Below are positions 1-64,000 of a DNA stretch of 64,000 nucleotides, piece by piece. Every line of letters begins with the position of its first letter. Position 1 is the stretch's first letter. Position numbers and translations under genes: made by a program. The notes under the pieces are model-generated. The model was not told where the DNA came from, did no database searches, and saw nothing but the letters and a program-made list of their open reading frames with translations. Where the stretch lies: positions 5,563-69,562 of the IMG/VR virus record IMGVR_UViG_3300037471_000808. One strand, given 5' to 3'. Source of the DNA: a virus (Duplodnaviria; Caudoviricetes).

Positions 1-86
1 ACTGGGATAGCGTCGGCGGCTTCGTCGGCGACGACAACGCCTACGAGTCGCTGAAGAACGACTACTTTCCGAAGGAGGAAGCATGA
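1..86 (+). CDS. 3' end of a gene truncated by the window edge
   Basis: Open frame WDSVGGFVGDDNAYESLKNDYFPKEEA* ending in an ATGA overlap with the gene at 83. Confidence 0.6.
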   Translation, partial: WDSVGGFVGDDNAYESLKNDYFPKEEA

Positions 87-331
87 CCCGTAAATTTTTC
101 AAGACGACTTACACCGTCGTCGTACTGTCCGAAGACACGCCGGCCACCAACCTGCCACTTGAGCAGCTCGCCTACGCCATCACTGATGGCGACTGTTCGG
201 GAAAGGTGTCGGACGACGGCGGCGTGCTCCTGACGGGACCACAAGCTGCTGCCGCGTTGATCGAGCAGTCCAGCGATCCCTCGTTCTTCCGGTTGACTGT
301 GGACGGCGAGGACATGGACGCGGAGGACTGA
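83..331 (+). CDS. hypothetical early protein (82 aa, acidic C-terminus)
   Basis: SD GGAGG and ATGA coupling to the upstream gene. Confidence 0.75.
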   Translation: MTRKFFKTTYTVVVLSEDTPATNLPLEQLAYAITDGDCSGKVSDDGGVLLTGPQAAAALIEQSSDPSFFRLTVDGEDMDAED

Positions 332-332
332 C

Positions 333-452
333 ATGGCAACCGAACACGAACACGAGACCGAGTACCCGGGCCTGTACGAAGATCTGCGCGACCTGCTGGA
401 ACGCTACGGCCACAACAACGTGGCCGAGGCTCTCGACAACTTGGAGGATTAA
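333..452 (+). CDS. small acidic protein (39 aa), not in the ORF track
   Basis: Translated by hand: MATEHEHETEYPGLYEDLRDLLERYGHNNVAEALDNLED*; SD GGAGG; fills the gap between neighbours. Confidence 0.6.
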   Translation: MATEHEHETEYPGLYEDLRDLLERYGHNNVAEALDNLED

Positions 453-455
453 ACC

Positions 456-932
456 ATGGGTGTGGACATTTATGCATACCGCCAGCTGACGCTGGCGCCT
501 AGCGTCGAGCCGTACAGCGAAGCCTACGAGGCCGGAAAGTACCGGGCGGTCTACGTCAACCCGGACTTCCCGGCCCGCGCGGCCGACCTGCAGGATGGTG
601 CCGTCTACTCGTACGCCGAGTGCGAGGACTTCCTGTCCCGCAGCTACGGCAACTACAACGCCTGGCGCGACGAACTTGCCCAGATGGCCGGGTACGCCAG
701 CGCGAGCGACGCCTGGAGCAACCACAGCAGCGGGCCGTTCTGGGAGCTGATCAACTTCTCCGACTGCGAGGGCGTGATCGGGCCGGCGGTCAGCGCGAAG
801 CTCGCACGTGACTTTGCCGAGTGGGACGAGAAGGCGGCACAGTTTGGCGAGGACTTCTACCACTACGGCTACCGCCAGCTGCGCGCCGCGTTCGAGATGG
901 CCGCGGACGGCGGCATGGTGCGGTTTGGCTGA
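456..932 (+). CDS. conserved-looking phage hypothetical protein (158 aa)
   Basis: SD GGAGG; motifs SYGNYNAWRDELA and FWELINFSDCEG typical of a phage family of unknown function. Confidence 0.85.
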   Translation: MGVDIYAYRQLTLAPSVEPYSEAYEAGKYRAVYVNPDFPARAADLQDGAVYSYAECEDFLSRSYGNYNAWRDELAQMAGYASASDAWSNHSSGPFWELINFSDCEGVIGPAVSAKLARDFAEWDEKAAQFGEDFYHYGYRQLRAAFEMAADGGMVRFG

Positions 933-942
933 GAGGACTGAC

Positions 943-1134
943 ATGACCTACGTCCGCAAGACCCGCGACGAGTACGACATCGAGCAGCACTGGGACCAGG
1001 GCTGGGAGACCGTCTGCAGCGAAAACACGCGCCGCGAGGCGCGCGAACGCCTCAAGGAGTACCGCGAGAACCAGCCCGAGGCTCCGGTGCGCATCGTGAA
1101 GCGCCGGGTGAAGATCAACCAACAAGGAGCATGA
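943..1134 (+). CDS. hypothetical protein (63 aa)
   Basis: Start moved from 808 to ATG 943 behind SD GAGG. Confidence 0.75.
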   Translation: MTYVRKTRDEYDIEQHWDQGWETVCSENTRREARERLKEYRENQPEAPVRIVKRRVKINQQGA

Positions 1135-1135
1135 C

Positions 1136-1393
1136 ATGCAAATACGCACACCAGTGCGCGCCGTGCCGCGCGCAGAACTCGAGGTCAGCGGCCAGCGCGT
1201 GATCGAGAACGCCGCTGGCGAGATCGCCTACGTCGGCTTCGACGAGGATGCCGAGGACATCGCCGCGACGGTGAACCAGCACGCCAAACTGCTTGCCCTG
1301 CGCGACGCAGTCGGCGAATTTCTCAAGCTCGGTGCCATTCATCAGGAGAATTACGACGCGCTGCGCGCGGCCTTCGACAAGGTGAAGCCATGA
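1136..1393 (+). CDS. hypothetical protein
   Basis: SD AGGAG; operon packing. Confidence 0.75.
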   Translation: MQIRTPVRAVPRAELEVSGQRVIENAAGEIAYVGFDEDAEDIAATVNQHAKLLALRDAVGEFLKLGAIHQENYDALRAAFDKVKP

Positions 1394-1653
1394 ACGATCC
1401 GATCTGGGCACTCAAGTCTGAAGGACACGTCTGCGTCAAGGTCCCGTACAAGGGCTACGAGGTCAGCATCGCGATGGACGACAGCTGCGGCGCGTTCGAC
1501 TACTACGGGCGTGGCAACATCGCCGTGTTCCACGGCGGCGACAACGTGACCGTCACGATGTTCGGTGCCCTTCCCGAGCGCGGCACACTGCCGGCCGACG
1601 CCGAGACCCTGAAGGCGCTGTTCCACAAAATCGACCTGCTGGAGAAGCCATGA
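1390..1653 (+). CDS. hypothetical protein
   Basis: ATGA overlaps at both ends. Confidence 0.75.
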   Translation: MNDPIWALKSEGHVCVKVPYKGYEVSIAMDDSCGAFDYYGRGNIAVFHGGDNVTVTMFGALPERGTLPADAETLKALFHKIDLLEKP

Positions 1654-1970
1654 CCGACCCGCTGGCCAAGTTCTTCCGGCCGGACGGCAGCCCGATTGGC
1701 ATCACCTTCGTCCCGGCGCGCACCAACCGGGTCCAGGTGATCAAGGTCGGCGGTGCCGCGAACACTATGCTCAGCCTTTCCGGCACGGCAGAGGACTTCC
1801 ACACGCAGTACGCCCGCGCCGTCGACCGCCGGCTGGAAGAGCTTGGGCGCTTCGATGACGACGAGCTGCGCCAGCGCCTGCTCGCTGCCAAAGACAACTT
1901 CCTGCGGCGCTACTGCCTAGCGGTCAAGCCAGTGACGGTGTACCGCATTGTTCAAGAGGAGCAAGCATGA
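1650..1970 (+). CDS. hypothetical protein
   Basis: ATGA overlaps, SD GGAG. Confidence 0.75.
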   Translation: MTDPLAKFFRPDGSPIGITFVPARTNRVQVIKVGGAANTMLSLSGTAEDFHTQYARAVDRRLEELGRFDDDELRQRLLAAKDNFLRRYCLAVKPVTVYRIVQEEQA

Positions 1971-2296
1971 CTTTCATCGTTACCGCAGCCGCCCAGCGCC
2001 CGGCGCGCATGGACGGGACCTGCTTTTACTGCGGCCAGCCGATCGGCGCGGCGCACAAGGACGACTGCGTGCTGATCAAGAAGCGCGTCAGGGTGCGTGC
2101 CGTGATCGAGTATGAGATTGACGTGCCGGCGCACTGGACGCCGGAGCAGGTCGAATGGCACCGCAACGAGGGCACCTGGTGCGCCGACAACCTGATCACC
2201 GAACTGGGTGCGCTGGCAGAAAAGACGTTCTGCCTGTGTGGCCAAGTCACGTACACCCATGTCGCTGACACCAGCGGCCCTACTCTGGAGGAGTAA
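1967..2296 (+). CDS. Cys/His-rich hypothetical protein, possible zinc binder
   Basis: CFYC...HKDDC and CADN...CLC motifs; ATGA overlap. Confidence 0.75.
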   Translation: MTFIVTAAAQRPARMDGTCFYCGQPIGAAHKDDCVLIKKRVRVRAVIEYEIDVPAHWTPEQVEWHRNEGTWCADNLITELGALAEKTFCLCGQVTYTHVADTSGPTLEE

Positions 2297-2299
2297 CGC

Positions 2300-2635
2300 A
2301 TGAAAGACCCCTACGACCCCTACGTCATCACCCTCAACGACGGCAAGTACACCGTCACCCATACCTGGGGCCAGCCGCTGCAGTTCCAGCGCCACGGCGA
2401 ACCTTGGCCCGGCGCCGATGATCTGCGCTATGCGAACGTCGTCGTCGCGATGGCCGAGCGCATCAAGGAGCTTGAGATCGCGATCCGCGAGGTGCTGGAC
2501 GGCACGTTGGATGAGCGCGGTAAGCGGAATCTCGACGGCCTGACGTTTGGCAGCGTCTTCGCAATGTCCGCCCAGGGCCAGAACATGCGCGACTGGGAAA
2601 CCAAGCTGCGCAACGTCCTGGAGCAAAAGTCATGA
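2300..2635 (+). CDS. hypothetical protein
   Basis: SD GGAGGAG. Confidence 0.75.
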   Translation: MKDPYDPYVITLNDGKYTVTHTWGQPLQFQRHGEPWPGADDLRYANVVVAMAERIKELEIAIREVLDGTLDERGKRNLDGLTFGSVFAMSAQGQNMRDWETKLRNVLEQKS

Positions 2636-2883
2636 ACCGACCAAACGAGCGGATGCTCGCACAGCTGAAGAAGGCGGTGCTGGCGCAGTGCGCCCTGCAC
2701 GAGGCACTGGATGACCTTGCCCATCTGCTGGCGCGCGCCTCGCTGAACGAAGAGATGGCCGAAGCTCTGGAAGAGGAAGTGGCCAGCCTGGCGCTGCGCA
2801 TGGACGACCACTTCCAGGTGGTCGAGCCGGACATGCTCGATCTCGAGAGCCTGGTACAACTGTTGGGGAGGTTCGCACCGTGA
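2632..2883 (+). CDS. hypothetical helical protein
   Basis: ATGA overlap. Confidence 0.7.
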   Translation: MNRPNERMLAQLKKAVLAQCALHEALDDLAHLLARASLNEEMAEALEEEVASLALRMDDHFQVVEPDMLDLESLVQLLGRFAP

Positions 2884-3206
2884 CCCAAATCATCAAAGAA
2901 GGCGAGGTGCTGACCGTGTTCGAGGTCAGCGTCAAAGCCCACAAGCCCACCATCAGCCGGGTGACCGGCACGGTCGGACTGGTCAACGAGCACCGCTGCG
3001 AGGTGCACCTGCCACGCCGCCAGCTGTTTGTCAGCCTGTCGCCCAGCCGCCCGGTGCACCATTACGCCAATGCGTTCCTCACGTTCGCCGAGGCACGCCG
3101 CGAGGCGATCCGCTTGCTGCACTGCGACGAACACAATCTGCGCGAAGACTTGAAGACGGTGCACGAATCGCTTGAAGCCCTTGTCACGATGAAGGAGCCG
3201 GCATGA
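2880..3206 (+). CDS. hypothetical protein
   Basis: GTGA overlap, SD GGAGG. Confidence 0.7.
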   Translation: MTQIIKEGEVLTVFEVSVKAHKPTISRVTGTVGLVNEHRCEVHLPRRQLFVSLSPSRPVHHYANAFLTFAEARREAIRLLHCDEHNLREDLKTVHESLEALVTMKEPA

Positions 3207-3514
3207 AAATCCACACCGCTACCTGCTTTAACATGTACACCGACTGGAAGGGCGGAGGGCTAGGCGACATCGCCCACGTACGGCTGGAAGGCATGACCCT
3301 GGTCGACAACGAGGACCTTGCCCGCCTGCGCCAGATCGCTGCCAGCACGGAAGCCGAGCCGATCCCGGCGCACATCGTCGAGGTGCTGGGCCTTTGCCTG
3401 AAGGCGCTGTCCGGGCCGCGCGGCGCCAAGCCGAAGACCCGGAAGGGCCTGGACGCCTGGAACGCGGTCCGCGACCTGCTGGCCGCGGCGCTGGCGGTAA
3501 GGGAGGAAGCATGA
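3203..3514 (+). CDS. hypothetical protein
   Basis: ATGA overlap, SD AAGGAG. Confidence 0.7.
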   Translation: MKIHTATCFNMYTDWKGGGLGDIAHVRLEGMTLVDNEDLARLRQIAASTEAEPIPAHIVEVLGLCLKALSGPRGAKPKTRKGLDAWNAVRDLLAAALAVREEA

Positions 3515-4128
3515 CCGTCCTCCACATGCGCCGCGCCGGGTTCCTGGCCCGCAAGGAGGCGTTCGAAGCCTGGCTGACCGCAGTCGGTGCCGAGGTGCTG
3601 TCGCCGACCAACGAGTGGGAGCTGTGCCGCTTCCGCTGCGGCAGTGGCACCTCGGTCGTCTACACCAACAAGCGCCACGAGCTCAAGTTCACCGGCCAGT
3701 CGGGCACCGCATTCCAGAGCTTCCTTGGCGCCAAGCGCTGGCGCGCCGCGCCGCGCACTGAGCGGAGGTCCAAGCCCAACCCGACCTGCAAGACCTTGCG
3801 CGAGCGCGACGGCGACGCCTGCTTCTACTGCCACCTGCCGGTGGCAGTCGAGGACGAGTCGGTCGAGCACCTGGTCTCGCTCACCCACAACGGGCCGGAC
3901 CACATCGCCAACATGGCACTGGCGCACCGTGACTGCAACCGCGAGGCCGGCCACCTGGCGCTGATGGAGAAGATCCGCTTTCGCGAGACCTGCTGGCGGC
4001 GCCTGCACACGCCCGGCACTGTGGCGAACCTTGCGCTGGTTGAAGATGAGACGATCGACGACCTATTTGACCGCAGCAGCTGGCCGCCGGCCGACGAAAC
4101 CACGCCTTTACCCTGGGAGGACATGTGA
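3511..4128 (+). CDS. HNH endonuclease-family protein
   Basis: RDGDACFYC...SVEHLVSLTHNG...NMALAHRDCN; start set at ATG 3511 (SD GGAGG, ATGA overlap). Confidence 0.85.
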   Translation: MTVLHMRRAGFLARKEAFEAWLTAVGAEVLSPTNEWELCRFRCGSGTSVVYTNKRHELKFTGQSGTAFQSFLGAKRWRAAPRTERRSKPNPTCKTLRERDGDACFYCHLPVAVEDESVEHLVSLTHNGPDHIANMALAHRDCNREAGHLALMEKIRFRETCWRRLHTPGTVANLALVEDETIDDLFDRSSWPPADETTPLPWEDM

Positions 4129-4334
4129 ACGCATCCGAGAAACGAAAATTCATCCGCGACCTGACCGCCGCCGTACGCGACGACCTGCTCAAGAAGGTTA
4201 AGAACATGCCGCAGGAGTGGGACGGCATCGAGCTGCGCCAACGGCTGGCCGACAAGTTCGCCAACGAAGTGTTTGAGATGACTGCGAAGCGCAAGCGCGC
4301 TTATCGCAGCGAAGTGGCCACCAAGGACCTGTGA
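4125..4334 (+). CDS. hypothetical protein
   Basis: GTGA overlap, SD GGAGG. Confidence 0.7.
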   Translation: MNASEKRKFIRDLTAAVRDDLLKKVKNMPQEWDGIELRQRLADKFANEVFEMTAKRKRAYRSEVATKDL

Positions 4335-4335
4335 C

Positions 4336-4542
4336 ATGAAAATCATCGACGCTGAAACCAAAATCCAACCGGACGGCCGGCGCCTCCTGGTCGTCGAGCT
4401 CGAAGAAGACGAAGACCTGTGCGCCATCGTCGGCGACGGCTTTTACCGACTTGGCCACGGTGCCATTGTGCCTGGCCACATGATCACCGCCCGCAAGCAG
4501 GTGTTCTGGCATCCCATCAACCAGTGCTGGGAGGAGGTATGA
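4336..4542 (+). CDS. hypothetical protein
   Basis: Operon packing. Confidence 0.7.
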   Translation: MKIIDAETKIQPDGRRLLVVELEEDEDLCAIVGDGFYRLGHGAIVPGHMITARKQVFWHPINQCWEEV

Positions 4543-4919
4543 GCACACGATGGGAAGTGACCGTCGAGATGGAGGACGGGACCAAGGCCACCATGACGAC
4601 TGGCCCGCACAGCCAGTCCGACTTCTGCGAGAGCGTGGCCCGGCGCCACGCCAAGGAATATGCCGAGCAGTGGGGCCGGCGCGCCTGGGCACATCCGAAG
4701 GGCGCGTGGCTGGTGCACTGCCGGCCGATGCGTATCGAGGTGCCGGCACCGCGCAATGGCCGACCCGGCTACCGCTGGGCGCAGGGCTATGTGGTGACCG
4801 ACCCGACCAACGGCAACGAGATATACCCGCCGGCACGGCGTCACGAGGTGTATGACCTTGCCCGCGAGCGATTCGGCGACGACTGCAAGATCATTTTTGA
4901 AGGGGAGAAGGACGTATGA
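4539..4919 (+). CDS. hypothetical protein
   Basis: ATG 4539 with SD GGAGG and ATGA overlap. Confidence 0.7.
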   Translation: MSTRWEVTVEMEDGTKATMTTGPHSQSDFCESVARRHAKEYAEQWGRRAWAHPKGAWLVHCRPMRIEVPAPRNGRPGYRWAQGYVVTDPTNGNEIYPPARRHEVYDLARERFGDDCKIIFEGEKDV

Positions 4920-5326
4920 ACCTCAAAGACATCGACGACTTCACCCGCCACTACCTGATCGCCGCGCTGTGGTCGAGCAGCGATGGCGAGATCGAGAGCC
5001 TGCTCGACGAGTACAGCCTGGACGACCTTGCACCCGAGGCGGTGGCCAAGGCATACAGCGACTGCCAAGAATTCCAGTCGTACAACGAGCGCTTACTCGT
5101 CCAGGCCTACCAGTTCTACCGCGACTCCGGCATGGCCGCCCACCCCGACGCCGGCAGCCCGGAGGCCTGCGCCGGCCACGACTTCTGGTTCACACGCGCA
5201 CATCACGGCGTGGGCTTCTGGGACCGCGGCATGGGCGACCTGGGCCGCCAGCTGACCGAGCAGGCCCAGCGATTTTACGAGGTCGACCTGTACGTCGGCG
5301 ACGACGGCAAACTCTACTTTTCCTGA
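4916..5326 (+). CDS. acidic phage protein with a GHDFWxTRxxHGxGFWDR motif
   Basis: Motif AGHDFWFTRAHHGVGFWDRG, recalled as a recurrent phage family of unknown function. Confidence 0.85.
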   Translation: MNLKDIDDFTRHYLIAALWSSSDGEIESLLDEYSLDDLAPEAVAKAYSDCQEFQSYNERLLVQAYQFYRDSGMAAHPDAGSPEACAGHDFWFTRAHHGVGFWDRGMGDLGRQLTEQAQRFYEVDLYVGDDGKLYFS

Positions 5327-5338
5327 AAGGACTTCCCT

Positions 5339-5908
5339 ATGCCCTACACCACCGAATGGACCCCGCCCGAGCTGTTCATGACGCACAACGGCGTCAACGT
5401 CTTCCACGCCTACAAGGACGACGATATGGATGCCGGCCGGCTCACCTACTGGTACACCCTCGACGCCAGCGAGGACGGCCATGCGTTCGACGTGCGCGAT
5501 CTGGCCGTGCCGGCACGCGCCACGCTGGACCAGCACCCGCCCTTTCAGCAAGGCGAGCACAACACGTCTGAGAACCGGGCGGCGTGGGAGGCCTGGCACC
5601 GCGAAGGCGAGCCGGGGAGGATCAAGCAGATCCTGCGCGAGGCGCTCGACACCAGCCTGCTCGTGGCTGACCCGGAAGCCAACGCCGACCCGAACGCGCC
5701 GACCAGCTACTGCCAGGTGCTGGTCGAGGTGCGCCGCACAGACGGCAAGGCACTTGATCCGGGCGAGGCGCTGGCGATGGTCAACGAGATGGTCAGCGAG
5801 GGAGAGCGGCAGGCCCGCAGGAATCTGAGCGACGGCGGCGTCGGCGGCCAGGACTATCTGGTCACCATTTGCGAATTCTCGGTGACGCTGCCATGCGACC
5901 CGTCCTGA
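5339..5908 (+). CDS. hypothetical protein (189 aa)
   Basis: SD AAGGA; coding-type codon usage. Confidence 0.75.
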   Translation: MPYTTEWTPPELFMTHNGVNVFHAYKDDDMDAGRLTYWYTLDASEDGHAFDVRDLAVPARATLDQHPPFQQGEHNTSENRAAWEAWHREGEPGRIKQILREALDTSLLVADPEANADPNAPTSYCQVLVEVRRTDGKALDPGEALAMVNEMVSEGERQARRNLSDGGVGGQDYLVTICEFSVTLPCDPS

Positions 5909-6150
5909 AGACCGGCACCGAAGCCTACCTGGACGTCGAAGGCCTTGGCCTGGTGCCGTGCGTCGTGACCAGCGTCACGGCCAACTGCATCCGTGCCAAG
6001 GTGACGATGGGTGCCGGCCCGTACCGGAAGAACTCACCCATCACCTGCCTGAACAGGGGCACCCATAGCGCGATCGTGCCGCGCGGTGCCGTCGTGCCCG
6101 AGCGAATCGGCGCGGCCGTGCTGCGCTTTGACGTGGAGATCGACCCATGA
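5893..6150 (+). CDS. hypothetical protein
   Basis: ATG 5893; ATGA overlap with the next gene. Confidence 0.6.
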   Translation: MRPVLKTGTEAYLDVEGLGLVPCVVTSVTANCIRAKVTMGAGPYRKNSPITCLNRGTHSAIVPRGAVVPERIGAAVLRFDVEIDP

Positions 6151-6329
6151 AGATCAAGGAACTGCACCACAGGCTGCGCCTACAGCTGTACCACGAGACC
6201 GGCGTGCGCCACCCGACCGTCTGGGACACGATGTCCGAGGAGGCCCGGTCCACCTACGTGGACCGGCGTATCAACGAAATGACCATCACCGAGCTACTGG
6301 AGCGCCTTGGACAACTGGAGGACGAATGA
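6147..6329 (+). CDS. hypothetical protein (60 aa)
   Basis: SD GGAG, ATGA overlap. Confidence 0.7.
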   Translation: MKIKELHHRLRLQLYHETGVRHPTVWDTMSEEARSTYVDRRINEMTITELLERLGQLEDE

Positions 6330-6388
6330 TCCTGCCGTATTGCATTTTGCCGCAAGTGGGCGACCAAAATTTTGAAAGGAAGGAAGCC

Positions 6389-6718
6389 ATGACCGAAATT
6401 AGTGACACCGCCGACATCATCGACGTGCGTGACGTCATCAAGCGCGTCGAGGAGCTGCGTAAGTTGATCGCCGCCTACGCAGAGAAGATGGACGACTGGC
6501 AGGCAAATGCCGACAACGTGGAAGAACTGGAGCGCCTTGAAGACCTGCTTGATGAGCTGCGGGGCAGCGTCGGCGATTATCAGTGGCGCGGGGGCTGGTA
6601 CCCGGTCACGTTGATCCGCGACGACTACTTCGAGACCTACGCCCGGGAGTTCGCCGAGGCGCTGCAGCAGGACTACATGATGGTCGACTTCGGCAAATCG
6701 ACCTACTGGTACCGTTAA
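6389..6718 (+). CDS. acidic protein, possibly anti-restriction (remotely ArdA-like)
   Basis: SD AGGAAGGA; about 24% Asp+Glu; IIDVRDVI...TLIRDDYFETYARE...DYMMVDF...TYWYR; alternative start at 6326. Confidence 0.7.
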   Translation: MTEISDTADIIDVRDVIKRVEELRKLIAAYAEKMDDWQANADNVEELERLEDLLDELRGSVGDYQWRGGWYPVTLIRDDYFETYAREFAEALQQDYMMVDFGKSTYWYR

Positions 6719-6730
6719 AGGAGAACCACC

Positions 6731-7321
6731 ATGACCATCACCATTCAAGACCTCGTCCAGCGCGAGGTGTATTACTGTGTCAGCGCCCTCGTGTCGGACC
6801 TGTGCAAGCTGTACGCAAACGTGCCGTACAGCGTGCAGAAGGAAACCGGCACCGACTACGACGAGCTGCTGAACCTGTGCCAGCGCGACGACTGGGAGAC
6901 GCCGGTCGACTGGTACATCGACCACAACATGAACCGCAGCGACCTGCTCGAGGCGCTCGAGGCGGCCGGCGTCGATGACCCGGGCGTGGACGTGCGCGCC
7001 GACCCCAATTCGCGCCACCGGGCCTGGGAGGACAGCACCGACAAGGAGCTGCGCGTCGCGCTGTTCGAGCACCTGGAGCAGGAGGACGAGTTCGAGGACT
7101 TCGCCCGCGAGCACAACATCGACCCCGAGATCATCGAGGTGTACGAGCATTGGCTGATAAGCGGTTGGCTTGCTTCTCGGCTGGAGGAGAAAGGTGAGGT
7201 AGTGGGCAGAGATATCTGCGGGCTTACGATTTGGGGGCGCTGCACCACTGGCCAGGCGATCAGCATGGACTGGGTGATCCAGCAGATCTACAAGGACCTG
7301 ACCGGGCAGGAGGCGGAATGA
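6731..7321 (+). CDS. acidic phage protein (196 aa)
   Basis: SD AAGGAG; about 22% Asp+Glu; C-terminal EVYEHWLIS...IWGRCTTGQAISMD motif. Confidence 0.85.
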   Translation: MTITIQDLVQREVYYCVSALVSDLCKLYANVPYSVQKETGTDYDELLNLCQRDDWETPVDWYIDHNMNRSDLLEALEAAGVDDPGVDVRADPNSRHRAWEDSTDKELRVALFEHLEQEDEFEDFAREHNIDPEIIEVYEHWLISGWLASRLEEKGEVVGRDICGLTIWGRCTTGQAISMDWVIQQIYKDLTGQEAE

Positions 7322-7539
7322 CCGAACCACTACACCGCTTCTCGGCACCCGCGCACTGCATGGACGAGGACTTCCTCAAGGAGCTGGAACGGCTTGGCTG
7401 CAAGGTGGTTGACGACCGCGACGCGCCCTGGAGCGTCACGTTCGAAGGCACCGCGGCCGCGCTGCGCCAGCTGTACGCCGAGAACTGGGGCGACGATGAT
7501 GGCGGCTGGCCTGGCTTTGACGACGAGGTGAAGCCGTGA
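7318..7539 (+). CDS. small acidic protein
   Basis: ATG 7318, SD GGAGG, ATGA overlap. Confidence 0.7.
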   Translation: MTEPLHRFSAPAHCMDEDFLKELERLGCKVVDDRDAPWSVTFEGTAAALRQLYAENWGDDDGGWPGFDDEVKP

Positions 7540-7838
7540 CCAGCCCCCTCCCCGACCGCGCGCTGTTCTGGCTGCTCGAACTGGGCATCGTGCTCACCGC
7601 CGGCAGCGCCTGCGCCGCCCTGCTGTGGCTGACCGCCGCCATGATCTGGCTGCTGGCCGCCACCAACGCCTGGGGTCTGGTGCTGTTCGCTGGCGCCCTG
7701 TTCAGCGCCGCCACCTGGCTCGAGCTGGCCCTGTGCCGCTGGTACCCGCACTGGCGCGCGCTGCTGGCGCTCGAAGTCGTCATCGCTTTCCTCTGGCTGC
7801 AATGGCTTGCCGATCAGCCGCTCAACTTCCTCCGATAA
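7536..7838 (+). CDS. membrane protein (about 3 TM segments)
   Basis: Long hydrophobic stretches; GTGA overlap. Confidence 0.75.
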   Translation: MTSPLPDRALFWLLELGIVLTAGSACAALLWLTAAMIWLLAATNAWGLVLFAGALFSAATWLELALCRWYPHWRALLALEVVIAFLWLQWLADQPLNFLR

Positions 7839-7848
7839 AAGGAACCAC

Positions 7849-8160
7849 ATGAAAATCCAACACATCCTCCTGTCCGACATGGACCACGTGCTCGTCGTCG
7901 ACGGCGTGCGCGGCAAGCTGGCGAAGTTCGGGGCCGTGGCGCACCACCCAGCCGGCGTGGTCGCCTTCCATCCGCGCTACCATAGCACCCCGCCCGAGCT
8001 CAAGGGCAAGGTGTTCGCCCTGACCGCCGACGTCGAGGTGGTCGAGGACCTCGACTGCACCGAGGCGAAGGCCGCCTGGGACCAGTACCTCGAGGTGGCC
8101 GACACCTGCACCGCGGTCAAGCTGGCGCGCTATGGCGCGGCGCCGGAGGAAGGCAAATGA
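7849..8160 (+). CDS. hypothetical protein
   Basis: ATG 7849, SD AAGGA. Confidence 0.7.
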   Translation: MKIQHILLSDMDHVLVVDGVRGKLAKFGAVAHHPAGVVAFHPRYHSTPPELKGKVFALTADVEVVEDLDCTEAKAAWDQYLEVADTCTAVKLARYGAAPEEGK

Positions 8161-8333
8161 CCGAACCGCACAGGTCCGACTACGCGTTCCTGCGCGGCCA
8201 GCTGGCCGAGATGCAGGCCAGCCCGGCCTACTCCATGCACAAGGGCGTGCTGGTGCGGGCCGAACAGACCATCGTCAAGCTGGAGCAGGAACTGAACGCG
8301 CTCAGGGCACAAATCGACAAGGAGAGCAAATGA
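8157..8333 (+). CDS. small coiled-coil protein (58 aa), not in the ORF track
   Basis: MTEPHRSDYAFLRGQLAEMQ...AQIDKESK*; ATGA overlaps at both ends. Confidence 0.65.
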   Translation: MTEPHRSDYAFLRGQLAEMQASPAYSMHKGVLVRAEQTIVKLEQELNALRAQIDKESK

Positions 8334-8599
8334 GCAAAACGATCTGGAAATTCCCGCTAGATCTGACCGACTTTCAGACAGTCGACATGCCGCGAGGTGC
8401 TACCGCACTGTCGGCCGGCCTTGATCCCGTGGGCCAGCTGTGCGTCTGGGCGCTGGTCGAGCCGGATCTGGGCATGCTGCCGGTGATGGTGCGCATCATC
8501 GGCACCGGCAACCCGGCCGATGGCCTAGAGCGCTGGCACTTCGTCGGCAGCGTCAAGCAAGGGTCTTTCGTCTGGCACGTGTTCGTGGAGGGCGTATGA
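8330..8599 (+). CDS. conserved small phage protein
   Basis: MSKTIWKFPL...LCVWALVE...IIGTG...YVGS/FVWHVF-type pattern; ATG 8330. Confidence 0.8.
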   Translation: MSKTIWKFPLDLTDFQTVDMPRGATALSAGLDPVGQLCVWALVEPDLGMLPVMVRIIGTGNPADGLERWHFVGSVKQGSFVWHVFVEGV

Positions 8600-8883
8600 G
8601 CCGCGAACAATTCGAGCAGGTGCTCAAGCTGGTGCCGAGCGACGACCGCGGCGTCTACTGGTTCGGCCTGCAGCGCTTCACCAACGGCAAGGTGATCACG
8701 ACGCGCAAAGGTACGGTCAAGGTGCCGCTCGAGCTACACCTTGCCGACCTGACCGACCGGCCGAACGCCGACCTGCGCGACGTGTTCATGCCGACGGCGG
8801 CCGACAACCCCAAGCTGGTGCCGCTGCTCGTGTTCGTCGACCCGGCGAAGTTTCTCGCCACTCTGCCCAAGGAACCTGAATGA
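8596..8883 (+). CDS. hypothetical protein
   Basis: ATG 8596, SD GGAGG. Confidence 0.7.
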   Translation: MSREQFEQVLKLVPSDDRGVYWFGLQRFTNGKVITTRKGTVKVPLELHLADLTDRPNADLRDVFMPTAADNPKLVPLLVFVDPAKFLATLPKEPE

Positions 8884-9086
8884 CCAAGCCCAAAATCTCC
8901 ACCGTCGTGCGCGCCGAAGTCACGCTCGACATCTACGTCGGCACCTGGGGCGGCAATTCCAACTTCGTCGACCTGCACGAGGTGGCGCAGCGCGAGGCGA
9001 TTCAGCAGCTGGCCTGCAAGCTTGGCCACGGTCTGACCGTTGTCGGCAAGCCGAAGATCAAGTTCGTCACCCACACCGAGAAGTAG
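8880..9086 (+). CDS. hypothetical protein
   Basis: ATGA overlap. Confidence 0.7.
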   Translation: MTKPKISTVVRAEVTLDIYVGTWGGNSNFVDLHEVAQREAIQQLACKLGHGLTVVGKPKIKFVTHTEK

Positions 9087-9112
9087 CAAACTTTTCGGCT
9101 TTGTCGTAAAGT
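9084..9112 (+). promoter_or_regulatory. possible weak sigma70 promoter
   Basis: TAGCAA-N17-TAAAGT in one of the few early intergenic gaps. Confidence 0.3.
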
Positions 9113-9137
9113 AGTTGCCCACCACAAAGGAAAGATC

Positions 9138-9602
9138 ATGAACACAGTCCCTATCGTGCGCATCGAGATTGAGCAGATGCGTTACGCGCTGCACCAGATG
9201 CTAGGCGAGCATGGCCAGATTCTGAACGAACAAATTCAAGCCGCAGTCGACGCTTTTTGCACGCCCGAAAACCTGCAGAGGGTCGTCACCGAGACGGCCA
9301 ACACCGCGCTGAAGGGTGTCGTCCAGTCCGAGATTTCGAGCTTCTTTAGCTACGGTCCCGGCCGACGCGCAGTAAGCGCCGTTATCAAGGAGCAGCTGAA
9401 CGAGCTGGGTTTTGGTGAGCCGCTGCCGGCCGTTTACTCCTGCATCGACAAGGGCGGCCGATACGAGCTGCTGGGAGAAGCGCAGGGCGCAGGCACCAGC
9501 AAATCCGGCGAGCACCTGATGATTTACCGCGACGCGCAGACTGGCATCCTGTACTACCGCACGGTTCCCGACTTCGGGTCGCGCATGGAGCAGGTGTCGT
9601 GA
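9138..9602 (+). CDS. two-domain protein with a DUF1653-like C-terminus
   Basis: C-terminal KGGRYELLGEA...LMIYRD...LYYR pattern. Confidence 0.7.
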   Translation: MNTVPIVRIEIEQMRYALHQMLGEHGQILNEQIQAAVDAFCTPENLQRVVTETANTALKGVVQSEISSFFSYGPGRRAVSAVIKEQLNELGFGEPLPAVYSCIDKGGRYELLGEAQGAGTSKSGEHLMIYRDAQTGILYYRTVPDFGSRMEQVS

Positions 9603-9835
9603 AGCAGCTGTACGTTATCACTGCGGGGCTGACGCAACACCGGCTTGGCAGTATGACCTTCAAGCCGTGCACCTGCTGGCGCCTGGTCGAGACGGAAGTG
9701 GAGGCGATTGGCAGTGCGGCCAGTTCCCTGCTGGAGCAGTATCCCGGCTGGGAGCTGGCGAGCGTTGTCGCCAGCCCGCTGCCGGCTGCCGACCTTACGG
9801 CCGCTTACGCCGAGATGTGCGGGAGGCAGCCATGA
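9599..9835 (+). CDS. hypothetical protein
   Basis: GTGA/ATGA overlaps. Confidence 0.65.
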   Translation: MKQLYVITAGLTQHRLGSMTFKPCTCWRLVETEVEAIGSAASSLLEQYPGWELASVVASPLPAADLTAAYAEMCGRQP

Positions 9836-10635
9836 TCGTCAGCTACCCCAAGCCCATCGGCGACTTGGTCGCGCGTGGTGCCCTGTTCGTGGTCAACCAC
9901 AGCGGCGGCAAGGACAGCCAGGCGATGTACCTGAAGCTACGCGAGATCGTGCCGAAGGAGCAGCTGGTGATCGTGCACGCCGACCTCGGGCGCGTCGAGT
10001 GGGCTGGCGCCCTGGACCACATCAGGGCGACCACGGCCGGCGAGCCGGTGCATGTCTGCCGCGCGCGGCGCGACCTGCTGCAGATGGTCGAGGAGCGCGG
10101 CATGTTCCCGTCGCCGCAGCAGCGCCAGTGCACGTCGGACTTGAAGCGCGGGCCGATCGAGAAGGTGATCCGCCACCTGACCTACGCCCGCAAGGCCGCC
10201 GGCCACCCGCCTTGGCATCTGGTCGTGAACTGCGTCGGGCTGCGCGCCGAGGAGTCGGTCACGCGCAAGAAGATGCCGCCGTTCGCGTTCGACAAGGGTA
10301 ACAGCAAGGCTGGGCGCGAATGGTACGAATGGCTGCCGGTCCACGATTGGACCGAGGCCGAGGTGTACGCCGCGATCAAGGCCGCCGGTCAGCAGCCGCA
10401 CGTCGTCTACGACGAAGGTATGAAGCGCTTCTCGTGCGTGTTCTGCATCTACGCCGACAAGGAGAGCCTGACCACTGCGGCGCGGCTGGTGCAGACCAAG
10501 CCCTGGCTGGTCAACGATCCGAACGTCTACAAGAACTACACCGCGCTGGAGAAGTCGACCGGCCAGGTGATGATCATGCCGTCCAAGCAGCACGGCCGCC
10601 GCACGCTCGAAGAGATCACCGGCATCGCTGCCTAA
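9832..10635 (+). CDS. PAPS-reductase-like (PP-loop) protein
   Basis: NHSGGKDS PP-loop, HADLG, CTSDLK, GLRAEES..R, SCVFC; ATG 9832. Confidence 0.85.
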   Translation: MIVSYPKPIGDLVARGALFVVNHSGGKDSQAMYLKLREIVPKEQLVIVHADLGRVEWAGALDHIRATTAGEPVHVCRARRDLLQMVEERGMFPSPQQRQCTSDLKRGPIEKVIRHLTYARKAAGHPPWHLVVNCVGLRAEESVTRKKMPPFAFDKGNSKAGREWYEWLPVHDWTEAEVYAAIKAAGQQPHVVYDEGMKRFSCVFCIYADKESLTTAARLVQTKPWLVNDPNVYKNYTALEKSTGQVMIMPSKQHGRRTLEEITGIAA

Positions 10636-10657
10636 CCCACAATAAGGAGAACCACCT

Positions 10658-11776
10658 ATGGCTTTGTCACGCCCGGTCACCGGGCAAACCCACATTCAGG
10701 ACGTCGACGTCAACGGTCTGGACCGCTTCTACTACGCCAGCCGCAGGAGCAAACTCACCGTCGGCACCGAGGTCGAGTTGCGCGCCCAGCCCAACAACCT
10801 GGTCGACCGCGACGCCGTCGAGGTGCGCTTCGGCGGCGTGCAGATCGGCTGGGTGCCGCGCGCCCAGAACGGCGATATCGCGCGGCGACTGCGCAACGGC
10901 CAGAAGCTGGTCGCGCGGATTCTGCGCCACAATCTGGCAGCCCACGACCTGCGGCTGTCCGTGTTCGTGGACCGCGGCCTGCCTGTGGTGGAGTCGGCAC
11001 CAGGCACCGCACCGAAGCCGCTGGACACGATCACCATCACCGGCCGGCCGATGCAGAACCCGGACAGCTTTTACGAGATCGACACCTATGCCGCGGGAAC
11101 CGCGTTCCCGCTGGTGACTTCGTTCAACCGGGTGTCGATCACGCTGACTGACCCGGCGCGCACGAAAGACTTGGCTTGGTTCCGCAAGAGCGAGATCAGC
11201 GAAGCGGCCGTCGAGGCGGCTGAACGCGGCAACCTTGTCGCCGTCAAGCGCAGCGACGGCAAGTTCGACCTGTCCGAGAGTAGCAACTACCTGCGCATCG
11301 ACGGCAGCATGTTGGCCACCTGCGGCATCACCAGCGACCGCATCATCTCTGGCACCATCAACTTTAACCTCTCCAACTACACCACCAAGGAAGCCACCAT
11401 GAAAAACATCGCCACCAACCTGATCGACTCCAACAAATCGGCCGCCGCCCAGGCAGGCTTCCTCGAGGCCGGCCGCATCGCCAACAACCAGCTGGTGCGC
11501 GTCTCGGCCAAGACGCTGCCGCTGATGGTGCGCGGCTACGCCGACACGCCGGTCGGCAAGCTGGTGCTGGCCAACGTCGCCCAGCTGGCCGCCACCCAGC
11601 TGCGCCCGAGCGACCCGACCTTGGCCAAGCTGACCACCGCGATGACGGTCGCCGCCTACCAGGAACTGATCCAAACCTTCGACATCGAGGGCTGGCTGAA
11701 CCAGATCCTGGAGTCGCCGGAGATCAAGCGCGCAGTGAGCAAGCTCGATCCGGCACCGGCCACCGCCACCGAGTAA
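10658..11776 (+). CDS. HIRAN-domain protein with a C-terminal helical domain
   Basis: N-terminal LRAQPNNLVDRDAVEV...QIGWVPR = HIRAN; probable internal start at 11399. Confidence 0.8.
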   Translation: MALSRPVTGQTHIQDVDVNGLDRFYYASRRSKLTVGTEVELRAQPNNLVDRDAVEVRFGGVQIGWVPRAQNGDIARRLRNGQKLVARILRHNLAAHDLRLSVFVDRGLPVVESAPGTAPKPLDTITITGRPMQNPDSFYEIDTYAAGTAFPLVTSFNRVSITLTDPARTKDLAWFRKSEISEAAVEAAERGNLVAVKRSDGKFDLSESSNYLRIDGSMLATCGITSDRIISGTINFNLSNYTTKEATMKNIATNLIDSNKSAAAQAGFLEAGRIANNQLVRVSAKTLPLMVRGYADTPVGKLVLANVAQLAATQLRPSDPTLAKLTTAMTVAAYQELIQTFDIEGWLNQILESPEIKRAVSKLDPAPATATE

Positions 11777-11786
11777 GGAGAACGCC

Positions 11787-12146
11787 ATGGACGACGAATA
11801 TCGTCCGCGCCGTCGGCGCCCGGCCCACTGCCAGTGCGACGGCGCCACCGTCGGCCCCTGCCCGGGGCCGCTGAACTGCCCCTACTCCGGCCTCGGGCCG
11901 GAAGATCAACCTGAAGGAGAGAACATGGCACGACAAGACATTTCGTACGACTTTGAAGATTTCGGCAAGAGCGCCGACTGGCTGCGCGACAAGTACGGCG
12001 CGGAAGGCCACCCGGAACACACGCTCTTCGGCTGGAAGTTCGCGGTCAATAACGGCGACACGCTGCGCGGCTACTGGGACTGGGTGGTCGCCCATATCGA
12101 AGAGGACGACGACGCGATTGCAGGTGCCGGGGAGGGTCAGGCATGA
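11787..12146 (+). CDS. hypothetical protein, possibly two fused genes
   Basis: Cys-rich N-terminus; internal SD AAGGAG before ATG 11925; GDTLRGYWDWV motif. Confidence 0.7.
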   Translation: MDDEYRPRRRRPAHCQCDGATVGPCPGPLNCPYSGLGPEDQPEGENMARQDISYDFEDFGKSADWLRDKYGAEGHPEHTLFGWKFAVNNGDTLRGYWDWVVAHIEEDDDAIAGAGEGQA

Positions 12147-12331
12147 AGAAGAGCAAGATCATGTACATTCAGCCCCGCGATGACGGCCAACCGAGCCAAA
12201 GCATCACCGCCTTACTGAGCGATGCGGCGGAATACTGCTTCGACGGCCTGCGTTTCCAGCCAGGTCTAACCCCGCTCACCGGCAAGGGTCGGCGCAAGGT
12301 GCGCATCACCGTGACGGTGGAGGCCGTATGA
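12143..12331 (+). CDS. hypothetical protein
   Basis: ATGA overlap. Confidence 0.65.
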   Translation: MKKSKIMYIQPRDDGQPSQSITALLSDAAEYCFDGLRFQPGLTPLTGKGRRKVRITVTVEAV

Positions 12332-12537
12332 CGCTATCCGCAGAGGGCCGGCATTACCTGAACAGCCGGGGAGAGCTGACGGAACAGGAGGCGCTACTCC
12401 TTGAGCACGTGTTCAGCGAAATCTACAAGAAGTCCCGATGGCTGAACGTCCCAGCAGCCAAGGACGACAGGGCTGCCGAACTTGAGGGAAGCCTTGTTCG
12501 GTTCATCATCGAAAGCCGGAAGACGGAGGCCGTATGA
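12328..12537 (+). CDS. hypothetical protein
   Basis: ATGA overlaps, SD GGAGG. Confidence 0.7.
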   Translation: MTLSAEGRHYLNSRGELTEQEALLLEHVFSEIYKKSRWLNVPAAKDDRAAELEGSLVRFIIESRKTEAV

Positions 12538-12752
12538 CCGACAAGTTGACGCCCGAAGACGCCCGCTCCCTGCAGTATTTTCACGAGGAGAGGGGAGACA
12601 TGTGCCGCTGCACCATCTTCAACGAGGTGCGGCACATCCTGCAGCGCGACTACCCGGAAGTGCTGGCTGCGCTGCAGCAGGTGGAAGTGGCCAAGCGGAT
12701 GCTCGACGCCGTGGTCAAGCAGATGGTCGAGCGCGTCGAGGAGGACGAATGA
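12534..12752 (+). CDS. hypothetical protein
   Basis: ATGA overlaps, SD GGAGG. Confidence 0.7.
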   Translation: MTDKLTPEDARSLQYFHEERGDMCRCTIFNEVRHILQRDYPEVLAALQQVEVAKRMLDAVVKQMVERVEEDE

Positions 12753-13333
12753 AGCCGACCGCCTTCGAGACCGACCTGTGCGAGCGCATCGCCGCGCTCG
12801 ATGCCGAGGGCTGGGCAACCACCGCCCAGTTCCTGGCCCTGCCCGAGGTCGCCGACGGGCTGATCGAGCGCTCCTTCAAGACGCCATACACCCACCTCCC
12901 CGGCTACATGGAGCGCTTCTGGCTGCTCAACCCGTACGACTTTTCCGCCCCGAAGGGCGAGCGCGAGCTGCCCAGCGCGCGGATCCACCACATCCTGCGC
13001 AAAGACCTGGACGATCACCTGCACGACCATCCGTGGGCCGCGCGCACCGTGGTCCTGAAGGGCTGGTACATCGAGGAGCGCCTGATGGCCGACGGCAGCC
13101 TGAAGCTGCTCAAGCGCCAGCCGGGTGACACCGCGGCGCTCAATTTCGGCACGTACCACCGCATCGTTGAAGTTTCCGAAGGAGGCGTATGGACGCTGTT
13201 CGTGACCTACCGGTACCAGGGCACCTGGGGCTTTCTCGTCGACGGCAAGAAAGTGCCGTGGCGCGAGTACCTGGACAGCCCGAAACCCGGGCGCAGTGGT
13301 ATGCCCGCCACCACGGCGGAGGCTGGCGCGTAG
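12749..13333 (+). CDS. cupin-like metal-binding protein
   Basis: HLHDHPW...KGWYIEE...YHRI two-motif cupin pattern; ATG 12749. Confidence 0.75.
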   Translation: MKPTAFETDLCERIAALDAEGWATTAQFLALPEVADGLIERSFKTPYTHLPGYMERFWLLNPYDFSAPKGERELPSARIHHILRKDLDDHLHDHPWAARTVVLKGWYIEERLMADGSLKLLKRQPGDTAALNFGTYHRIVEVSEGGVWTLFVTYRYQGTWGFLVDGKKVPWREYLDSPKPGRSGMPATTAEAGA

Positions 13334-13473
13334 CGCGCCGCACCTTCACCTGCCAGCAGGCCCTGTGCCTTGGGCGGGTGAAGGCCGGCTCGCAGTATTT
13401 CGACACCAATCAAACCACGACTTGGCCCAAGACCAAGCGCATCTGCGCCTCGTGCGCCCAAGAGAAAATATGA
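13258..13473 (+). CDS. possible small zinc-binding protein overlapping the cupin 3' end
   Basis: TCQQALC...ICASC; ends in an ATGA overlap; GTG start uncertain. Confidence 0.4.
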   Translation: MARVPGQPETRAQWYARHHGGGWRVARRTFTCQQALCLGRVKAGSQYFDTNQTTTWPKTKRICASCAQEKI

Positions 13474-13637
13474 AAATCACCGAACAGGTCAAGCACCGCG
13501 CCGCCGAGCTGCTGGTGAAGCGCCGTGGCGGCAACCCGAACGACCCCGCCGCCGTGTTTCAGGCGCTGTGCGTGATCCAGCCATTGCTGGAGATGCTCGA
13601 GGCGATCCACGACGCGATCGAGGAGGCCGAAGCGTGA
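13470..13637 (+). CDS. hypothetical protein (55 aa)
   Basis: ATG 13470; GTGA overlap with the next gene. Confidence 0.6.
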   Translation: MKITEQVKHRAAELLVKRRGGNPNDPAAVFQALCVIQPLLEMLEAIHDAIEEAEA

Positions 13638-14266
13638 ACCTCTACGACATCCTCGGCGTCATGCCTGACGCCGACGCCGACACCATCAAGAAGGCCTACC
13701 GCCGCGAGGCGATGAGGCACCATCCGGACCGCGGCGGCGACAAGGCCCGCGCGGCCGCCATCAACGACGCCTACGCGGTGCTGTCCGACCCGGCGCGGCG
13801 CGAGCAGTACGACCGCACCGGCAGCACGGCACCGCTGCAGGATATCAAGGCGCAGGCGCGCCAGACGCTTGCCCAGCTGATCGACGAGGTGATCGAGTCG
13901 CTCGACCGTGGCGAGGACAACGACGTGCGCCACAACGACCCGATCACGGCGGTGCGCGACCAGCTGGCCGAGCACAAGCGCCAGAACGCGGCCGCCCAGC
14001 GCAAGCTGGAACGGCGCATCGCCCAGCGCGAGGAAGCGCTCAGGCGCCTGAAGCATGCGAGCGGCGAAGGCCTGCTGGCTGAGGCGCTGCGCGGCGCGAT
14101 CGCGCGGCTGCGTGACGAGGTCAGGAAGGTCGGGCAGCTGCAGGCGCTGATCGCCTCCGTCGAAGGCCTGCTGGAGGGCTATAGCTACGAGGCCGAGGCG
14201 CGCCCCGAGGTGCAGGAGTTCAGGCTGGACCCGGGCCTGTTCCGCCAGTTCCAGTTCGGGCTCTAG
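13634..14266 (+). CDS. J-domain (DnaJ-like) protein
   Basis: NLYDILGV...IKKAYR...HHPDRGGD...INDAYAVLSDP.RREQYD; HPD motif intact. Confidence 0.9.
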   Translation: MNLYDILGVMPDADADTIKKAYRREAMRHHPDRGGDKARAAAINDAYAVLSDPARREQYDRTGSTAPLQDIKAQARQTLAQLIDEVIESLDRGEDNDVRHNDPITAVRDQLAEHKRQNAAAQRKLERRIAQREEALRRLKHASGEGLLAEALRGAIARLRDEVRKVGQLQALIASVEGLLEGYSYEAEARPEVQEFRLDPGLFRQFQFGL

Positions 14267-15120
14267 GCCCGCACCTTGATGCCGACCCGCGGCGAACCGA
14301 CCGCCCCCGGCCCGATGCCGACCCGCGGCCGGTTCTGCAACGGCAGATGTCCGCTCGGATGCAGGGTCGGGCGTAGCACGCCTCCGGATAGCATGCCGGT
14401 GGCGCTGGCCGCGCAGGCAGCAAGCCCCGCTAGCGCAAGGCTGGTCGACAAGTCGCCGCCGGCCAGCACCGCGCTGGCCGCTACGCCCTGCAGGCGGATG
14501 CTGGCGGACAGCTCGCCGGAAAGGCCCGACGCGCTGGCGGCGGTACCGCCCAGGATGATGTCGGCTGACAGCGCACCGCTGGCACCGCTGGCGCAGGTTG
14601 CGATGCCGGCCAGGGTGATGGACGTCGCCAGTGCGCCGCTTAGCGAGGCGCTGCACGCCAGCACGTCCCCCACGAGGCTCGCGTCGGCTGGCAGGCTGCC
14701 GCTGGCGCTGGCGCTGCAGCTGGCCAGGCCCGCCAGGATGATGTTGATCGACAGTGCGCCACTGGCACCAGCGCTGCAGCTGGCCAGGCCTTCCAGCGTA
14801 ATGTTGGCGGACAGGTCGCCGCTGGCGCTGCCCGCGCAAGTTGCGGCGCCAGCCAGGCCGACACCGGTCGACAGCGCCCCACTGACGCTGCTGGCGCAAT
14901 TGGCCTGGCCGGCCAACGTGACAGTCGTGGTCAGCGCGCCGCTGGCAGCAGTGATGCTGGCAGCGCTGCCGTCCAGGTTGATGCTGGTGCTTAGCGCGCC
15001 GGTCGCCGTGGCGCTGCAGCTGGCGATCCCGGCCAGCGAAGTGTCGGCCGGCGCCGAGCCGGACGTGACTCGGCCCAGGCCGACCGGCGCGGTGCCGAGT
15101 GGGGACAGGCCGAGTGCCAT
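14263..15120 (-). CDS. Ala/Gly/Ser-rich repeat protein, probably virion-associated
   Basis: 11 tandem ~20-aa repeats; N-terminus MALGLSPLGTAPVG. Confidence 0.75.
   Translation of the reverse strand: MALGLSPLGTAPVGLGRVTSGSAPADTSLAGIASCSATATGALSTSINLDGSAASITAASGALTTTVTLAGQANCASSVSGALSTGVGLAGAATCAGSASGDLSANITLEGLASCSAGASGALSINIILAGLASCSASASGSLPADASLVGDVLACSASLSGALATSITLAGIATCASGASGALSADIILGGTAASASGLSGELSASIRLQGVAASAVLAGGDLSTSLALAGLAACAASATGMLSGGVLRPTLHPSGHLPLQNRPRVGIGPGAVGSPRVGIKVRA
14377..15039 (-). repeat. 11 x ~60-nt coding repeat (xLxGxAxCxxxASGxLSxxI)
   Basis: Aligned by eye from the translation. Confidence 0.85.
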
Positions 15121-15126
15121 CTACGG

Positions 15127-15492
15127 TTATCCGGCGCTTTGCTCGGTGGCGGGAATCGGCAGCGTGTACTCGCCGGCCGACGAGCACAGGATGAACGAGG
15201 CCCCGACCGGCACATAGAAGCTGGCCCCGAAGTAGCGTGGCCATGCCAGCATCCACTGCCCGGCCGCGGTGCCGCTGGTGCAGTCAAGCGTGCCGGTGCC
15301 GACGCGCACCTCGAGGTTGCACTGGTCCCAGGTGCACTGCGGCGCCATTATGATGATCGACGCCTTGGTCGTGTCGGTGGCCTGATACGAGGTGGCCAGG
15401 CTCAGCGTGCGTGCGACCGGGGTGCCGAAGTCGAATGCGGACGCCAGCGCGGCGGCCGCGAACAGCGTAAGTGCGACGAAAAGCTTTTTCAT
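15127..15492 (-). CDS. secreted protein (121 aa, Sec signal peptide)
   Basis: MKKLFVALTLFAAAALASA|FDF; ATG 15492; four Cys. Confidence 0.75.
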   Translation of the reverse strand: MKKLFVALTLFAAAALASAFDFGTPVARTLSLATSYQATDTTKASIIIMAPQCTWDQCNLEVRVGTGTLDCTSGTAAGQWMLAWPRYFGASFYVPVGASFILCSSAGEYTLPIPATEQSAG

Positions 15493-15565
15493 GTTGTTCC
15501 CTTCGTAGGTTGGTGGGGCCAGGTTGTTCTGGCCAGCCGGCCCCTGAAGCGCACTGGCCAGATGC

Positions 15566-16108
15566 TTATACGGTCGGCCAGCCGGTGCTGAAGTCGTAAG
15601 CAAGGACGTCAGCAATTGTCTCCAGCGCCATGATGGCGTCGCGGTGGCGGCCATCATTGCCGCCGATGGCTGCTTCCATACCGGCGAAGTATGCGGCGTT
15701 GCCGTCGACCTTGGCGACCAGCGCCGCCAGCGAGATGCCGCGGGCCGCAGCTTCCTGGGACAGCAGCGGATAGGTGCCGGCGTCGCCCTCGGTCGCGTAA
15801 CGCAGCGCTTCGGCACGCTTGATCGGCCAGCTGGCCATCTCGCCGGCACTGACCGGCGCGACCACCTGGTCACGCAGCTTCTTGGCATGCCCCAGCACCT
15901 CGGCGCAGCGGGACGTCTTCGCATAGGCCAGCGCGTCGGCCTCGGTATAGGTGTCGATGAATGCCTGCGCCGCAGCCGGGTCGCTGGCGAATTCGCCGGA
16001 GACGCCGCCCTCGGTTCGGATGCCACGCGCCCACAACCCCTCGTACAGGCCGGGCAGGTAGCCGTTCGGCAGGGTGATACGACAGTCTTCGTTCTCGTAG
16101 ATGCTCAT
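15566..16108 (-). CDS. fibre-assembly-type protein (DUF4376-like)
   Basis: EMASWPIKRAEA...LAALVAKV...G.RHRDAI...YDFSTGWP* pattern; follows a fibre gene. Confidence 0.7.
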   Translation of the reverse strand: MSIYENEDCRITLPNGYLPGLYEGLWARGIRTEGGVSGEFASDPAAAQAFIDTYTEADALAYAKTSRCAEVLGHAKKLRDQVVAPVSAGEMASWPIKRAEALRYATEGDAGTYPLLSQEAAARGISLAALVAKVDGNAAYFAGMEAAIGGNDGRHRDAIMALETIADVLAYDFSTGWPTV

Positions 16109-17031
16109 TTGAACAGCCCCATGACTTGGCCACCACTGCTGCGCGAGTAGCCGCCCGACGGTGCCGTATCGCCGGTCGCCGGCAGCGGACCGTAAGTGGT
16201 CGACTTGTCGAACATTAGGATGTCACGCCCGCCGCCCGAGGCCGTGCTGAGCAGCCCATGACCGAAGTGCGTCATCCGGCGCAAGGTCACGGCGGCGTTC
16301 GGCTGCAACACCAGATAGTAGAAGCCGGGCGGCATCCACCACGGCGTCGCCAGCGTCACCGCCCGAAAGCCGGTCGCGGTTACGTCGATCTGCGCACTGG
16401 AGGTGAACTCGATCAGCAGGTTCAGCGCGCCACCGCCGCCCGGGTCGATGTCCATGACCCCCATGCGCAGCAGGCTGCCAGCGGCACCGGCGGTGGCGAC
16501 GTCGACGGCAACCTGGGTCATCGGCTTGCCCCCCACGTACTCGAACGGGCTGTACAGCCGCTGGCCAGCCGACAGCGCCATCGTTCCGGTGTTGCCGTCA
16601 TAGGTGCAGCGGGTATTGAACGGCTGCCAGACGTCGCTGCCGGTGCCGCCAATGTTGTTCAGCGTTCCGGCAAGTGCTCCCTTCTGCATGTTGGCACCGC
16701 CGCCGAACGTGATGGCGATGTTGGCCGCATTGGTGCCGAAGGTGAGCGGGCTCGCGCCGCCGCGGGTGTAGCCGGTGCCGGCGACCCAGGTGCGGAACAC
16801 CTGCAGACGGGTCAGGACGTTGGTGGCCAGGTTCAGGGAGCCAACCCCTGCCTCCCCCCGGACTAGTTGTGCCAGGGTGCTGTCGGTGTATTCGGCGATC
16901 TGGTACGGCAGCAGCAGGGTGCCGCTGGTCCCGAACGCGTCGGTCGGCTGCGGGAAGCCGCGCGCCGCCGCCAGCGTCAGCGTGGACGCCCCGCCGACGC
17001 CGTTATGCGAGCAGCACAGGAAGTCCAGCAT
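16105..17031 (-). CDS. putative fibre/receptor-binding protein (308 aa)
   Basis: N-terminal TLTLAAARGF...EAGVG...LTR virion module and a beta-rich C-terminal half. Confidence 0.6.
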   Translation of the reverse strand: MLDFLCCSHNGVGGASTLTLAAARGFPQPTDAFGTSGTLLLPYQIAEYTDSTLAQLVRGEAGVGSLNLATNVLTRLQVFRTWVAGTGYTRGGASPLTFGTNAANIAITFGGGANMQKGALAGTLNNIGGTGSDVWQPFNTRCTYDGNTGTMALSAGQRLYSPFEYVGGKPMTQVAVDVATAGAAGSLLRMGVMDIDPGGGGALNLLIEFTSSAQIDVTATGFRAVTLATPWWMPPGFYYLVLQPNAAVTLRRMTHFGHGLLSTASGGGRDILMFDKSTTYGPLPATGDTAPSGGYSRSSGGQVMGLFK

Positions 17032-17034
17032 GGC

Positions 17035-17508
17035 TTAGTTGTCTACCTGAACTTGCAGGGTGCCGGCCGGGAAGGTCGGTGCCGGGTCGCCGTTGTTGAT
17101 GTTCTTGGCGTTGGTCAGCGTCGTGTAGTACTGGCCGTTGCCGCCAGTGGCCGCGTCGTAGATTTCGTAGCCGGTCACCCGGCCCCAGTCGCCGGTCGGG
17201 GTCGGGAACGTCACCACGTTGTTGTTGCTGGTGGTGCCCGACGAGCCAGTCGAGGCGGTGGTGGTGCCGGCACCTTGCGTGCCGGCCCAGTTCGCCATTG
17301 ACGAGGTGATCTGGACGCGCGCGTAGCTGCCGCCCGTTACCTCGACCTTGGCCGACTGACCATCGTTATCGACGGTCGTCATCAGGGCCACCCACAACGC
17401 GGTCGGGCCGGAGCCCGCGCCAGCGCTCGCACCGTTGACGCCGAACGCTTGGCCGCGGAAATACCAGTCAATGTACTTGTTCTCGAGAAAGTCGGTCATT
17501 GCGGCCAT
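17035..17508 (-). CDS. minor virion / tail-fibre-associated protein (157 aa)
   Basis: MTDFLEN...LWVAL...EVTGGSYARVQI...VTFPTPTGDWG.VT...IYDAATGGN family pattern. Confidence 0.75.
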   Translation of the reverse strand: MAAMTDFLENKYIDWYFRGQAFGVNGASAGAGSGPTALWVALMTTVDNDGQSAKVEVTGGSYARVQITSSMANWAGTQGAGTTTASTGSSGTTSNNNVVTFPTPTGDWGRVTGYEIYDAATGGNGQYYTTLTNAKNINNGDPAPTFPAGTLQVQVDN

Positions 17509-17549
17509 GCTTGGCTCCAGTTGGAAGTTTTGTCAGGATGCAAGGATTC

Positions 17550-17565
17550 TGGCATGCTTCTTGCT
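17550..17565 (+). promoter_or_regulatory. sigma54 -24/-12 motif
   Basis: TGGCATGCTTCTTGCT, exact GG-N10-GC spacing. Confidence 0.6.
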
Positions 17566-17584
17566 GCAAGTAAAGCTTCCGGGC

Positions 17585-17600
17585 TGGCACAATCATTGCT
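17585..17600 (+). promoter_or_regulatory. sigma54 -24/-12 motif
   Basis: CTGGCACAATCATTGCT, near consensus. Confidence 0.65.
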
Positions 17601-17633
17601 TACCATAAAGGAGTTACAGCCTAGAAAATTTCT

Positions 17634-17662
17634 TTGACAGAACTGCAGAGTTTGCCTACCCT
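17634..17662 (+). promoter_or_regulatory. sigma70 promoter for the replication operon
   Basis: TTGACA-N17-TACCCT, 38 nt upstream of rdgC. Confidence 0.65.
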
Positions 17663-17700
17663 AGTAGTCCCATTCCTACACCACCCAAGAGACCATAATA

Positions 17701-18549
17701 ATGTTCAAAAATGCAACGGTGGTCGGCTTCAAGCCGTCCAAGAGTTTCCTGCCCATCATCCCCAACGAGCACAGGTTCACCCCGCCTTCCAGCGTCGAGC
17801 TGCTGCGCAGCGGCTGGTCGCCGGTGCGCGACGACGTCTATTGCTACGCCAACAACGGCCAGTTCCTGTTTAACTTCACGACCGAGAAGAAGATCCTGCC
17901 GGCCGCCGCGGTCAAGCTGGTGGCCGACGCCAAGGCGGCCGAGCTGGCCGAGCAGCAGGGCTTCCCGCTCGGCAAGGAGGCGATGAAGGCGCTCAAGGAG
18001 CAGGTGACCGACGAGCTGCTGCCGCGTGCGCTGACCACCCGCAGCACGACGCGGGTCTGGCTCGACCCGAAGGCCGGACGCATCGTGATCGACTCGGCCT
18101 CGAGCACGGTGGTCGACACGGTCCAGGTGGCACTGGTGCGCGCCTTCGGCGACCTCGGGCTGCAGGACGTGGCCTGGCCGCGCGCCAAGGTGGTCACCGA
18201 GTTCATGTTCACCGAGCCGGAAGGCTTCACGGTGGATGACCAGGTCGTGCTGCAGTACCCGGGCGAGCGCGGCAAGCTGGTCAAGTTCGACCGCGCCAAC
18301 CTGGGCGAGCAGGACGTGCTGCAGCACATCCAGAAGGGCGGTGCCCAGGTCTCCGCGCTGGCGATGACCTTCGACGCGAAGCTCTCGTTCGTCATGACCG
18401 ACAACGCCCAGCTGCGCCGCATCAGGGCGCTCGACGTGCTCAAGGAGACCGCTGACGCGGCCAAGGACGTCGACCGCTTCGACAGCGACTTCGTGCTGAT
18501 GACCGGCGAGCTGGGCCGGCTGTTCGATGCGCTGGCCGCCGAAGCATGA
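17701..18549 (+). CDS. rdgC: recombination-associated protein RdgC
   Basis: MFKNA...GWSPV...EKKILP...LKEQVTDELLPRA...DSDFVLMTGEL. Confidence 0.9.
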   Translation: MFKNATVVGFKPSKSFLPIIPNEHRFTPPSSVELLRSGWSPVRDDVYCYANNGQFLFNFTTEKKILPAAAVKLVADAKAAELAEQQGFPLGKEAMKALKEQVTDELLPRALTTRSTTRVWLDPKAGRIVIDSASSTVVDTVQVALVRAFGDLGLQDVAWPRAKVVTEFMFTEPEGFTVDDQVVLQYPGERGKLVKFDRANLGEQDVLQHIQKGGAQVSALAMTFDAKLSFVMTDNAQLRRIRALDVLKETADAAKDVDRFDSDFVLMTGELGRLFDALAAEA

Positions 18550-19592
18550 CCGCTTACTACAACGAATACGACAAACACGCCGCGGCCTGGCTGCGCGCGC
18601 TGATCGCCGAAGGCCTGATCGCGCCGGGCGTGGTCGATGAAAGGAGCATCGAGGATGTCACACCCGGAGACCTTGCCGGATTCGCCCAATGTCATTTCTT
18701 CGCCGGCATCGGCGGCTGGTCCCTCGCTCTCCGACTTGCAGGTGTGCCAGACAGCGCTCGAGTCTGGACTGGCAGCTGTCCTTGCCAGCCTTTCTCCGAG
18801 GCAGGCAAAGGAGCGGGGTTTGCTGACGAGCGGCACCTATGGCCCCATTTCCACCACCTCATCCGCATCAAGCGCCCTCCAAAAGTCTTTGGAGAGCAAT
18901 CTGCGAGCCGTAACACGGACCCTTGGATCGACCTTGTACACGCTGACCTGGAAGGGGTGGGTTACGCCTTCGGGTGTGTCGCGTTCCCGTCTGCGGGGAT
19001 CGGTGCGCCGCACCTGCGAGACCGCACTTACTGGGTGGCCGACTCCGACCTGCCCGGCACCGCACGATACGGACGCGACGGCGGGCCGGGCGCGGCCTCG
19101 GCCGGGCTACGGCGTGGATTTGCCGATCGCGGCATCCTTGACCGGATGGGCGACGCCGACCGCGCGGGACTATCGCTTCGCGAACGCGAAGCCCTGGTCG
19201 GAGCGGGGTGGCGGGAAGAAGGGCGAGCAGCTGAACAACCAGGTCGTGCATCTGGCGGGCTGGCCGACGCCGCGCTCGGCGGACGCGCAGAAGGGCGCGC
19301 ACCTGGAAGCGGACACCTCGCTCAAGGGTACGGACCTGCCGACGACCGCCAGCTGGACGGCGACGGACGGCCCGGCCCGGTTAACGGCTTCTGGGCAGAT
19401 GCTGACTGGCTGTTCTGCCGGGACGAGAAGTGGCGGGCAGTTGAGCCCGGCGCATCCCCGCTGGCTGATGGGGTTCCCGGCCGTGTGGGAGCGCTGCGCG
19501 GCTATGGCAACGCTGTCAATGTCTACGCCGCGAAAGCGTTCATCGAAGCCTTCTACCAAATCGAAAGGAGCCTGAATGGTGACCGATCCTGA
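18546..19592 (+). CDS. C5 cytosine DNA methyltransferase, alpha-type subunit (lacks motif IX)
   Basis: Motif [43 protein letters not shown]. Confidence 0.9.
18655..19575 (+). CDS. methyltransferase beta-type subunit in an overlapping frame (motif IX, WPTP repeats)
   Basis: SD AAGGAG-N8-ATG; three W(P/A)TP repeats; [14 protein letters not shown]; its stop abuts the next ATG. Confidence 0.75.
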
Positions 19593-19986
19593 CCTGGCCA
19601 AGGTGCGCGCCATGTGCACCCGGCTTGGCCAGCTGTGGATGCCGGACCCGGCCAGCTGGGCTTGGCGCCGGCCGGACGGCATGGTGCAGGGGCTGGCGCA
19701 CATCTACGCCGACAACCCGGGCCTGGCCAACCTGCTGTGGCTGGCGCTGGACATGCCGGCACCGCCGCGCCAGTACAACGTGACCGACAACCTGCTGGCT
19801 GTTCTGGTGCTGGCCCAGGCCAGCCGTTCGAAGCTGAACGGCGTGCCGCTGCTGGACGTGGCTGCCCTGCGCACCCTGGCCGAGTTCAGCCGGCTGCTGC
19901 CGGAGGCACGCATCGCCGGTAACGAGCTGGAGGGTGCGTATCCGGTGCTGCGCCTGCTGGCGCTGCGGAGGCTGCGCGATGCGTGA
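19576..19986 (+). CDS. hypothetical protein
   Basis: SD AAGGAG; TGA-ATG coupling. Confidence 0.7.
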   Translation: MVTDPDLAKVRAMCTRLGQLWMPDPASWAWRRPDGMVQGLAHIYADNPGLANLLWLALDMPAPPRQYNVTDNLLAVLVLAQASRSKLNGVPLLDVAALRTLAEFSRLLPEARIAGNELEGAYPVLRLLALRRLRDA

Positions 19987-20233
19987 AATCACGATCCACA
20001 AGCCAGCGGCTATCGGAAAGTCGACCATGCAGCCTTTCACCGTGTCAGGCTCGTTGACGATGACGTTCGCGGACCCCAGGCTGTTTGAGCACTACGTAAG
20101 CGCTCGGCAGGCAGGCAAGCGTACTTTGCAGCGTGCCTGGTTGCAGTACCTGTCGACTGCACCGAAAGCCCTGCCCCGCCCGCCGCTGCTGACGCGTGCT
20201 GTCCGTTTCGCCCTGGAGCACTGGCATGCGTAG
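19979..20233 (+). CDS. hypothetical protein
   Basis: ATG 19979; overlaps both neighbours by 8 nt. Confidence 0.55.
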   Translation: MREITIHKPAAIGKSTMQPFTVSGSLTMTFADPRLFEHYVSARQAGKRTLQRAWLQYLSTAPKALPRPPLLTRAVRFALEHWHA

Positions 20234-21674
20234 CCTCGAGGAAGTGCTGGCCGCCCACCCGCTGCCGCACCCGCTGGGTGGCACGATGACGCCCAAGCCG
20301 ATGCAGGTCGAGGACATCCAGCGGGCGGTCGAGTGGCGCCGCGCGCTGCTCGACCTGCCGGTCGGCTACGGCAAGACGCTGATCCTGACCTGCATCTCGC
20401 TGATGCTCGAGCCGCAGCTGACGATCGTGCTGGTGCCGCCGATCCTGATCCCGCAATGGGTCAAGTGGTTGAACAGCATTCCCGGTGCCGGCCTGGCTGT
20501 CGCCTACGCTGGCGGTCCGGGCAAGCGCAAGCAGCTGCCGCTGGGCGAGGCCGACTGGCTGGTGATGTCGTACCAGGTGTTCAACAACGACATCGCATTC
20601 CTGCGTAAGCTGTGCGCGAAGGCCGAGGTGCTGCTGGCGGTCGACGAGGCGCAGAACCTGAAGGGCCGCGGCGTGCTGTTCAAGAACGTGCGCGACTTCG
20701 CGATGGGGCGCGACCTGATGCTGGCCACCGGCACCGCGGCGAGCAAGGTGGGCGACCATTACGCCTACGTCAAGCTGAACACGCCGGACGTGTACGGCAC
20801 CTACTACCAGTTCGAGAACATCCACGTCAAAGAGCGCCATCCCCTCTTCAAATCAAAAATCCTTGAGTGGCACAACCTCGACCTGCTGCAGCAGAACTTC
20901 AACCTGCGCCGGATCCACCGCACCAAGGAGGAGGTGCACGCCCACCTGCCGAAGGCGAACGTGATCCCGATCTACTACGACCTGGCACCCGAGCACATGG
21001 CGCTATACCGGCGCCTGATGGAGGAGCAGCTGCTGCTGCTGGACGACGGCGGCAAGATCGACGCCACCACCGCCACCCGGCTGTACCACGCCGCCCAGCA
21101 GATCGTGATCGACTACGGCTACTTCGCTGGCGATGTGAAGAAGCGGTCGACGGTGTTCGACCTGATCGACGACATCGCCGACGAGATCGGCCTGGGCGAG
21201 GACGTCGACGACGTGCTGGCGACGCCGCGCAGCAAGCTGATCCTGTGGACGACGCACCGCAGCGTGTCGCGCCTGGTGCACGCCCACATGGAGGCCCGAC
21301 TTGCCCGGACTGGCCGGCGCGCGGTGGCGGCGTTCTCCGAGGTCGACTCGAACAAGTCGATCAAGGCGTTCATGGAGGACCCGCTGACGGTCAACCTGAC
21401 CGCCCAGCCGGGCTCGGCCGGCGCCGGCCTGAACCCGCAGTACCTGTGCTGGGAGTGCGCCTACATCCAGCTGCCGACCACGACGATTCCGTTCGTGCAG
21501 TCGTCCGGCCGGATCGACCGCGAAGGGCAGCGCTTCAACCCCAACATCCGGCTGTTCATCGCGCGCGGCACGATCCAGGAGCAGCTGCTGCGCAATCTGA
21601 TCAGCAATGACGAGCTGGTCAGGCAGGCCTCCGGCTCCAAGCAAGGCATCAAAGATTTGATTTTCCCGCAGTAA
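20226..21674 (+). CDS. SF2/SNF2-like DNA helicase
   Basis: LPVGYGKT, VDEAQ, ATGT, GAGLNPQ, QSSGRIDREG; ATG 20226. Confidence 0.9.
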   Translation: MRSLEEVLAAHPLPHPLGGTMTPKPMQVEDIQRAVEWRRALLDLPVGYGKTLILTCISLMLEPQLTIVLVPPILIPQWVKWLNSIPGAGLAVAYAGGPGKRKQLPLGEADWLVMSYQVFNNDIAFLRKLCAKAEVLLAVDEAQNLKGRGVLFKNVRDFAMGRDLMLATGTAASKVGDHYAYVKLNTPDVYGTYYQFENIHVKERHPLFKSKILEWHNLDLLQQNFNLRRIHRTKEEVHAHLPKANVIPIYYDLAPEHMALYRRLMEEQLLLLDDGGKIDATTATRLYHAAQQIVIDYGYFAGDVKKRSTVFDLIDDIADEIGLGEDVDDVLATPRSKLILWTTHRSVSRLVHAHMEARLARTGRRAVAAFSEVDSNKSIKAFMEDPLTVNLTAQPGSAGAGLNPQYLCWECAYIQLPTTTIPFVQSSGRIDREGQRFNPNIRLFIARGTIQEQLLRNLISNDELVRQASGSKQGIKDLIFPQ

Positions 21675-21728
21675 CTCTCGGAGTAGAATCTTTCCTCCGA
21701 GCAGTATCCTTTCAGCGAGTAATAATAA

Positions 21729-22217
21729 ATGAACAATAACGCACCGCCCCCAAGCGACCGGCTCGCGCTCCAGCGCGGCTGGAACGACCAGAAGATGGCC
21801 AACTCCATCGACTGGGGTCTGAGCAAGTCCTCCCGCCTGCTGTTCGTCACCGAACACAGCACCCTAGTGCTGTGGACCTACACCGCCGCCGGCCCGCAGC
21901 TGGGCAAGGTGTTGCAGGTGACCGGCGTCGGCCTATCGTTCCGCCAGGGCGTCATGATCGAACTGACCGACAGCGACGGTGCCCACTACACCATCAACGC
22001 CGAGCCGCGCCAACACCTGCCCGGCGTGTTCCTGTGGACGCCCGCGTTCTCGGAAGTGCGTTTCGTGCCGCGCCAGTTCGAGACGCCCGACGGCCCCTGG
22101 CACCTGACCCTTGCCCTGTGCCTGAAAACGCGCTCACGCTCCGACCAGCCGGTGGAAGGGCACACTTACCTGTCGCCCATGAAGGAGTTCAACGACACCT
22201 GGCCTGGCATCTTCTGA
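21729..22217 (+). CDS. hypothetical protein
   Basis: Between helicase and primase; coding-type codon usage. Confidence 0.7.
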   Translation: MNNNAPPPSDRLALQRGWNDQKMANSIDWGLSKSSRLLFVTEHSTLVLWTYTAAGPQLGKVLQVTGVGLSFRQGVMIELTDSDGAHYTINAEPRQHLPGVFLWTPAFSEVRFVPRQFETPDGPWHLTLALCLKTRSRSDQPVEGHTYLSPMKEFNDTWPGIF

Positions 22218-22224
22218 GGACTGC

Positions 22225-25173
22225 ATGTACCACTACTACCAAATCGAAGGCGACGAAGAAAAGTGGGAAGCGGTGCCGGTGTCCCAGCTTGGGCGGATCC
22301 GCGAGCAGCGCCGACCGATGTTCGTCACCGCGCTGGCGGTGTCCAAGCTGGTGTCCGAGCTGGCCTACGAGGACAAGCTCAAGCTGGCCTACGAGGGGCC
22401 GTTCTACGCCGACTGGGACTCGCAGGACGAGGCGCTGGTGATCGAGAAGGTCAACGCCTTCCTCGACAAGCTGGAAGGCTATGGCGTCGACCTGGAGATG
22501 TGCCGCCTGTACGCGACCGGCCAGAAGGGCTACCACCTGGAGGTGCCGCAGGCCGTCTTCATGGAGAAGATCCCGAAGAACGGCTACATCGGCCTGCCAG
22601 TGGTGTACAAGGAGCTGGCCCTGAAGCTGATGGTCGACACCTTGGACCTGCGGGTGTACTCGACCGGGCGCGGGCGCATGTGGCGCGAGCCCAACGTCAA
22701 GCGTTCGAACGGCCGCTACAAGGTGCCGATCTCGGTGGCCGAGATGCGCGAGATGACGCCCGAAGTCAACCGCGTGCTGACTGCCGAACCGCGCCCGCTG
22801 ATCGAGCCGAAGCCGCCCGAGCTGTGCGTCAAGCTGTCGATCGAGTTCGCGCTGTGCGCGCAGAAAGTCGAGGAGCTGCTCAAGAAGCGCGCCAAGTTCA
22901 AGCCCGATCCGCTGCTGCGCGAGAAGGCCAGCGCGCCGTCGGTGCTGTGGATGATGGCCGGCCTGGGCATCAAGGAGGGCGTCGGCTTCCACGACCTGGC
23001 GATGCAGCTGTCGATCGCCGCGGTCACCGCTGGCTGGTCGGAGGAGCGGCTGGTGGTCGAGTGCGACGGGCTGATCAAGACGCACCAGAGCGACGGCAGC
23101 CGCTACAACACCGAGGCCAAGCGGCGCGAGGAGCTGGCGCGCATGTTCCGCTACGTGTCCGGCAACCCCTGCTATGAGTTTTCGGTCGGTGCCATCAAGA
23201 ACCTGCTGACCCACTCGGCGCTGGACCTGGACGGCATCGCCACCTCGAAGGAGGAGGTGCAGGCGGCGATCGCCGAGGCGGCCACCGAGCAGGCCGCGGT
23301 CGAGGAGGGCACCGAGGTCAAGCCGCCGGACGAGTATGCCGACGTCGCCAAGGGCATCGCCCTGCTCAAGCAGGGCATCTACATGGACACCGAGTTCGGC
23401 AAGAAGCGCATCTGCGCGCTGTCGTTCGCCAATCCGACGGTACTCAAGTCATGCGCGGAAAACCAGATCATCGGCTACGACAGCGATGTGCTGGTCAACG
23501 GCGCGAAGGTCAACACCCAGACGCTGGAGCTGGATGTGTTTTCCGGGCTGGTGCCGTTCAATCGTTTCGCCAGCAGATTCGGGCACGCGTTCCAGGGGAC
23601 CGATGCCCAGGTAAGGACAGTCATGATGCGTTTTGTGGAGCAGTCGAAGAAGAACGAGAAGGTCAGCTACGTGGTCAACCGCGAGGGCCTGGACATCGTG
23701 CACATCCCCGGCCACGACAAGGACCGGCTGCAAGCGCCGTTCATGGTCTGGGCCGACAGCCACAACGTGCTGGCCGAGCCGGAGGCCTTGGCCACCGGTG
23801 TCTCGCTCAAGTACGCTGGCTACCCGGACCCGCGCGGCGTGTTCCGCACCGACATCGCCAAGGCCCCGGCGCTGACCGCCTGGCTGAAGGAGCCGGGACA
23901 CCGCGAGCAGCTGCTCGAAACCCTGCGCAACCTGCTGGCCTGCCAGCGCCCCGAGGTGCTGGGCAAGCTGCTTGGCTGGTACACCGCCTGCTTCTGGAAG
24001 CAGCTGTTCCAGAAGGGCTACGGCAAGTTCCCGCTGCTGCACGTGAACGGCCCGGCCGGCCTTGGCAAGACCGAGCTGAACATCGCGATCAGCTCGCTGT
24101 TCTACTGGCAGAACGAGGCGCGCCCGCTGTCGCCAGGCTCGACCAACTTCGGCATCGTCCAGCACCTGACCGCGTCCAGCTCGATCCCGCTGATCCTCGA
24201 CGAGTACAAGCCGCACGAGATGCGCAAGGACCGCCACGACTCGCTGAAGGCGCTGTTCCGCGACGTCTACAACCAGCGCGACATGGTGCGCGGCGGCGGC
24301 ACCCGCGAGGCCGACGACTACCGTGTGCTGCAGTTCTCGCAGCTGGCCGCGCCGCTGTGCTTCATCGCCGAGGCGGCCGAGGAGGAGGCGGCGGTGATGG
24401 AGCGCGTGGTGCTGGTCACCCTGGCGCGCCCGCCGCAGTCGCAGAACGTGGCCAACTACGCGCGCTTCCAGGCATTCCAGCGCAACCACCAGCTGCTCGG
24501 CATCCTCGGCCAGTACCTGATCCTGCAGGTGCTCAACGACAGCACCGCCGACAGCTTCCGCGCCGAGTTCGACGCGATCTACAACGACGCCCGCAAGCGC
24601 TTCATGCTGTCCGAGGAACACTTGGCGGCCGGGCTGTCGGAGGACGAGCTGGTCGAGCGCCAGAACACCAAGGAGCGCCCGGTGTTCAACCACTCGGTGG
24701 CGATGTTCGGCCTGCGCCAGTTCCGCCGGCTGGTCAGCGCTGCGGTCGGGCCTGACCTGGACGAGCGCCTGCAAGAGCTGGAGGACGGCGTCTACGCCCG
24801 CCTGTCGGACTTGCACTCGGCCACCACGCCGGAATACGTCAAGGTGCTGCGCGAGATCGCGTCGATGAGCTACACGGTCGAGAAGGACCGGCCGGAGGCG
24901 GTGCGCAAGGGCTACGAATATGCGCTGGTGCAGGATGGCGGGCGCACCTGCCTGGAGGTCGCGATCCGGGTCGCCTACACCCGCTACCGCATCTACTGCC
25001 GCAGCGCCCAGACCAACCCGCTGTTCGGCGGTGCCGAGGCGTTCGCCCACGCGGTGCAGGACAGCAGCGCATTCATCAAGAAGGGCACCGGCCAAGTGCT
25101 CGAGATGCCGGGCGTGTTCACGTTCGACGTCGAGGAGCTGGCCCGCCTGGGTGTCGATCTTTTCAAAAATTAA
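22225..25173 (+). CDS. primase-helicase fusion (AEP-type N-terminus, P-loop C-terminus)
   Basis: YADWD, TGQKGYH, RMWR; GPAGLGKT, LILDEY. Confidence 0.85.
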   Translation: MYHYYQIEGDEEKWEAVPVSQLGRIREQRRPMFVTALAVSKLVSELAYEDKLKLAYEGPFYADWDSQDEALVIEKVNAFLDKLEGYGVDLEMCRLYATGQKGYHLEVPQAVFMEKIPKNGYIGLPVVYKELALKLMVDTLDLRVYSTGRGRMWREPNVKRSNGRYKVPISVAEMREMTPEVNRVLTAEPRPLIEPKPPELCVKLSIEFALCAQKVEELLKKRAKFKPDPLLREKASAPSVLWMMAGLGIKEGVGFHDLAMQLSIAAVTAGWSEERLVVECDGLIKTHQSDGSRYNTEAKRREELARMFRYVSGNPCYEFSVGAIKNLLTHSALDLDGIATSKEEVQAAIAEAATEQAAVEEGTEVKPPDEYADVAKGIALLKQGIYMDTEFGKKRICALSFANPTVLKSCAENQIIGYDSDVLVNGAKVNTQTLELDVFSGLVPFNRFASRFGHAFQGTDAQVRTVMMRFVEQSKKNEKVSYVVNREGLDIVHIPGHDKDRLQAPFMVWADSHNVLAEPEALATGVSLKYAGYPDPRGVFRTDIAKAPALTAWLKEPGHREQLLETLRNLLACQRPEVLGKLLGWYTACFWKQLFQKGYGKFPLLHVNGPAGLGKTELNIAISSLFYWQNEARPLSPGSTNFGIVQHLTASSSIPLILDEYKPHEMRKDRHDSLKALFRDVYNQRDMVRGGGTREADDYRVLQFSQLAAPLCFIAEAAEEEAAVMERVVLVTLARPPQSQNVANYARFQAFQRNHQLLGILGQYLILQVLNDSTADSFRAEFDAIYNDARKRFMLSEEHLAAGLSEDELVERQNTKERPVFNHSVAMFGLRQFRRLVSAAVGPDLDERLQELEDGVYARLSDLHSATTPEYVKVLREIASMSYTVEKDRPEAVRKGYEYALVQDGGRTCLEVAIRVAYTRYRIYCRSAQTNPLFGGAEAFAHAVQDSSAFIKKGTGQVLEMPGVFTFDVEELARLGVDLFKN

Positions 25174-25183
25174 ATGGAGGCAA

Positions 25184-25212
25184 TTGACACTGATCAATAA
25201 GTTTGACATACT
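25184..25212 (+). promoter_or_regulatory. sigma70 promoter
   Basis: TTGACA-N17-CATACT in an AT-rich gap. Confidence 0.65.
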
Positions 25213-25267
25213 GACTTCTCCCTAAGCCGGGCAGGGCAAGCCCGGCACAACGATGACTTTAACTTCA

Positions 25268-26071
25268 AAGGAAATGAAAATGGCACTGAACAAAACCACC
25301 GCCCCCGCCTTCGAAAACCCGGACGACGACGTTGCCACCCTGGAAGACCAGGCGGCCGCGCAGCGCGCCGCGGCCCAGGAACGCCTGCAGGCCGCTGCCA
25401 ACAAGCATGCGGCAGCCAAGCCGGCCGAAACGGCGCAGAACACCGGCACCGCGCTGACCAAGCCGACCAGCGGCCAAGTGGCCAAGGCCAAGCCGATGCT
25501 CAACCCGCTCGAGCCGCTGAAGGACGCCTATCCGGTCGAGTACGACACGCTGCGCAACCTGCAGATCAACCAGGGCAACGTGATCGACCGCGAAACCGGC
25601 AAGGTGCTGGGCGACACGATCGGCCTGGAGCTGCTGTCGTTCCAGGACCAGTGGGTCATCGGGCCGGGCGGCGACGACAAGTCGGAAGCCTCCAAGGAGC
25701 TGGTGCGTTACTCCAACGACGGCATCACCACCACCAAGGGTGAGGACTGCAAGGAGTACCTGCAGTTGCTGAAGGACACCGGCCACAAGGAAGCCAAGAT
25801 GACCGAGCGTATGGTGATCTGCGGTTCGGTGTTCGACATCGGCGTCAAGGGCAAGAAGGACCTGCCCGATCTGCAGGATTCGCTGGTGCAGATCAACCTG
25901 CCGCCGACCTCGAAGGCCGCCTTCAAGCGTTACCAGATGGACCAAGCCTTCAAGATCGCCAAGAACCTGATCGAGGCAGAAGGTGCACAGCGCGTGAAGA
26001 TCGAATGCAACCTGCAGTCCAAGGGCGACAACAAGTGGACGGTGGCGAGCTTCAGCCGCTACGACGCGTAA
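25268..26071 (+). CDS. replication protein, possible ssDNA-binding protein
   Basis: Strong codon bias, own promoter and terminator, SD AAGGA; the function is a positional guess. Confidence 0.75.
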   Translation, partial: KEMKMALNKTTAPAFENPDDDVATLEDQAAAQRAAAQERLQAAANKHAAAKPAETAQNTGTALTKPTSGQVAKAKPMLNPLEPLKDAYPVEYDTLRNLQINQGNVIDRETGKVLGDTIGLELLSFQDQWVIGPGGDDKSEASKELVRYSNDGITTTKGEDCKEYLQLLKDTGHKEAKMTERMVICGSVFDIGVKGKKDLPDLQDSLVQINLPPTSKAAFKRYQMDQAFKIAKNLIEAEGAQRVKIECNLQSKGDNKWTVASFSRYDA

Positions 26072-26092
26072 CCCTCCCTCCCACCGCAACAC

Positions 26093-26117
26093 AGAGCGAC
26101 CTTCGGGTCGCTCTTTT
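26093..26117 (+). terminator. Rho-independent terminator
   Basis: AGAGCGACC-TTCG-GGTCGCTCT followed by TTT. Confidence 0.85.
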
Positions 26118-26132
26118 CATGGACCCTACCAC

Positions 26133-26858
26133 ATGGAAAACCAACAAATCGACACGCGCGACATCGCCTGGGTGATCGCCGACACCGAGACCCCGGGCCT
26201 CTTGGTCGAGCTGGGCATCTGCGAGATCGCGTTGTGCGAGATCGACCCGCTCACGCTCGAGACGCTGTGGGAGATCGACTCGCTGATCGACCCGCAGAAC
26301 CCGATCCCGGCCGAGGCGACCGCGATCCACGGCATCACCGACGAGATGGTGGCCGACGAGCCGACGATGGACGAGTTCATCGAGCACCGCCTGAAGGGCC
26401 GCTTCGACGGGCGCCAGATCGTCGTCATCGCCCACAACACGTCGTTCGACGTGCCGCGTCTCCACCTGATCGGCGACATCACGGCCTCGGTGTGCACGCT
26501 GTTCCACTCGCGCCAGCTGATCCCGAAAGGCATCCCCGGCGTCGACGGCCCCGAGAACCACAAGCTGACCACCCTGCGCGAATACTTCGGCTTTCCGGAG
26601 AACGAGGCGCACCGCGCGCTGGCCGACGTCTACACCACCAAGCGCCTGCTGCGCGAGATCCTCGGCCGCACCGAGCGCACCTTGCCCGACTTCCTGGCCA
26701 CGATGGACACCACGGTGCACCGTATGCCGTGGGGCAAGCATTGCGGCAAGCTGCTGCACCAGGTGCCGAAGGACTACCTGCTGTGGATGAAGGGCCTGCC
26801 GGACCTCGAGCCGAACCTGAAGAAGTCGGTCCTCAAAGTCCTGAAGACGCTGAAATAA
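26133..26858 (+). CDS. DEDDh 3'-5' exonuclease (DnaQ/ExoX-like)
   Basis: ADTET, AHNTSFD, HRALAD; C-terminal MPWGKHCG..L.QVP..YL.W. Confidence 0.9.
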   Translation: MENQQIDTRDIAWVIADTETPGLLVELGICEIALCEIDPLTLETLWEIDSLIDPQNPIPAEATAIHGITDEMVADEPTMDEFIEHRLKGRFDGRQIVVIAHNTSFDVPRLHLIGDITASVCTLFHSRQLIPKGIPGVDGPENHKLTTLREYFGFPENEAHRALADVYTTKRLLREILGRTERTLPDFLATMDTTVHRMPWGKHCGKLLHQVPKDYLLWMKGLPDLEPNLKKSVLKVLKTLK

Positions 26859-26889
26859 CAACCCACCCACCCAAAAGAAAGAGACACCA

Positions 26890-27357
26890 ATGAGCCAATT
26901 TTCCCAAGCCCTCGTCGCATTCAATCAGATGTATCGCCTGCCGGTATCGGATCGGCCAAACTTCATATCCACGCAACGTTTGCGCGATCTGAAGGTGATT
27001 CTGCAGAAGGAGCTGGACGAGATTGATGAGGTCATTGACCTGGCCGCCAATGCTGAAGAGGCGCTGGACCTGCAAGCGCCGGGGGCGTTGGGCGATATGT
27101 TCAAGGCCCTGACCGCGCTGGCAGACCTGATGGGCGATATCCAGGTGTACTGCGGCAGTGAAATGGCCAAGTGGGGGCTGCCGCTGGACGAGGTTCTGGC
27201 CATCATCATGGAATCGAACATGAGCAAGCTCGGCGCAGACGGCCTCCCCATTTACGACGCGAACGGGAAGGTCCAGAAAGGCCCGAACTACTGGAAGCCG
27301 GAACCACGTATCCACGCCCTGCTGGTAGAGCGCCTCGGCATGGCGCAGGCAGGCTAA
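26890..27357 (+). CDS. MazG-like NTP pyrophosphohydrolase
   Basis: KELDE...ADLMGDI.VY...IMESNMSK...GKVQKGPNYWKPE; lower GC than neighbours. Confidence 0.85.
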   Translation: MSQFSQALVAFNQMYRLPVSDRPNFISTQRLRDLKVILQKELDEIDEVIDLAANAEEALDLQAPGALGDMFKALTALADLMGDIQVYCGSEMAKWGLPLDEVLAIIMESNMSKLGADGLPIYDANGKVQKGPNYWKPEPRIHALLVERLGMAQAG

Positions 27358-27359
27358 GC

Positions 27360-28427
27360 ATGGCCGACCACCTCGTGTCGCTGCAGGCACAGGTGCGGGC
27401 GCTGGCAAAAGCGGTTGCGGCCGCTTTTGCCGCTTCCAACCTGACCGACGCCGAGAAGGCCCCCGGCAAGATCGAGATCGTCGACCTGCCGTGGCAGGCC
27501 CCGCCCCTGATCACGTCGCAGACCCTGTCCGGTGCCGGCCTGCAGGACTACTTCGACGCGCCGATGCAGCTGGAGCAGCACAAGCTGCACGCGTTCTGGG
27601 TCAAGACGCTCGACGACATGTGGCTGCGTCCGTCGGCGTTGTACCACCGTGGCCGCGGGGCCTTGGCCAACTGCGGCCGCGCGATGCCGTCGGTGCGGGT
27701 CGGCCAGCGCGCCTTCCGCTTCTCGCGCCCGTCCGGCTGGCCGGTGCTCGACGAGCTGGCCGGTGCGCTGTTCTCGCTCGAGGTGGCGCATGCCGCGGCG
27801 ACCTCGCTGCCGGTGCGCGACGTGATCTCGGATGACGATAGCTACTTCGTCGAATTCGCCGACGGCATGCAGATCGGGGTCCAGGGCGGCCTGCCCTTGT
27901 GCGAGTCGCGCTGGAAGGTGTCGGTCGCCGGCATGGTGCCGGAGCTGCTCACCATGCCGCGCGGCGACGCCGACTACAGCTGCCGTTACGACCAGCTGGC
28001 CTCGTTGCGCTCGGTGCTGCACGTGCACCGTTCACGCTTCCCGACCAACTTCGAGGCACTCGACCAGGCGCTGCAGGCCCTGCGCCTGCTCTCGACCGGT
28101 GCCCACTGTCCGGACCTGCTGCAGGCGGTGCAGGTGGTGAAGTACGACGCGCCGCTGATGAAGGAGCGCGAGCGCGCGCTGGCCGACGCCTTGGACGTGA
28201 TCAGCGTGCCGACGCTGTCCGACCGCAGCAAGCTGCAGTCGCTGCGTGCGGTGCTGGTGCCGGCGGTGCTGACGGTCTCGAACTTCAAGCGTCACATCTA
28301 CGCCAGCGACCAGTTCCCGTTCACCCTGGCGCGCGGACGGGTTGATGTGATCCGCAACTACCTGGCCGCGAAGTACCAGGAGCTGCCGGCCGAGATTCAG
28401 CGGGAGGACGTATGTCGCAATCTGTGA
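27360..28427 (+). CDS. hypothetical protein (355 aa)
   Basis: ATG 27360; long ORF with coding-type codon usage; no recognised motif. Confidence 0.7.
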   Translation: MADHLVSLQAQVRALAKAVAAAFAASNLTDAEKAPGKIEIVDLPWQAPPLITSQTLSGAGLQDYFDAPMQLEQHKLHAFWVKTLDDMWLRPSALYHRGRGALANCGRAMPSVRVGQRAFRFSRPSGWPVLDELAGALFSLEVAHAAATSLPVRDVISDDDSYFVEFADGMQIGVQGGLPLCESRWKVSVAGMVPELLTMPRGDADYSCRYDQLASLRSVLHVHRSRFPTNFEALDQALQALRLLSTGAHCPDLLQAVQVVKYDAPLMKERERALADALDVISVPTLSDRSKLQSLRAVLVPAVLTVSNFKRHIYASDQFPFTLARGRVDVIRNYLAAKYQELPAEIQREDVCRNL

Positions 28428-28633
28428 GGCACAGCTGGCTCGAGGTGCTGACCAACATCGGCACCGGCTTCGTGATCAGCGCCCTGCTGCAGCAGTTCGT
28501 CGTCACGCCGCTGTGGCACCTGCCGGTGTCGGCCGCCGGCAACCTAGGCATCACGGTCTTCTTCACCGTCGTATCCGTGGTGCGCTCGTACATCTTCAGA
28601 AGAGTATTCAACAAATTAGGGAGAAAACCATGA
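28412..28633 (+). CDS. small 2-TM membrane protein
   Basis: MSQS..HSWLEVLTNI..GF...FTVVS.VRSY..RR.FN, a common phage family. Confidence 0.8.
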   Translation: MSQSVRHSWLEVLTNIGTGFVISALLQQFVVTPLWHLPVSAAGNLGITVFFTVVSVVRSYIFRRVFNKLGRKP

Positions 28634-29160
28634 TCTTAGCAGGCGTCACCGGCAAGGCCGGTGCAGGCAAGGACACCATCGCCGACTGCCTCGTACGCGA
28701 GCACGGCTTCACCAAGCTGTCGTTCGCCGGCCCGCTCAAGGCGATGCTGGCGGCGGCCGGCATGCCGGAGCCGGCCAGCCGCGCCGACAAGGAAAAGCCG
28801 CTGCCAGGCTTCGACTTCAGCTGGCGCGAGGCGGCCCAGAAGCTGGGCACGGAATGGGGCCGCAGCCTGGATTCGGATATCTGGGTCAAGCTGGTCGAGC
28901 AGCAGCTGGTCGACCTTCTGGACCGCGACTATCGCTATGTGCTGTCCGACGTGCGTTTCGAGAACGAGGCGGCGATGATCCGCCGCCTGGGCGGCACCAT
29001 GCTGTTCGTGCACGGTCGCGCCGCTGACCTGGGCGCGAACGCCGGCCACGCCTCGGAAGCCGGCATCGAGTTTTACCCTAGCCGCGACCACTTGATCGAC
29101 AACAGCGGCGGCATCAGCTTCACGATGATGCAGGTCCGCTCCGCGCTGGAGCTCGCATGA
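28630..29160 (+). CDS. deoxynucleoside monophosphate kinase
   Basis: GVTGKAGAGKDT, SFAGPLK, QKLGTEWGR, SDVRFENE, HASE. Confidence 0.9.
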   Translation: MILAGVTGKAGAGKDTIADCLVREHGFTKLSFAGPLKAMLAAAGMPEPASRADKEKPLPGFDFSWREAAQKLGTEWGRSLDSDIWVKLVEQQLVDLLDRDYRYVLSDVRFENEAAMIRRLGGTMLFVHGRAADLGANAGHASEAGIEFYPSRDHLIDNSGGISFTMMQVRSALELA

Positions 29161-29399
29161 TCGAGCGCGTGGCGGACGAAGTGGAGCTGGCTGGCCGGCT
29201 GGAGATGCTGCAGCGCGCTGGCGGCCTGGCCGCAGTGCGCGAGGCCCTGCGGCCGCAGGTGCCGGCCGGCGTCACGGTGTGCGACTGCATCGGCTGCGGC
29301 AAGCCTCTGCCGACGGTACGGGTCGCCTATAAGTGGGTGCGCTGCGCGCCGTGCCAGGGCGAGCTTGAGAAGCGGCTGAAGCTGCAGGGGAGGCGGTGA
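29157..29399 (+). CDS. TraR/DksA-family C4 zinc-finger protein
   Basis: N-terminal acidic ADE, CIGCG..L...RV....RCAPCQ. Confidence 0.8.
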   Translation: MIERVADEVELAGRLEMLQRAGGLAAVREALRPQVPAGVTVCDCIGCGKPLPTVRVAYKWVRCAPCQGELEKRLKLQGRR

Positions 29400-29554
29400 T
29401 GTCTGCGTTCGGATTCGCTGTCGGCTCATTCATCTGGTTCCTCGTGTGCGGGGCGTGGCACGAAGCCAAAAGCAACAACCCCAGAGCGCTTCACTACTAC
29501 ACGGTTTCGCAGGTGTGGCTGGCCGCTGCCCTGCTCCTCTGGAGACTTCAATGA
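29399..29554 (+). CDS. small 2-TM membrane protein (51 aa), not in the ORF track
   Basis: MSAFGFAVGSFIWFLVCGAWH...VWLAAALLLWRLQ*; coupled at both ends. Confidence 0.6.
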   Translation: MSAFGFAVGSFIWFLVCGAWHEAKSNNPRALHYYTVSQVWLAAALLLWRLQ

Positions 29555-29739
29555 AACTGATTTTGCAGGCGTTGTTTGTGCTTGCCGCGCTGGGAATGGC
29601 CGGCTTGAATCTGCACGGCGCGCACAGCACCCAGCGCGAGGGGCGGTGGGACTGGATGCGCTACTGCCTCGTGGTGACGCACATCTGGGCCGCTGTGGCG
29701 CTTCTGATCGGCGCAATTATGCTTGGAGGACTTCAATGA
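29551..29739 (+). CDS. small 2-TM membrane protein (62 aa)
   Basis: MKLILQALFVLAALGMAGLNL...IWAAVALLIGAIMLGGLQ*; ATGA overlaps. Confidence 0.65.
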   Translation: MKLILQALFVLAALGMAGLNLHGAHSTQREGRWDWMRYCLVVTHIWAAVALLIGAIMLGGLQ

Positions 29740-32700
29740 AAAAACGACTCGCCTACGACATGTCCAGCTTCATGTGGACCATGCTCTCGTGGGGGAAAGA
29801 CAAAGAGAACGGCTACACCGTCCAGCATGAGGGCAAGGACGTCTACATCAACTCGGCGCTGTACGGCTACGACAACACGCTGGGCCGGATGCTGGACGTC
29901 CTCAAGCAATTCAAGCTGAACCCAATTAACTGCATTCTCGTTTTTGAAGGTGCCAACTCCAAGTCGCGGCGCCTGTTGATCGACAACAGCTACAAGGGCG
30001 GCGGCGCGTCGAGCCGCCCGCCCGAGGCTTACGAGGAGTTCACCAAGCTGCGCGAGATGCTCAAGCAGACCTGGAAGGACCTCGGCGCGCAAACGATGTG
30101 GCAGGATGCCGCCGAGGGCGACGACACGCTGGCCTGGCTGGCCCACAACACCGAGGACGACCTGGTCATCGCCACGTTCGACAACGACCTGACGGTGCTG
30201 AACATGGTCAACCAGTACGGCGCCAAGGTCGAGACCTGGATCAACGAGATGATCGGGTTCAACAAGTATGGCCCCTTCGACTACGACCTGGTCACGACCT
30301 ACAAGGCGCTGGTGGGCGACAGCTCGGACAAGATCAAGGGTTGCCCCGGCTTCGGCCCGGCCAAATGGGAGGCGCTGCGCGCGCAGTACGGCGACGACGG
30401 CGTGCGCGAGATCCACAACATGCTGCTTGGCTCGAACCTGAAGCAGCTGGGCGACTTCATCGCCGGGCCGCAGGACAAGCTGCTGCAGCTGGTCTACGAT
30501 AACGCGCCGCAGGTGCAGACCTGCTTCGACCTGGCGCGCATCCGCCCCGAGTGGGTCAACACGATGCGCATGCCGCTCCACTGGGAGCCGGGCATGGTGC
30601 GCCAGCGGAGCGACGCCGACCGCGACCCACGCCTGAAGCAATGGCTCGGCCAGACTTGGCTGGTCACGGCCGAGAACTTCGACGAAGCGACTGCGTGGGC
30701 GCTGCCGCGCCTCCTGGCCTCGGAAGACATCGCGCTCGACATCGAGACCTCGACCCCGGACGAGTCGGACGACTGGCTGGCGGCGATGACCAAGTCGGGC
30801 GACCTGGAGGACGCCGGCGTGGACGTGTTCGGCTCCTACCTGGTCGGCCTTGGCCTGACCTTCGGCCCGAACAACCAGTACACGTTCTACTTCTCGGTCA
30901 AGCACGCCGACACCGACAACGTCGACAGCGAGAAGCTGCGCCAGTTCATCGCCGCGATCCCGCAGGAGAAGGAACTGATCATCCAGAACGTGTCGTTCGA
31001 GCTGTCGGTGCTGTTCAACGAGTGGGGCGGCCGCCAGCTGGACAACGGCTACCACGGCTTCCTGCCGAACGTGCGCGACACCGCGATCGAGGCCTCGTAC
31101 GTCAACGAGAACAGCCGGCGCGGCCTGAAGGAGCGCTCGCACGGCATCCTCGGCTACCGCCAGCAGACCTTCGACGAGGTGACCCGCGTCACCGCACACC
31201 CGTCCGAGCTGTTCCCGGGCGGGCGCGTCCTGTCGGAGACCTACGAGACGCGCCAGGTCGGCACCGGCCGCTTCGAGCCGCTCTCCGAGGAGGAGATCGC
31301 CGCGGGCGTGCAGCCGGCCGAGATCATGAAGACCGAGTACGTGCTGGAACCGACCGGCCGCACGCTGGTTTCGCGCGTGGACCCGGCAACTGGCGAACAC
31401 CTCGAATTCGTCTACGCGACCGGCGAGGAGATCGACGAACGGGACGACCTGGACCCTAACACCACGGAGATGGAGACGCGCCGGATCGTCAAAACCCAGA
31501 CGCGCCGCTACAAGATGCACGAGCTGCCGGCTTGGCACGTGCTTGGCTACGGTGCCGACGACCCGATCTGCACGATCGCGCTACACAACTACTACAAGCT
31601 GCACATGCAGCTGGAGCACCACTACGAGGTGTACCAGCCGGTCGAGCTCAATGCGGCCTACCAGCACGCGAAGAACTTCATCGACGGCTGCGACATCTCG
31701 CTCGAGAAGATGAACGAGCTGTCCGCCGAGGACGACGAAACCTACGACAAGGCCTGGGCCACGCTGCGCGACTACCTGATCGAGAAGGGCTGGGAAGGCA
31801 CGCGCCCGCCCGAGTACACGGTCGACATCACGCCAGCGCAGGTCAAGGAGGCGTTCACGATTGTCACCGGGCGCACCCTGGGTACCCAGATGCGCACGCT
31901 GTCGAAGATCGTCACCTTCATCCGCGAGGTCGAGGACGAGCCGGTGTTCGCCGGCATGCTTGACACGCTGGTGCAGGCGCAGCCGCTGCTGGAGGCGCTG
32001 CGCAAATCTCTGACCGAAGAAGACCCGGAGCTGGTGAACACGGACGAACCCTTCGACCCCTGGGCGCTGACCGAGCAGCAGAAAGCGGACCAAGCAGCAA
32101 TTCTGGTCGCTCAGAACGACTTCAACGCCTACGTGCGCCGCTTCTTCAAGGGCGAGCCCCAGTTCAACGACGGTTCGCCCAAGCAGATGCAGCGCCTGAT
32201 GTACGAAGTCATGGGCCTGCCGATCGTGGTGCGCAACAAGCCGACCGAGGTGATGAGGAAGGCCGGCATCCGCGAAGGCACGCCGAAGACCGACAGCCTG
32301 GCGATCGCCTACGCGCTGCAGCAGATGGAAGCGCGCATCAAGGAGGCGCAGGAATTCATCGACGACGGCCTTGACGGCCTTGGTGCCTGGGCGCCCCAGC
32401 GCGACGAGGCGCAGCAGGTCAAGTCGGTGCTCGAAGCCTTGCAGCTGATGTCGATGGTCGGCACCCGCCGCACCCTGTTCTACAACAAGTATCCGTACTT
32501 CCCGCACTGGAAGGACGGCAAGGTGCGTTCGCAGCACAACCAAGCGTCGACCAACACCCGGCGCGCGTCGGAGAGCTCGCCCAACAAGCAGCAATGGCCG
32601 AAGCACCCAAAGATCGACGGCTACGCTTCACGCTTCCGCGAAGTGGTGGTGCCGCACCGGCCCGACGCGGTGATCGTCTCGATCGACTTCAAGGCGCAGG

Positions 32701-33530
32701 AGCTGCGCCTGATGGCCGAGCAGTCGCAGGACCCGGTGATGCTGTCGATGTACATCGGCGACAACAAGCGCGACCAGCACCACCTGACGGGTCTGGCGAT
32801 CATCCAGAAGAAGCAGCCCGAGCGTGGCTGGCTGTACGAGCCGTTCGCCGACATCCTGGACGACCCGACCCACCCGGACTACAAGTTCGTCAAGAAGATC
32901 CGCAACCTGGGCAAGAAGCTGAATTTCACCGCCGAATTCGGCGCGATGGCCGAGAAGGTCGCGATCACGCTGATGGTGTCGGTCGAGGAGGCGCAGGAGT
33001 ACCTGGACGCGCGCGAGGAGCTGTTCGCCGTGTCCACGCAGTGGAAGGAGAACGTCAAGGCCGAGGCCAAGCAGTCTGGCTACGTCACCACCATGCTGGG
33101 CGCGCGCCGCCACCTTGGGCCGGCCTTCATGAGCGACGACAAGTGGGAAGCGTCCAAGGCCGAGCGTCAGGCGGTGAACTTCAAGATCCAGGGTTCGGCC
33201 GCCGAGCAGACCAAGCTGGCCGAAGGCCGGATGTGGGAGCGTGGCCTGTTCTTCCGCTACGACGCCGTGTGTATCGGCCCGATTCACGACGAGATTGTGG
33301 CGTCGGTGCGGATCGCCGACCTGTTCGACTTCATCCCCGAGATGCACGCCTGCATGGTGGCCAACTACGCCGGCATGGCGGTGCCGATCGAGGGCGACAT
33401 CAGCTTCGGCCTGGACTTCTTCAACCAGATCGAGATCGGGCCGGTGCCGTCGCGCGAGGCGATCCAGAAGGGCCTGGACGAAATGTGGAAAAACAAAGCC
33501 AAGCGTGAAGCGCAGAAGGAGGCAGCATGA
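29736..33530 (+). CDS. polA: family A DNA polymerase with fused 5'-3' and 3'-5' exonuclease domains
   Basis: EGDD, GDSSDKIKG (FEN domain); DIET, YGADD (proofreading); DFKAQELR, KKLNF, HDEI (motifs A/B/C); ATG 29736. Confidence 0.93.
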   Translation: MKKRLAYDMSSFMWTMLSWGKDKENGYTVQHEGKDVYINSALYGYDNTLGRMLDVLKQFKLNPINCILVFEGANSKSRRLLIDNSYKGGGASSRPPEAYEEFTKLREMLKQTWKDLGAQTMWQDAAEGDDTLAWLAHNTEDDLVIATFDNDLTVLNMVNQYGAKVETWINEMIGFNKYGPFDYDLVTTYKALVGDSSDKIKGCPGFGPAKWEALRAQYGDDGVREIHNMLLGSNLKQLGDFIAGPQDKLLQLVYDNAPQVQTCFDLARIRPEWVNTMRMPLHWEPGMVRQRSDADRDPRLKQWLGQTWLVTAENFDEATAWALPRLLASEDIALDIETSTPDESDDWLAAMTKSGDLEDAGVDVFGSYLVGLGLTFGPNNQYTFYFSVKHADTDNVDSEKLRQFIAAIPQEKELIIQNVSFELSVLFNEWGGRQLDNGYHGFLPNVRDTAIEASYVNENSRRGLKERSHGILGYRQQTFDEVTRVTAHPSELFPGGRVLSETYETRQVGTGRFEPLSEEEIAAGVQPAEIMKTEYVLEPTGRTLVSRVDPATGEHLEFVYATGEEIDERDDLDPNTTEMETRRIVKTQTRRYKMHELPAWHVLGYGADDPICTIALHNYYKLHMQLEHHYEVYQPVELNAAYQHAKNFIDGCDISLEKMNELSAEDDETYDKAWATLRDYLIEKGWEGTRPPEYTVDITPAQVKEAFTIVTGRTLGTQMRTLSKIVTFIREVEDEPVFAGMLDTLVQAQPLLEALRKSLTEEDPELVNTDEPFDPWALTEQQKADQAAILVAQNDFNAYVRRFFKGEPQFNDGSPKQMQRLMYEVMGLPIVVRNKPTEVMRKAGIREGTPKTDSLAIAYALQQMEARIKEAQEFIDDGLDGLGAWAPQRDEAQQVKSVLEALQLMSMVGTRRTLFYNKYPYFPHWKDGKVRSQHNQASTNTRRASESSPNKQQWPKHPKIDGYASRFREVVVPHRPDAVIVSIDFKAQELRLMAEQSQDPVMLSMYIGDNKRDQHHLTGLAIIQKKQPERGWLYEPFADILDDPTHPDYKFVKKIRNLGKKLNFTAEFGAMAEKVAITLMVSVEEAQEYLDAREELFAVSTQWKENVKAEAKQSGYVTTMLGARRHLGPAFMSDDKWEASKAERQAVNFKIQGSAAEQTKLAEGRMWERGLFFRYDAVCIGPIHDEIVASVRIADLFDFIPEMHACMVANYAGMAVPIEGDISFGLDFFNQIEIGPVPSREAIQKGLDEMWKNKAKREAQKEAA

Positions 33531-33745
33531 ACCACCCCACCAACTGCCCGGCCTGCGCCGCCTGCCGGGCGCTTGGCTTCGACGACCCGGTGCGCCAGGA
33601 AGTCGTGCACGCCCTGGCGGCGCACATGGTCGAATTCGACCGCGTCAACCGCTTGGCCAAGGCCGCCGGCCTTGAACTGGACGACGTGCTCGACACCATC
33701 GGCGAATGCGTCGTCCTCGGCGCGCGGCCGGGCAACTTGAACTGA
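33527..33745 (+). CDS. hypothetical protein
   Basis: ATGA overlap, SD GGAGG. Confidence 0.65.
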   Translation: MNHPTNCPACAACRALGFDDPVRQEVVHALAAHMVEFDRVNRLAKAAGLELDDVLDTIGECVVLGARPGNLN

Positions 33746-33754
33746 AAGGCTCAA

Positions 33755-34078
33755 ATGAACAAACACCTGATCCAGACCGGCCGCACCACGCGGCTGGTCG
33801 AGAAGGCCGCACGGCTGCAGGCGGACGGGCACGACGTGGTCGTGCTCATGCCCACCATACAAATGGCGCAGATCCTGCAGCGCACGTGGAATCTCTCCGT
33901 GCCGGTCCGAGCTATTCCGGACACCTTCGACTGGGAGACGTTGAAGGACCGGCACCACCCGCGTAGGGTCTGCCTGCTCGACCACACCGTTGTTGAGATG
34001 CGCCTGCAGGAGATCGACAACGAAATCATGCGCCTGCAGCAGCAGGCGCGCCAGCTTTACCCACTCACCACCAACTAA
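33755..34078 (+). CDS. hypothetical protein with a P-loop-like N-terminus
   Basis: QTGRTT...LLDH. Confidence 0.65.
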   Translation: MNKHLIQTGRTTRLVEKAARLQADGHDVVVLMPTIQMAQILQRTWNLSVPVRAIPDTFDWETLKDRHHPRRVCLLDHTVVEMRLQEIDNEIMRLQQQARQLYPLTTN

Positions 34079-34089
34079 GAAAGAGACCA

Positions 34090-35082
34090 ATGACCCAACT
34101 CCAACCCACCTCGGCCATCAAGGACGAGTTCAACCCCGACACCGCCCGCTACCCGCTGATGGGCTTTCGCAAGGTCGACGGCGTGCGCGCCAGCCACCTG
34201 ATCGGCTTCTTCCACGGCCGCTCGATGGACCCGTTCAAGAACACCGCGCTCAACGCCAAGTTCAACGGCCCTGGGTACGCCGGCTTCGACGGCGAGCTGA
34301 CCATCGACGGCCTGCTCACCGACGAGACGCTCGACGGCGAGACCCTGTGCAGCCTGACCACCGGCCTGACCAACCGCGCGAAGGTCAAGAAGGGCGAGAC
34401 CGAGCTGCCGACCAACGCCGTGTGGAACCTGTTCGACTACCTGGGGCCGGAGGCGCTGCACCTGGAATACCTCGAGCGCTACGACATGCTGGCGTCCCTG
34501 TGCGGCGACGGCGCCGACCCCAACATCACGGTGCTGCCGTTCGTCTGGATCAACAACCCGGACGAGGCACGCGCCTGGATCGTCGACTGCCTCGAGAAGC
34601 GCTACGAGGGCGCGATCTTCCGCGACCCGAAAGCCCTGCACAAGTCGGGCCGCGCGACCGCGACCAAGAACGACTTCTGGCGCTACAAGCCGGTGTCGGA
34701 CAAGGACGCGATCGTGCTCGACGTCTACGAGGCCGAGCAGAACAACAACGTGCCGACGACCAACAGCCGCGGCCGCACCGAGCGCTCGTCGCACCAGGAG
34801 AACAAGGTCGGCAAGGGCATCGCTGGCGGCTTCATCGCGATCGACGTTGCCACTGGCAAGGAGGTGCGTATCCCTTGCGGGCGCATGAAGAAGGACGAAT
34901 GCGCCGAAGTGTGGGCCGACCGGGCGGCGTACCGCGGGTGCCCGTTCAAGTACGAGAGCCTGGACGTGGGCGTGCTGGACCAGCCGCGCCAGGCACGCTG
35001 GATCAGCTGGCGCTCGGCGCAGGACATGACGCCGGCCGACTTGGCGCTGGTCGAGAAGCTCGGCCTGAAGGAGGCTGCATGA
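34090..35082 (+). CDS. ATP-dependent DNA ligase
   Basis: KVDGVR (KxDG), FDGEL, LFD, YEGAIFRDP, R(Y)KP. Confidence 0.9.
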   Translation: MTQLQPTSAIKDEFNPDTARYPLMGFRKVDGVRASHLIGFFHGRSMDPFKNTALNAKFNGPGYAGFDGELTIDGLLTDETLDGETLCSLTTGLTNRAKVKKGETELPTNAVWNLFDYLGPEALHLEYLERYDMLASLCGDGADPNITVLPFVWINNPDEARAWIVDCLEKRYEGAIFRDPKALHKSGRATATKNDFWRYKPVSDKDAIVLDVYEAEQNNNVPTTNSRGRTERSSHQENKVGKGIAGGFIAIDVATGKEVRIPCGRMKKDECAEVWADRAAYRGCPFKYESLDVGVLDQPRQARWISWRSAQDMTPADLALVEKLGLKEAA

Positions 35083-35393
35083 TCGAGGCACCCAACAACA
35101 TCAGCATCGGCGACAAGGTGCTGGTCACCTGCGACAACTGGTTCTACGCGCCGGACGGCCAGAACTACCGCGCCGTGTTCGGCACGGTGAAGGCGGTGCG
35201 CACCGCGGAGGACGCCCTCGGCGTGCGACCGAACGGCAAGTCGACCAACTGGTACGCCGAGGTCGGCAACATGATGATCGCTGGCTGCCAGATCCACTAC
35301 GTCGTCAAAACGTCGACCTGTGTGCTGGGCGACGTGCCGACCTGGAATGACGAAAAGGGTCGCCCGACCCACATCTACAACGCCGACCAGTAA
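35079..35393 (+). CDS. hypothetical protein
   Basis: ATG 35079, ATGA overlap. Confidence 0.7.
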   Translation: MIEAPNNISIGDKVLVTCDNWFYAPDGQNYRAVFGTVKAVRTAEDALGVRPNGKSTNWYAEVGNMMIAGCQIHYVVKTSTCVLGDVPTWNDEKGRPTHIYNADQ

Positions 35394-35447
35394 CACCGGG
35401 AAGCCGCGCCCCGCAACGCGCGGCGCCACCACCATAAAGTCCAAGAG

Positions 35448-36359
35448 ATGAAACAATACCAAGAACTGCTGCAGGACATCCTGCAAAACGGCGTCCGTCA
35501 GGGCAACCGCACCGGCATCGACACCCTGACCCTGCCTGGCGCGATGCTCAAGTTCGACCTGCGCGACGGCTTCCCGGCCGTGACCACCAAGAAGCTGGCG
35601 TTCGGCCAGGTCAAGCGGGAGCTGATCGGCTTCCTGTACGGCCTGACCAGCGCGGCCGACTTCCGCGCGCTGGGCTGCACCATCTGGGACCAGAATGCCA
35701 ACGAGAATGCGGCGTGGCTGGACAATCCTCATCGCAGGGGCGAGGACGACCTGGGTCGGATCTACGGCGCGCAGTGGCGCCGCTGGTCAGCACCGGAAAT
35801 CGAAGAGTTCGATGGTCCCTGGTCGGACGAAACCCTGTACACGGTCAACGATAAGCCGGTCGACCAGATCGCGATCGCCCTCGACACGCTGCGCCACAAC
35901 CCGCAAAGCCGCCGCATCCTCGTCAACGCCTGGAACCCGGCCGAGCTTGACCAGGCTGCGCTGCCGCCCTGCCACGTGCTGTTCCAGCTGCTGCCGCACG
36001 TCGAGTCGAAGGTGCTGCACATGACGATGTACCAGCGCAGCTGCGATATGTTCCTCGGCGTGCCGTTCAACATCGCCAGCTACGCGCTGCTGCTCGAGCT
36101 GTTCGCCGCTTGGTCCGGCTACATGGCCGGCACCTTGACGATGTTCCTGGCCGACGCCCACATCTACGTCAACCATCTCGACCAGGTGAAAGAGCAGCTT
36201 GGACGGGAGCCGCTGCCGCTCCCGCTGCTGAAGATGCACCTGCCGGCCGGCGTGGCGACGCTGCCCCTCGACGAGCTGCTGGCCCGACTGCACCCGGAAG
36301 ACATCTTCCTCGACGGCTACCAATCCCACGCGGCGATCAAAGCGCCGATGGCCGTATGA
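35448..36359 (+). CDS. thyA: thymidylate synthase
   Basis: RTG, LPPCH, YQRSCDMFLGVPFNIASY, DAHIY.NH. Confidence 0.95.
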   Translation: MKQYQELLQDILQNGVRQGNRTGIDTLTLPGAMLKFDLRDGFPAVTTKKLAFGQVKRELIGFLYGLTSAADFRALGCTIWDQNANENAAWLDNPHRRGEDDLGRIYGAQWRRWSAPEIEEFDGPWSDETLYTVNDKPVDQIAIALDTLRHNPQSRRILVNAWNPAELDQAALPPCHVLFQLLPHVESKVLHMTMYQRSCDMFLGVPFNIASYALLLELFAAWSGYMAGTLTMFLADAHIYVNHLDQVKEQLGREPLPLPLLKMHLPAGVATLPLDELLARLHPEDIFLDGYQSHAAIKAPMAV

Positions 36360-36517
36360 ACGCCGCCCAACAGATCGAGCAGGCGATCGCCGAGCTCACG
36401 AAGGCCAAGTCCGAGCTGAACGCTCTGATCCAGGCCGAAACCAAGCCGTTGCTGATGCGCGCCCTCGAGTCGATCGAGGACCGCATCCACGAGGCCCTCG
36501 TGAAACTGGGGGGCTGA
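36356..36517 (+). CDS. small coiled-coil protein
   Basis: ATG 36356, ATGA overlap. Confidence 0.6.
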   Translation: MNAAQQIEQAIAELTKAKSELNALIQAETKPLLMRALESIEDRIHEALVKLGG

Positions 36518-36518
36518 C

Positions 36519-36731
36519 ATGCAAAAAGCGATCAACGTTAATTGCGTCCACTTTTCACGGCGCGGGAAGTGCGCCCATCCGGACTCGCGCGGCCTGTTCG
36601 GCGCGTGCGAGTGCATTTTTCGCAGCGACCTGCGAGCGGGCAGCTGTCTGATCCAGGTCAGGCACGCGAGGCCGCCTGGGCCGCCCGAACCGCCGCCGGC
36701 CCGCGTCGTGCACGAGGGGAGGCAGCCATGA
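36519..36731 (+). CDS. small Cys-rich protein
   Basis: CVHF...CAHP...CEC...C. Confidence 0.55.
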   Translation: MQKAINVNCVHFSRRGKCAHPDSRGLFGACECIFRSDLRAGSCLIQVRHARPPGPPEPPPARVVHEGRQP

Positions 36732-37180
36732 GCGCCGTCGGGCAACGTGGGAAATGGAGCGAGTCGCAGGTGAAGGCCTGGATGAAGAAACGCAACGATG
36801 ACGACGGGCGCTTCGCGTATGCGCGCTGGCCCGACGCCCGCGCCGGCTCGCTGCAAACTGCACCGTCGGACTTCGAGGCAACCTGCCGCGGCACCCACTT
36901 CAAGGTCGAGGTCAAGGAGGTGAAGATCACCACCGTCGCGACCCGCCGGGTGCCGCAGGCGAACTTCTCGGAAGACAAGGTCGCCCGCATGAACAAGTGG
37001 CGTCTGGCCGGCGATGAGTGTTGGGTAGTGGTCTGCCACAAGGGCGAGGGCCGGCACCAGGAGTGGCGCCTGGTCCCGCTCGACATCTTCGTCACGCCGG
37101 CCCCGTCCTGGGACGTCGCCATGTTCAAGGCCTACCCCAAGGTCGGCGACGTGATGGAACAACTTTTCGGAGAGAAATGA
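36728..37180 (+). CDS. PD-(D/E)XK nuclease, probable Holliday junction resolvase
   Basis: PSDF...KVEVKE; ATG 36728. Confidence 0.75.
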   Translation: MSAVGQRGKWSESQVKAWMKKRNDDDGRFAYARWPDARAGSLQTAPSDFEATCRGTHFKVEVKEVKITTVATRRVPQANFSEDKVARMNKWRLAGDECWVVVCHKGEGRHQEWRLVPLDIFVTPAPSWDVAMFKAYPKVGDVMEQLFGEK

Positions 37181-38223
37181 TGAGCTTAACGATCCTTAAC
37201 GACTGGCACATCGGCGCCGTCCGCACCGGCGGCACGACCTTGGCCACCGCCTACCAGCTGCGCCTGGACCTGCTGTCGCAGTTCGAGGAGACGCTGTACG
37301 GCATCGACACCGACCTGATGATCCTGGGCGACTTGTTCGACGGCCCGGACATCAGCAAGGCCGACCTGCTGCGCACCTATCAAGCGTTGTGGGACTGGCT
37401 TGAGCGCCACGTTACCGCCCGCCTGTACCTGGTCAACGGTAACCACGATTTGAGCAAGAACTCGACCAACTTCTCCAGTTTCGAGTTCTTGGCGGCGCTG
37501 CTGAAAAGCAGCTGGGAAGCGCGGGTGACCCACATCACCGAAGGCACGATGACGCCGCACGGCTACGTGATCCCGCACGTGGCCAACCAGGACTTATTCA
37601 ACGTCGAGCTGTCCAAGGTGCCCGAGTGCGACTACCTGTTCGTGCACTGCAACTACGACAACGGCTTCGCCGCCGAATCGGACCACTCGCTGAACCTGTC
37701 GCGCGAGCAGGCCGAAAAGCTGCCGGTGCGGCACATCGTGTTCGCCCACGAGCACCAGGCGCGCACCGAACTGGAAGGCAAGGTGGTCGTCATCGGCAAT
37801 CAGTTCCCGTCGTCCGTCAGCGACTGTCTAAACAACGACTTCAAGTGCATGCTGCACCTGGACGACAACGGCGCCGGCCGCCACCTGCAGCAGCGGATCC
37901 AGACCTGGCAGGCCGAAGGTGACTTCTCCGAGCAGGACTGGCGCGAGCTGGTCGACACCGGCCGCTTCATCCGCGTGACCGGCCAGGCCTCGGCCGCCGA
38001 GGCGTCGCAGGTGGTCAACGCGATCGCGCGCTTTCGCAGCACGGCCAAGGCGCTGGTGATCACCAACGCGGTGAAGATCGAGGGCGTGTCCGACAGCGAG
38101 CAGCTGGTGCTGTCGCACGAGCAGGTCACCAACTTCAACGTGCGCGAGGCGCTGCGCGAGTACCTGACGCCCGAGGAAAACGAGAAGATCGACAAACTGA
38201 AGGAGATGCAAAATGCTGCCTGA
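37177..38223 (+). CDS. Mre11/SbcD-like metallophosphoesterase nuclease
   Basis: NDWHIG, LGDLFD, NGNHD, AHEH. Confidence 0.9.
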   Translation: MMSLTILNDWHIGAVRTGGTTLATAYQLRLDLLSQFEETLYGIDTDLMILGDLFDGPDISKADLLRTYQALWDWLERHVTARLYLVNGNHDLSKNSTNFSSFEFLAALLKSSWEARVTHITEGTMTPHGYVIPHVANQDLFNVELSKVPECDYLFVHCNYDNGFAAESDHSLNLSREQAEKLPVRHIVFAHEHQARTELEGKVVVIGNQFPSSVSDCLNNDFKCMLHLDDNGAGRHLQQRIQTWQAEGDFSEQDWRELVDTGRFIRVTGQASAAEASQVVNAIARFRSTAKALVITNAVKIEGVSDSEQLVLSHEQVTNFNVREALREYLTPEENEKIDKLKEMQNAA

Positions 38224-38510
38224 CGATGTGAAGGCGCGGCTGCGCAAACTGTGCGAAAACGCGACGCCCGGCCCACGCGCCCTGCTGCCGAGAAACATCA
38301 ACTGGAGAGAAGCAATCGCTCAGGGTACAGACCCTGTCGATGTGGCTGCGGCCAACGATGATTGGTGTCTCGGATGGGAGATCGTAGCGGGTGCAGGATT
38401 CGCCCATGTCAGCCGCGGCGACTTTCGAGGCTCGGACGCCGCCCTGATTATGGCCACGCCGCCCGAAGTAATCCTCGCCCTGCTGGACGAAATCGACAAA
38501 CTGAAGGAGA
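38188..38510 (+). repeat. 19-bp perfect direct repeat at 38188-38206 and 38492-38510
   Basis: ATCGACAAACTGAAGGAGA in both copies. Confidence 0.95.
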
Positions 38511-38524
38511 GCCAAAGTGCTTGA
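38213..38524 (+). CDS. Ead/Ea22-like protein
   Basis: ATPGP...DAALI.ATPPEVILALLDEI. Confidence 0.75.
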   Translation: MLPDDVKARLRKLCENATPGPRALLPRNINWREAIAQGTDPVDVAAANDDWCLGWEIVAGAGFAHVSRGDFRGSDAALIMATPPEVILALLDEIDKLKESQSA

Positions 38525-40718
38525 GTACGTCCGCTGTGAAAATTTCAGGAAACACACCGACACGACGGTCCACTTCGCGCCCGGCATCAACGCGATCCGC
38601 GCCGCCGTCGAGCGCGGCAAGTCGACCCTGCTCGAGGCGCTGGCCTATGCCTACTTCGGTGCCAAGGCGGGCCTCAAGAAGGGCGAAACCATCGACGACG
38701 TCGTCACCTACGGCGTACCTGTCAACAAGCTGCGCGTCGAGCACGCGTTCAGCCTGGCCGGAGTCAAGTACCGCATCGTGCGCTCGCCCAAGGGCGCCGA
38801 GCTGTACGCCAACGGCAGCGACAAGCCGCTGGTCACCGGGCAGGATGCGGTGACCGAGCAGGTCGAGAAGCTGTTCGGCACCACCAAGGACATGGCCGCC
38901 AAGCTGATGCTGGCGCGCCAGAAGGACCTGGGCGGCGCGCTCGCTGGCGGCCCGACCGAGGCCGGCAAGATGATCGAAAACTTGGCCGACCTCGACCTGA
39001 TCGACGAGCTGATCGGGCTGGTGGCCGAGCAGCTGCCGTACGGCGACACGGCTGGCGTGAAGGGCTCGATCGAGTACCTGAAGGGCGAAGCCGAGCCGGG
39101 CGAGCTGCCGGACCTGGCGCCGCTGCAGGAGGACGTGATTGACACCACCAACGCGTACGAGGCAGCAGTCAATAACTACAGCGCCGCCAAGGACGTGCTC
39201 GACGCGCTGCCGGTCGCCGCCGCACGCACCACCTTGCAGGACGAGCACGCGCTGAAGACGGCGATCGCCGCGCGCAGCAGCCAGATCGCCACCCTGCAAA
39301 CGGCGCTGGACGCCAAACTGCCGGTCGCGCCGGCCGACGCCGAGATCGCCGCCTGCCGCCAGCAGGTCGAGCAGCAGAAGCAGCGCGGCGCCGCGCTCAA
39401 GCTGTTGGCCGAGCTGAAGGCCGCCAACATCGTCGAGCTGTGGGACGAACCCTTGGCCTCGCTGCACGCCGAGATCGCGAAGACCGAGGGCGAGGTGGCC
39501 GACGCCGACACGCAGGTCGCGTCGACCAAAGAGCGTATCGCCGACCTGAAGGCCAAGCTGCAGAAGGCGGCGTCGGCCTACGAGGTGCACAAGGCGCAGC
39601 TGGAAGGCAAGCTGGTCAGGGAAGAGAGCTGCGCGTTCTGCGGCAAGGACCTGAAGGACATCCCCGAGGTCGCCCGGGTCAACAACCCACTCAACGCCCA
39701 GTTGGCGAAGCTGAAGGTCGACTTCGATGGGGTGCAGGCCGAGGTGGCCGACGCGCTCGACGTGTTGCACACCAGCTTGACGGTGCTGGCCAACCGGAAG
39801 GCCGAGCGCGCCGCATACCTGAAGGACCTGCGCGCGGTGCTGGTGGCGCACGACCGCGCCGAGCTGCTGTTCGCGCGCGCGGCCGACTACATCGCGCTCG
39901 ACCGCAAGGGCGTGCCGGCGACCTGGTCCTGGACCGGCCCGACCGAGGGCGGTGTGGACTTGGCGCCGAAGCTGCGCGAACTGGAAGCGGACCGCGACAA
40001 GTCGCTGGCGGCGAAGGCGCGCCGCGAGCAGCAGCAGGTGCAGCTGGTCGACCTGCAGAACCTGCAGGCGGCCGACACCGCCAAGCTGTCAGGGCTGGAC
40101 GTCGCCAGCGCGCGCGCCACGCTCGAACGCGAGACCGAGCAGAAGGCACGCGTCCTGCGGCTGCAGGAGGCGATGCAGCAGGCCGAGCGCGCCCATGCGA
40201 CGGCCAAGCAGGCATTCGAGCTGGCGAGGGCCAGGCGCGAGCAGCTGCTGGCCAGCGCCGAGAAGGCGCGCCAGCAGCTGGCCGCTGCCGAGGCGCAGCT
40301 GGCCGAGATCGAGGCCAACAACCTCTTGGTCAAGAAGCTGCGCGCGGCGCGCCCGGCGATCACCGACAAGCTGTGGGCGCTGGTGCTGGGCGGGGTGTCG
40401 TCCTACCTGGGCCAGATCCGCGGCGAGGTCTCCAACATCACCCGCGTCGACGGCCGCTTCCGCATTTGTGGGCAACCGATCACCGGCCTGTCCGGCTCGG
40501 CCGAGGACGCGCTCGGGCTGGCTAACCGGCTGGCGCTGACCCGCACCTTCCTGCCCAACATCGACTTCCTGCTGCTGGACGAGCCGGCCGCGGCATGCAA
40601 TGATGAACGCGAAACGGCAATGTTGGGCCTGCTTGCCACCTGCGGCTTCGGCCAGGTGATCCTGGTCACGCACAGCCCGCTCGCGGACTCGTTCGCTGAT
40701 AACATCATCACTTTCTAA
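38517..40718 (+). CDS. Rad50/SbcC-like ABC ATPase
   Basis: RGKST, coiled coils, CAFC zinc hook, LSGS, LLLDEP, VTH. Confidence 0.9.
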   Translation: MLEYVRCENFRKHTDTTVHFAPGINAIRAAVERGKSTLLEALAYAYFGAKAGLKKGETIDDVVTYGVPVNKLRVEHAFSLAGVKYRIVRSPKGAELYANGSDKPLVTGQDAVTEQVEKLFGTTKDMAAKLMLARQKDLGGALAGGPTEAGKMIENLADLDLIDELIGLVAEQLPYGDTAGVKGSIEYLKGEAEPGELPDLAPLQEDVIDTTNAYEAAVNNYSAAKDVLDALPVAAARTTLQDEHALKTAIAARSSQIATLQTALDAKLPVAPADAEIAACRQQVEQQKQRGAALKLLAELKAANIVELWDEPLASLHAEIAKTEGEVADADTQVASTKERIADLKAKLQKAASAYEVHKAQLEGKLVREESCAFCGKDLKDIPEVARVNNPLNAQLAKLKVDFDGVQAEVADALDVLHTSLTVLANRKAERAAYLKDLRAVLVAHDRAELLFARAADYIALDRKGVPATWSWTGPTEGGVDLAPKLRELEADRDKSLAAKARREQQQVQLVDLQNLQAADTAKLSGLDVASARATLERETEQKARVLRLQEAMQQAERAHATAKQAFELARARREQLLASAEKARQQLAAAEAQLAEIEANNLLVKKLRAARPAITDKLWALVLGGVSSYLGQIRGEVSNITRVDGRFRICGQPITGLSGSAEDALGLANRLALTRTFLPNIDFLLLDEPAAACNDERETAMLGLLATCGFGQVILVTHSPLADSFADNIITF

Positions 40719-40729
40719 AGGAACCCACC

Positions 40730-40984
40730 ATGGAAATCATCAACCACCCGGCCTGCACCGGCACCCTGGCCGCACCGCCCGGCGTCGAGGGCGTCGCCCC
40801 GCTGCCGGTCGCCCCGCTGGCGACTGACCTGGGCACCGCCTTGTTCTCGTTTTGGAAGCCCGACGCGGCCGAGCTGGCAGCGCTGAACGCCGGCCAGTGC
40901 GTCGCGCTCGGCGTGTACACGCAGGCCGAGAACCATCCGGTCGTGACGGTCGCCGTAACCCTGCAAACGCAGGAGGCAGCATGA
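40730..40984 (+). CDS. hypothetical protein
   Basis: SFWKPD..EL..LN.G...LGV....HPVV pattern; SD AAGGA. Confidence 0.75.
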   Translation: MEIINHPACTGTLAAPPGVEGVAPLPVAPLATDLGTALFSFWKPDAAELAALNAGQCVALGVYTQAENHPVVTVAVTLQTQEAA

Positions 40985-41217
40985 GCACGATGACCGACAA
41001 CCTGGCGCGCCCCGAGGCACCTATCATCGACGGCTGGATGGAGATCGACGCCTACTGCGAGAAGTACGGCCAGCGCAAGAACACGGTCCAGAAGCGCGTG
41101 CACGACGGCACCTGGCCGCGCGGCCTGATGTACGCGTCGCCGTCCGGCGGCGTCGCCTACGTCCACGTCGAGCGCTGCAACGACTGGCTGCAGGCGCGCG
41201 GGAAGCTGAAACTGTGA
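40981..41217 (+). CDS. excisionase-like winged-helix DNA-binding protein
   Basis: WMEIDAYCEKYG...TVQKRV..G.W..G......V.VE..NDW. Confidence 0.7.
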   Translation: MSTMTDNLARPEAPIIDGWMEIDAYCEKYGQRKNTVQKRVHDGTWPRGLMYASPSGGVAYVHVERCNDWLQARGKLKL

Positions 41218-41363
41218 GGCTGGCACTGGCAGTGGTAGCGGGGCTGATCATTTGGCCCACGGTCCCGCTGTTATTCAGGTTCCGCAAGGTCGCTGCCGCG
41301 TGCTGGTACGCCGTGCCTGTGCTCAGCCTGATGCTGTTCAAGGCGCTTGCTGCCGCCCTGTAG
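41214..41363 (+). CDS. small membrane protein (49 aa), not in the ORF track
   Basis: GTGA overlap; two hydrophobic segments; ends just before the terminator. Confidence 0.55.
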   Translation: MRLALAVVAGLIIWPTVPLLFRFRKVAAACWYAVPVLSLMLFKALAAAL

Positions 41364-41366
41364 CCC

Positions 41367-41396
41367 AAGGCCCGCGTCAGGCGGGCCTTACTTTTT
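41367..41396 (+). terminator. Rho-independent terminator closing the replication operon
   Basis: AAGGCCCGC-GTCAG-GCGGGCCTT then ACTTTTT. Confidence 0.85.
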
Positions 41397-41489
41397 GCGC
41401 AATCCTCAGCGCTAGATCAAGAGCAGTCTCATCGGTCGTCCTATCGTGAGGGCGGGTGCTCACCCAAACTTACCTTAAAAGGATTACAT

Positions 41490-42671
41490 ATGAGAAAACT
41501 TACCTATGTTGCCGCCGCGCTCGCCCTGGTCGCGTGCGGCGGTCGCGCTTCTGCCGCGCCCTCGTCCGCCGCGCCCCGCGCGCATGCGCTGGCGATCGGC
41601 GCCGGCCAGCCGTGGTTCAGCGCCAACGGCATCACCTACCTGCCGGTCGGCACGTCGGCGTATCCGGGAGGAGAGGACTGGTACGCCCTCTGCACCTATG
41701 ATGCCCAGGGCACGAAGGCCTGCAAGCGGCTCGTGCCGGCGTGGAGCATGAAAGGCATTCAGGTCAACTCCGAAATCGGCGCGGACGGCAGGACCCCGTT
41801 GACGCTCTACGCGCAGACCGAGATGTACGCCGGCCAGGATGTCAGCGCGATGTCGGACGCAGACAAGGTCAAGCTGGCGAAATCAGTGCTGGACCGCCAG
41901 AGCGCCGCCATCGCCGTGTTCGAGGCGAGGCTTGCGGGCGCGATCGCCCAGTTCGACGCCGGCTGTGCCGCGGACGTCGGCTGCGAGACGGCTGCGAGCG
42001 CACTGCGCAGTGGCCGCGCCCCTGCCAGCAGCGCGCGCGCCAAGGCGCCCGGGGCGAAGACCGACGCCGAGCCTGAGCCCCGCCACGCCGCCCTTGCGGG
42101 CGGCAAGCGGCTGCAGGACGCTGGCTCGGTCGATGTGCCGGGGCAGCGCCCCGACCCCGAATACCCGACCTTCGACCCGAATCCGCCCGACCCGTCCGCA
42201 CCGGACGGCAGCCCCGACCCGGGTGCCGCTGGCGAAGGAGGCATGCCGGACCAGCCGGACGGCAGTGGCGGCTGGCGGCGCTACCGGGCACCGAGCGAAA
42301 CCTGCGTGGCGCTGCCGCCGCTGCCCGGCCTGCCCGCCGTGGCCGCGGGCTGCACGGTGACCGTGCCGGCTCCGAAACCGGTGCCCAGCCCGGACACCCA
42401 GCCGCTGCCGCGCCCGGCCACCGACTGGTGCCAGATGTTTCCGGGCATGTGCGCGAATGCTGACGGGTTGCCGCCCAACGTCCCCAACCCCATGCGGGAC
42501 ATGTGCAACAGCCGCTTCGTGCTCAAGGCGATGCACTGCTTCCAGGAGCGTCTGGACCATCCGGACACCGTCAGCGACACGAAGACGCGCCTGTGCGTCG
42601 CCGGAGCCCAGGCCCAGCTGGCCCTGTGCGTCACCGGCGCACCGCCGCTGCGCACGTCCGCGCGCCAGTAG
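41490..42671 (+). CDS. putative lipoprotein with a Pro-rich linker and Cys-rich C-terminus (moron-like)
   Basis: MRKLTYVAAALALVA|CGG lipobox; SD AAGGA; stand-alone after a terminator. Confidence 0.7.
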   Translation: MRKLTYVAAALALVACGGRASAAPSSAAPRAHALAIGAGQPWFSANGITYLPVGTSAYPGGEDWYALCTYDAQGTKACKRLVPAWSMKGIQVNSEIGADGRTPLTLYAQTEMYAGQDVSAMSDADKVKLAKSVLDRQSAAIAVFEARLAGAIAQFDAGCAADVGCETAASALRSGRAPASSARAKAPGAKTDAEPEPRHAALAGGKRLQDAGSVDVPGQRPDPEYPTFDPNPPDPSAPDGSPDPGAAGEGGMPDQPDGSGGWRRYRAPSETCVALPPLPGLPAVAAGCTVTVPAPKPVPSPDTQPLPRPATDWCQMFPGMCANADGLPPNVPNPMRDMCNSRFVLKAMHCFQERLDHPDTVSDTKTRLCVAGAQAQLALCVTGAPPLRTSARQ

Positions 42672-42674
42672 GCG

Positions 42675-43439
42675 TCAGCCGAAGCGCTTCTTCAGGTCGT
42701 GCAACGGGATGAAGTGCTCGTCGAACTGGCCGTCGTCGACGTTGTGCAGCATGACGACGCCGTGCCAGTGCTTGTTGCCCTGCGGCCCGAGGTAGCGCTC
42801 CTCGTGGTCGTAGCAGGACCCGGCGATGATCGAGGTCAGGGCTTTTCCGTCGGCGCGGTAGGCGCGCGCCATCTGGCGCCCCTGCTGGTGGCCGGCGATG
42901 CAGCTCATCAGCTTCTTGTTCAGCTGGGCCTGGGCGGACGCCGCCGGCCGCCCCATCGCACCAGTGGTGAAGTAATGGGAGAACGCGATCCCTTCGATTA
43001 CGACGACCTCGAGGAACGGGTGCACCTGCCAGCCGTAGCTGGCGTAGGCGAGGTCCTCCAGGCCGATGGTGCCGTCGAGCATCGGCTCCTCGTCGATCGT
43101 GCGGCAGATGCGGTGCTCGTGGTTGCCGTACAGGATGTGCATCGCGGGCCGGTACAGCGCATGCTTGGTGGCTAGGCGCCGGCAGTTGTAGTCGCGCAGT
43201 GGCCCAAGCAGGGCCTGCATGCCTCGGTGCGCCGCCTCGATGTCGGCCTTGTAGCGCCGCCCCTCGTAGCAACCCTTGCCCTTGTCGTACAAGGACAGCG
43301 ACTCCATGTCGGCAAAATCGCCCAGGTGGACGATGATGTCGGGCTTCTCGGCCACGATCAGGCGGCCGATGCAGTGCAGGTAGCTCAGGTCAACGTTCGG
43401 TTTGACTTGGCTGTCCGGGATCACGAGGATGGTCGTCAT
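42675..43439 (-). CDS. calcineurin-like metallophosphoesterase
   Basis: IPDSQ, HLGDFAD, GNHE, SHY, AGHQQ. Confidence 0.9.
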   Translation of the reverse strand: MTTILVIPDSQVKPNVDLSYLHCIGRLIVAEKPDIIVHLGDFADMESLSLYDKGKGCYEGRRYKADIEAAHRGMQALLGPLRDYNCRRLATKHALYRPAMHILYGNHEHRICRTIDEEPMLDGTIGLEDLAYASYGWQVHPFLEVVVIEGIAFSHYFTTGAMGRPAASAQAQLNKKLMSCIAGHQQGRQMARAYRADGKALTSIIAGSCYDHEERYLGPQGNKHWHGVVMLHNVDDGQFDEHFIPLHDLKKRFG

Positions 43440-43968
43440 CGGGCTGGTACCAGTCTCCTGCTTTACCGTTGAAAGTTACCTGCTGCTTGGCGTAGAACTC
43501 GCGCCAGCCGAGGGCTTGCTCGCGCCAGACGCGGCAGCTGGTGGCGTTGGCGACTTCGATGCTTCCGAGCTCGGAAAACGAAATTCCTGCGGGTTCGCGG
43601 TCAGACTCGGCGGCGGGTCCAGCAGCGGTGCCGGACCAGGCGGCGGCGGCGACGCGCACGAAGCCAACAGGCACAGCGAAAAGCTGGTCAGTAGCAGGCG
43701 GGATATAGGTCGGGACATCGGCTTCAAGCTGCTTCTCCTGGACGTAGATTTTCTGGATCCGGTCGCGGTACACGGTCTCGACCCGGGTGACCGTCTGGAC
43801 TTCCTTCTTCACCGTCGTCACCACCTGGGTGACGACCTTGCCGGCCGCGTCGCGCGCCTCGTGCAGCCGCCCAAGCTCGTAGGCGGACAGGGCCAGCGCG
43901 GCGATCGCAAGCCAGCGTGCCCACGGCGGGACCAGGGTGCCGGTCAGGGTGGCGAGTAGCGCGCGCAT
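43390..43968 (-). CDS. Rz: i-spanin
   Basis: N-terminal TM segment plus coiled region; located after the endolysin. Confidence 0.8.
   Translation of the reverse strand: MRALLATLTGTLVPPWARWLAIAALALSAYELGRLHEARDAAGKVVTQVVTTVKKEVQTVTRVETVYRDRIQKIYVQEKQLEADVPTYIPPATDQLFAVPVGFVRVAAAAWSGTAAGPAAESDREPAGISFSELGSIEVANATSCRVWREQALGWREFYAKQQVTFNGKAGDWYQPDDDHPRDPGQPSQTER
43476..43727 (-). CDS. Rz1: o-spanin lipoprotein embedded in the i-spanin gene
   Basis: LLLTSFSLCLLAS|C lipobox, Pro-rich, alternative frame inside Rz. Confidence 0.85.
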   Translation of the reverse strand: MKPMSRPISRLLLTSFSLCLLASCASPPPPGPAPLLDPPPSLTANPQEFRFPSSEASKSPTPPAAASGASKPSAGASSTPSSR

Positions 43969-44564
43969 CAGCACTCCTCGAGCCAGCCGTCGGTCAGGAA
44001 GCCGTGGTAGCCGGGCGTCTGAATCGACGGGCGCGCGGTCACGTCCGGTACGGTGCCGGTACGCGTCCAGCCGACCTGGTCGCGGGGAGCGTTACTGGCC
44101 GGGCCGTCGATGACCCACCAGCGACCGTCCGGCAGCTTGCACTGCAGGTGTTTGCCGTCCGGCCCTGGCTGGTAGCCTCCCCCGAAGTCGTGCAGCCAGC
44201 CGGCGTAGCGCAGTGCCCCCGGCGGCGCGCTGCGGTCGGTCATCAACTCGCCGGTGTCGGCGCGCCGGTACAGCGTGTCAGGGTTGAACTGCCAGTTGTC
44301 GGACGGCGTGAACGCATAGCCGCAGGCGCAGTGGGTCGGCCAGCGCGGATCGTCATGCGGCCACAGGTCGCCGTGCACCGCGCCATAGACGTACTTGGAA
44401 ATCTTAGGCATGGCGGCCAGCGCGTCATCGCCGATCTCGGCACTGGCATTGTGGTAGCCGTGCACAGGGCATTCTCCCTGCAGCCCGCCGCTCGCGCTGT
44501 AGCGGCGCAGCGACATGCGCACCCGATCGGTCGGCTCAATCAGGAAGCAGCGGACACGGTTCAT
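43968..44564 (-). CDS. Cys/His-containing hypothetical protein within the lysis cassette
   Basis: ATG 44564; CPVHGYH, HCACG, WTRTG...TARPSI...YHGFLTDG. Confidence 0.75.
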   Translation of the reverse strand: MNRVRCFLIEPTDRVRMSLRRYSASGGLQGECPVHGYHNASAEIGDDALAAMPKISKYVYGAVHGDLWPHDDPRWPTHCACGYAFTPSDNWQFNPDTLYRRADTGELMTDRSAPPGALRYAGWLHDFGGGYQPGPDGKHLQCKLPDGRWWVIDGPASNAPRDQVGWTRTGTVPDVTARPSIQTPGYHGFLTDGWLEEC

Positions 44565-45214
44565 ACCAAGGCCTCCAGCAGTTCGTTGGTCAGCGCCCGG
44601 CGCTCGGCCAGGCCATTGTTGCCGCCGTTGACGGCGCGCGAGACCGCGTCGGTCTCGCCGGCCTCGGCCAGCGCGTTGAGCGAGTGGCCAAGTCCGTTGC
44701 CGACGTGCCAGAACCAGCCGGCCGCCAGGCACCCAGCCTCCGGCTGCTCGAGCATCTCGGGCGAGTTGACCAGGTCGATGCCGAGCAGCGCGCCGCAGCG
44801 CGCGTAGTTGTCCTTGCCGGTCAGCTGGATCGGGCCGCGGCCGCGGTAGCGCCAGCCGTCGTCCGAGTGGATCGGCCCGTTACCCATCCGGCTGCCGTAG
44901 GCGATGTTGGCGATCATGCGCTGGTCGGCCGGGTGGGCGGCGGTGCGCCCGTACTGCGCCGCCAGCGCGGGCGTGAAGCGCTGGGCCTTCGGCGTGTTGA
45001 AGGTGGCCAGCAGGGCGGCCGCGCTGTAGTTCAGATTCTCGACCAGCCGCGTCAGGTTGCCCGACTCGTGCAGCAGCTGGGCGACGAAGTGGGCCTGCTG
45101 GCGCGGCGTGGCGATCTCGAAGCGGCGCATCGCCGCAGTGATCGCCGGCAGCCACAGGCCAGCGCGGGCCGCGCCCAGCGATGGCACCGCGCGCAGCAGC
45201 TGGGCGTCGTTCAT
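44561..45214 (-). CDS. endolysin, glycoside hydrolase family 19
   Basis: AQLLHES, ENLNYS, DGWRYRGRGPIQLTGKDNY, VNGG.NG; ATG 45214. Confidence 0.93.
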   Translation of the reverse strand: MNDAQLLRAVPSLGAARAGLWLPAITAAMRRFEIATPRQQAHFVAQLLHESGNLTRLVENLNYSAAALLATFNTPKAQRFTPALAAQYGRTAAHPADQRMIANIAYGSRMGNGPIHSDDGWRYRGRGPIQLTGKDNYARCGALLGIDLVNSPEMLEQPEAGCLAAGWFWHVGNGLGHSLNALAEAGETDAVSRAVNGGNNGLAERRALTNELLEALV

Positions 45215-45444
45215 TCTCTGTGGGTGCGGCGCACGCTGGCCGCCATGTTGTAGACCACCGCGGCGAAGCCGACCGCCTTGTAGATGTTCTCGGGCAGGTA
45301 CGGCGCCAAGTTCGGCAGGTTGGTGTTGACCGCGTTCATGATGTCGGCGGAAAACGGCAGCATCGCGACCAGGGTCGCGTTGACCCAGGTGGTCACGCGG
45401 CGCAGCTCGGCGACGACGGTGTCTTTCAGGGTTTGCAGGGTCAT
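45211..45444 (-). CDS. holin-like membrane protein
   Basis: Hydrophobic 77 aa directly before the endolysin; ATG 45444. Confidence 0.7.
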   Translation of the reverse strand: MTLQTLKDTVVAELRRVTTWVNATLVAMLPFSADIMNAVNTNLPNLAPYLPENIYKAVGFAAVVYNMAASVRRTHRE

Positions 45445-45674
45445 GACGAGACTCCTTTGCGGGCACGCCGGCGAGCCAGCCAGGCCTGCACGGTGGCGGT
45501 TTCGTACAGCCGGATCAACGACCACAGCAGGGTGATGATCGTCGTCACGCCCGGGATCAGCTGGAACAGCGCCGTGATCAGCAGCCCGATCGAGGCGACG
45601 TCCAGGTGCGGCTTGATCGGCTCAAGGCTCTCCCAGAAGGTCTCGGCAGTGTGTTTGAGTTCGCCCAGCGTCAT
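45441..45674 (-). CDS. second holin/antiholin-like membrane protein
   Basis: DVASIG...TIITLLWSLIRLYET, basic C-terminal tail. Confidence 0.7.
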   Translation of the reverse strand: MTLGELKHTAETFWESLEPIKPHLDVASIGLLITALFQLIPGVTTIITLLWSLIRLYETATVQAWLARRRARKGVSS

Positions 45675-45766
45675 GCGCGCGCCTCCAGGTCGTTGTCGAA
45701 CAGCTCGGTTAAGAACGCGCGAAGCATTTCGCCCCAGAACTGCGGCATGAGCACCAAGATCTCCAT
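45671..45766 (-). CDS. 31-aa leader ORF of the lysis cassette, not in the ORF track
   Basis: MEILVLMPQFWGEMLRAFLTELFDNDLEARA*; SD GAGGG; ATGA overlap. Confidence 0.55.
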   Translation of the reverse strand: MEILVLMPQFWGEMLRAFLTELFDNDLEARA

Positions 45767-45820
45767 GATTTCCCTCAAGAAAAGATGTAGAAATTCTAGG
45801 CGTTATTGAACGTGCCGTCT

Positions 45821-45837
45821 AGCAAATGTTATGCCAG
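45821..45837 (-). promoter_or_regulatory. sigma54 -24/-12 motif upstream of the lysis cassette
   Basis: CTGGCATAACATTTGCT. Confidence 0.7.
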
Positions 45838-45845
45838 GGTAATTC

Positions 45846-46340
45846 TTAGGGGCGAACTTGCAACTTGACGCCGAGGTCCTGCACCAGTTCGCCCGGCGAA
45901 ATCATGCGGCTGTGCTCGGGCCAGCCGGCCTTCTCGAAGATTTGCACCGAGCCGCCCGAGCAGACGATGATCTTGCGCCAGTGGATGAACACCTTCAGTC
46001 CCAGGGCGCACTTCAGACCGATGACGGGAAACGCCAGGAAACCGTACTCGATCGGGGCGGCCAGCCAGTCGTAGACGGCACGCTCGATGTCGGCCCGCGC
46101 CAGGCCGGGCGGCGGGTCGCAGACGTCGAAGCTGGCCAGCTGGGACACGGCGGTCAGGTGGTTGCGCCCGCTGTTCAAGTCCGCCATGAACAGCCGCTCG
46201 CCGAGCCAGACGGCAACACCGGTGTGGGTGTGGGGGTCGCGGGTGAAAGCCTGGGTGGCGCGGCCAATCAGACCGTGCACGTCGCGCGAGGCGATCAGAT
46301 CGCCGGTCTGGATCAGCGGGCGGGCTTCGTCGTAACGCAT
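45846..46340 (-). CDS. permuted papain-like (YiiX/NlpC-P60) amidase-family protein
   Basis: TGDL...HTHTGVAV...VCS...SPGEL (His before Cys). Confidence 0.8.
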   Translation of the reverse strand: MRYDEARPLIQTGDLIASRDVHGLIGRATQAFTRDPHTHTGVAVWLGERLFMADLNSGRNHLTAVSQLASFDVCDPPPGLARADIERAVYDWLAAPIEYGFLAFPVIGLKCALGLKVFIHWRKIIVCSGGSVQIFEKAGWPEHSRMISPGELVQDLGVKLQVRP

Positions 46341-46371
46341 CGCGGCAACCTCCACAGGAAAGTTGCCGGAA

Positions 46372-46400
46372 AGTGTAACATGCGTGTGGGAAATTTTCTA
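46372..46400 (-). promoter_or_regulatory. possible sigma70 / extended -10 promoter
   Basis: TAGAAA-N17-TACACT with TG-N before the -10. Confidence 0.4.
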
Positions 46401-46403
46401 AAA

Positions 46404-46850
46404 TTAAGTTTCGCCGAAGATCGGTGGCCAGCCGGTCGAGAAGTCATAGGCACCGGGATTCGCCGCCTCCAGCAATGCCTGGCGGTGCTGTTCAGCACAG
46501 GCAAAGGTGCCCTGGTCCAGGGTAGCGACCGCCGTAAATATCTGCTGGGCCAGCGCCGGCGTCATCGTCACGAAGTCGCCGGTCATCGTCTTCCACTGCA
46601 GGTCGGCCGGGATACCTGCCCCCATCAGCACCAGCCCAAGCTGCTGGATGCGGCTGGCGTCATCGGAGTGGAACCAGGACCCGCTGACCAGGACGCCGCC
46701 CGCCTTGCGCCGGTCGCGCAGCGACTTGATGGCCTCCCACTGAGCAGCGCGCAGCAGCGGCACATCCGCAGCCGCACGCTGCTGGATCTCCGCTTCCTCC
46801 TCCGGGGTGGCATCGCGGGTGACGCCGTCGGCCATGATCTGGATCGTCAT
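46404..46850 (-). CDS. DUF4376-type tail fibre assembly protein
   Basis: W..IK.LRD.R..GGV...WFHSD..SRIQ...QWKTM.G.FV.M...YDFSTGWP. Confidence 0.85.
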   Translation of the reverse strand: MTIQIMADGVTRDATPEEEAEIQQRAAADVPLLRAAQWEAIKSLRDRRKAGGVLVSGSWFHSDDASRIQQLGLVLMGAGIPADLQWKTMTGDFVTMTPALAQQIFTAVATLDQGTFACAEQHRQALLEAANPGAYDFSTGWPPIFGET

Positions 46851-46860
46851 GTAGTTCCTT

Positions 46861-49200
46861 TTACGAGTTCTTGATGCCGTACACGCGGATGGTGCCGGCG
46901 GTGATGTTGCCGCCGCCAGCAGTGGCTAGGCGGAAGCCGGACATCGCTGCGGACTTGGCATAGGTGCCCTCGCGCCAAACCCCGTCATAGAAGTTAGTGG
47001 CACCGCGCACACCAATCTGTTTTTTGTTCACGCTGTCATTGGCGTTGCGTACTTCAATCGTCACGCTCAGGGTATTGCCGGAACCGATGGTAGTCTCACT
47101 GATGGGCGCATACGCCAGATTGGTGTACTGATTCGTACCGGCAGCGTTGTAGCTATAACAGCCGCCGGTGCTTTCAGCGACGCCCCCGGTGGCGGGGTAC
47201 AGTATAGGCGTAGCAGAGACGGCCAGGGTGAGCCCATGCACCTCGATCACGTACTTGTCGTACGCCGATGTGAAGATGTTCAGGAAATCGATCTGCGCCA
47301 CCGCCGACGACACCGTGGCTTGGCCCAGCAGCACCATCGCGCCGGCCGAAGCAAGGTCCGAGGTCATCGCCACCGTGCCATCCTTGTCCGGGAAGGTGTA
47401 GGTGCGCGCCGCGGTGTTGGTGTTGGTCAGGAACGACGTGAAGGTGTTGGCCGCGTTCTTGAAGTTGATCTTGTAGGAGGTCAGGCCGACGTAGCCGGCC
47501 GAGGTGTCCTGCGAGGCCAGAGTCAGGATCGGGCTGCCCTGGTACTTCCACGAGCCGGTCAGGTTCATGCCGGCGTTGCCGGCCAAGTGCTGGATCTGGC
47601 CGATCGCCACCGTGCCGGCGCTGTTCATGAAGTTGATCGCGTTGGTGTCGGCCACCGACGTCGCCGGCTTGAGGGTGAAGCCGTGCTGGGACCCCTCGCC
47701 AGTGTAGTACAACGTCATCGCGGAAGCGTAGCCAGCGATGGAGGAAGCACCGTTCACCCACACCTGGCTGGTCGTGCGCACACTGCCGGCCACCTGGAGG
47801 GTGGCACCACTGCCGTCATCGGTGCCGGTGCCGACCAGGACCCACTTGGCCAGCATGCTGAGGGTGCCCTGGCCTGCAGTAGCCGTGCCGCCGGACGCCA
47901 CCAGGCGTACGTCGTGGTCGGTGTTGTTGGTCGACGAATGGAAGTCGATGAACGGGGTGCCGGCTGCCGCGCGCCCTTGCTTGCCCAGCTCGATCGAGCC
48001 GTTAGCGTCCGCCCCAAACGACGATTCACCATCGGTACCGGCGCGCGCCGTCAGTGTCGACGTCGTACGCACCGCGCCGCCGATCTGCAGCGCGCTGCTG
48101 CCGTCATCGGTAGTCGTGCCGATCAGCGCGCCGCGCGGATTCAGTCGCATCGCCTCGGCCGTCGTGGCCAGGCTGGCCGAGGCCTTCTGCGACACGAAAA
48201 AGCGCAGGTCGCCGTTAAACGAGCCCGTATTGTAGCTCAGGATCGCGGCCTGCTTGTTGCTGGTGCTGCCGTAGAAGGCCACGCCGCCGTTGCTGTTGGT
48301 CGTGTCCGAGCCAGAGACAAGCCCAAGCTGGACGTCCGGCGTCAGCGTGCCCCCTACCGCCAGTTTGCCGGACAGGCTGCCACCTGCCGCTGGCAACGCG
48401 CCCACGTCGGCCGCCGCCAGCGTCACGTTGCCCGACACCGGACTGATGCTATTGACGGACGACACCGTGCCGGCCCCGTCCGCGCCCTTGGCCGCGGCGA
48501 CGTCCCAGTTGGTGCTGTCCGAGCCGGGCACCGTGGCACCGGCACCGGCCACCTTGCGCCGGTAGGTCGAGCCCGCATTGGTGACCCAGTCGTCGACCGC
48601 GTAGGTGGTGCCCGACACCCAGGCACCCTTCCAGTTCGCGCCCTTGGGCAGGGTCAGGTTCAGGGTCTGGTTCGGCGCGCTGCCGGTGATCGTCGCGGCC
48701 GCCGTCGCCCCGCTGCTCACCGTGCCGATCGCCAGCGTGTTCGGCGCCGCCGTCGGCAGAGTCAGGTTCAGCGTCTGGTTCGGCGCACTGCCGGTGATGG
48801 TGGCTGCGGCCGTGCCGGTGGTGACGGTGCCGATCGTCAGCGTGTTGGCCGGGCCGGTGTTGCCCTGGATGCCCTGGTCACCCTTGGGCAGGGTCAGGTT
48901 CAGGGTCTGGTTCGGCGCGCTGCCGGTGATCGTCGCGGCCGCTGGCGCGCCGTTCGCGCCGGTCGTGACGGTGCCGATCGCCAGGCTGTTGGGCGCTGCG
49001 GTCGGCAGGGTCAGGTTCAGGGTCTGGCTCGGCGCGTTACCGGTAATGGTCGCGGCCGCGGTGCCGGTCGTAACGGTGCCGATCGTCAGCGTGTTGGCCG
49101 GGCCGGTCGGTCCGGGGTCGCCCTTCTGGAGCGTGGCGAGGTTGTCCAGGTAGTTCAGCTGGGTGATGTAGTCCAGCTGGCCGTAATAGAAGCGTGCCAT
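46861..49200 (-). CDS. tail fibre protein
   Basis: Collagen-like triplets, TLNLTLP repeats, VNSISPVSGNVTL, NTAARTYTFPDKDGTVA. Confidence 0.9.
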   Translation of the reverse strand: MARFYYGQLDYITQLNYLDNLATLQKGDPGPTGPANTLTIGTVTTGTAAATITGNAPSQTLNLTLPTAAPNSLAIGTVTTGANGAPAAATITGSAPNQTLNLTLPKGDQGIQGNTGPANTLTIGTVTTGTAAATITGSAPNQTLNLTLPTAAPNTLAIGTVSSGATAAATITGSAPNQTLNLTLPKGANWKGAWVSGTTYAVDDWVTNAGSTYRRKVAGAGATVPGSDSTNWDVAAAKGADGAGTVSSVNSISPVSGNVTLAAADVGALPAAGGSLSGKLAVGGTLTPDVQLGLVSGSDTTNSNGGVAFYGSTSNKQAAILSYNTGSFNGDLRFFVSQKASASLATTAEAMRLNPRGALIGTTTDDGSSALQIGGAVRTTSTLTARAGTDGESSFGADANGSIELGKQGRAAAGTPFIDFHSSTNNTDHDVRLVASGGTATAGQGTLSMLAKWVLVGTGTDDGSGATLQVAGSVRTTSQVWVNGASSIAGYASAMTLYYTGEGSQHGFTLKPATSVADTNAINFMNSAGTVAIGQIQHLAGNAGMNLTGSWKYQGSPILTLASQDTSAGYVGLTSYKINFKNAANTFTSFLTNTNTAARTYTFPDKDGTVAMTSDLASAGAMVLLGQATVSSAVAQIDFLNIFTSAYDKYVIEVHGLTLAVSATPILYPATGGVAESTGGCYSYNAAGTNQYTNLAYAPISETTIGSGNTLSVTIEVRNANDSVNKKQIGVRGATNFYDGVWREGTYAKSAAMSGFRLATAGGGNITAGTIRVYGIKNS
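48641..49122 (-). repeat. 4 x IGTV..G..AAATITG.AP.QTLNLTLP coding repeat arranged as (AB)2
   Basis: Near-identical DNA blocks such as gtcaggttcagggtctggttcggcgcgctgccggtgatcgtcgcggccg. Confidence 0.9.
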
Positions 49201-50622
49201 TTAGACGCTCTCGATCTCAAGGGTCGCCGCGGCGACGTTAAAGAAGGGCAGGGTCATCGCCGGTGTACTGACCAGCTTGCCGTACAGCTGGTGCGCCTGC
49301 TCGCGCGCCGGGTTGGCGTCCTCGGGGAATAGGCTGACGAACACCGGACGGATGATGCCGTTGCCGCGCAATAGCCCGTACAGCGTGGTGGCGTCGGCAA
49401 GCTGCAGCTTCGACATCGACAGTTGCAGCTTGCTGCTGACCGTGCCGGCATCGCTCATCAGGTCGCCCGCGTCGTTGCGGTAGTTCTTGCTGGCGTCGAC
49501 CACCTGCAGCGAGGCACCGTAGTCGGCGTTGCGTTGCGGCTCCCAGTAGGCACCGCACACCAGCCGCGATGCTTCGATGTAGCCGCCCGGGTTGCCAGCG
49601 TCGGTGATCTCGATGCGCAGCGCGCGCACTGCGGCTGGGGCCGGCACCCAAGCCCGCCCGGTCGCGCCGCCGCCATAGGCGTAAGCGTTGGCACCCAGCG
49701 GCGCAGCCCCCCAGTTCCACAGGCCCAGCGGTGGCGCGGCGCATGCCGACACCCAGCCGGTGTTCAAGGCGTACGACTGCCAGCTGTCCATGTAGCCGAG
49801 CGGGCGCGTGGCCGCAGCGGACGTGGTCGGGTAGTAGCTGGTCGGCACCAGGCCGGCCTCGGCTTGTACGCGGGTGGCCAGCACCGACTGCCCGGCAGTG
49901 CTCGATCCTGCTGTGCCGGGATACAGCAGGACGTAGCCGGTACCGCTGGTCTGGTACAGGCGGGTGATCTGCACCAGCGTGTCGTCGGTCGCGGTCAGGC
50001 CGCTGACGTTGAACAGGCCTCCGCTGGAGCGGGACAACGCGCCCGGCCCGGCCAGCACCAACGCGCTGGAGTCGGCATTCGCGCCCCAGCTGGCGGCCGT
50101 GCTGTCATACAGCCCGACGCCGGCGGCACTCACGGTGCCGGCGCGCAGCGCCACGGTCAGCGTGACGTAGGCACCGGCCGCGACCGTGCCCAGGCTGGCA
50201 CCGCGGTTCTCGTTGGTCGAGGACAGCGCCTTGGCCACCTCCTGGTACGGCACCACGCCTGCATAAAATTTGGTCGTCGCGGCCACGCTGGCACCGGACC
50301 AGCCGTAGGCCGTCGACAGGCTTTCCGACCCCGGCACCAGATTGGTGGCCGGGGCCTCGTTGGTGCCGCGCACCCGTACCAGCGCCTGCGACGTCAGGTT
50401 GCAGTAGGCCAGCGCGACGCCAGCGACCATTTCGGCGGTAGTCCAGGACAGGTCCAGCGTCGCGCTGGGCGTGACGCCGGCCGCAGCGCTCGCCGAGCGC
50501 CATACCACCGACTTCATGTCGTTCTTCAGGTTGGCCGGCACCAGCGCGCCGACGCTGGTCGACGCAGTCAGCGCCGTCGCACGGTCGGCGGCATTGTCGT
50601 AGATGACGCGCAGGTTGGGCAT
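49201..50622 (-). CDS. tail tip protein with an inserted beta-rich domain
   Basis: Position in the tail module; NLVPGSE...QAEAG...TSYYPT insert. Confidence 0.75.
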   Translation of the reverse strand: MPNLRVIYDNAADRATALTASTSVGALVPANLKNDMKSVVWRSASAAAGVTPSATLDLSWTTAEMVAGVALAYCNLTSQALVRVRGTNEAPATNLVPGSESLSTAYGWSGASVAATTKFYAGVVPYQEVAKALSSTNENRGASLGTVAAGAYVTLTVALRAGTVSAAGVGLYDSTAASWGANADSSALVLAGPGALSRSSGGLFNVSGLTATDDTLVQITRLYQTSGTGYVLLYPGTAGSSTAGQSVLATRVQAEAGLVPTSYYPTTSAAATRPLGYMDSWQSYALNTGWVSACAAPPLGLWNWGAAPLGANAYAYGGGATGRAWVPAPAAVRALRIEITDAGNPGGYIEASRLVCGAYWEPQRNADYGASLQVVDASKNYRNDAGDLMSDAGTVSSKLQLSMSKLQLADATTLYGLLRGNGIIRPVFVSLFPEDANPAREQAHQLYGKLVSTPAMTLPFFNVAAATLEIESV

Positions 50623-50660
50623 GGCTCTTGCGGTGGATTAAGTTCCGATAGGCAAGAGCA

Positions 50661-50676
50661 TGGCACAATTCTTGCT
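50661..50676 (+). promoter_or_regulatory. sigma54 -24/-12 motif, antisense to the tail genes
   Basis: TGGCACAATTCTTGCT in a 60-bp gap. Confidence 0.55.
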
Positions 50677-50682
50677 CCCGGT

Positions 50683-52266
50683 CTAGGCTTTCCCTTCCAG
50701 CGCCCGCACCCGCGCGGTCAGCTCCTGCACCGCCTGGATCAGCACCGGCACCAGCTCCTCGTAGCGCAGGCTCTGCGCCGAGTCCGGGTCGGCCGGATCG
50801 GCCAGGCACCAGAACGCGGCGTCGCGCGTGCCCAAGGCGACCTTGACCTCCTGCGCCAGCAGGCCGTAGTGGCGGCGCGCGCCGGGGCGCGGCTGCGCCA
50901 CCCACGGCTCGGCACCGGGTGCCCACGGCCCGACCGCCTCGGGGTCGAGCACTTCGGTGTTCTCACCCACCTTCAGCCGGTAGCTGACCGGGCGCAGGCG
51001 CAGCACGAAGTCCAGCCCAAGGTCGGACGGCGCGACGTCGGTCTTCGCGCGCGCGTCCGACGTCACGTTCAGCGCGGTGACCGAATAGATGCCGGCCCAG
51101 GCGCTGCCGGCGCTGCCCAGGTTGTAGGCATTGTTGGCGTCCGGCAGGTGGGTGCCCGAATTGACGCTGTCCATTGTCGCCGTGCCCGACACCAGTAGCG
51201 CGGTGCCGGACGAGGCGAACGCGTACACGCCGGGCGCCGAGCCGCCGGAGCCGAACACGCCCGGGACCGTGTTGACCGCCGACCCGTACACGACCCCGGC
51301 ACCGGAGCCCCCCATCAGCGCGCGCTGGGTGCCGCCAGCATCGTAGAAGGTGATCGCGTTGTTGCTGCCCTCGTTGATCGTGACGCGCTGGCCCGAGGTC
51401 GCGGTCTTGTAGGTCTGGCCGACCATCGTGTCGGCCGCCAGCACCGCGCACGACACGGTGCCGGTCACCAGCAGGTTGCCGCCGATGTAGGCGTCCATCG
51501 TCAGCCACGAGCCGCTCTGGTAATACTTGGTGGTCGAGCTCGAGCCGGTGTACATGCTGACCACGTCCCGGTTGATCGGGCTGGTGCCGGTCACCGACTG
51601 GATCGCCGAAGTGGCAGCGCTGTCGGACCAGCTGCCGGCCACCGCGATGTTGACGGTGCCGCGCGTGCCGTTGCTGCCGTTGCTGCCATTGGTGCCGTCA
51701 GTGGCCTTGCTGATCACCAGCGACGCCGTGAAGTTCTGGCCCAGGTAGGTCACCTGCGCGGTCACGGTAACCGAAGAGCCTGTCACGTTGGCGAATGCCA
51801 GGACCGCAGTGGTGCCGCTGGTGGTCAGGCCGGTGGCGCCGGTCACCGACCAGGTCACCGTGCCGGACAGGTTGGTCAGGATCGCCTTCAGGTTGATCGT
51901 GCTGGGAGAGCCGATGCCGCCCGTGGTGACCTTGAACAGGTAGGCATCGGCGGTCAGGTCCAGCCGCGGCGGCACGCCGCTGCCGATCGCAATGCGCGAA
52001 CCGGACTGCAGCAGGACGTCGCAATCGTTGACAATAGTGCTCAAGTCGGTAATTCCAATCACGTAAGGTCTAAGAATCTCGAGGGCCAGCTGTCCGGAGA
52101 CGGCGCTCGTCACATTCGCCCGCAGCACCTCGACGGAGACCTGGCTGGACGTTGCGCGCGGCTGGGCGGTGCCAAGCGTCTCAAGGGCCAGCTGGGAAGA
52201 TACGGCATGCGGCTGAGCTGTGCCAAGTGTTTCGACGACCAGCTGCGAGGTGAGCGCGCTGGTCAT
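50683..52266 (-). CDS. tail spike/fibre with a C-terminal S74 intramolecular chaperone
   Basis: TSDARAK..V...GL.FVLRLRPVSY...YGL.AQEV...LRYEELVPVLIQAVQEL. Confidence 0.9.
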   Translation of the reverse strand: MTSALTSQLVVETLGTAQPHAVSSQLALETLGTAQPRATSSQVSVEVLRANVTSAVSGQLALEILRPYVIGITDLSTIVNDCDVLLQSGSRIAIGSGVPPRLDLTADAYLFKVTTGGIGSPSTINLKAILTNLSGTVTWSVTGATGLTTSGTTAVLAFANVTGSSVTVTAQVTYLGQNFTASLVISKATDGTNGSNGSNGTRGTVNIAVAGSWSDSAATSAIQSVTGTSPINRDVVSMYTGSSSTTKYYQSGSWLTMDAYIGGNLLVTGTVSCAVLAADTMVGQTYKTATSGQRVTINEGSNNAITFYDAGGTQRALMGGSGAGVVYGSAVNTVPGVFGSGGSAPGVYAFASSGTALLVSGTATMDSVNSGTHLPDANNAYNLGSAGSAWAGIYSVTALNVTSDARAKTDVAPSDLGLDFVLRLRPVSYRLKVGENTEVLDPEAVGPWAPGAEPWVAQPRPGARRHYGLLAQEVKVALGTRDAAFWCLADPADPDSAQSLRYEELVPVLIQAVQELTARVRALEGKA

Positions 52267-52269
52267 GGC

Positions 52270-53301
52270 TTACGCCGTTACGATAGAACCGAACTCAGCT
52301 GCGTTAATCCCAGCCTGGGTCCAGGCGGTGCTGGTGGCCGGGTCGGTCTCGTGCACACTCGACAGGTACAGCGGCGTCGTAGCCAGCGCGGTGCCCGCGC
52401 CCTGCGCGTCCACTCCTCCCGAGCGCACCAGGTTTGCGATACTGCGCCCGCCGGCGTCGTCCTTCCAGGCGTAGTTGTTCACCTGCACGCCAAACACGGT
52501 GGGTGCCGTCAGGTCGGTAAAAGCATAGCTGTCCTTGGCGCCAACCGTGCTGGCGCTGACATAGTCGGTGGCGTTCGGCGCGGTCTCGTCCACCAGCGAC
52601 CAGTGCGCGGTGCCGGTGCTGGGTGCCCAGCTGCTGTACGCACCGTCGGCGTTCGGGTAGAGCGCATCGACTCGGCAGTCGCCCAGAAAATCATTGTTGA
52701 CGCTGCCGGACGTATCGCACAGGTACAGGTCGTCCACGCGCTGGCTATTCCCGCTTGAGCCAACCTGGCCGATCCACAGCTGATTCGCATAAGCGTTGCC
52801 GGTTGCCTTCGTGTCGGCACCGGCGGCCAGCGTAATCGCCGCCACGCCGTTCACGCGCACCACGCAGGCACCGGCCGAGATCGAGTCGCTGATCGTAGCC
52901 TTGATCTCAATGTAGTACCAAGTGCCGATGGCCAGCACCGGGCCAGTGCCAAGCAAAACGTTATTGATCGCGCCCTGCCACAATTTCAGCGTGCCGTCCG
53001 GGGCGGCGGCCAGGGTGAGTTGGGCACTGCCGCCGTCGCCCAGGGCCATCACCATCGCATGCCCGCCGCCGCTGATGCTCGGCAGGTAAAACGCGCAGCC
53101 CGCGACCACGGTCGCGCTGTTGGCGAACGCCTTGATCAAGTACGTGCTGCTGTTGCTGGACGCGACGTAGCAGCCGCCACTGCGGCGCCCGCCGCTAGAG
53201 TTGACCGTGCCGCCGCCGAACCCGGCCCACTTCTTGCTGATGTCGGCCGTGCTGTAATGGTCGAAGCCGTCGATGAAAATGAGTGCCATGCGTGCTCCCA
53301 A
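52270..53301 (-). CDS. virion/tail-associated beta-sandwich protein
   Basis: MALIFIDGFDHY...WYYIEIK...DDLYLCD...FLGDCRV family pattern. Confidence 0.75.
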   Translation of the reverse strand: MGARMALIFIDGFDHYSTADISKKWAGFGGGTVNSSGGRRSGGCYVASSNSSTYLIKAFANSATVVAGCAFYLPSISGGGHAMVMALGDGGSAQLTLAAAPDGTLKLWQGAINNVLLGTGPVLAIGTWYYIEIKATISDSISAGACVVRVNGVAAITLAAGADTKATGNAYANQLWIGQVGSSGNSQRVDDLYLCDTSGSVNNDFLGDCRVDALYPNADGAYSSWAPSTGTAHWSLVDETAPNATDYVSASTVGAKDSYAFTDLTAPTVFGVQVNNYAWKDDAGGRSIANLVRSGGVDAQGAGTALATTPLYLSSVHETDPATSTAWTQAGINAAEFGSIVTA

Positions 53302-54774
53302 TTAGACCAGCACCTGCAGAGTGACGCGCCGGGTCTTCCAGTCCGGCGCGCGGGAAAGGACGATGCCGACCGCGCCGGCACCAAGGTTAAAGCGCGAGTT
53401 GAACAGCCGCACCGGATCGCCCAGCTGCAGGGTCAGGCACGGCGCCAGCGCCTCGAATTCGTAGACGGTGCGCTGGACCTTCCACAGGTCGCGCTGGCGC
53501 GCCGCCTCGGCGGCGGCGTCGCTGCGGCGCAGCAGCAAGGTGTCCTGCTGCTGGGGGTCTGCGGTCAGCTTGTAGGTCGCCTGCACGGTCGCGTCAGTCG
53601 CGGTTTCGGTGCGCCACTCGGTCGCCATCAAGTCCTTGTGCGCAGCCGGCAGCGCGGTCTGCAGGTCCTTCTGCACGGTCCAGTTCTTGCAGAATCCCAG
53701 CTTGACGGCCGCCACCACATCCGGGCGCTGCGCGATCTTCAGCGACTTCTCGACCATCATCGACGGCAGGATGTCGGTCGGCGTGCCGGCCGGCGGCAGG
53801 CTGATCTGGTACAGGCGCAGCTGGCCGGTCGGCGACGGCAGCAGCTGCGCGCCGACCGAGGCGGCCAGCTGCTGGCAGGCCGCCAGCACGTTGGTGCGGT
53901 CGGTGATCGGCAGGCCAATCGGCTGCGGGTGGGCAGCGTCGAACGCGGTGAAGTTGGCCGTGTCGATCTCGGCCAGGGTGAAGCGGTCGGCGCTCTTGCC
54001 GAACCCGGTCGCCAGGCGCTGAATCGTCGCCGCGATCGTGTTGGCATAGGTCGACGGCTTGTCGCCCTGCACGCTGGCGGTGACGCCGCCGGCCGACGAC
54101 TGGCTCAGCGTGAACTTGCCGGTGGCAAGGTTCACGCTGATCGCATCCACCGGCAGGCCATTGTCGCGCACCTCGATGATGCGCTCGATCGGGCCGTCGT
54201 GCACCTGGTACTCGAGCGTGGTCGGGTCGGTCAGCAGCGGCGTGATGTTGAACGCCTCGCCAAACACCAGCGGGATGATTTCGTCCTTGTTGCTGGTGGT
54301 GCCGCCCAGCTTGTGCTCGGTCGCCGCCGCGTTCAGGCGCACCAGCTTGTCGCGGATCTTGATGTTCAGGACCTCCCGGCCCTTGCTGTCGAGGTTGGCC
54401 ACGAGGCCGTTGAACACCATCCGGAAGTCGGCGCGCGCCCAGCGCACATCGCCGACCCAAGCGGTGACCGGGGTGTTGGTCCACACGTAGCCCAGCCAGG
54501 TGTCGCGCACCCCGCCGTAGTTGTGCACCTCGATATCGCCCACCGTCAGCGCCGCGCTGCCGTCCAGCGACAGCGCCTCGGTCGGCTTGATGCCGGTGCC
54601 GCACACGCCCAGGTAGGGCGTGTTGGCCGGCGTGTCGGCCGCGCCGGTGGTGTAGCCGACGGTGGCCAGGTACAGCGGCGTGGCCACGCCCGCGATCAGC
54701 GGGGCCACCTCGATCAGCGTCGTGGGCCGGGCCGACGGGTCGGTCAGCCAGGCGGCAAATTCAGCGTCGGTCAT
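53302..54774 (-). CDS. tail tip/hub protein
   Basis: Directly after the tape measure; IPLVFGEAFNITP, VRDNG. Confidence 0.8.
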   Translation of the reverse strand: MTDAEFAAWLTDPSARPTTLIEVAPLIAGVATPLYLATVGYTTGAADTPANTPYLGVCGTGIKPTEALSLDGSAALTVGDIEVHNYGGVRDTWLGYVWTNTPVTAWVGDVRWARADFRMVFNGLVANLDSKGREVLNIKIRDKLVRLNAAATEHKLGGTTSNKDEIIPLVFGEAFNITPLLTDPTTLEYQVHDGPIERIIEVRDNGLPVDAISVNLATGKFTLSQSSAGGVTASVQGDKPSTYANTIAATIQRLATGFGKSADRFTLAEIDTANFTAFDAAHPQPIGLPITDRTNVLAACQQLAASVGAQLLPSPTGQLRLYQISLPPAGTPTDILPSMMVEKSLKIAQRPDVVAAVKLGFCKNWTVQKDLQTALPAAHKDLMATEWRTETATDATVQATYKLTADPQQQDTLLLRRSDAAAEAARQRDLWKVQRTVYEFEALAPCLTLQLGDPVRLFNSRFNLGAGAVGIVLSRAPDWKTRRVTLQVLV

Positions 54775-57700
54775 TGGATCACCTCGGTGTTGCGGTTCTG
54801 CCAGGAGGCAGTGGCAGCCCCCTGTTCGATGCCGGCCGCCACGCTGTCGGCGATGGTGGCCGCAGCACTGAGCGTGGCACTGGTCAGCTGGTCGGTCTGG
54901 TTCGCCTGCCCGCTATTCAAATTGGCCAGCTGCGCGATCAGCGCGTCGATCTGGGCGCCGGTCGGGCCGTTGGTCACGGTCACGCTCTGGGCCTCGTTGG
55001 CATGGCTGCTCGACATGCTGCCGCTGTACAGCATGTCCGGGTGATGGTCCCGGTACTCAGGGCTGTGCGTCATCGCGTCGGCGACCTCGGCCATCGTGGC
55101 ACCGCCGGCCATCGCCTGCTGCCAGAAGGCAAGTCCGCCAGCGTCCGAGTGCCGCCCCAGCAGTCCCTGGTACAGTGCCTCGATGCCGGCGGTCTGCCCC
55201 GCCGCCGCGCTTCCGCCGAGTCCGACGTCGCCGCCCTGGGCGAGCGCACCCGCCAGCGCGACCACCGCGTCGTGCACCGACATCACTTCCTTCTTGACCT
55301 CGATCAGGCCGGACACCTGGTCGTGCAGCGCCTTCAGGCTGTCCTTGGCGACGTCGACCTGCTGCGCCGCCCAGCTGGCCGCGTCGGCGGTGGCTGACAT
55401 CACGCGGGCGAAGTCGGCGCTGTAGGTGCTGGACGACGAGAACGCGTCGCGCGAGGCCTGCAGGAACTTGTTGGCGACGTCGCTGTAGTTGTTCTGGGCA
55501 TCGACGTCGCCGTTCTTGGCCGCCGTCAGCGTCTTGTTGAACTCGTCCTTGGCGGCGTTGTACTTCTCCAGCGGCGTCAGCGGCGACTTGTCGCCCAGCT
55601 TCAGGTCGATCAGCAGCTTCTGCCAGTCGGACGACAGCTTGCCCATCCGGTCGCGCAGGTCCTCGAGGGTCTTTTTCTCGGCCTCATACGCGTTGTTCAG
55701 GTCGTCGCGCGCGTCCTTGACCTTCTTGGCCGCCTGCACCTGGTCGAACAGCGCGCGGTTCGATTCGTCCAGCTGGGCGCGCTGGATCGCGGCCAACTCG
55801 ACGTCGGTCTTGGTCAGCTGGTTCAGCTGGCCCTGCAGATCCTTGCGCTCGCTGGCGATCTCGGCGGCCGTCTTGGCCACGCCGTTCAGGTCCTCCAGGT
55901 TGCCGGTCAGGTTGTCGGTGTATTCGGCCACCTGCAGGAACTGCGGTGCCAGCGCCATCAGCGCGGCGTAGGTCTTGCGGCCTTCGTCAGTCGTCAGGTT
56001 CAGGCCCAGCACGGTGTCGCGGAACGCCGTCTTGGTGGTCACGCCGGCCAAGCCCAGGCTGCCCATCGCCGCGTCCAGCTGCTGCTTGACCGGGGCGATC
56101 TTCTGCGCCTCGCTCAGGAAGTTCTGGGCGAAGAACGCGGTCTCGGTGTTGAGCGCGTCGACGCTGCCCACCGCCTGCACCAGGGCTTCGCGCGCGTTCA
56201 TCGAGGCTAGGCCGACCGCGCCGAACACGGCCTGCATCGACTTGCCCATCTGCTGGGCGACGACGTCGGTCGCGCTGAACACGTCGGTCACGCGTTTGAG
56301 CGCGGCGCTGGTGGCCTCGGTCGGCAGCTTGAGCGCGGCCAGCTGCTCGAGCGTGACCTTCTCGCCGAACACCGCTTCGCCAGCGTCGCGCAGCGCGGCG
56401 CGGTACTGCAGGATCGCGCCGGCCTCGGTGGCCAGCTCCTGCGAGGTGCCCTTGAAGCCGTCCACCAGCGACGACAGCCCGCCCTGCACGCCGTCCAGGA
56501 TGTTGCGGATGCGCGCCGTGAACACGGCGTCGAGCTGGCCGTTGGCGTTCGGGTCCGAGCCCTCGTGGCCGGTGTCGACCGTCAGCGACTGGCTGCTCAG
56601 GTAGTCCTTGACCTGGCTGCGCTCGCCTGCGGTCAGGAACGCCGCCAGCACGTCGTCGACCTTGCCGACGGTGGCGACGAAGTCGGTGATCTGCTTGCTC
56701 TTGGTGTCCATCCAGAAGCCGCCGGTCGCCCCGAAGGTGCCGAAGGCGCTGGTCGACGCCGAGCTCAGATAGGGGATGTTGTTCCCCTCGTTGCCGTGGT
56801 GGTTGATGTCGACGTTGCCCGGCAGGTTGTTGCTGCCGAAGGTCAGGCTGGTGTGGTCTTCCGGCCCCTTGTCGAACAGGAACGAACCCAGCACGGCCGC
56901 GCCCATCGCCGCCCAGCCCCAGCCCGGGATCGCGGCGATCGCGGCATTGACCGCCGCACCAGCGCTGGCCGCGGTCGTCAACTCAGCCCCACCCAGCGCA
57001 GCGGATGCGGCACCAGCGGAACCGGACAGGCCAGAAAGAAACTCGCCAGCGACCCCCGACACGGAAGTGAGGCCAAGTAGGCTGCCGGCCCCGCCGATCG
57101 CGCTGCCGATGCTGCCAATCGTGCCCAGCGCGCTACCGGCGGCGCCGCCGCCGAGGCCGCCCAGCAGGCCGTTGCCGGCCATGCCGGCCGCCGCGCCCGC
57201 CTCGATCGAGCCGCCGATCTGCAGCAGCCACTTCTTGGCCGTCATCTGCCACAGCAGGTCGAGGATACCGGCGCGCAGCGCATGCGCGACCCGGTCGACG
57301 AAGCTGATGCCCTCGTCGCCCAGGTGCAGGAAGGCCTGGCGGCCGCCATCCATGATGTCTTTCCAGACACTCTTCCACTCGTCACCGTACGGGCTGGACG
57401 TCTTGGACAGATCCTTGCCCAGCTTGCTGATCTCGATGCCGGCCGCCTTGGCCTTCTCGGCCAGCTCGGGCAGGCCGGACCGGCCGGCGATGTCCTGCAG
57501 CTGGCTGGCCAGCTGCTGCACCTGCGGCAGCAGCTGGGTGCGGATGCCCTGCGCGGCGTCGGCCACGCCCAGCGCGCCCAGCAGGCCGCCCTGCTCCTGG
57601 CCGGTCTCCTTGGCGCTGGCCATCTGGGCGTTGATCGTGCGCACCAGCGAGTCGAGCTGGTTCTTCACCATGTCGAACTCGGCGTTCTTGACGCCAGCGT

Positions 57701-60700
57701 CCTTCTCGCTCGCCTTGGCGCGCAGCGCGATCGTCAGCTCCAGCGCGTGGTTGTAGGCCTTCAGCGCCTCGGTGTTGTCCGGGTCGACGAACAGGATCGC
57801 CGCCAGCGCATCGCGGTCGATGCCCTTCAGGTCGGCGTTCATGCGCGCGATGGCGGTGCCGTTGTCCGCCTCGAACTTGGTCAGGTAGGCGTTGACCAAG
57901 TCGCCGCTGCGCTTGTACTCCTCGGCCTGGGTGGTCAGGTTCTGGCGGTGCAGGCGCTCGAAGTAGTCGGCCTCCTCGATCGCCAGCTGGCGGTCGATCT
58001 CGCCCAGCCGGGCCTGGCCGACCTGCTTCTGGTTCTGGTACTTCTGCTCGGCGGCACGCTTGTTCTCGGCGCCCTGAACCACGGCGATGTCGGCCTGCGC
58101 CTGGGCGATCGCATACCGCACCGACTGCTTGGCGGCCTCGGCCTTGGCTTCCATGTAGGCGACGTCGCCCAAGCCGCCGGACTGGTGCTGCGACTGCAGG
58201 TCGAGCAGCGCGGTCTTCTGCTTGACGTCGAACAGCTCCTTGGCCAGGGCGTTCTCGGCGATCTGCGCCTGCAACGCATCGCGCTCGGCCTTCTTGTCTT
58301 CCTTCGGCGCGCGCGGCGCCAGCAGCGCGTTGCGCTCGTCCTGGAGCTTGCGCAGCGAGACGCTCAGCGCGTTGACGCGTGCCAGCTCATCCTTCGGGTC
58401 CGGCAGGATCTGCTTCGCGTCGAGCAGGGATTCCCACAGCGGCGCCGCCTTCAGGCTGACCGCGCGTACGGCCGCATTCTGCTGGTACAACTCTCCCTTC
58501 GAGTCGCGCTCGCTGGCCTGGGCATAGAACTTCGCCAGCTCGTCGCGCAGCTGCGTGGTGGCGTTCTGCGCCTTCTCCAGCGCCTGCTTCGGGCCGACCA
58601 CGTCATCGCTAAACAGCTTGCGACTCTCCAGCCCGGCCAGATTCTTGTCGGCCTTGGCAATGGCTTCCGCCAGCCCGTCATAGCTGCGCGTGAGCGTGAC
58701 GACGCCGCTGCCGGCGTCGTAGCCGGACTCCTGGGGATGGCGGATCTCGTCCGGGTCAAAGCCCCTGCGGCGTGCCTCCTGCTCGAGTTTTTGGACCTGC
58801 GCGCGGGCGGCGTCCACCGCGCTCTGGGTCACCGTCTCCGGGGCCAGCCGGACGCCGTTCTTTGCGTCCCACAGCTTCAGGTTCTCGTCCAGCCGCTTAT
58901 TCTCGCGCTCAAGCGCCTCGTCGACCACCTGCAGCGAATTGGCGATCTTCTGATTGGTCTTGTCCGCCTCGTCGGTATTGTCGCGGAACAGCAGCCAGGC
59001 CGCAGCCCCAAGTCCGACCGCCACGGCAACCGCGCCCAGCACCGGCAACAGGGTTGCCGACCACGCTGCGGACGCGACGGTTGCGGCCTCGGTCGCGGCC
59101 GTCTGCGCGGTGGTGACGGCGGTCACCTCGGCCGCCGTGGCGGCACCAGCGACGTTGGCGGCGGTCAGCGCGCCCATTGCCGCCGTCTCGGCCGCCTGCG
59201 CGGCCGACAGCACCCAGCTGGCAGCAGCGGCCTCCTTCAGCAGGCCGATGGTCGGCCCCAGCGCGCGCAGGCCGACATAGCCGGCACCGACCAGGGTCAC
59301 GGTGCCCAGGTTGTCGACCAGCGCGCCGGTCAGGCGGGCGACGTTGGTGGAGAAGTTCTGCAGGCCGGTCGAGGCGCTGCCGCCGTCCTTGAAGGCGTCG
59401 GTCAGCTCCAGCGCGATGTGCTGCACGTATGGCGAGGCCTGGGCGAACGCGCGCACGAAGCTGTTCTGCACCACCACGCCCAGGCGCTGGAAGCCGCCAG
59501 TGGTGTCGTCCTCCAGCTTCCTGACGACGTCGGCCATGAAGCCGGACGCGGTGGCCGCGTCCTGCACCTTTTCCTTGTAGGCGTCCAGGTTGCTCAGCGC
59601 CAGCTCGGCCGCCTTGGTGCCGCGCACCGTGAAGATACTGCCGAGGAAGTCGACGCGCGCGGCATCGGTGAAGCCGGCCAGTTTGCCCTTCAGCTCTTCA
59701 AGCAGCTGGGTGAACGGCTTGAGCTGGCCGGATGCGAGCGACGTCTCGACGCCCAGCTCCTTGAGCGCCTTCTTGCCCTTCTCGGTCGGCTCGTACAGGC
59801 CGGTCAGCATATTGGTCAGCGACGTGCCGGCGGCGCCGCCGGTCACGTTGATCTTGGCCAGCAGGCCAAGCATGCCGGCCGTCTCCTCGATCGACACCTT
59901 GAACAGCGAGGCGACCGTCGAGGCCTGCTTCATCGACTCGGTCATCTCCAGCACCGAGGTGTTGGAGTTGGCCGCGGTCTTCGCGAAGATGTCGGCGACG
60001 CGCCCGGCCTCGCTGTAGCCCAAGCCGAACGCCGAGGCGGCACCAGTGGCGGCCAGCGCCGCCTGGCCGACGCTCATCTCGCCGGCAGTGGCCAAGTCCA
60101 GAATCGCCGGCAGCACCTGCAGCGACTCGGACGCGTTCAGGCCGTTCTGCGCCAGCATGCGCATCGCGTTGGCGCCCTCGACCAGCGAGTGCAGCGAGCC
60201 GTCCGACACCTGTAGGAACTGGTCCAGGTTGACGCCGCTGCCGGTGATCGCCAGCACGTTGGTCAGCTGGTGCTCGACCTGAGCGCCGACGTCGACCACC
60301 TGCCGCAGCGAGCCGGCAATGGCCGCGCCCGCGGCCAGCGGCACCAGGCTGCCGTAGGTCAGCCACAGGCCGCCGAGGGAACCGGCCAGGCCGCGCGCCA
60401 GGCTGTGCGCCTCGTTCATCGCGCGGTTGTGCGCCTCGGTCGCGCTCGTCGAGTTGGCCACGGCCGGGGTCAGCGCCGCATGGGCTGCGCGTAGCGCTTC
60501 GACGTCGGACGCGACCGCCACACTGCCGTAGCGCTCAATCGCGCCCTCGCGGGTGGCGCCGGGCTGCTGCAGGTAGGTCTGGGCCTGAGTGGCGCTGCGG
60601 ATCTGCGCGGCCGGCCCGGCCGTCATGAAGTTGGTGTTCAGGACCCGCTGGCGCTCGGCTGCAGCCTCGGCAACCGCCAGCTGCCGCGCCGTGGCCGCCT

Positions 60701-61355
60701 CTTGAACGGCAAGCGTCCGGTCCCACCAGGACACGTAATCGGCCAGATCACGCTGGCGCATTGCATGCAGCTCGATGTCACGCCGCTGTTCGATCGCCTC
60801 ACGTTCAGCGGCCGCCTTTGCCCACCAGGAAACATAGTCGGCGGCAGCCTTCTGCTGCATCGCGTTCAGCTCGACATCACGGCGCTGCTCGATCGCCGCG
60901 CGCTCGGCGGCCGTCTTTTCCCACCACGCGGCGTACTCGGCAGCGGACTTTTGGCGCATCCGATTCAGTTCGGTGTCGCGGCTCTCCTCAATCGAGAGCA
61001 TCTTGTCCCACCAGCTGACGTAATCAGCCATCGCTTGGCCGCGCAGGCGATTCAACTCGACATCGCGGCGCTGGTGGACGTTCAGCGTCTTGGCTGAGGC
61101 CCGCTCAGCAGCGGCGACGGCCTCGTTTTCGACCTTCTGCGCCAGCGCCGCCACTGCGGCGAAGCCGGTGGTCATCGACGCCTGCATCAGCTGCATCTGC
61201 TGCTCGAGGCGGGTCAGGCCGGAGACGGCCCCGAGCCCTTGCAAGGCATCGTGCAGGCGGTCGAGGGCCGTGACGATCCGCTCGATGCCCTCGGCACCGC
61301 TGGACGTTACAGGTACGTCAATCGGGCCGCCTACGCCCTCGATGCCTTCGCTCAT
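54771..61355 (-). CDS. tape measure protein
   Basis: 2194 aa, Ala-rich helical; TP901-type core (NTSVLEMTESMK); TM-like Gly-rich region; DUF4214-like C-terminus. Confidence 0.93.
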   Translation of the reverse strand: MSEGIEGVGGPIDVPVTSSGAEGIERIVTALDRLHDALQGLGAVSGLTRLEQQMQLMQASMTTGFAAVAALAQKVENEAVAAAERASAKTLNVHQRRDVELNRLRGQAMADYVSWWDKMLSIEESRDTELNRMRQKSAAEYAAWWEKTAAERAAIEQRRDVELNAMQQKAAADYVSWWAKAAAEREAIEQRRDIELHAMRQRDLADYVSWWDRTLAVQEAATARQLAVAEAAAERQRVLNTNFMTAGPAAQIRSATQAQTYLQQPGATREGAIERYGSVAVASDVEALRAAHAALTPAVANSTSATEAHNRAMNEAHSLARGLAGSLGGLWLTYGSLVPLAAGAAIAGSLRQVVDVGAQVEHQLTNVLAITGSGVNLDQFLQVSDGSLHSLVEGANAMRMLAQNGLNASESLQVLPAILDLATAGEMSVGQAALAATGAASAFGLGYSEAGRVADIFAKTAANSNTSVLEMTESMKQASTVASLFKVSIEETAGMLGLLAKINVTGGAAGTSLTNMLTGLYEPTEKGKKALKELGVETSLASGQLKPFTQLLEELKGKLAGFTDAARVDFLGSIFTVRGTKAAELALSNLDAYKEKVQDAATASGFMADVVRKLEDDTTGGFQRLGVVVQNSFVRAFAQASPYVQHIALELTDAFKDGGSASTGLQNFSTNVARLTGALVDNLGTVTLVGAGYVGLRALGPTIGLLKEAAAASWVLSAAQAAETAAMGALTAANVAGAATAAEVTAVTTAQTAATEAATVASAAWSATLLPVLGAVAVAVGLGAAAWLLFRDNTDEADKTNQKIANSLQVVDEALERENKRLDENLKLWDAKNGVRLAPETVTQSAVDAARAQVQKLEQEARRRGFDPDEIRHPQESGYDAGSGVVTLTRSYDGLAEAIAKADKNLAGLESRKLFSDDVVGPKQALEKAQNATTQLRDELAKFYAQASERDSKGELYQQNAAVRAVSLKAAPLWESLLDAKQILPDPKDELARVNALSVSLRKLQDERNALLAPRAPKEDKKAERDALQAQIAENALAKELFDVKQKTALLDLQSQHQSGGLGDVAYMEAKAEAAKQSVRYAIAQAQADIAVVQGAENKRAAEQKYQNQKQVGQARLGEIDRQLAIEEADYFERLHRQNLTTQAEEYKRSGDLVNAYLTKFEADNGTAIARMNADLKGIDRDALAAILFVDPDNTEALKAYNHALELTIALRAKASEKDAGVKNAEFDMVKNQLDSLVRTINAQMASAKETGQEQGGLLGALGVADAAQGIRTQLLPQVQQLASQLQDIAGRSGLPELAEKAKAAGIEISKLGKDLSKTSSPYGDEWKSVWKDIMDGGRQAFLHLGDEGISFVDRVAHALRAGILDLLWQMTAKKWLLQIGGSIEAGAAAGMAGNGLLGGLGGGAAGSALGTIGSIGSAIGGAGSLLGLTSVSGVAGEFLSGLSGSAGAASAALGGAELTTAASAGAAVNAAIAAIPGWGWAAMGAAVLGSFLFDKGPEDHTSLTFGSNNLPGNVDINHHGNEGNNIPYLSSASTSAFGTFGATGGFWMDTKSKQITDFVATVGKVDDVLAAFLTAGERSQVKDYLSSQSLTVDTGHEGSDPNANGQLDAVFTARIRNILDGVQGGLSSLVDGFKGTSQELATEAGAILQYRAALRDAGEAVFGEKVTLEQLAALKLPTEATSAALKRVTDVFSATDVVAQQMGKSMQAVFGAVGLASMNAREALVQAVGSVDALNTETAFFAQNFLSEAQKIAPVKQQLDAAMGSLGLAGVTTKTAFRDTVLGLNLTTDEGRKTYAALMALAPQFLQVAEYTDNLTGNLEDLNGVAKTAAEIASERKDLQGQLNQLTKTDVELAAIQRAQLDESNRALFDQVQAAKKVKDARDDLNNAYEAEKKTLEDLRDRMGKLSSDWQKLLIDLKLGDKSPLTPLEKYNAAKDEFNKTLTAAKNGDVDAQNNYSDVANKFLQASRDAFSSSSTYSADFARVMSATADAASWAAQQVDVAKDSLKALHDQVSGLIEVKKEVMSVHDAVVALAGALAQGGDVGLGGSAAAGQTAGIEALYQGLLGRHSDAGGLAFWQQAMAGGATMAEVADAMTHSPEYRDHHPDMLYSGSMSSSHANEAQSVTVTNGPTGAQIDALIAQLANLNSGQANQTDQLTSATLSAAATIADSVAAGIEQGAATASWQNRNTEVIQ
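60708..61073 (-). repeat. four 29-33-aa WW-containing repeats in the tape-measure N-terminus
   Basis: WW at aa 115, 144, 177 and 210. Confidence 0.85.
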
Positions 61356-61359
61356 AGAA

Positions 61360-61396
61360 AAGCCTCCATTGGAGCAACATTATCCAATGGAGGCTT
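61360..61396 (-). promoter_or_regulatory. 14-bp hairpin covering the tape-measure SD
   Basis: AAGCCTCCATTGGA-N9-TCCAATGGAGGCTT; GGAGG lies in the 3' arm. Confidence 0.85.
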
Positions 61397-61406
61397 GTTG
61401 TAGGCA

Positions 61407-61422
61407 AGCAATTACTGTGCCT
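61407..61422 (-). promoter_or_regulatory. sigma54 -24/-12 motif upstream of the tape measure gene
   Basis: AGGCACAGTAATTGCT, exact spacing. Confidence 0.55.
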
Positions 61423-61759
61423 GCTGCTTGCGCCTCTCTGCCATGTAGGCGAGGTAGACGTTGTCGAGGGCCACCACGTGTCGGACAAGCCGCTCCCGTT
61501 CGCTCAGGTTGGTGATGTTGAACAGGTCGCAGTAATCTCGGATCTTCGGGATGACGTCCAGCGCCAACGGTCCTGACATACTGGCCTGCCGCCCGCGCGC
61601 GATCAGCTGGTACGCGCCGTAGTAGTAGGCCTGGCGGAGGTCGAGAACGGGGCGGTCGCGTAGTGCTACCGGGTCCTCCCCGTCCGCCTTCAGCTGCTCG
61701 AGGAAGCCAAGTTCAGGCCCCCACTGGAGTTCCCAGCGGAGGTAGGCACCGAGTTTTTT
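61412..61759 (-). CDS. tail assembly chaperone extension reached by -1 frameshift (G-T type)
   Basis: -1 frame is open from the slippery site to TAA at 61412: KLGAYLRWELQWG...IRDYCDLF...LDNVYLAY. Confidence 0.85.
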   Translation of the reverse strand, partial: KKLGAYLRWELQWGPELGFLEQLKADGEDPVALRDRPVLDLRQAYYYGAYQLIARGRQASMSGPLALDVIPKIRDYCDLFNITNLSERERLVRHVVALDNVYLAYMAERRKQQAQ

Positions 61760-62160
61760 GCGTCGGCCTCTTCGGTCTGGTAGCGGAAGTTGCGGAATTC
61801 AGCCGCCAGCGCGCCGATCGCCCGCTGGAACTCCTTATGTTCGAGCATCATCTGGGCGTTCGGGATGCTGTACTCGATCGGCTTGCCCTGGTAGCCGAAG
61901 TCCTCGTAGCCGAGCAGTACGGTGTGCGCCATCACCTCGGCCATGATCAGGTTCGAGCGGCGCTCGGCAGCCTGCTGCTGGGCCGGCGTGTCCTTCTGGC
62001 TCAGCTCGTGCTTGTACTGCTCATAGCGGGCCGTGATCATGCGATTGTAGGCGGCGTTGCCGGCGCGCGCGACCAGCACGCGGCCGGTGCCGAACGGGAA
62101 CCAGCGACCCTCCTGCTCGGCTTTCGGGTCGACCGCGTACTCGGCAAAGATATCAAACAT
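61690..62160 (-). CDS. tail assembly chaperone (G type)
   Basis: MFDIFAEY; between tail tube and tape measure; A-AAA-AAC slippery site at 61753-61759. Confidence 0.85.
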   Translation of the reverse strand: MFDIFAEYAVDPKAEQEGRWFPFGTGRVLVARAGNAAYNRMITARYEQYKHELSQKDTPAQQQAAERRSNLIMAEVMAHTVLLGYEDFGYQGKPIEYSIPNAQMMLEHKEFQRAIGALAAEFRNFRYQTEEADAKNSVPTSAGNSSGGLNLASSSS

Positions 62161-62191
62161 AGTATTTTCCCTGGTGAGTTGTGGAGCGGCC

Positions 62192-62220
62192 AGTGTACGC
62201 AAGCTGTTGAACATTGTCAA
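62192..62220 (-). promoter_or_regulatory. sigma70 promoter for the chaperone gene
   Basis: TTGACA-N17-TACACT. Confidence 0.75.
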
Positions 62221-62240
62221 AAGGAAAGCTGACGCAAAGC

Positions 62241-62273
62241 AAAAAGGGCGCAGCCCTTGTTGGCACTGCGCCC
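62241..62273 (-). terminator. Rho-independent terminator after the tail tube gene
   Basis: GGGCGCAG...CTGCGCCC followed by TTTTT on the minus strand. Confidence 0.8.
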
Positions 62274-62299
62274 ACCCACTTCCCCACCACGAGAAGATC

Positions 62300-63538
62300 T
62301 TACGGCGTCACCGCCGCGCCGAAGCGGTCCAGGAACATGGTCGCGCGCAGCGCGGCATTGGCGTTGGCCTTGTCCGCGTAGGCGGTGAACTCGAAGCTGG
62401 CCATCAGGTCGGTGTTGCGGCCACCGGCGTTGACGCTGGCCTTGGTCAGCATCACGCGCGGCAGCGAGATCACGTAGCCGTTGCCCAGCGAATCCTTGGT
62501 GGTCAGGCAGATCGACGTGTAGACGTCGTTCGCGTACTTGTCGAACAGCGCGCCGTTGGCGAAGTACACCTCCAGGGTGCCGGTCACGGCGAAGGTGCCG
62601 ATGCCCACGCCCACCAGGCCCAGCACGCCAAGGCCGTCCTGCGCGCGCAGGCCCGAGTCAATGTCGAACTTCATCGACTTGATCGTGGTGCCGGCCAGCG
62701 GCGCGCCGTTCTCCCAGATGTTGGCCACGCCGGTGACGCCGTTCTGGATGTCGTAGGTCTGCGACGCGGCGGTGGTGCCCGGCAGCGTGGTCGCGCCGCC
62801 CTTGATCATGTCCTTGCCGAGCGTGGTGAAGGTCACGTCGGTGATCGACTTGCTGGCGAACTGGGTCGAGAACTTCGACACGTACAGGCCGCGGTAGGCC
62901 ATGTACTGGCCGATCTCGCTGATCTGACGCTCGATCGTGAACGACTGCATCGTCACGCCGTTCTTCAGGCGCGAGGTCGACAGCGAGCTGCCGGCCACCG
63001 CGGTGGCGGCGGTCAGCGGCGTGTTGACGTCGCAGGTGACGGTGGTCGGGGTCGGCGCCACGGTCAGCGACACGCGCGCCAGCTTGCCGTCGTTCGGGTC
63101 GCCCGGCATGTTGACCTTGAACCACTGGCCCGGGGCCAGCGTGGTGAACGCGTTGGCGTTGATCGGTGCGGCGCCGGCGGTGATCACCGACGCCACCGTG
63201 CCGAGCGTGCCGGCGGTGACGCTGGCCGAGAAGGTCGAGCCGACGCCGTTGGTACCGTAGGCCGACCAGGCGCTGCGCATCAGGCCGGCGAACAGGCGGT
63301 CGTACTCGGCGTACTGCATGTGGCCCTTGATGTCGCCGTCAGCCTGGGCACCGGTGGTGGTCGACGAGGTGTTCTCGGCGTTGGCGTTGAGCTCCTTGTC
63401 AGTCTCCTTGGTCAGGTTGAACTGCAGGGTCTCACCGGTGGTGCGCAGGTTGTAGCCGTTGCCGGTGGTCGGCGTCACGCCGAACGTGGCTTCGGGGATG
63501 TAGGCAAGCTGTACGCGGTCGGCTGATGGCAGCGGCAT
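62300..63538 (-). CDS. major tail tube protein
   Basis: LAYIPE.TFG.TP...LRTTGE.L...ADGDI...VTGTLEVYF; internal Ig-like insert; strong codon bias. Confidence 0.9.
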   Translation of the reverse strand: MPLPSADRVQLAYIPEATFGVTPTTGNGYNLRTTGETLQFNLTKETDKELNANAENTSSTTTGAQADGDIKGHMQYAEYDRLFAGLMRSAWSAYGTNGVGSTFSASVTAGTLGTVASVITAGAAPINANAFTTLAPGQWFKVNMPGDPNDGKLARVSLTVAPTPTTVTCDVNTPLTAATAVAGSSLSTSRLKNGVTMQSFTIERQISEIGQYMAYRGLYVSKFSTQFASKSITDVTFTTLGKDMIKGGATTLPGTTAASQTYDIQNGVTGVANIWENGAPLAGTTIKSMKFDIDSGLRAQDGLGVLGLVGVGIGTFAVTGTLEVYFANGALFDKYANDVYTSICLTTKDSLGNGYVISLPRVMLTKASVNAGGRNTDLMASFEFTAYADKANANAALRATMFLDRFGAAVTP

Positions 63539-63614
63539 AGTAGTGCTCCAAGGTAAAATTTCCGCCAGTCTACCTTGGCTGTTCCGTCACGTGTTGCAAA
63601 GTTTGCTGTATAAC

Positions 63615-63631
63615 AGCAATTTTCATGCCAG
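63615..63631 (-). promoter_or_regulatory. sigma54 -24/-12 motif upstream of the tail tube gene
   Basis: CTGGCATGAAAATTGCT. Confidence 0.7.
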
Positions 63632-63636
63632 GCGCG

Positions 63637-64000
63637 TCAGGTGTAGCGCACGAACCAGAAGTCAAACCAGACCGGTGCATACCATTTGCCGTTGCGCCGG
63701 ATCGGGCGCACCCGCTGGCCGGCGTGGAAGGTGACGATGCCGCGCGTCTTGCAGTCGAAGTAGGGCAGCACGAAGTCGAGCAGGTGGCCGGCGCCCGCGC
63801 TGCCGGCACCTTCCTTGACCACCGCGTACAGGCACAGCTGGCCGACCTGCTTGACCATCGGGCGGGTGCCCAGGTCCATCTGGCCGCCGCCAGGCAGATA
63901 GTCGATCTCGACCTGCAGGTAGGGATTGTCCTGCGTCGCCTCGTCAACCACCTGGCGATTGTCCGACTCGACCACCAGCGGATAGTCGGAAAAATCCGCC
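63637..64000 (-). CDS. probable tail terminator protein, 5' end outside the window
   Basis: Frame open to the window edge; position directly before the tail tube gene. Confidence 0.7.
   Translation of the reverse strand, partial: ADFSDYPLVVESDNRQVVDEATQDNPYLQVEIDYLPGGGQMDLGTRPMVKQVGQLCLYAVVKEGAGSAGAGHLLDFVLPYFDCKTRGIVTFHAGQRVRPIRRNGKWYAPVWFDFWFVRYT

Follow-up and report, generated by a model that had tools for sequence, protein, structure and literature searches.

Sigma-54-type boxes at conserved intergenic slots in a clade of tailed phages, most of them in register with sigma-70-type promoter elements

The intergenic regions of an uncultured tailed phage and its relatives contain boxes that match the bacterial sigma-54 promoter consensus, recur at orthologous slots and, in most cases, lie in fixed register with sigma-70-type promoter elements. 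We give roughly even credence to the reading that these boxes dock the host sigma-54 (RpoN) holoenzyme, with the co-directional ones perhaps serving as activator-needing tandem promoters and the overlapping or reverse ones acting by occupancy. A preliminary description of the same DNA had proposed a sigma-54 regulon of late genes with no recognizable activator. The consensus, the enrichment, the conservation and the lack of an activator gene all stand, but the set is not late-specific, and both the antisense sites and the predominance of sigma-70 overlaps described below speak against a plain promoter regulon.

The window analysed here, 64,000 nt long, comprises most of the truncated 69.6-kb genome of the phage. 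A megablast search of GenBank phages with the late arm (44000-64000) gave no near match at the DNA level, and a search for a prophage relative in bacterial genomes found none. The embedded Rz/Rz1-type spanins indicate a Gram-negative host, which presumably carries rpoN, given that this gene is, to our knowledge, near-universal in Proteobacteria.

Sigma-54-type boxes in the window and in related genomes

Exact copies of TGGCA-N6-TTGCT occur five times in the window, against 0.09 expected from dinucleotide-preserving shuffles, none of 100 of which contained at least five. These copies and a sixth, AGGCAC variant were found at the positions and on the strands previously given for them (Table 1), whereas the accompanying chance estimate, 0.5 per 64 kb, overstated the expectation and hence understated the enrichment. 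The placement at gene boundaries was likewise borne out: all six sites lie in an intergenic gap or touch a stop codon. No further site turned up in the 5.5 kb of the genome that lie beyond the window. In sequence and spacing, the motif matches the sigma-54 -24/-12 consensus (GG at -24/-25 and GC at -12/-13, a fixed distance apart), which is reportedly TGGCAC-N5-TTGCW (Barrios et al. 1999).

Table 1. Boxes, neighbouring promoter-like elements and associated genes in the window
Feature	Positions	Strand	Remarks
Sigma-54-type box TGGCATGCTTCTTGCT	17550..17565	+	first of tandem pair; motif scan
Sigma-54-type box TGGCACAATCATTGCT	17585..17600	+	co-directional with replication operon; exonuclease ATG 100 nt on
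Weak sigma-70-like promoter TTGACA-N17-TACCCT	17634..17662	+	read from sequence; tentative
Recombination-associated exonuclease	17701..18549	+	PHROG 724 at 9e-56
80-aa C4 zinc-finger protein	29157..29399	+	candidate TraR/DksA-like; conserved in six relatives
Endolysin gene	44561..45466	-	PHROG 181 at 2e-75
Sigma-70-like promoter TAGACG-N17-TAGAAT	45793..45821	-	scanner; -35 begins on last base of box
Sigma-54-type box TGGCATAACATTTGCT	45821..45836	-	ahead of lysis cassette
Sigma-54-type box TGGCACAATTCTTGCT	50661..50676	+	in 60-nt gap flanked by tail genes of the minus strand
Tape measure protein gene, 2194 aa	54771..61355	-	several tape-measure PHROGs, best value 1e-47
14-bp hairpin followed by UUUUCU	61360..61396	-	directly before tape-measure ATG
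Sigma-70-like promoter TTGCCT-N17-GATAAT	61379..61407	-	scanner; -35 begins on last base of box
Variant box AGGCACAGTAATTGCT (AGGCAC)	61407..61422	-	overlaps stop codon of small ORF upstream of tape-measure gene
Tail tube protein gene	62300..63538	-	PHROG 290 at 2e-57
Sigma-54-type box TGGCATGAAAATTGCT	63615..63630	-	76 nt before tail-tube ATG

Four of the six sites are solely co-directional, with a gene 41-146 nt downstream; the box at 17550 has a gene start facing it on either side, and the one at 50661 is antisense. The names given earlier to the late targets, tail tube, tape measure and lysis cassette, are correct by PHROG matches and, for the tube, also by tblastn, the matches being annotated as tail tube or major tail protein. 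Three sites point into these late units; the tandem pair faces the replication operon. This operon, in which the exonuclease gene is followed by those for methyltransferase, helicase and primase, is not late. The first tandem box is separated by 41 nt from the start codon (ATG, 17508) of a minus-strand Gp80-like fibre gene (Pfam Gp80, 1e-31) and reads on the opposite strand as TGCCAGAAT, an extended -10-like element; the second is also present in relative G001. Box 50661 is antisense to both flanking tail genes, with the start codon of the gene at 49201-50622 at a distance of 38 nt, and has an orthologous reverse box in G001, which is also the only relative with an ortholog of the tube box. 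Orthologs of the variant box read AGGCAT in G001 and TGGTAC in G005, under a search pattern that demanded GG and TGC. The lysis cassette consists of a small ORF, a holin-like gene, the endolysin gene, whose true start is probably internal, and the embedded spanins; a Glyco_hydro_19 domain was detected among the scanned ORFs.

The reported lack of a recognizable activator was confirmed within the window, where the GAFTGA loop is absent from all six frames and no ORF matches the Sigma54_activat domain even at E<=10. It extends to the rest of the genome and to the relatives, with no PF00158 match above the cut-off in the phage record and seven complete relatives (eight genomes). Searches for a phage sigma-54 or sigma-70-family factor found none, and neither did a search for a single-subunit RNA polymerase, for which a control search with the single-subunit family also matched nowhere. 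No shared upstream activator site was seen in a non-exhaustive search.

The motif scan of relatives that the preliminary description had suggested revealed enrichment over background and retention at orthologous slots in relatives at 46-77% protein identity. Across the phage and the seven complete relatives, the core motif occurs at 45 intergenic and 12 coding positions, intergenic DNA making up about 20%; loci from relatives contain 21 strict sites against 0.66 expected. At orthologous slots, TGGCA(C/T) and TTGC are fixed and the spacer sequences drift, the invariance of GG and TGC being partly imposed because the search patterns demanded these bases, and a one-mismatch search being too noisy to decide it. 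Non-orthologous slots within one genome share the full 16-bp motif with different spacers. Among the homology-confirmed slots, a reverse box at the portal start is present in 7 of 7 complete relatives, and 6 of 7 have a forward box ahead of their exonuclease ortholog; this phage and four relatives share a box that precedes the holin-like gene by 145-153 nt. Forward slots are kept before lysis, tape-measure, exonuclease and scaffold-region genes, and the relatives have further slots in the early control region. Altogether, 30 of the 45 intergenic sites point towards the start of a downstream gene on their own strand, whereas the other 15 are directed away from the genes on either side. Six relatives have a box whose end falls on the ATG of the very gene it would need to express.

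Register with sigma-70-type elements

We scored a site as being in register when it was accompanied by TGn plus a -10 hexamer (A2, T6) or by a -35/-10 pair 16-18 nt apart, at a constant distance from the box. By this measure, 32 of the 45 intergenic sites are in fixed register with sigma-70-type elements, at three offsets that account for 16, 11 and 5 sites. Lone intergenic TGGCA sequences, used as a control, have an extended -10 in only 23 and 12 of 397 cases (p 7e-8 and 2e-6, values that overstate the evidence because orthologous sites are not independent). Three layouts recur. The -35 hexamer begins on the final base of the box (lysis, tape measure), or the TGGCA/TGCCA half forms part of an extended -10 (portal, connector, fibre and tail genes), or a leaderless start adjoins the box. 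Since most boxes sit on -35/-10 elements, many cannot be simple promoters of the adjacent gene. Depending on the layout, the TTGC half precedes the -35, lies within the spacer or coincides with the start site, and because its position varies in this way, sigma-70 alone cannot explain its conservation.

In the calls of a promoter scanner, the -35 hexamer starts at the final box base at the lysis site (45821 to 45793) and at the tape-measure site (61407 to 61379); no promoter was called at 17400-17800 or 50500-50800, the regions covering the boxes at 17550, 17585 and 50661. The element downstream of the tandem boxes, ahead of the exonuclease gene, is listed as tentative because its score is below the scanner threshold. 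Weak sigma-70-like hexamers are easily found in AT-rich gaps.

The register at the lysis site, including the 17-nt spacing, is also found in relatives G001, G003, G004 and G008, with variable spacer sequence. Upstream of the tape-measure gene, the loop of the predicted hairpin (-25.8 kcal/mol, z -4.66 on folding) contains the -10 GATAAT and the 3' arm contains GGAGG, and the predicted sigma-54 start would fall at the foot of this terminator-like structure; relatives L004 and L008 have the promoter and hairpin layout without the box. The tube box overlaps no sigma-70 element and lies 42 nt upstream of a -10-like TAGACT, a position at which TAGACT or TAGAAT is kept in all eight phages.

Possible readers of the boxes

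The sigma-54 holoenzyme forms a stable closed complex and does not initiate without an AAA+ activator. At an overlapping site, bound sigma-54 polymerase would exclude sigma-70 polymerase because this complex is stable and, without an activator, inactive. Under the docking reading, overlapping and reverse boxes would act as a switch or brake that couples phage promoter use to the host sigma-factor balance. Co-directional boxes (tube, lysis, exonuclease operon and the early control region of the relatives) may also fire as tandem sigma-54 promoters, and opening these would require a host enhancer-binding protein because the phage encodes no activator. The brake role is inapplicable at the tube, where the box overlaps no sigma-70 element, and the benefit to a phage of braking its own late promoters would be hypothetical.

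A more radical version, which we regard as somewhat doubtful, casts the host sigma-54 polymerase as a ready-made repressor and not a transcribing enzyme, its closed complexes on in-register boxes of either orientation providing a growth-state brake. Promoter use would then track host sigma competition (for example, in starvation with ppGpp) with no phage-encoded regulator, and the brake on virion production could possibly be tuned by a TraR-like protein of the phage itself. The candidate for the latter is the 80-aa protein, in which a CxxC...CxxC motif is invariant in six orthologs. It matches Pfam zf-dskA_traR at E 0.32, below the cut-off, and a profile of its clade has TraR as top match in the PDB, over the full length, at E 0.012; kinship with TraR/DksA is suggestive only, and if real, the protein could shift sigma-factor competition. 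A still more radical variant would have a phage protein of unrecognized fold open sigma-54 complexes without an AAA+ activator.

A positive regulon of conventional sigma-54 promoters, in which either an unrecognized phage activator or an enhancer-binding protein hijacked from the host opens each promoter and reverse copies give antisense RNAs, would account for the canonical motif and spacing, the distances to the co-directional genes of the window and the conserved forward slots. The tube box, clear of sigma-70 elements, resembles an upstream tandem promoter, and YuA, another phage, reportedly needs host sigma-54 (PMC5053324). We nevertheless consider such a regulon unlikely: the 15 outward-facing sites serve no adjacent gene start, some boxes end on the ATG of their would-be target, and the reverse boxes, like the tape-measure box, would initiate at the foot of terminator-like hairpins. 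Independent promoters also need no exact register with -35/-10 elements, and neither an activator gene nor a shared upstream site came out of the searches above.

Quite unlikely, in our estimate, is that another sequence-specific DNA-binding protein reads the boxes and that the sigma-54 likeness is coincidental, although a candidate exists. The halves TGGCA and TTGCT repeat TKGCW in the same orientation at a distance of one helical turn, which would suit a monomer with two HTH units, and the relatives have a conserved protein, about 100 aa long and with a pair of HTH_23 domains, that is encoded at the head of the late operon, has 'late transcriptional activator' as its best PHROG match (2e-9) and has its own start covered by a box, as in autoregulation. 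Such a protein could activate from about -43 at forward sites, the box centre lying near -43 of the sigma-70-like promoter at the lysis, tape-measure and scaffold-region sites, and repress where the -10 is overlapped; transcription factors typically work from sites in both orientations. However, a chance match to sigma-54 over 11 positions, spacing included, is very unlikely, and the positions of the boxes relative to the sigma-70 starts are too varied for a single mechanism of activation. The double-HTH protein also occurs, with an almost identical C-terminal recognition helix, in two lineages that lack the motif, one of which has no boxes in 21 kb of structural genes as against 4-5 in box-bearing relatives. 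One of its orthologs matches a small terminase subunit, and its gene is in every case located just upstream of that for the large terminase; a search of 83 ORFs revealed no other DNA-binding domain. Highly improbable, finally, is that the boxes are functionless by-products of sigma-70 extended -10 and -35 elements in AT-rich gaps, spread by shared ancestry. TGGCA and TGCCA do both fit the extended -10 TGnCA, many copies coincide with sigma-70-type elements, and orthologous copies are related by descent, but the TTGC half is kept at fixed spacing whatever its place in the layout, lone TGGCA seldom has these elements, the full motif appears with different spacers at non-orthologous slots, and chance expectation is far exceeded.

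Comparison with known sigma-54 systems

In the literature, use of sigma-54 by phages is described as rare and rests mainly on YuA; in the clade examined here, textbook boxes occupy conserved slots, no activator gene is present, and ordinary promoters interlock with most of the boxes. Provided that sigma-54 polymerase does bind, hijacked host enhancer-binding proteins may tie the timing of lysis to a host signal or, alternatively, the silent closed complex may be exploited as a brake supplied by the host; in both cases, the transcription of phage and host would be coupled at a new level.

Pseudomonas phage YuA, the only published precedent we found, depends on host sigma-54 for its development (Ceyssens et al. 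2008, as cited in PMC5053324 and PMC10914365). Like the present phage, it is a siphovirus of about 64% GC without an RNA polymerase of its own, and its genome (NC_010116.1) has annotated -24/-12 fragments in similar slots, before the scaffold gene and the tape-measure region. Unlike the boxes described here, which are much closer to the sigma-54 consensus, the three annotated fragments lack the canonical TGGCAC-N5-TTGC, and one contains TTGACC-N17-TACAAT. The two phages are not closely related, the tube protein of ours being about 27-31% identical to its nearest relatives, and the accessible YuA literature contains no description that we found of reverse and overlapping layouts. Membership of the YuA/M6 group (Yuavirus) was considered and rejected, given the lack of a near DNA match, the tube identity of at most 31% to that of any isolate and the non-canonical YuA fragments.

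With bacterial sigma-54 promoters, the phage boxes share an identical core and spacing, GG and GC one helical turn apart, an intergenic location and, in many cases, a co-directional gene 40-150 nt downstream. They differ in that the phage has no enhancer-binding protein gene or recognizable upstream activator site, that about a third are antisense to both neighbours, and that most overlap sigma-70-type elements in fixed register, their firing being predicted only. The sigma-54 holoenzyme can occlude overlapping sigma-70 promoters, and non-productive or intragenic sigma-54 sites are widespread in Escherichia coli and Salmonella. The arrangement in the phages is similar in that unactivated sigma-54 polymerase would block sigma-70 and some orientations serve no gene; unlike the bacterial cases, the overlap is systematic, register-locked, repeated at several slots per genome, clade-wide and viral.

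Distribution and conservation of the boxes

The five TGGCA-N6-TTGCT sites of the preliminary description were all recovered at their coordinates (against 0.09 expected), as was the AGGCAC variant at 61407, and the claim that they sit at gene boundaries holds for all six, each being intergenic or touching a stop codon. Among relatives retrieved through the tube protein (50-72% identity), the enrichment recurs, with 21 strict sites against 0.66 expected. In an eight-genome set composed of this phage and seven complete assembled relatives of 81-94 kb, intergenic DNA, about 20% of the sequence, holds 45 copies of the core TGGCA-N6-TTGC, and coding DNA holds 12. A one-mismatch search for box positions that tolerate change proved too noisy (84 intergenic versus 153 coding matches).

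The anticipated conservation in related phages was found as well: boxes recur at slots with orthologous flanking genes, orthology being tested by tblastn. A reverse-oriented box marks the portal start in all seven complete relatives, and forward boxes lie 98-135 nt upstream of the exonuclease ortholog in six of these seven and, in four relatives as well as in this phage, 145-153 nt upstream of a holin-like gene. Variant boxes (AGGCAC, AGGCAT or TGGTAC) fill the tape-measure slot. Upstream of a connector-like gene, in a slot assigned by position rather than by tblastn, a reverse box stands just past a terminator in 7/7 relatives; the divergent early/late control region of the relatives also carries boxes, and the tube box is confined to this phage and its closest relative. 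Across orthologous copies, TGGCA(C/T) and TTGC are constant and the five bases of the spacer vary, the behaviour expected of a bipartite recognition element. By its conservation, we judge the motif to be real and functional.

Several relatives have a forward box inside the head-maturation-protease gene. This conserved box is fused to TTGACA-N17-AATACT, and a ribosome-binding site and an ATG come after it, so that a nested, scaffold-like product may be expressed here from an internal promoter. Separately, the divergent control regions of two complete relatives (G001 and G004) contain arrays of the dyad repeat ATAGGCYAGGYCTAT in four to five copies, together with AT-rich palindromes such as TTTTCAAAAATTTTTGAAAA; these elements could be operators, iterons or packaging signals.

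Positions of boxes, genes and other features (window coordinates, unless prefixed by G for a complete relative or L for a fetched sequence or locus)
Feature	Location	Strand	Remarks
Box	17550; 17585; 50661	+	TGGCA-N6-TTGCT
Box	45821; 63615	-	TGGCA-N6-TTGCT
Variant box	61407	-	AGGCAC
Small early genes		+	
Replication arm		+	exonuclease, methyltransferase, helicase, primase, DNA polymerase, ligase, thymidylate synthase, SbcCD
Short fibre cassette		-	includes Gp80-like gene
Late arm		-	lysis genes, tail proteins, tape measure, chaperone, tube, tail terminator
Spanin-like ORF	43390-43974	-	lysis cassette; 194 aa, N-terminal membrane segment
ORF nested in the 194-aa ORF	43476-43727	-	other frame; 83 aa, lipobox (LLASC), proline-rich body
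Zinc-finger protein	29157-29399	+	80 aa, C4 type
Sigma-70-like promoter, then GC-rich hairpin	~25185-25215	+	TTGACA-N17-CATACT; replication arm, gap before gene 25253-26071
Hairpin and promoter after tube gene	62192-62258	-	hairpin 62258-62244; promoter 62220-62192
Double-HTH protein	L024:127-462; L027:13767-14057; L036:8797-9099	-	
Box fused to promoter elements	L013:3888-3990	+	orthologs in G004, G005, L008
Divergent control region	G001 40470-41140 (L024:470-1140); G004 14060-14700 (L027)		
YuA '-24/-12' fragments	L019:8392-8570, 10888-11035, 17152-17312		

Candidate readers of the motif

The sequence and spacing of the box are those of the sigma-54 consensus, and host sigma-54 polymerase is, from the sequence, the most likely reader. 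An embedded Rz/Rz1 spanin layout, as which we read the nested pair of 194-aa and 83-aa ORFs, implies a Gram-negative host, in which rpoN is almost certainly present. Megablast of the late arm returned no close GenBank phage isolate, the sole match being a 34-bp endolysin stretch; the tube protein and the polymerase share at most ~31% and ~28% identity, respectively, with their counterparts in phages of Dinoroseobacter, Pseudomonas, Vibrio and others, and the search for prophage relatives that might identify the host found none. No tRNAs lie within the window.

Searches of the phage gave no match to a sigma-54 of its own, to sigma-70 regions 2 and 4 of a sigma-70-family factor, or to a T7-type single-subunit polymerase, the last being a weak negative given that the control search also matched nothing. 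A bulk Pfam scan of the 83 remaining ORFs detected no helix-turn-helix, winged-helix or AAA+ domains. The IMG/VR virus record (69,562 bp, linear, 65% G+C, ~88% complete according to CheckV), of which the window covers bases 5563-69562, ends at the tail terminator gene (window 63976-64000), without the head module, portal, terminase and main control region carried by the 81-94 kb relatives, so that absences in this record are weak evidence. In order, it carries the small early genes, the fibre cassette, the replication arm and the late arm. The reported lack of an activator extends to the seven complete relatives: neither they nor the record contain a Sigma54_activat match above the curated cut-off, only P-loop fragments of 12-15 bits, and GAFTGA is not encoded in any frame. 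Firing of the boxes would require an activator from the host or a factor of unknown kind.

A conserved ~100-aa protein with two HTH_23 domains was weighed as the reader in place of sigma-54, since two TKGCW half-sites spaced by one turn could be recognised by a monomer with two HTHs. In every complete relative its gene, which belongs to the part missing from this record, lies upstream of that for the large terminase; however, two lineages that lack the motif also keep the protein, with hardly any change in the recognition helix, and in one of these lineages 21 kb of structural genes are free of boxes. The presence of the protein is thus uncoupled from the motif, and we rejected it as the leading model; it may be a late regulator or a small subunit of the terminase. 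Six relatives have a box that directly adjoins the ATG of this gene and also supplies its -10, with 6-7 nt from -10 to ATG; a sigma-54 start would fall inside the gene, and the gene start looks leaderless.

The 80-aa zinc-finger protein is conserved in six relatives of the clade; its clade profile, compared with solved structures, gave TraR as the top match over the full length (E 0.012), and Pfam zf-dskA_traR matched the protein with an E of only 0.32. If TraR-like, it could shift sigma-factor competition. The bulk Pfam scan of window 1-17000 and the fetched locus L037 further identified, among the small genes, single ORFs for each of the domains DnaJ (1.5e-19), HIRAN, PAPS reductase, HNH and DUF4376; to our knowledge, a J-domain protein is uncommon in phages.

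Register with sigma-70-type promoter elements

With host sigma-54 as the preferred reader, the best-supported picture from sequence layout is that of sigma-54 boxes interlocked with sigma-70 promoters. An extended -10 (TGCCAnAAT) occupies the opposite strand at a single fixed offset in 16 of the 45 boxes, TGG-CAYnnT runs on the same strand from the first box base in 11, and a -35 hexamer begins at the last box base in five; lone intergenic TGGCA sequences have such -10 elements in only 23/397 and 12/397 cases (p 7e-8 and 2e-6). A promoter scanner called TAGACG-N17-TAGAAT from 45821 and TTGCCT-N17-GATAAT from 61407, each with the start on the last box base. Several relatives have a leaderless layout at the portal slot, with the ATG 6-7 nt past the -10 and no ribosome-binding site. 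The position of the TTGC half relative to the sigma-70 start varies between layouts, so sigma-70 is unable to explain the conservation of TTGC. We infer, beyond the layout itself, that boxes in overlap or in reverse orientation would work by being occupied, and that co-directional boxes may serve as tandem promoters.

The boxes do not make up a simple late-gene regulon, for the tandem pair 17550/17585 heads the replication operon. Moreover, 15 of the 45 intergenic boxes, including window site 50661, point away from both neighbouring genes, and reverse boxes are directed at the terminator of the gene upstream. The tape-measure site has a 14-bp hairpin (-25.8 kcal/mol, z -4.7) with UUUUCU after it; the start predicted for sigma-54 is at the foot of this hairpin, and a sigma-70-like -10 sits within the hairpin loop. 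A sigma-54 transcript would meet this terminator-like structure, whereas a sigma-70 transcript would escape it. A real motif with sigma-54 as candidate reader stands, but a late regulon that merely lacks its activator oversimplifies the picture.

In the aligned tube leaders of all eight phages, a -10-like TAGACT or TAGAAT precedes the ATG by ~35-40 nt. The tube box, 42 nt upstream of this conserved element, accordingly cannot be read as replacing the sigma-70 promoter of motif-less relatives; it is an addition upstream of that promoter element and would be consistent with a tandem sigma-54 promoter. After the tube gene, a terminator-like hairpin is followed by a strong sigma-70-like TTGACA-N17-TACACT before the tail assembly chaperone gene, so the tube and chaperone/tape-measure genes look like separate transcription units. 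Two other elements were discarded: the near-palindrome AGAAAATTTC, which lies downstream of two boxes and of whose three copies at least two are more readily accounted for by sigma-70-like promoters with the -10 regions TAGAAT and TAGAAA, and a likeness of TTGCTT to the T4 MotA box, whose spacing to the -10 is unfitting.

Comparison with phage YuA

A literature search yielded no precedent closer than phage YuA, the development of which is described as dependent on host sigma-54 in PMC5053324 and PMC10914365, one of which calls phage use of sigma-54 rare. The YuA record NC_010116.1 annotates three active '-24/-12' fragments, all of which lack the canonical TGGCAC-N5-TTGC, and YuA was accordingly set aside as a sequence model for the boxes. 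The first of these YuA fragments contains a textbook sigma-70 pair, TTGACC-N17-TACAAT.

Follow-up and report, generated by a model that had tools for sequence, protein, structure and literature searches.

The cytosine methyltransferase gene in the window (the whole stretch of 64,000 nucleotides analysed from IMG/VR record IMGVR_UViG_3300037471_000808) probably encodes an orphan phage C5 methyltransferase that is made as two polypeptides, alpha and beta, from one mRNA. The beta ORF lies wholly inside the alpha ORF and has 88% of its length (306/348 codons). On comparison across relatives, which we regard as the decisive evidence for the beta frame, the nested ORF is not an accident of high GC, and beta most likely acts as a second subunit that supplies the TRD and motif IX.

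Coordinates of the features are given in Table 1. The earlier note had described a 306-aa ORF nested in a 348-aa ORF of frame 1, with an SD of its own and with its stop codon set against the ATG of the next gene, and all of these were reproduced from the sequence. The methyltransferase gene is an orphan, set in the phage replication module, and the alpha start ATG shares bases with the TGA of the upstream gene (ATGA). The AAGGAG-N8-ATG of beta falls within alpha codons E-R-S-I-E-D-V, and its SD and ATG bases are those of alpha codons R33 (AGG), S34 (AGC) and D37-V38 (GAT G). A second candidate beta ATG, at 18637, would give a protein of 312 aa, against 306 aa from ATG 18655. No PHROG match was found for the downstream 136-aa gene; translational coupling of this gene to beta is suggested, because its ATG directly adjoins the beta TGA. 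No internal promoter was found across 17400-20300, and alpha and beta would therefore be carried on one transcript.

Table 1. Positions in the window of the two overlapping frames, their signals, motifs and segments of constraint, and the downstream gene.
Feature	Position	Strand	Description
Alpha ORF	18546..19592	+	348 aa; predicted C5 cytosine methyltransferase large (catalytic) domain, motifs I, IV, VI, VIII and X
Beta ORF	18655..19575	+	306 aa; +1 frame, wholly inside alpha; TGA 19573-19575
Internal beta ribosome-binding site	18641..18657	+	AAGGAG 18641-18646, 8-nt spacer, ATG 18655-18657
Alpha motif I	18699-18719	+	FAGIGGW
Alpha motif IV	18774-18797	+	read from sequence
Alpha motif VI	18888-18899	+	FGEQ
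Alpha motif VIII	19008-19034	+	read from sequence; contains LRDR
Alpha motif X	19500-19517	+	GYGNAV
Alpha-only segment 1	18546..18770	+	alpha 1-75, including motif I; diversity at positions 1/2/3 = 0.17-0.19/0.15-0.17/0.53
Dual segment 1	18771..19040	+	alpha 76-165 (motifs IV, VI, VIII) over beta 40-129 (N-domain)
Beta-only segment	19036..19380	+	m2 19036-19146, m3 19147-19260, m4 19261-19380; each opens with W(P/A)TP
Dual segment 2	19386..19499	+	alpha 281-318 over beta 244-282 (TASGQMLTG...); holds the motif-IX-like part
Alpha-only segment 2	19500..19592	+	motif X GYGNAV and C-terminal helix predicted to pack on the large domain
Downstream gene	19565..19986	+	136 aa; SD AAGGAG 19565-19570 in the alpha tail; ATG 19576

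By its motifs, profile matches and modelled fold, alpha is the catalytic domain of a C5 cytosine methyltransferase. Motifs I, IV, VI, VIII and X, which it had been reported to carry, were all read in its sequence; motif IX, reported as missing, was not found in alpha, and a motif-IX-like sequence was found in the +1 frame. PF00145 matched alpha residues 73-165 only (47.9 bits vs a Pfam cut-off of 22), covering profile positions 64-160 of 324 and stopping at motif VIII, and phrog_363 matched alpha over its full length (E 7e-81). Alpha aligned to M.HhaI 69-170, i.e. motifs IV-VIII, where its motifs IV, VI and VIII (LRDR) paired with M.HhaI GFPCQAFS, MENV and KRER. Residues C80 (the catalytic cysteine of motif IV), E117 (motif VI) and R158 and R160 (motif VIII) were invariant across 52 relatives, and G54 and G56 (motif I) and G321 and N322 (motif X) were likewise invariant in relatives. 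The AF2 model of alpha was confident at residues 1-172 and 326-345, the latter forming the motif X helix (pLDDT 85-96), and M.HhaI and M.HaeIII were its top matches in Foldseek. Residues 173-288 were predicted to be disordered (pLDDT 31-51), and residues 166-280 were unalignable among relatives. Alpha was thus found to have nothing conserved or ordered between motif VIII and motif X, and hence no in-chain TRD or motif IX; alone, it would therefore have no small domain with which to read DNA.

The length of the beta ORF is weak evidence by itself, because the window, at 66% GC, is full of long ORFs (141 of at least 150 aa, among them an antisense one of 330 aa that covers this locus). Such a composition would allow the nested ORF to be a chance product of GC-rich DNA, with its conservation a by-product of alpha's or of gene calls in the wrong frame; the PHROG and metagenome families of beta could in principle stem from miscalled frames of this kind. 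In alpha-ascertained relatives (GC 0.53-0.68), which were ranked by full-length alpha score and are consequently biased towards intact alpha frames, the +1 frame was open in 81/81, over 192-386 codons (mean 307); stops in the beta frame of homologues, named in the earlier note as evidence that would count against the overlap, were thus absent. The +2 frame of the same 81 genes was closed, with a mean open stretch of 63 codons, which argues against chance. Loci found by beta alone also carried alpha, the alpha frame being open across beta in 68 of the 72 complete loci found only via a beta module, and tblastn matched beta in 213 phage records, at the same loci as alpha. High GC is further countered by relatives of 46-55% GC: neither frame was interrupted in phages of 51-55% GC or in those of Firmicutes, at 46-48% GC, and the beta HMM matched the +1 frame of these Firmicute phage genes (E 1.3e-15 and 1.6e-5). 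The pairing of alpha with beta persists across phages from those of Proteobacteria to those of Firmicutes. Synonymous shuffling of alpha left about 150 open +1 codons on average, as the chance reading would have it, and kept the +1 frame open for 318 codons in only 2/300 trials for the window gene; for most relatives the open length observed was reached in 0-3/300. When beta was shuffled synonymously, alpha stayed open through its middle region in a median of 9.6% of trials; this region was open in 52/52 genes.

Codon-position diversity along the gene followed the order alpha-only, dual, beta-only, dual, alpha-only, and the resulting segment map agreed with the resampling null. The first ~39 beta residues (within 18546-18770) were not conserved as protein, the +1-frame excess identity there being no larger than over alpha 1-30, upstream of the beta start. 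Alpha third-position diversity dropped to 0.31-0.35 in the first dual segment, with a +1 column identity of 0.56-0.68 vs 0.28-0.37 in the alpha-synonymous null. Diversity in the second dual segment was 0.12-0.25 at all three codon positions (+1 identity 0.76-0.82 vs a null of 0.27-0.43), and the alpha third position was back at 0.51 in the last segment. The beta-only segment reads in the alpha frame as an unconserved linker (alpha residues ~166-280); changes cluster there at the third position of beta codons, the lowest variability being at the third position of alpha codons. Over 19041-19385 of the window, GC is concentrated at beta position 3 (0.89), which matches the GC3 of neighbouring genes (0.93-0.94). 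Synonymous sites of either frame showed constraint precisely over the stretches in which the other is conserved, and this diversity pattern shows purifying selection at the protein level to act on both frames. A dual-frame conservation analysis had been proposed as a check on the overlap; as run here, it supports two real frames, both open and conserved in hundreds of phage genes. The accompanying idea that the repeats evolve in two frames at once did not hold, since only the beta frame is selected there and alpha, predicted to be disordered, is merely kept free of stops.

The commonest beta start in relatives was the ATG at alpha nt +109. In 52 non-redundant relatives, Arg33 was AGG in 21/52 (40%) vs 7% elsewhere in the same genes (p 1.5e-11) and Asp37 was GAT in 45/52 (87%) vs 36% elsewhere in the same genes (p 7e-14), these p-values being inflated because the relatives are phylogenetically related. 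GGAG was present in 34/52 and never without the ATG (Fisher p 2.4e-4). The counts show the internal SD and ATG to be maintained family-wide by biased synonymous codons. Conserved start signals, together with a beta that is conserved where alpha is not and changes mostly at its own third positions, stand against an ORF open by chance; that reading is contradicted by the data from relatives and was rejected as exceedingly improbable.

Both frames might also contribute to a single polypeptide through programmed frameshifting, with translation following alpha to motif VIII, shifting +1 into the TRD and motif IX and shifting back for motif X, the long overlaps being merely incidental. Read in that order the pieces would give the canonical I-VIII, TRD, IX, X, and in actinophage relatives IX and X share a frame. 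The ribosome would have to shift efficiently twice, however, once in each direction, for which we know of no precedent. The dual conservation is also left unexplained, since beta 40-129 is conserved on the nucleotides of alpha motifs IV-VIII, as are the openness of alpha through 115 unconserved codons and the maintenance of the beta SD and ATG by codon bias. The double frameshift was rejected on these grounds and is considered very unlikely.

Beta matched phrog_1008 (E 4e-34) and phrog_31772 (E 2e-26), and none of the >5300 proteins homologous to it has a Pfam domain. Its conserved N-domain has a helix, then a hairpin (...RR), then the first WPTP. The three W(P/A)TP repeats that had been counted were found at residues 128 (WPTP), 165 (WATP) and 203 (WPTP), along with a fourth, WVTP at residue 102, that had gone uncounted. 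The motif-IX-like part lies at 19441-19488 and includes a 13-residue string (19441-19479) that is near-invariant in relatives; the conserved pattern is ...QLNPAHSRWLMG.P.EW, and columns Q262, L263, P265, W270, L271, P275 and W278 are invariant. By eye, this C-terminal pattern resembles the C5 methyltransferase motif IX consensus R..T.RE.ARLQGFPD, and in single-chain enzymes motif IX is the core of the small domain. Profile searches gave no statistical link between the 13-residue string and motif IX. Only chance matches (E about 0.6) were obtained with the beta profile against PDB sequences, nothing consistent when all 52 beta proteins were scanned against Pfam with E values as high as 10 allowed, and only unnamed viral clusters in the ESM Atlas search. 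AF2 of beta alone gave a mean pLDDT of 55.8 and was confident at residues 70-120 only; a Foldseek search of the PDB with this poorly folded model returned nothing below E 0.19 and was uninformative. As beta matched nothing in Pfam, PDB sequences or Foldseek, the labels TRD and motif IX rest on a short motif and on the architecture.

The lack of detectable homology to any known domain would also suit a beta that is a real, selected protein, overprinted on this gene but with another role, for example in regulation, anti-restriction or DNA binding, alpha then working alone or with a host factor. The conserved N-domain, which has no counterpart in single-chain C5 methyltransferases, fits such a role as well, and in some phages the beta frame continues into a downstream gene of different function. 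We consider this explanation unlikely: it sits poorly with an alpha that lacks conserved or ordered sequence between motif VIII and motif X, with the position of the motif-IX-like end of beta immediately before alpha motif X on the DNA, and with the wide phylogenetic retention of the pair. The precedent of M.EcoHK31I (PMC2836561) likewise favours a methyltransferase subunit.

The WxTP cassettes are shuffled between relatives, with 2-7 per protein in varying order. The 594 cassettes were grouped into 60 types and 76 singletons, making up 162 architectures among 171 proteins. Module m3 of the window is 90-95% identical to modules of proteins whose overall identity is only about 50%; its amino-acid identity is 0.92, with an identity of 0.84-0.95 at beta positions 1+2 and 0.50-0.68 at position 3. 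In no other sampled protein did more than one of the window's three variable module types occur. Modules m2-m4 are on this evidence putative target-recognition cassettes. We propose tentatively, and with somewhat less than even confidence, that beta is a free-standing specificity subunit in which each WxTP cassette reads another DNA target, giving a two-subunit, multispecific enzyme. If so, diversification and recombination of the specificity cassettes would take place over a stretch that serves the other frame as a mere spacer, and about 130 codons at the two ends would be truly double-coded. The published domain assignment of M.EcoHK31I, with the TRD in alpha, might then have to be reconsidered, and phage annotations reading 'DNA methyltransferase' would, in thousands of cases, describe only half an enzyme.

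Under the two-subunit reading, which we favour, alpha would be translated from ATG 18546 and fold into the AdoMet-binding catalytic large domain with motifs I-VIII, continue as a linker of roughly 115 residues whose sole constraint would be to remain free of stops, and end in a motif X helix that would come back onto the large domain. Beta would be initiated independently at AAGGAG-N8-ATG (18655) in the +1 frame and, after about 39 unconstrained residues, form an N-domain (helix and beta-hairpin) that may dock on alpha. Its three variable WxTP cassettes would read the DNA target or targets, and its motif-IX-like segment would be the counterpart of the small-domain core in single-chain enzymes. 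Alpha and beta together would rebuild the large/small-domain cleft of an M.HhaI-type enzyme, and the two-subunit enzyme would protect the phage genome from host restriction. That beta is translated, that it binds alpha, that its cassettes set specificity and that the enzyme is active are all inferences.

Automated annotation had been expected to miss beta, and the IMG gene calls for the record indeed contain alpha and lack beta. Phages retain this layout in thousands of genes, and it is usually annotated as a single gene; a few phage records do annotate both ORFs, e.g. K1ind3 ('Mte8-like protein') and Lily ('g62 internal gene'). A plasmid search returned only phage-like 'DNA cytosine methyltransferase' loci, where PGAP annotates one gene. 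The alpha family (phrog_363) and the beta families (phrog_1008 and phrog_31772) are all labelled 'DNA methyltransferase', and databases treat them as unrelated families, with no note that they are two frames of one gene. No description of the nested arrangement as a family-wide feature was found in the papers searched. With about 300 codons nested and about 130 selected in both frames, including catalytic motifs IV-VIII, this ranks, among cases of same-strand dual coding known from phages, with the longest and the most broadly conserved, and standard gene calling keeps only one of its two products. M.EcoHK31I, a biochemical curiosity of 1995, would become an example of a major phage methyltransferase architecture. 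The arrangement offers a natural system for the exchange of specificity modules, the assembly of split methyltransferases and conflicting constraints in overlapping genes, and it bears on the prediction of phage methylation motifs and anti-restriction capacity from sequence.

Among known systems, Bacillus phages SPR, phi3T and rho11s carry orphan multispecific C5 methyltransferases with tandem exchangeable modules, each for one target. The present gene resembles them as a phage orphan with tandem modules, a specificity role being suggested here by shuffling only; their enzymes are single chains encoded in a single frame, whereas here the tandem cassettes lie on a subunit encoded in an overlapping frame. 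M.AquI (CYCGRG) is a naturally split C5 methyltransferase whose two subunits rebuild one enzyme (PMC3404938). The split falls in the variable region and parts motifs I-VIII from IX-X, and nested frames are not described for it in that account (PMC3404938); it keeps motifs IX and X together, whereas here the motif-IX-like segment is in beta and motif X in alpha.

The closest likeness is to M.EcoHK31I of E. coli HK31 (YGGCCR; Lee, Kam and Shaw 1995), a two-polypeptide C5 methyltransferase that had been named as the precedent for this gene. Its beta, which holds motif IX, is read from a different frame within the gene for alpha; the enzyme is active only with both polypeptides, and beta requires its N-terminal part to associate with alpha (PMC2836561, PMC3404938). 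The precedent applies in that beta is here too encoded in an alternative frame wholly inside alpha, an arrangement kept in relatives. Protein searches, including one with the beta of E. coli phage K1ind3 as query, returned no protein named EcoHK31I. Beta is longer here, as had been claimed, and the phage gene is an orphan, whereas M.EcoHK31I is part of a restriction-modification system. The TRD of M.EcoHK31I has been placed in alpha and only motif IX in beta (PMC2836561), whereas here the N-domain, cassettes and motif-IX-like segment are all in beta; the division of labour proposed here therefore differs from that of the only characterised case.

The methyltransferase locus sits within the replication and recombination module of its IMG/VR source record (69.6 kb, 66% GC, estimated to be 88% complete). 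The earlier note had proposed a C5 cytosine methyltransferase divided between alpha, in frame 1, and beta, nested in the +1 frame; on re-reading, its statements on frames, motifs, coordinates, Shine-Dalgarno (SD) sequence and abutting TGA and ATG were all correct. The three W(P/A)TP repeats reported in beta are present, and a fourth WxTP (WVTP, beta residue 102) had been overlooked. No promoter-like site was found within the methyltransferase gene by sequence search. The SD of the downstream gene is spelled by alpha codons Glu-Arg-Ser as GAA AGG AGC (19565-19578), the identical codon trick being used at the beta SD, and the downstream ATG adjoins the stop of beta, not that of alpha.

Features of the locus (window coordinates unless residues are given) and nucleotide diversity per codon position, computed across 52 non-redundant homologous genes
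Feature	Position	Description
Recombination-associated exonuclease	17701-18549	upstream of alpha
Alpha ORF	18546-19592	348 aa, frame 1
Beta ORF	ends 19575	+1 frame, nested inside alpha; ATGs at 18637 and 18655
Beta SD AAGGAG	18641-18646	8 nt before ATG 18655
Beta TGA	19573-19575	adjoins ATG (19576) of next gene
Downstream gene SD AAGGAG	19565-19570	own SD of gene starting at 19576
Genes 3' of locus		136-aa gene of no known function, helicase, primase, DNA polymerase
Alpha N-terminus	alpha residues 1-75	positions 1/2/3 ~0.17/0.15/0.53; ordinary single-frame pattern
Alpha motif region	alpha residues 76-165	third-position diversity down to 0.31-0.35; constraint on both frames
Middle	beta residues 130-240	beta position 3 most variable (0.64), alpha position 3 least; beta is the selected frame
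C-terminal overlap	alpha residues 281-318	0.12-0.25 at all three positions; constraint on both frames
Alpha end	beyond alpha residue 319	third position back to 0.51; alpha only
Double-coded stretch 1	18771-19040	alpha motifs IV-VIII over beta conserved N-domain
Double-coded stretch 2	19386-19499	alpha W.D.DW..CRD.KWR.VEPG..PLA.G.P.RVG.LR over beta TASGQML...GGQL.PAH.RWLMG.P..W

Because 141 ORFs in the window reach at least 150 aa, ORF length alone is weak evidence, and comparative tests were used. An antisense ORF of 330 aa (17844-18836, minus strand), which overlaps both the exonuclease gene and the 5' end of the methyltransferase gene, has most likely arisen by chance in this 66% GC phage and illustrates the same point. 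Three ascertainment schemes were applied against a chance-ORF reading of beta. On the alpha side, 80 loci were collected via N-terminal alpha patterns, giving 81 genes with the window; the +1 frame was open in 81/81 (192-386 codons, mean 307), compared with a mean of 63 for the +2 frame of the same genes, used as an internal composition control. Homologues with an interrupted beta frame, named earlier as a refutation, were not seen among these genes. When alpha codons were shuffled synonymously, a null made conservative by keeping a codon set already shaped against +1 stops, the observed +1 length was reached in 2/300 trials for the window and in 0-3/300 for most of the 52 genes. Synonymous shuffling of beta codons in the middle region left alpha open in a median of 9.6% of trials; alpha is open through this region in 52/52 real genes. 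On the beta side, 80 loci were found only via a 58-aa beta module, and among the 72 complete ones the alpha frame was open across beta in 68, the third frame at beta-ascertained loci having a median of 55 open codons. It is almost certain that the gene codes in both frames.

Beta is conserved and, judged from sequence, a genuine protein. It matches phrog_1008 (E 4e-34) and phrog_31772 (E 2e-26) and has >5300 homologues among predicted proteins, nearly all unnamed and none with a Pfam domain. A tblastn search with beta matched 213 phage records (hosts include Escherichia, Klebsiella, Salmonella, Burkholderia, Rhodobacter and Xanthomonas) at 30-50% identity across ~90% of its length, and these matches coincide with the alpha matches in locus and strand. 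Both frames are open, over 265-474 codons, in four phages of 51-55% GC, and the K1ind3 record lists both ORFs, as 'C-specific methylase' and 'Mte8-like protein'.

The codon-position map agrees with a resampling null, in which +1-frame column identity was 0.56-0.68 over alpha residues 76-165 (null 0.28-0.37) and 0.58-0.82 over residues 271-315 (null 0.27-0.43). Before residue 76 the +1-frame excess was not above that of residues 1-30, 5' of the beta start; given the single-frame pattern there, the first ~39 beta residues are not conserved as protein. In the window alone, the GC-rich position over 19041-19385 (0.89) is the beta third position, the GC3 of neighbouring genes being 0.93-0.94. Two stretches thus come out as truly double-coded, and the dual-frame conservation check suggested in the earlier note found both frames constrained over them in the 52 genes. 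Alpha GC3 is only 0.68-0.69 over residues 1-165 (18546-19040), against 0.93-0.94 in neighbouring genes, and this includes the first 75 codons, where alpha alone is conserved; stops in the +1 frame may have been avoided, or the gene may have come from a foreign source. In the alpha of Klebsiella virus KpV2811 (L004:796-1791; L-numbers are handles of homologous loci), 27 aa are inserted between 'VE' and 'FPL', owing to which beta WLMGFP overlaps a relic 'MVDGVPGGMG', not the functional PL..G.P.RV of alpha; a local duplication seems to have eased the double-coding conflict here.

Among the relatives, the beta ATG is most often found at alpha nucleotide +109 (window 18655). It arises from Asp37 as GAT followed by a G-initial codon, and the beta SD from Arg33-Ser34 as AGG or CGG followed by AGY. 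Asp37 is GAT in 45/52 genes, against 36% of other Asp codons there (p 7e-14), Arg33 is AGG in 21/52, against 7% elsewhere (p 1.5e-11), and GGAG occurs in 34/52, never without the ATG (Fisher p 2.4e-4); these p-values ignore phylogeny and are therefore optimistic. Such codon bias is the pattern that selection for independent internal initiation would be predicted to leave. It argues against a single chain joined by frameshifting. Two other observations do likewise: beta residues 40-129 are conserved where they overlie alpha motifs IV-VIII, and the alpha spacer is kept open.

Alpha scores above the Pfam PF00145 threshold, with a match limited to profile positions 64-160, whereas its phrog_363 match (E 7e-81) spans the whole of alpha. 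In an alignment to M.HhaI residues 69-170, alpha has the catalytic P-C-Q, motif VI glutamate and motif VIII R-x-R all in place. In an AlphaFold2 model from an alignment of the 52 relatives, residues 1-172 and a C-terminal helix (326-345) are confident, PDB structure matches to the ordered part being M.HhaI, M.HaeIII and DNMT2, and residues 173-288 have a pLDDT of 31-51. Since this middle stretch is also unalignable and of variable length among relatives, alpha is predicted to consist of a large domain and a motif X helix joined through a spacer, whereas single-chain C5 enzymes have the small domain (TRD and motif IX) at this place. Beta modelled alone had a mean pLDDT of 55.8 and was confident only in a helix (residues 70-90) and a hairpin (95-117, ending ...RR), and no Pfam, PDB-sequence, Foldseek or named ESM Atlas match was obtained. 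Its C-terminal conserved block, with seven invariant columns, ends QL.PAH.RWLMG.P..W and is placed immediately before alpha motif X on the DNA. This block resembles motif IX of C5 methyltransferases and, on this likeness, is taken as a putative motif IX; in actinophage relatives the equivalent EWMMGFPPGW shares its frame with motif X.

The beta N-domain and C-terminal block are separated by cassettes of 30-40 residues that each open W-x-T/S-P; proteins of the 52 loci have 2-5 of them, and 120 database proteins have 0-7. The 594 cassettes of 171 proteins were grouped into 60 types and 76 singletons, in 162 architectures; the window's combination (A-Ad-E-R) is unique in the sample, and none of the other sampled proteins has more than one of its three variable module types (m2, m3 and m4). 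Cassette m3 (19147-19260) shares 90-95% identity with cassettes of proteins that have an overall identity of only ~50%, where they occupy other ordinal positions. In nucleotide sequence, such pairs diverge chiefly at beta third positions, which indicates long-term selection on the protein, not recent transfer. Multispecific Bacillus-phage methyltransferases have exchangeable target-recognition units. Cassette shuffling is the behaviour expected of such units and, by analogy, supports the earlier suggestion that the repeats may be recognition modules; that they evolve in two frames at once is unsupported, since alpha is unconstrained in the repeat region. Nine viral contigs found with the beta module (L096, L098, L102, L103, L107-L109, L138 and L139) carry an m3-like cassette and have a -1 frame without P-C-Q, or odd frame lengths (such as alpha frames of 546-656 codons or a beta of just 189); genes of other architecture may also contain the cassette.

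The two-frame design also exists in a shorter version among Firmicute phages. In Paenibacillus phage Lily (46% GC; L086:1267-2031), alpha is 254 aa long and the +1 ORF, labelled 'g62 internal gene' in the phage record, has 165 codons; in Lacticaseibacillus phage R23.9 (48% GC; L088:1327-2178), alpha is 283 aa long and the +1 ORF has 203 codons. These +1 ORFs contain LTWK, a PTP module and MNPNYCELIMGFP or LNPAWVEWLMGYP, and the beta HMM matched them with E 1.6e-5 (Lily) and 1.3e-15 (R23.9) at a nominal database of one million sequences. Stop-free beta frames of 474 and 453 codons, stop to stop, run in frame with a downstream N6-adenine methyltransferase in Edwardsiella phage eiAU (L002:1013-2437) and with endonuclease VII in KpV2811 (L004:872-2233); beta might be fused to the downstream product, or the downstream gene might merely start within the open frame. 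In Gordonia phage Trax (L085:1300-2163) and Mycobacterium phage Fushigi (L087:1291-2340), both of high GC, frame 0 holds motif IX as well as motif X, and the +1 frame has a beta-like stretch ending LFPTPRSAD or LLPTPLARD within 107-193 open codons (weak beta HMM match for Fushigi, E 0.087); a third variant of the split is one possible reading.

The analysis confirmed the observation and supported the earlier interpretation, with corrections; judged from sequence, a two-subunit mechanism of alpha and beta is the best explanation and quite probable. Automated annotation usually misses beta, as had been anticipated: IMG gene calls for the source record have alpha and lack beta, PGAP records one gene at such loci on plasmids, and two features were annotated under the match in 6/40 sampled phage records. 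No paper describing the nested arrangement as a family-wide feature was found in the literature library searched. The sole characterised enzyme of nested two-frame design is M.EcoHK31I, in which a second frame inside the alpha gene encodes beta, beta holds motif IX, and activity needs both polypeptides (PMC2836561, PMC3404938). Compared via this published description, it is a precedent for the nested two-frame architecture, which is common to both; the phage gene differs in the putative location of the recognition part, in the size of beta and in being an orphan.
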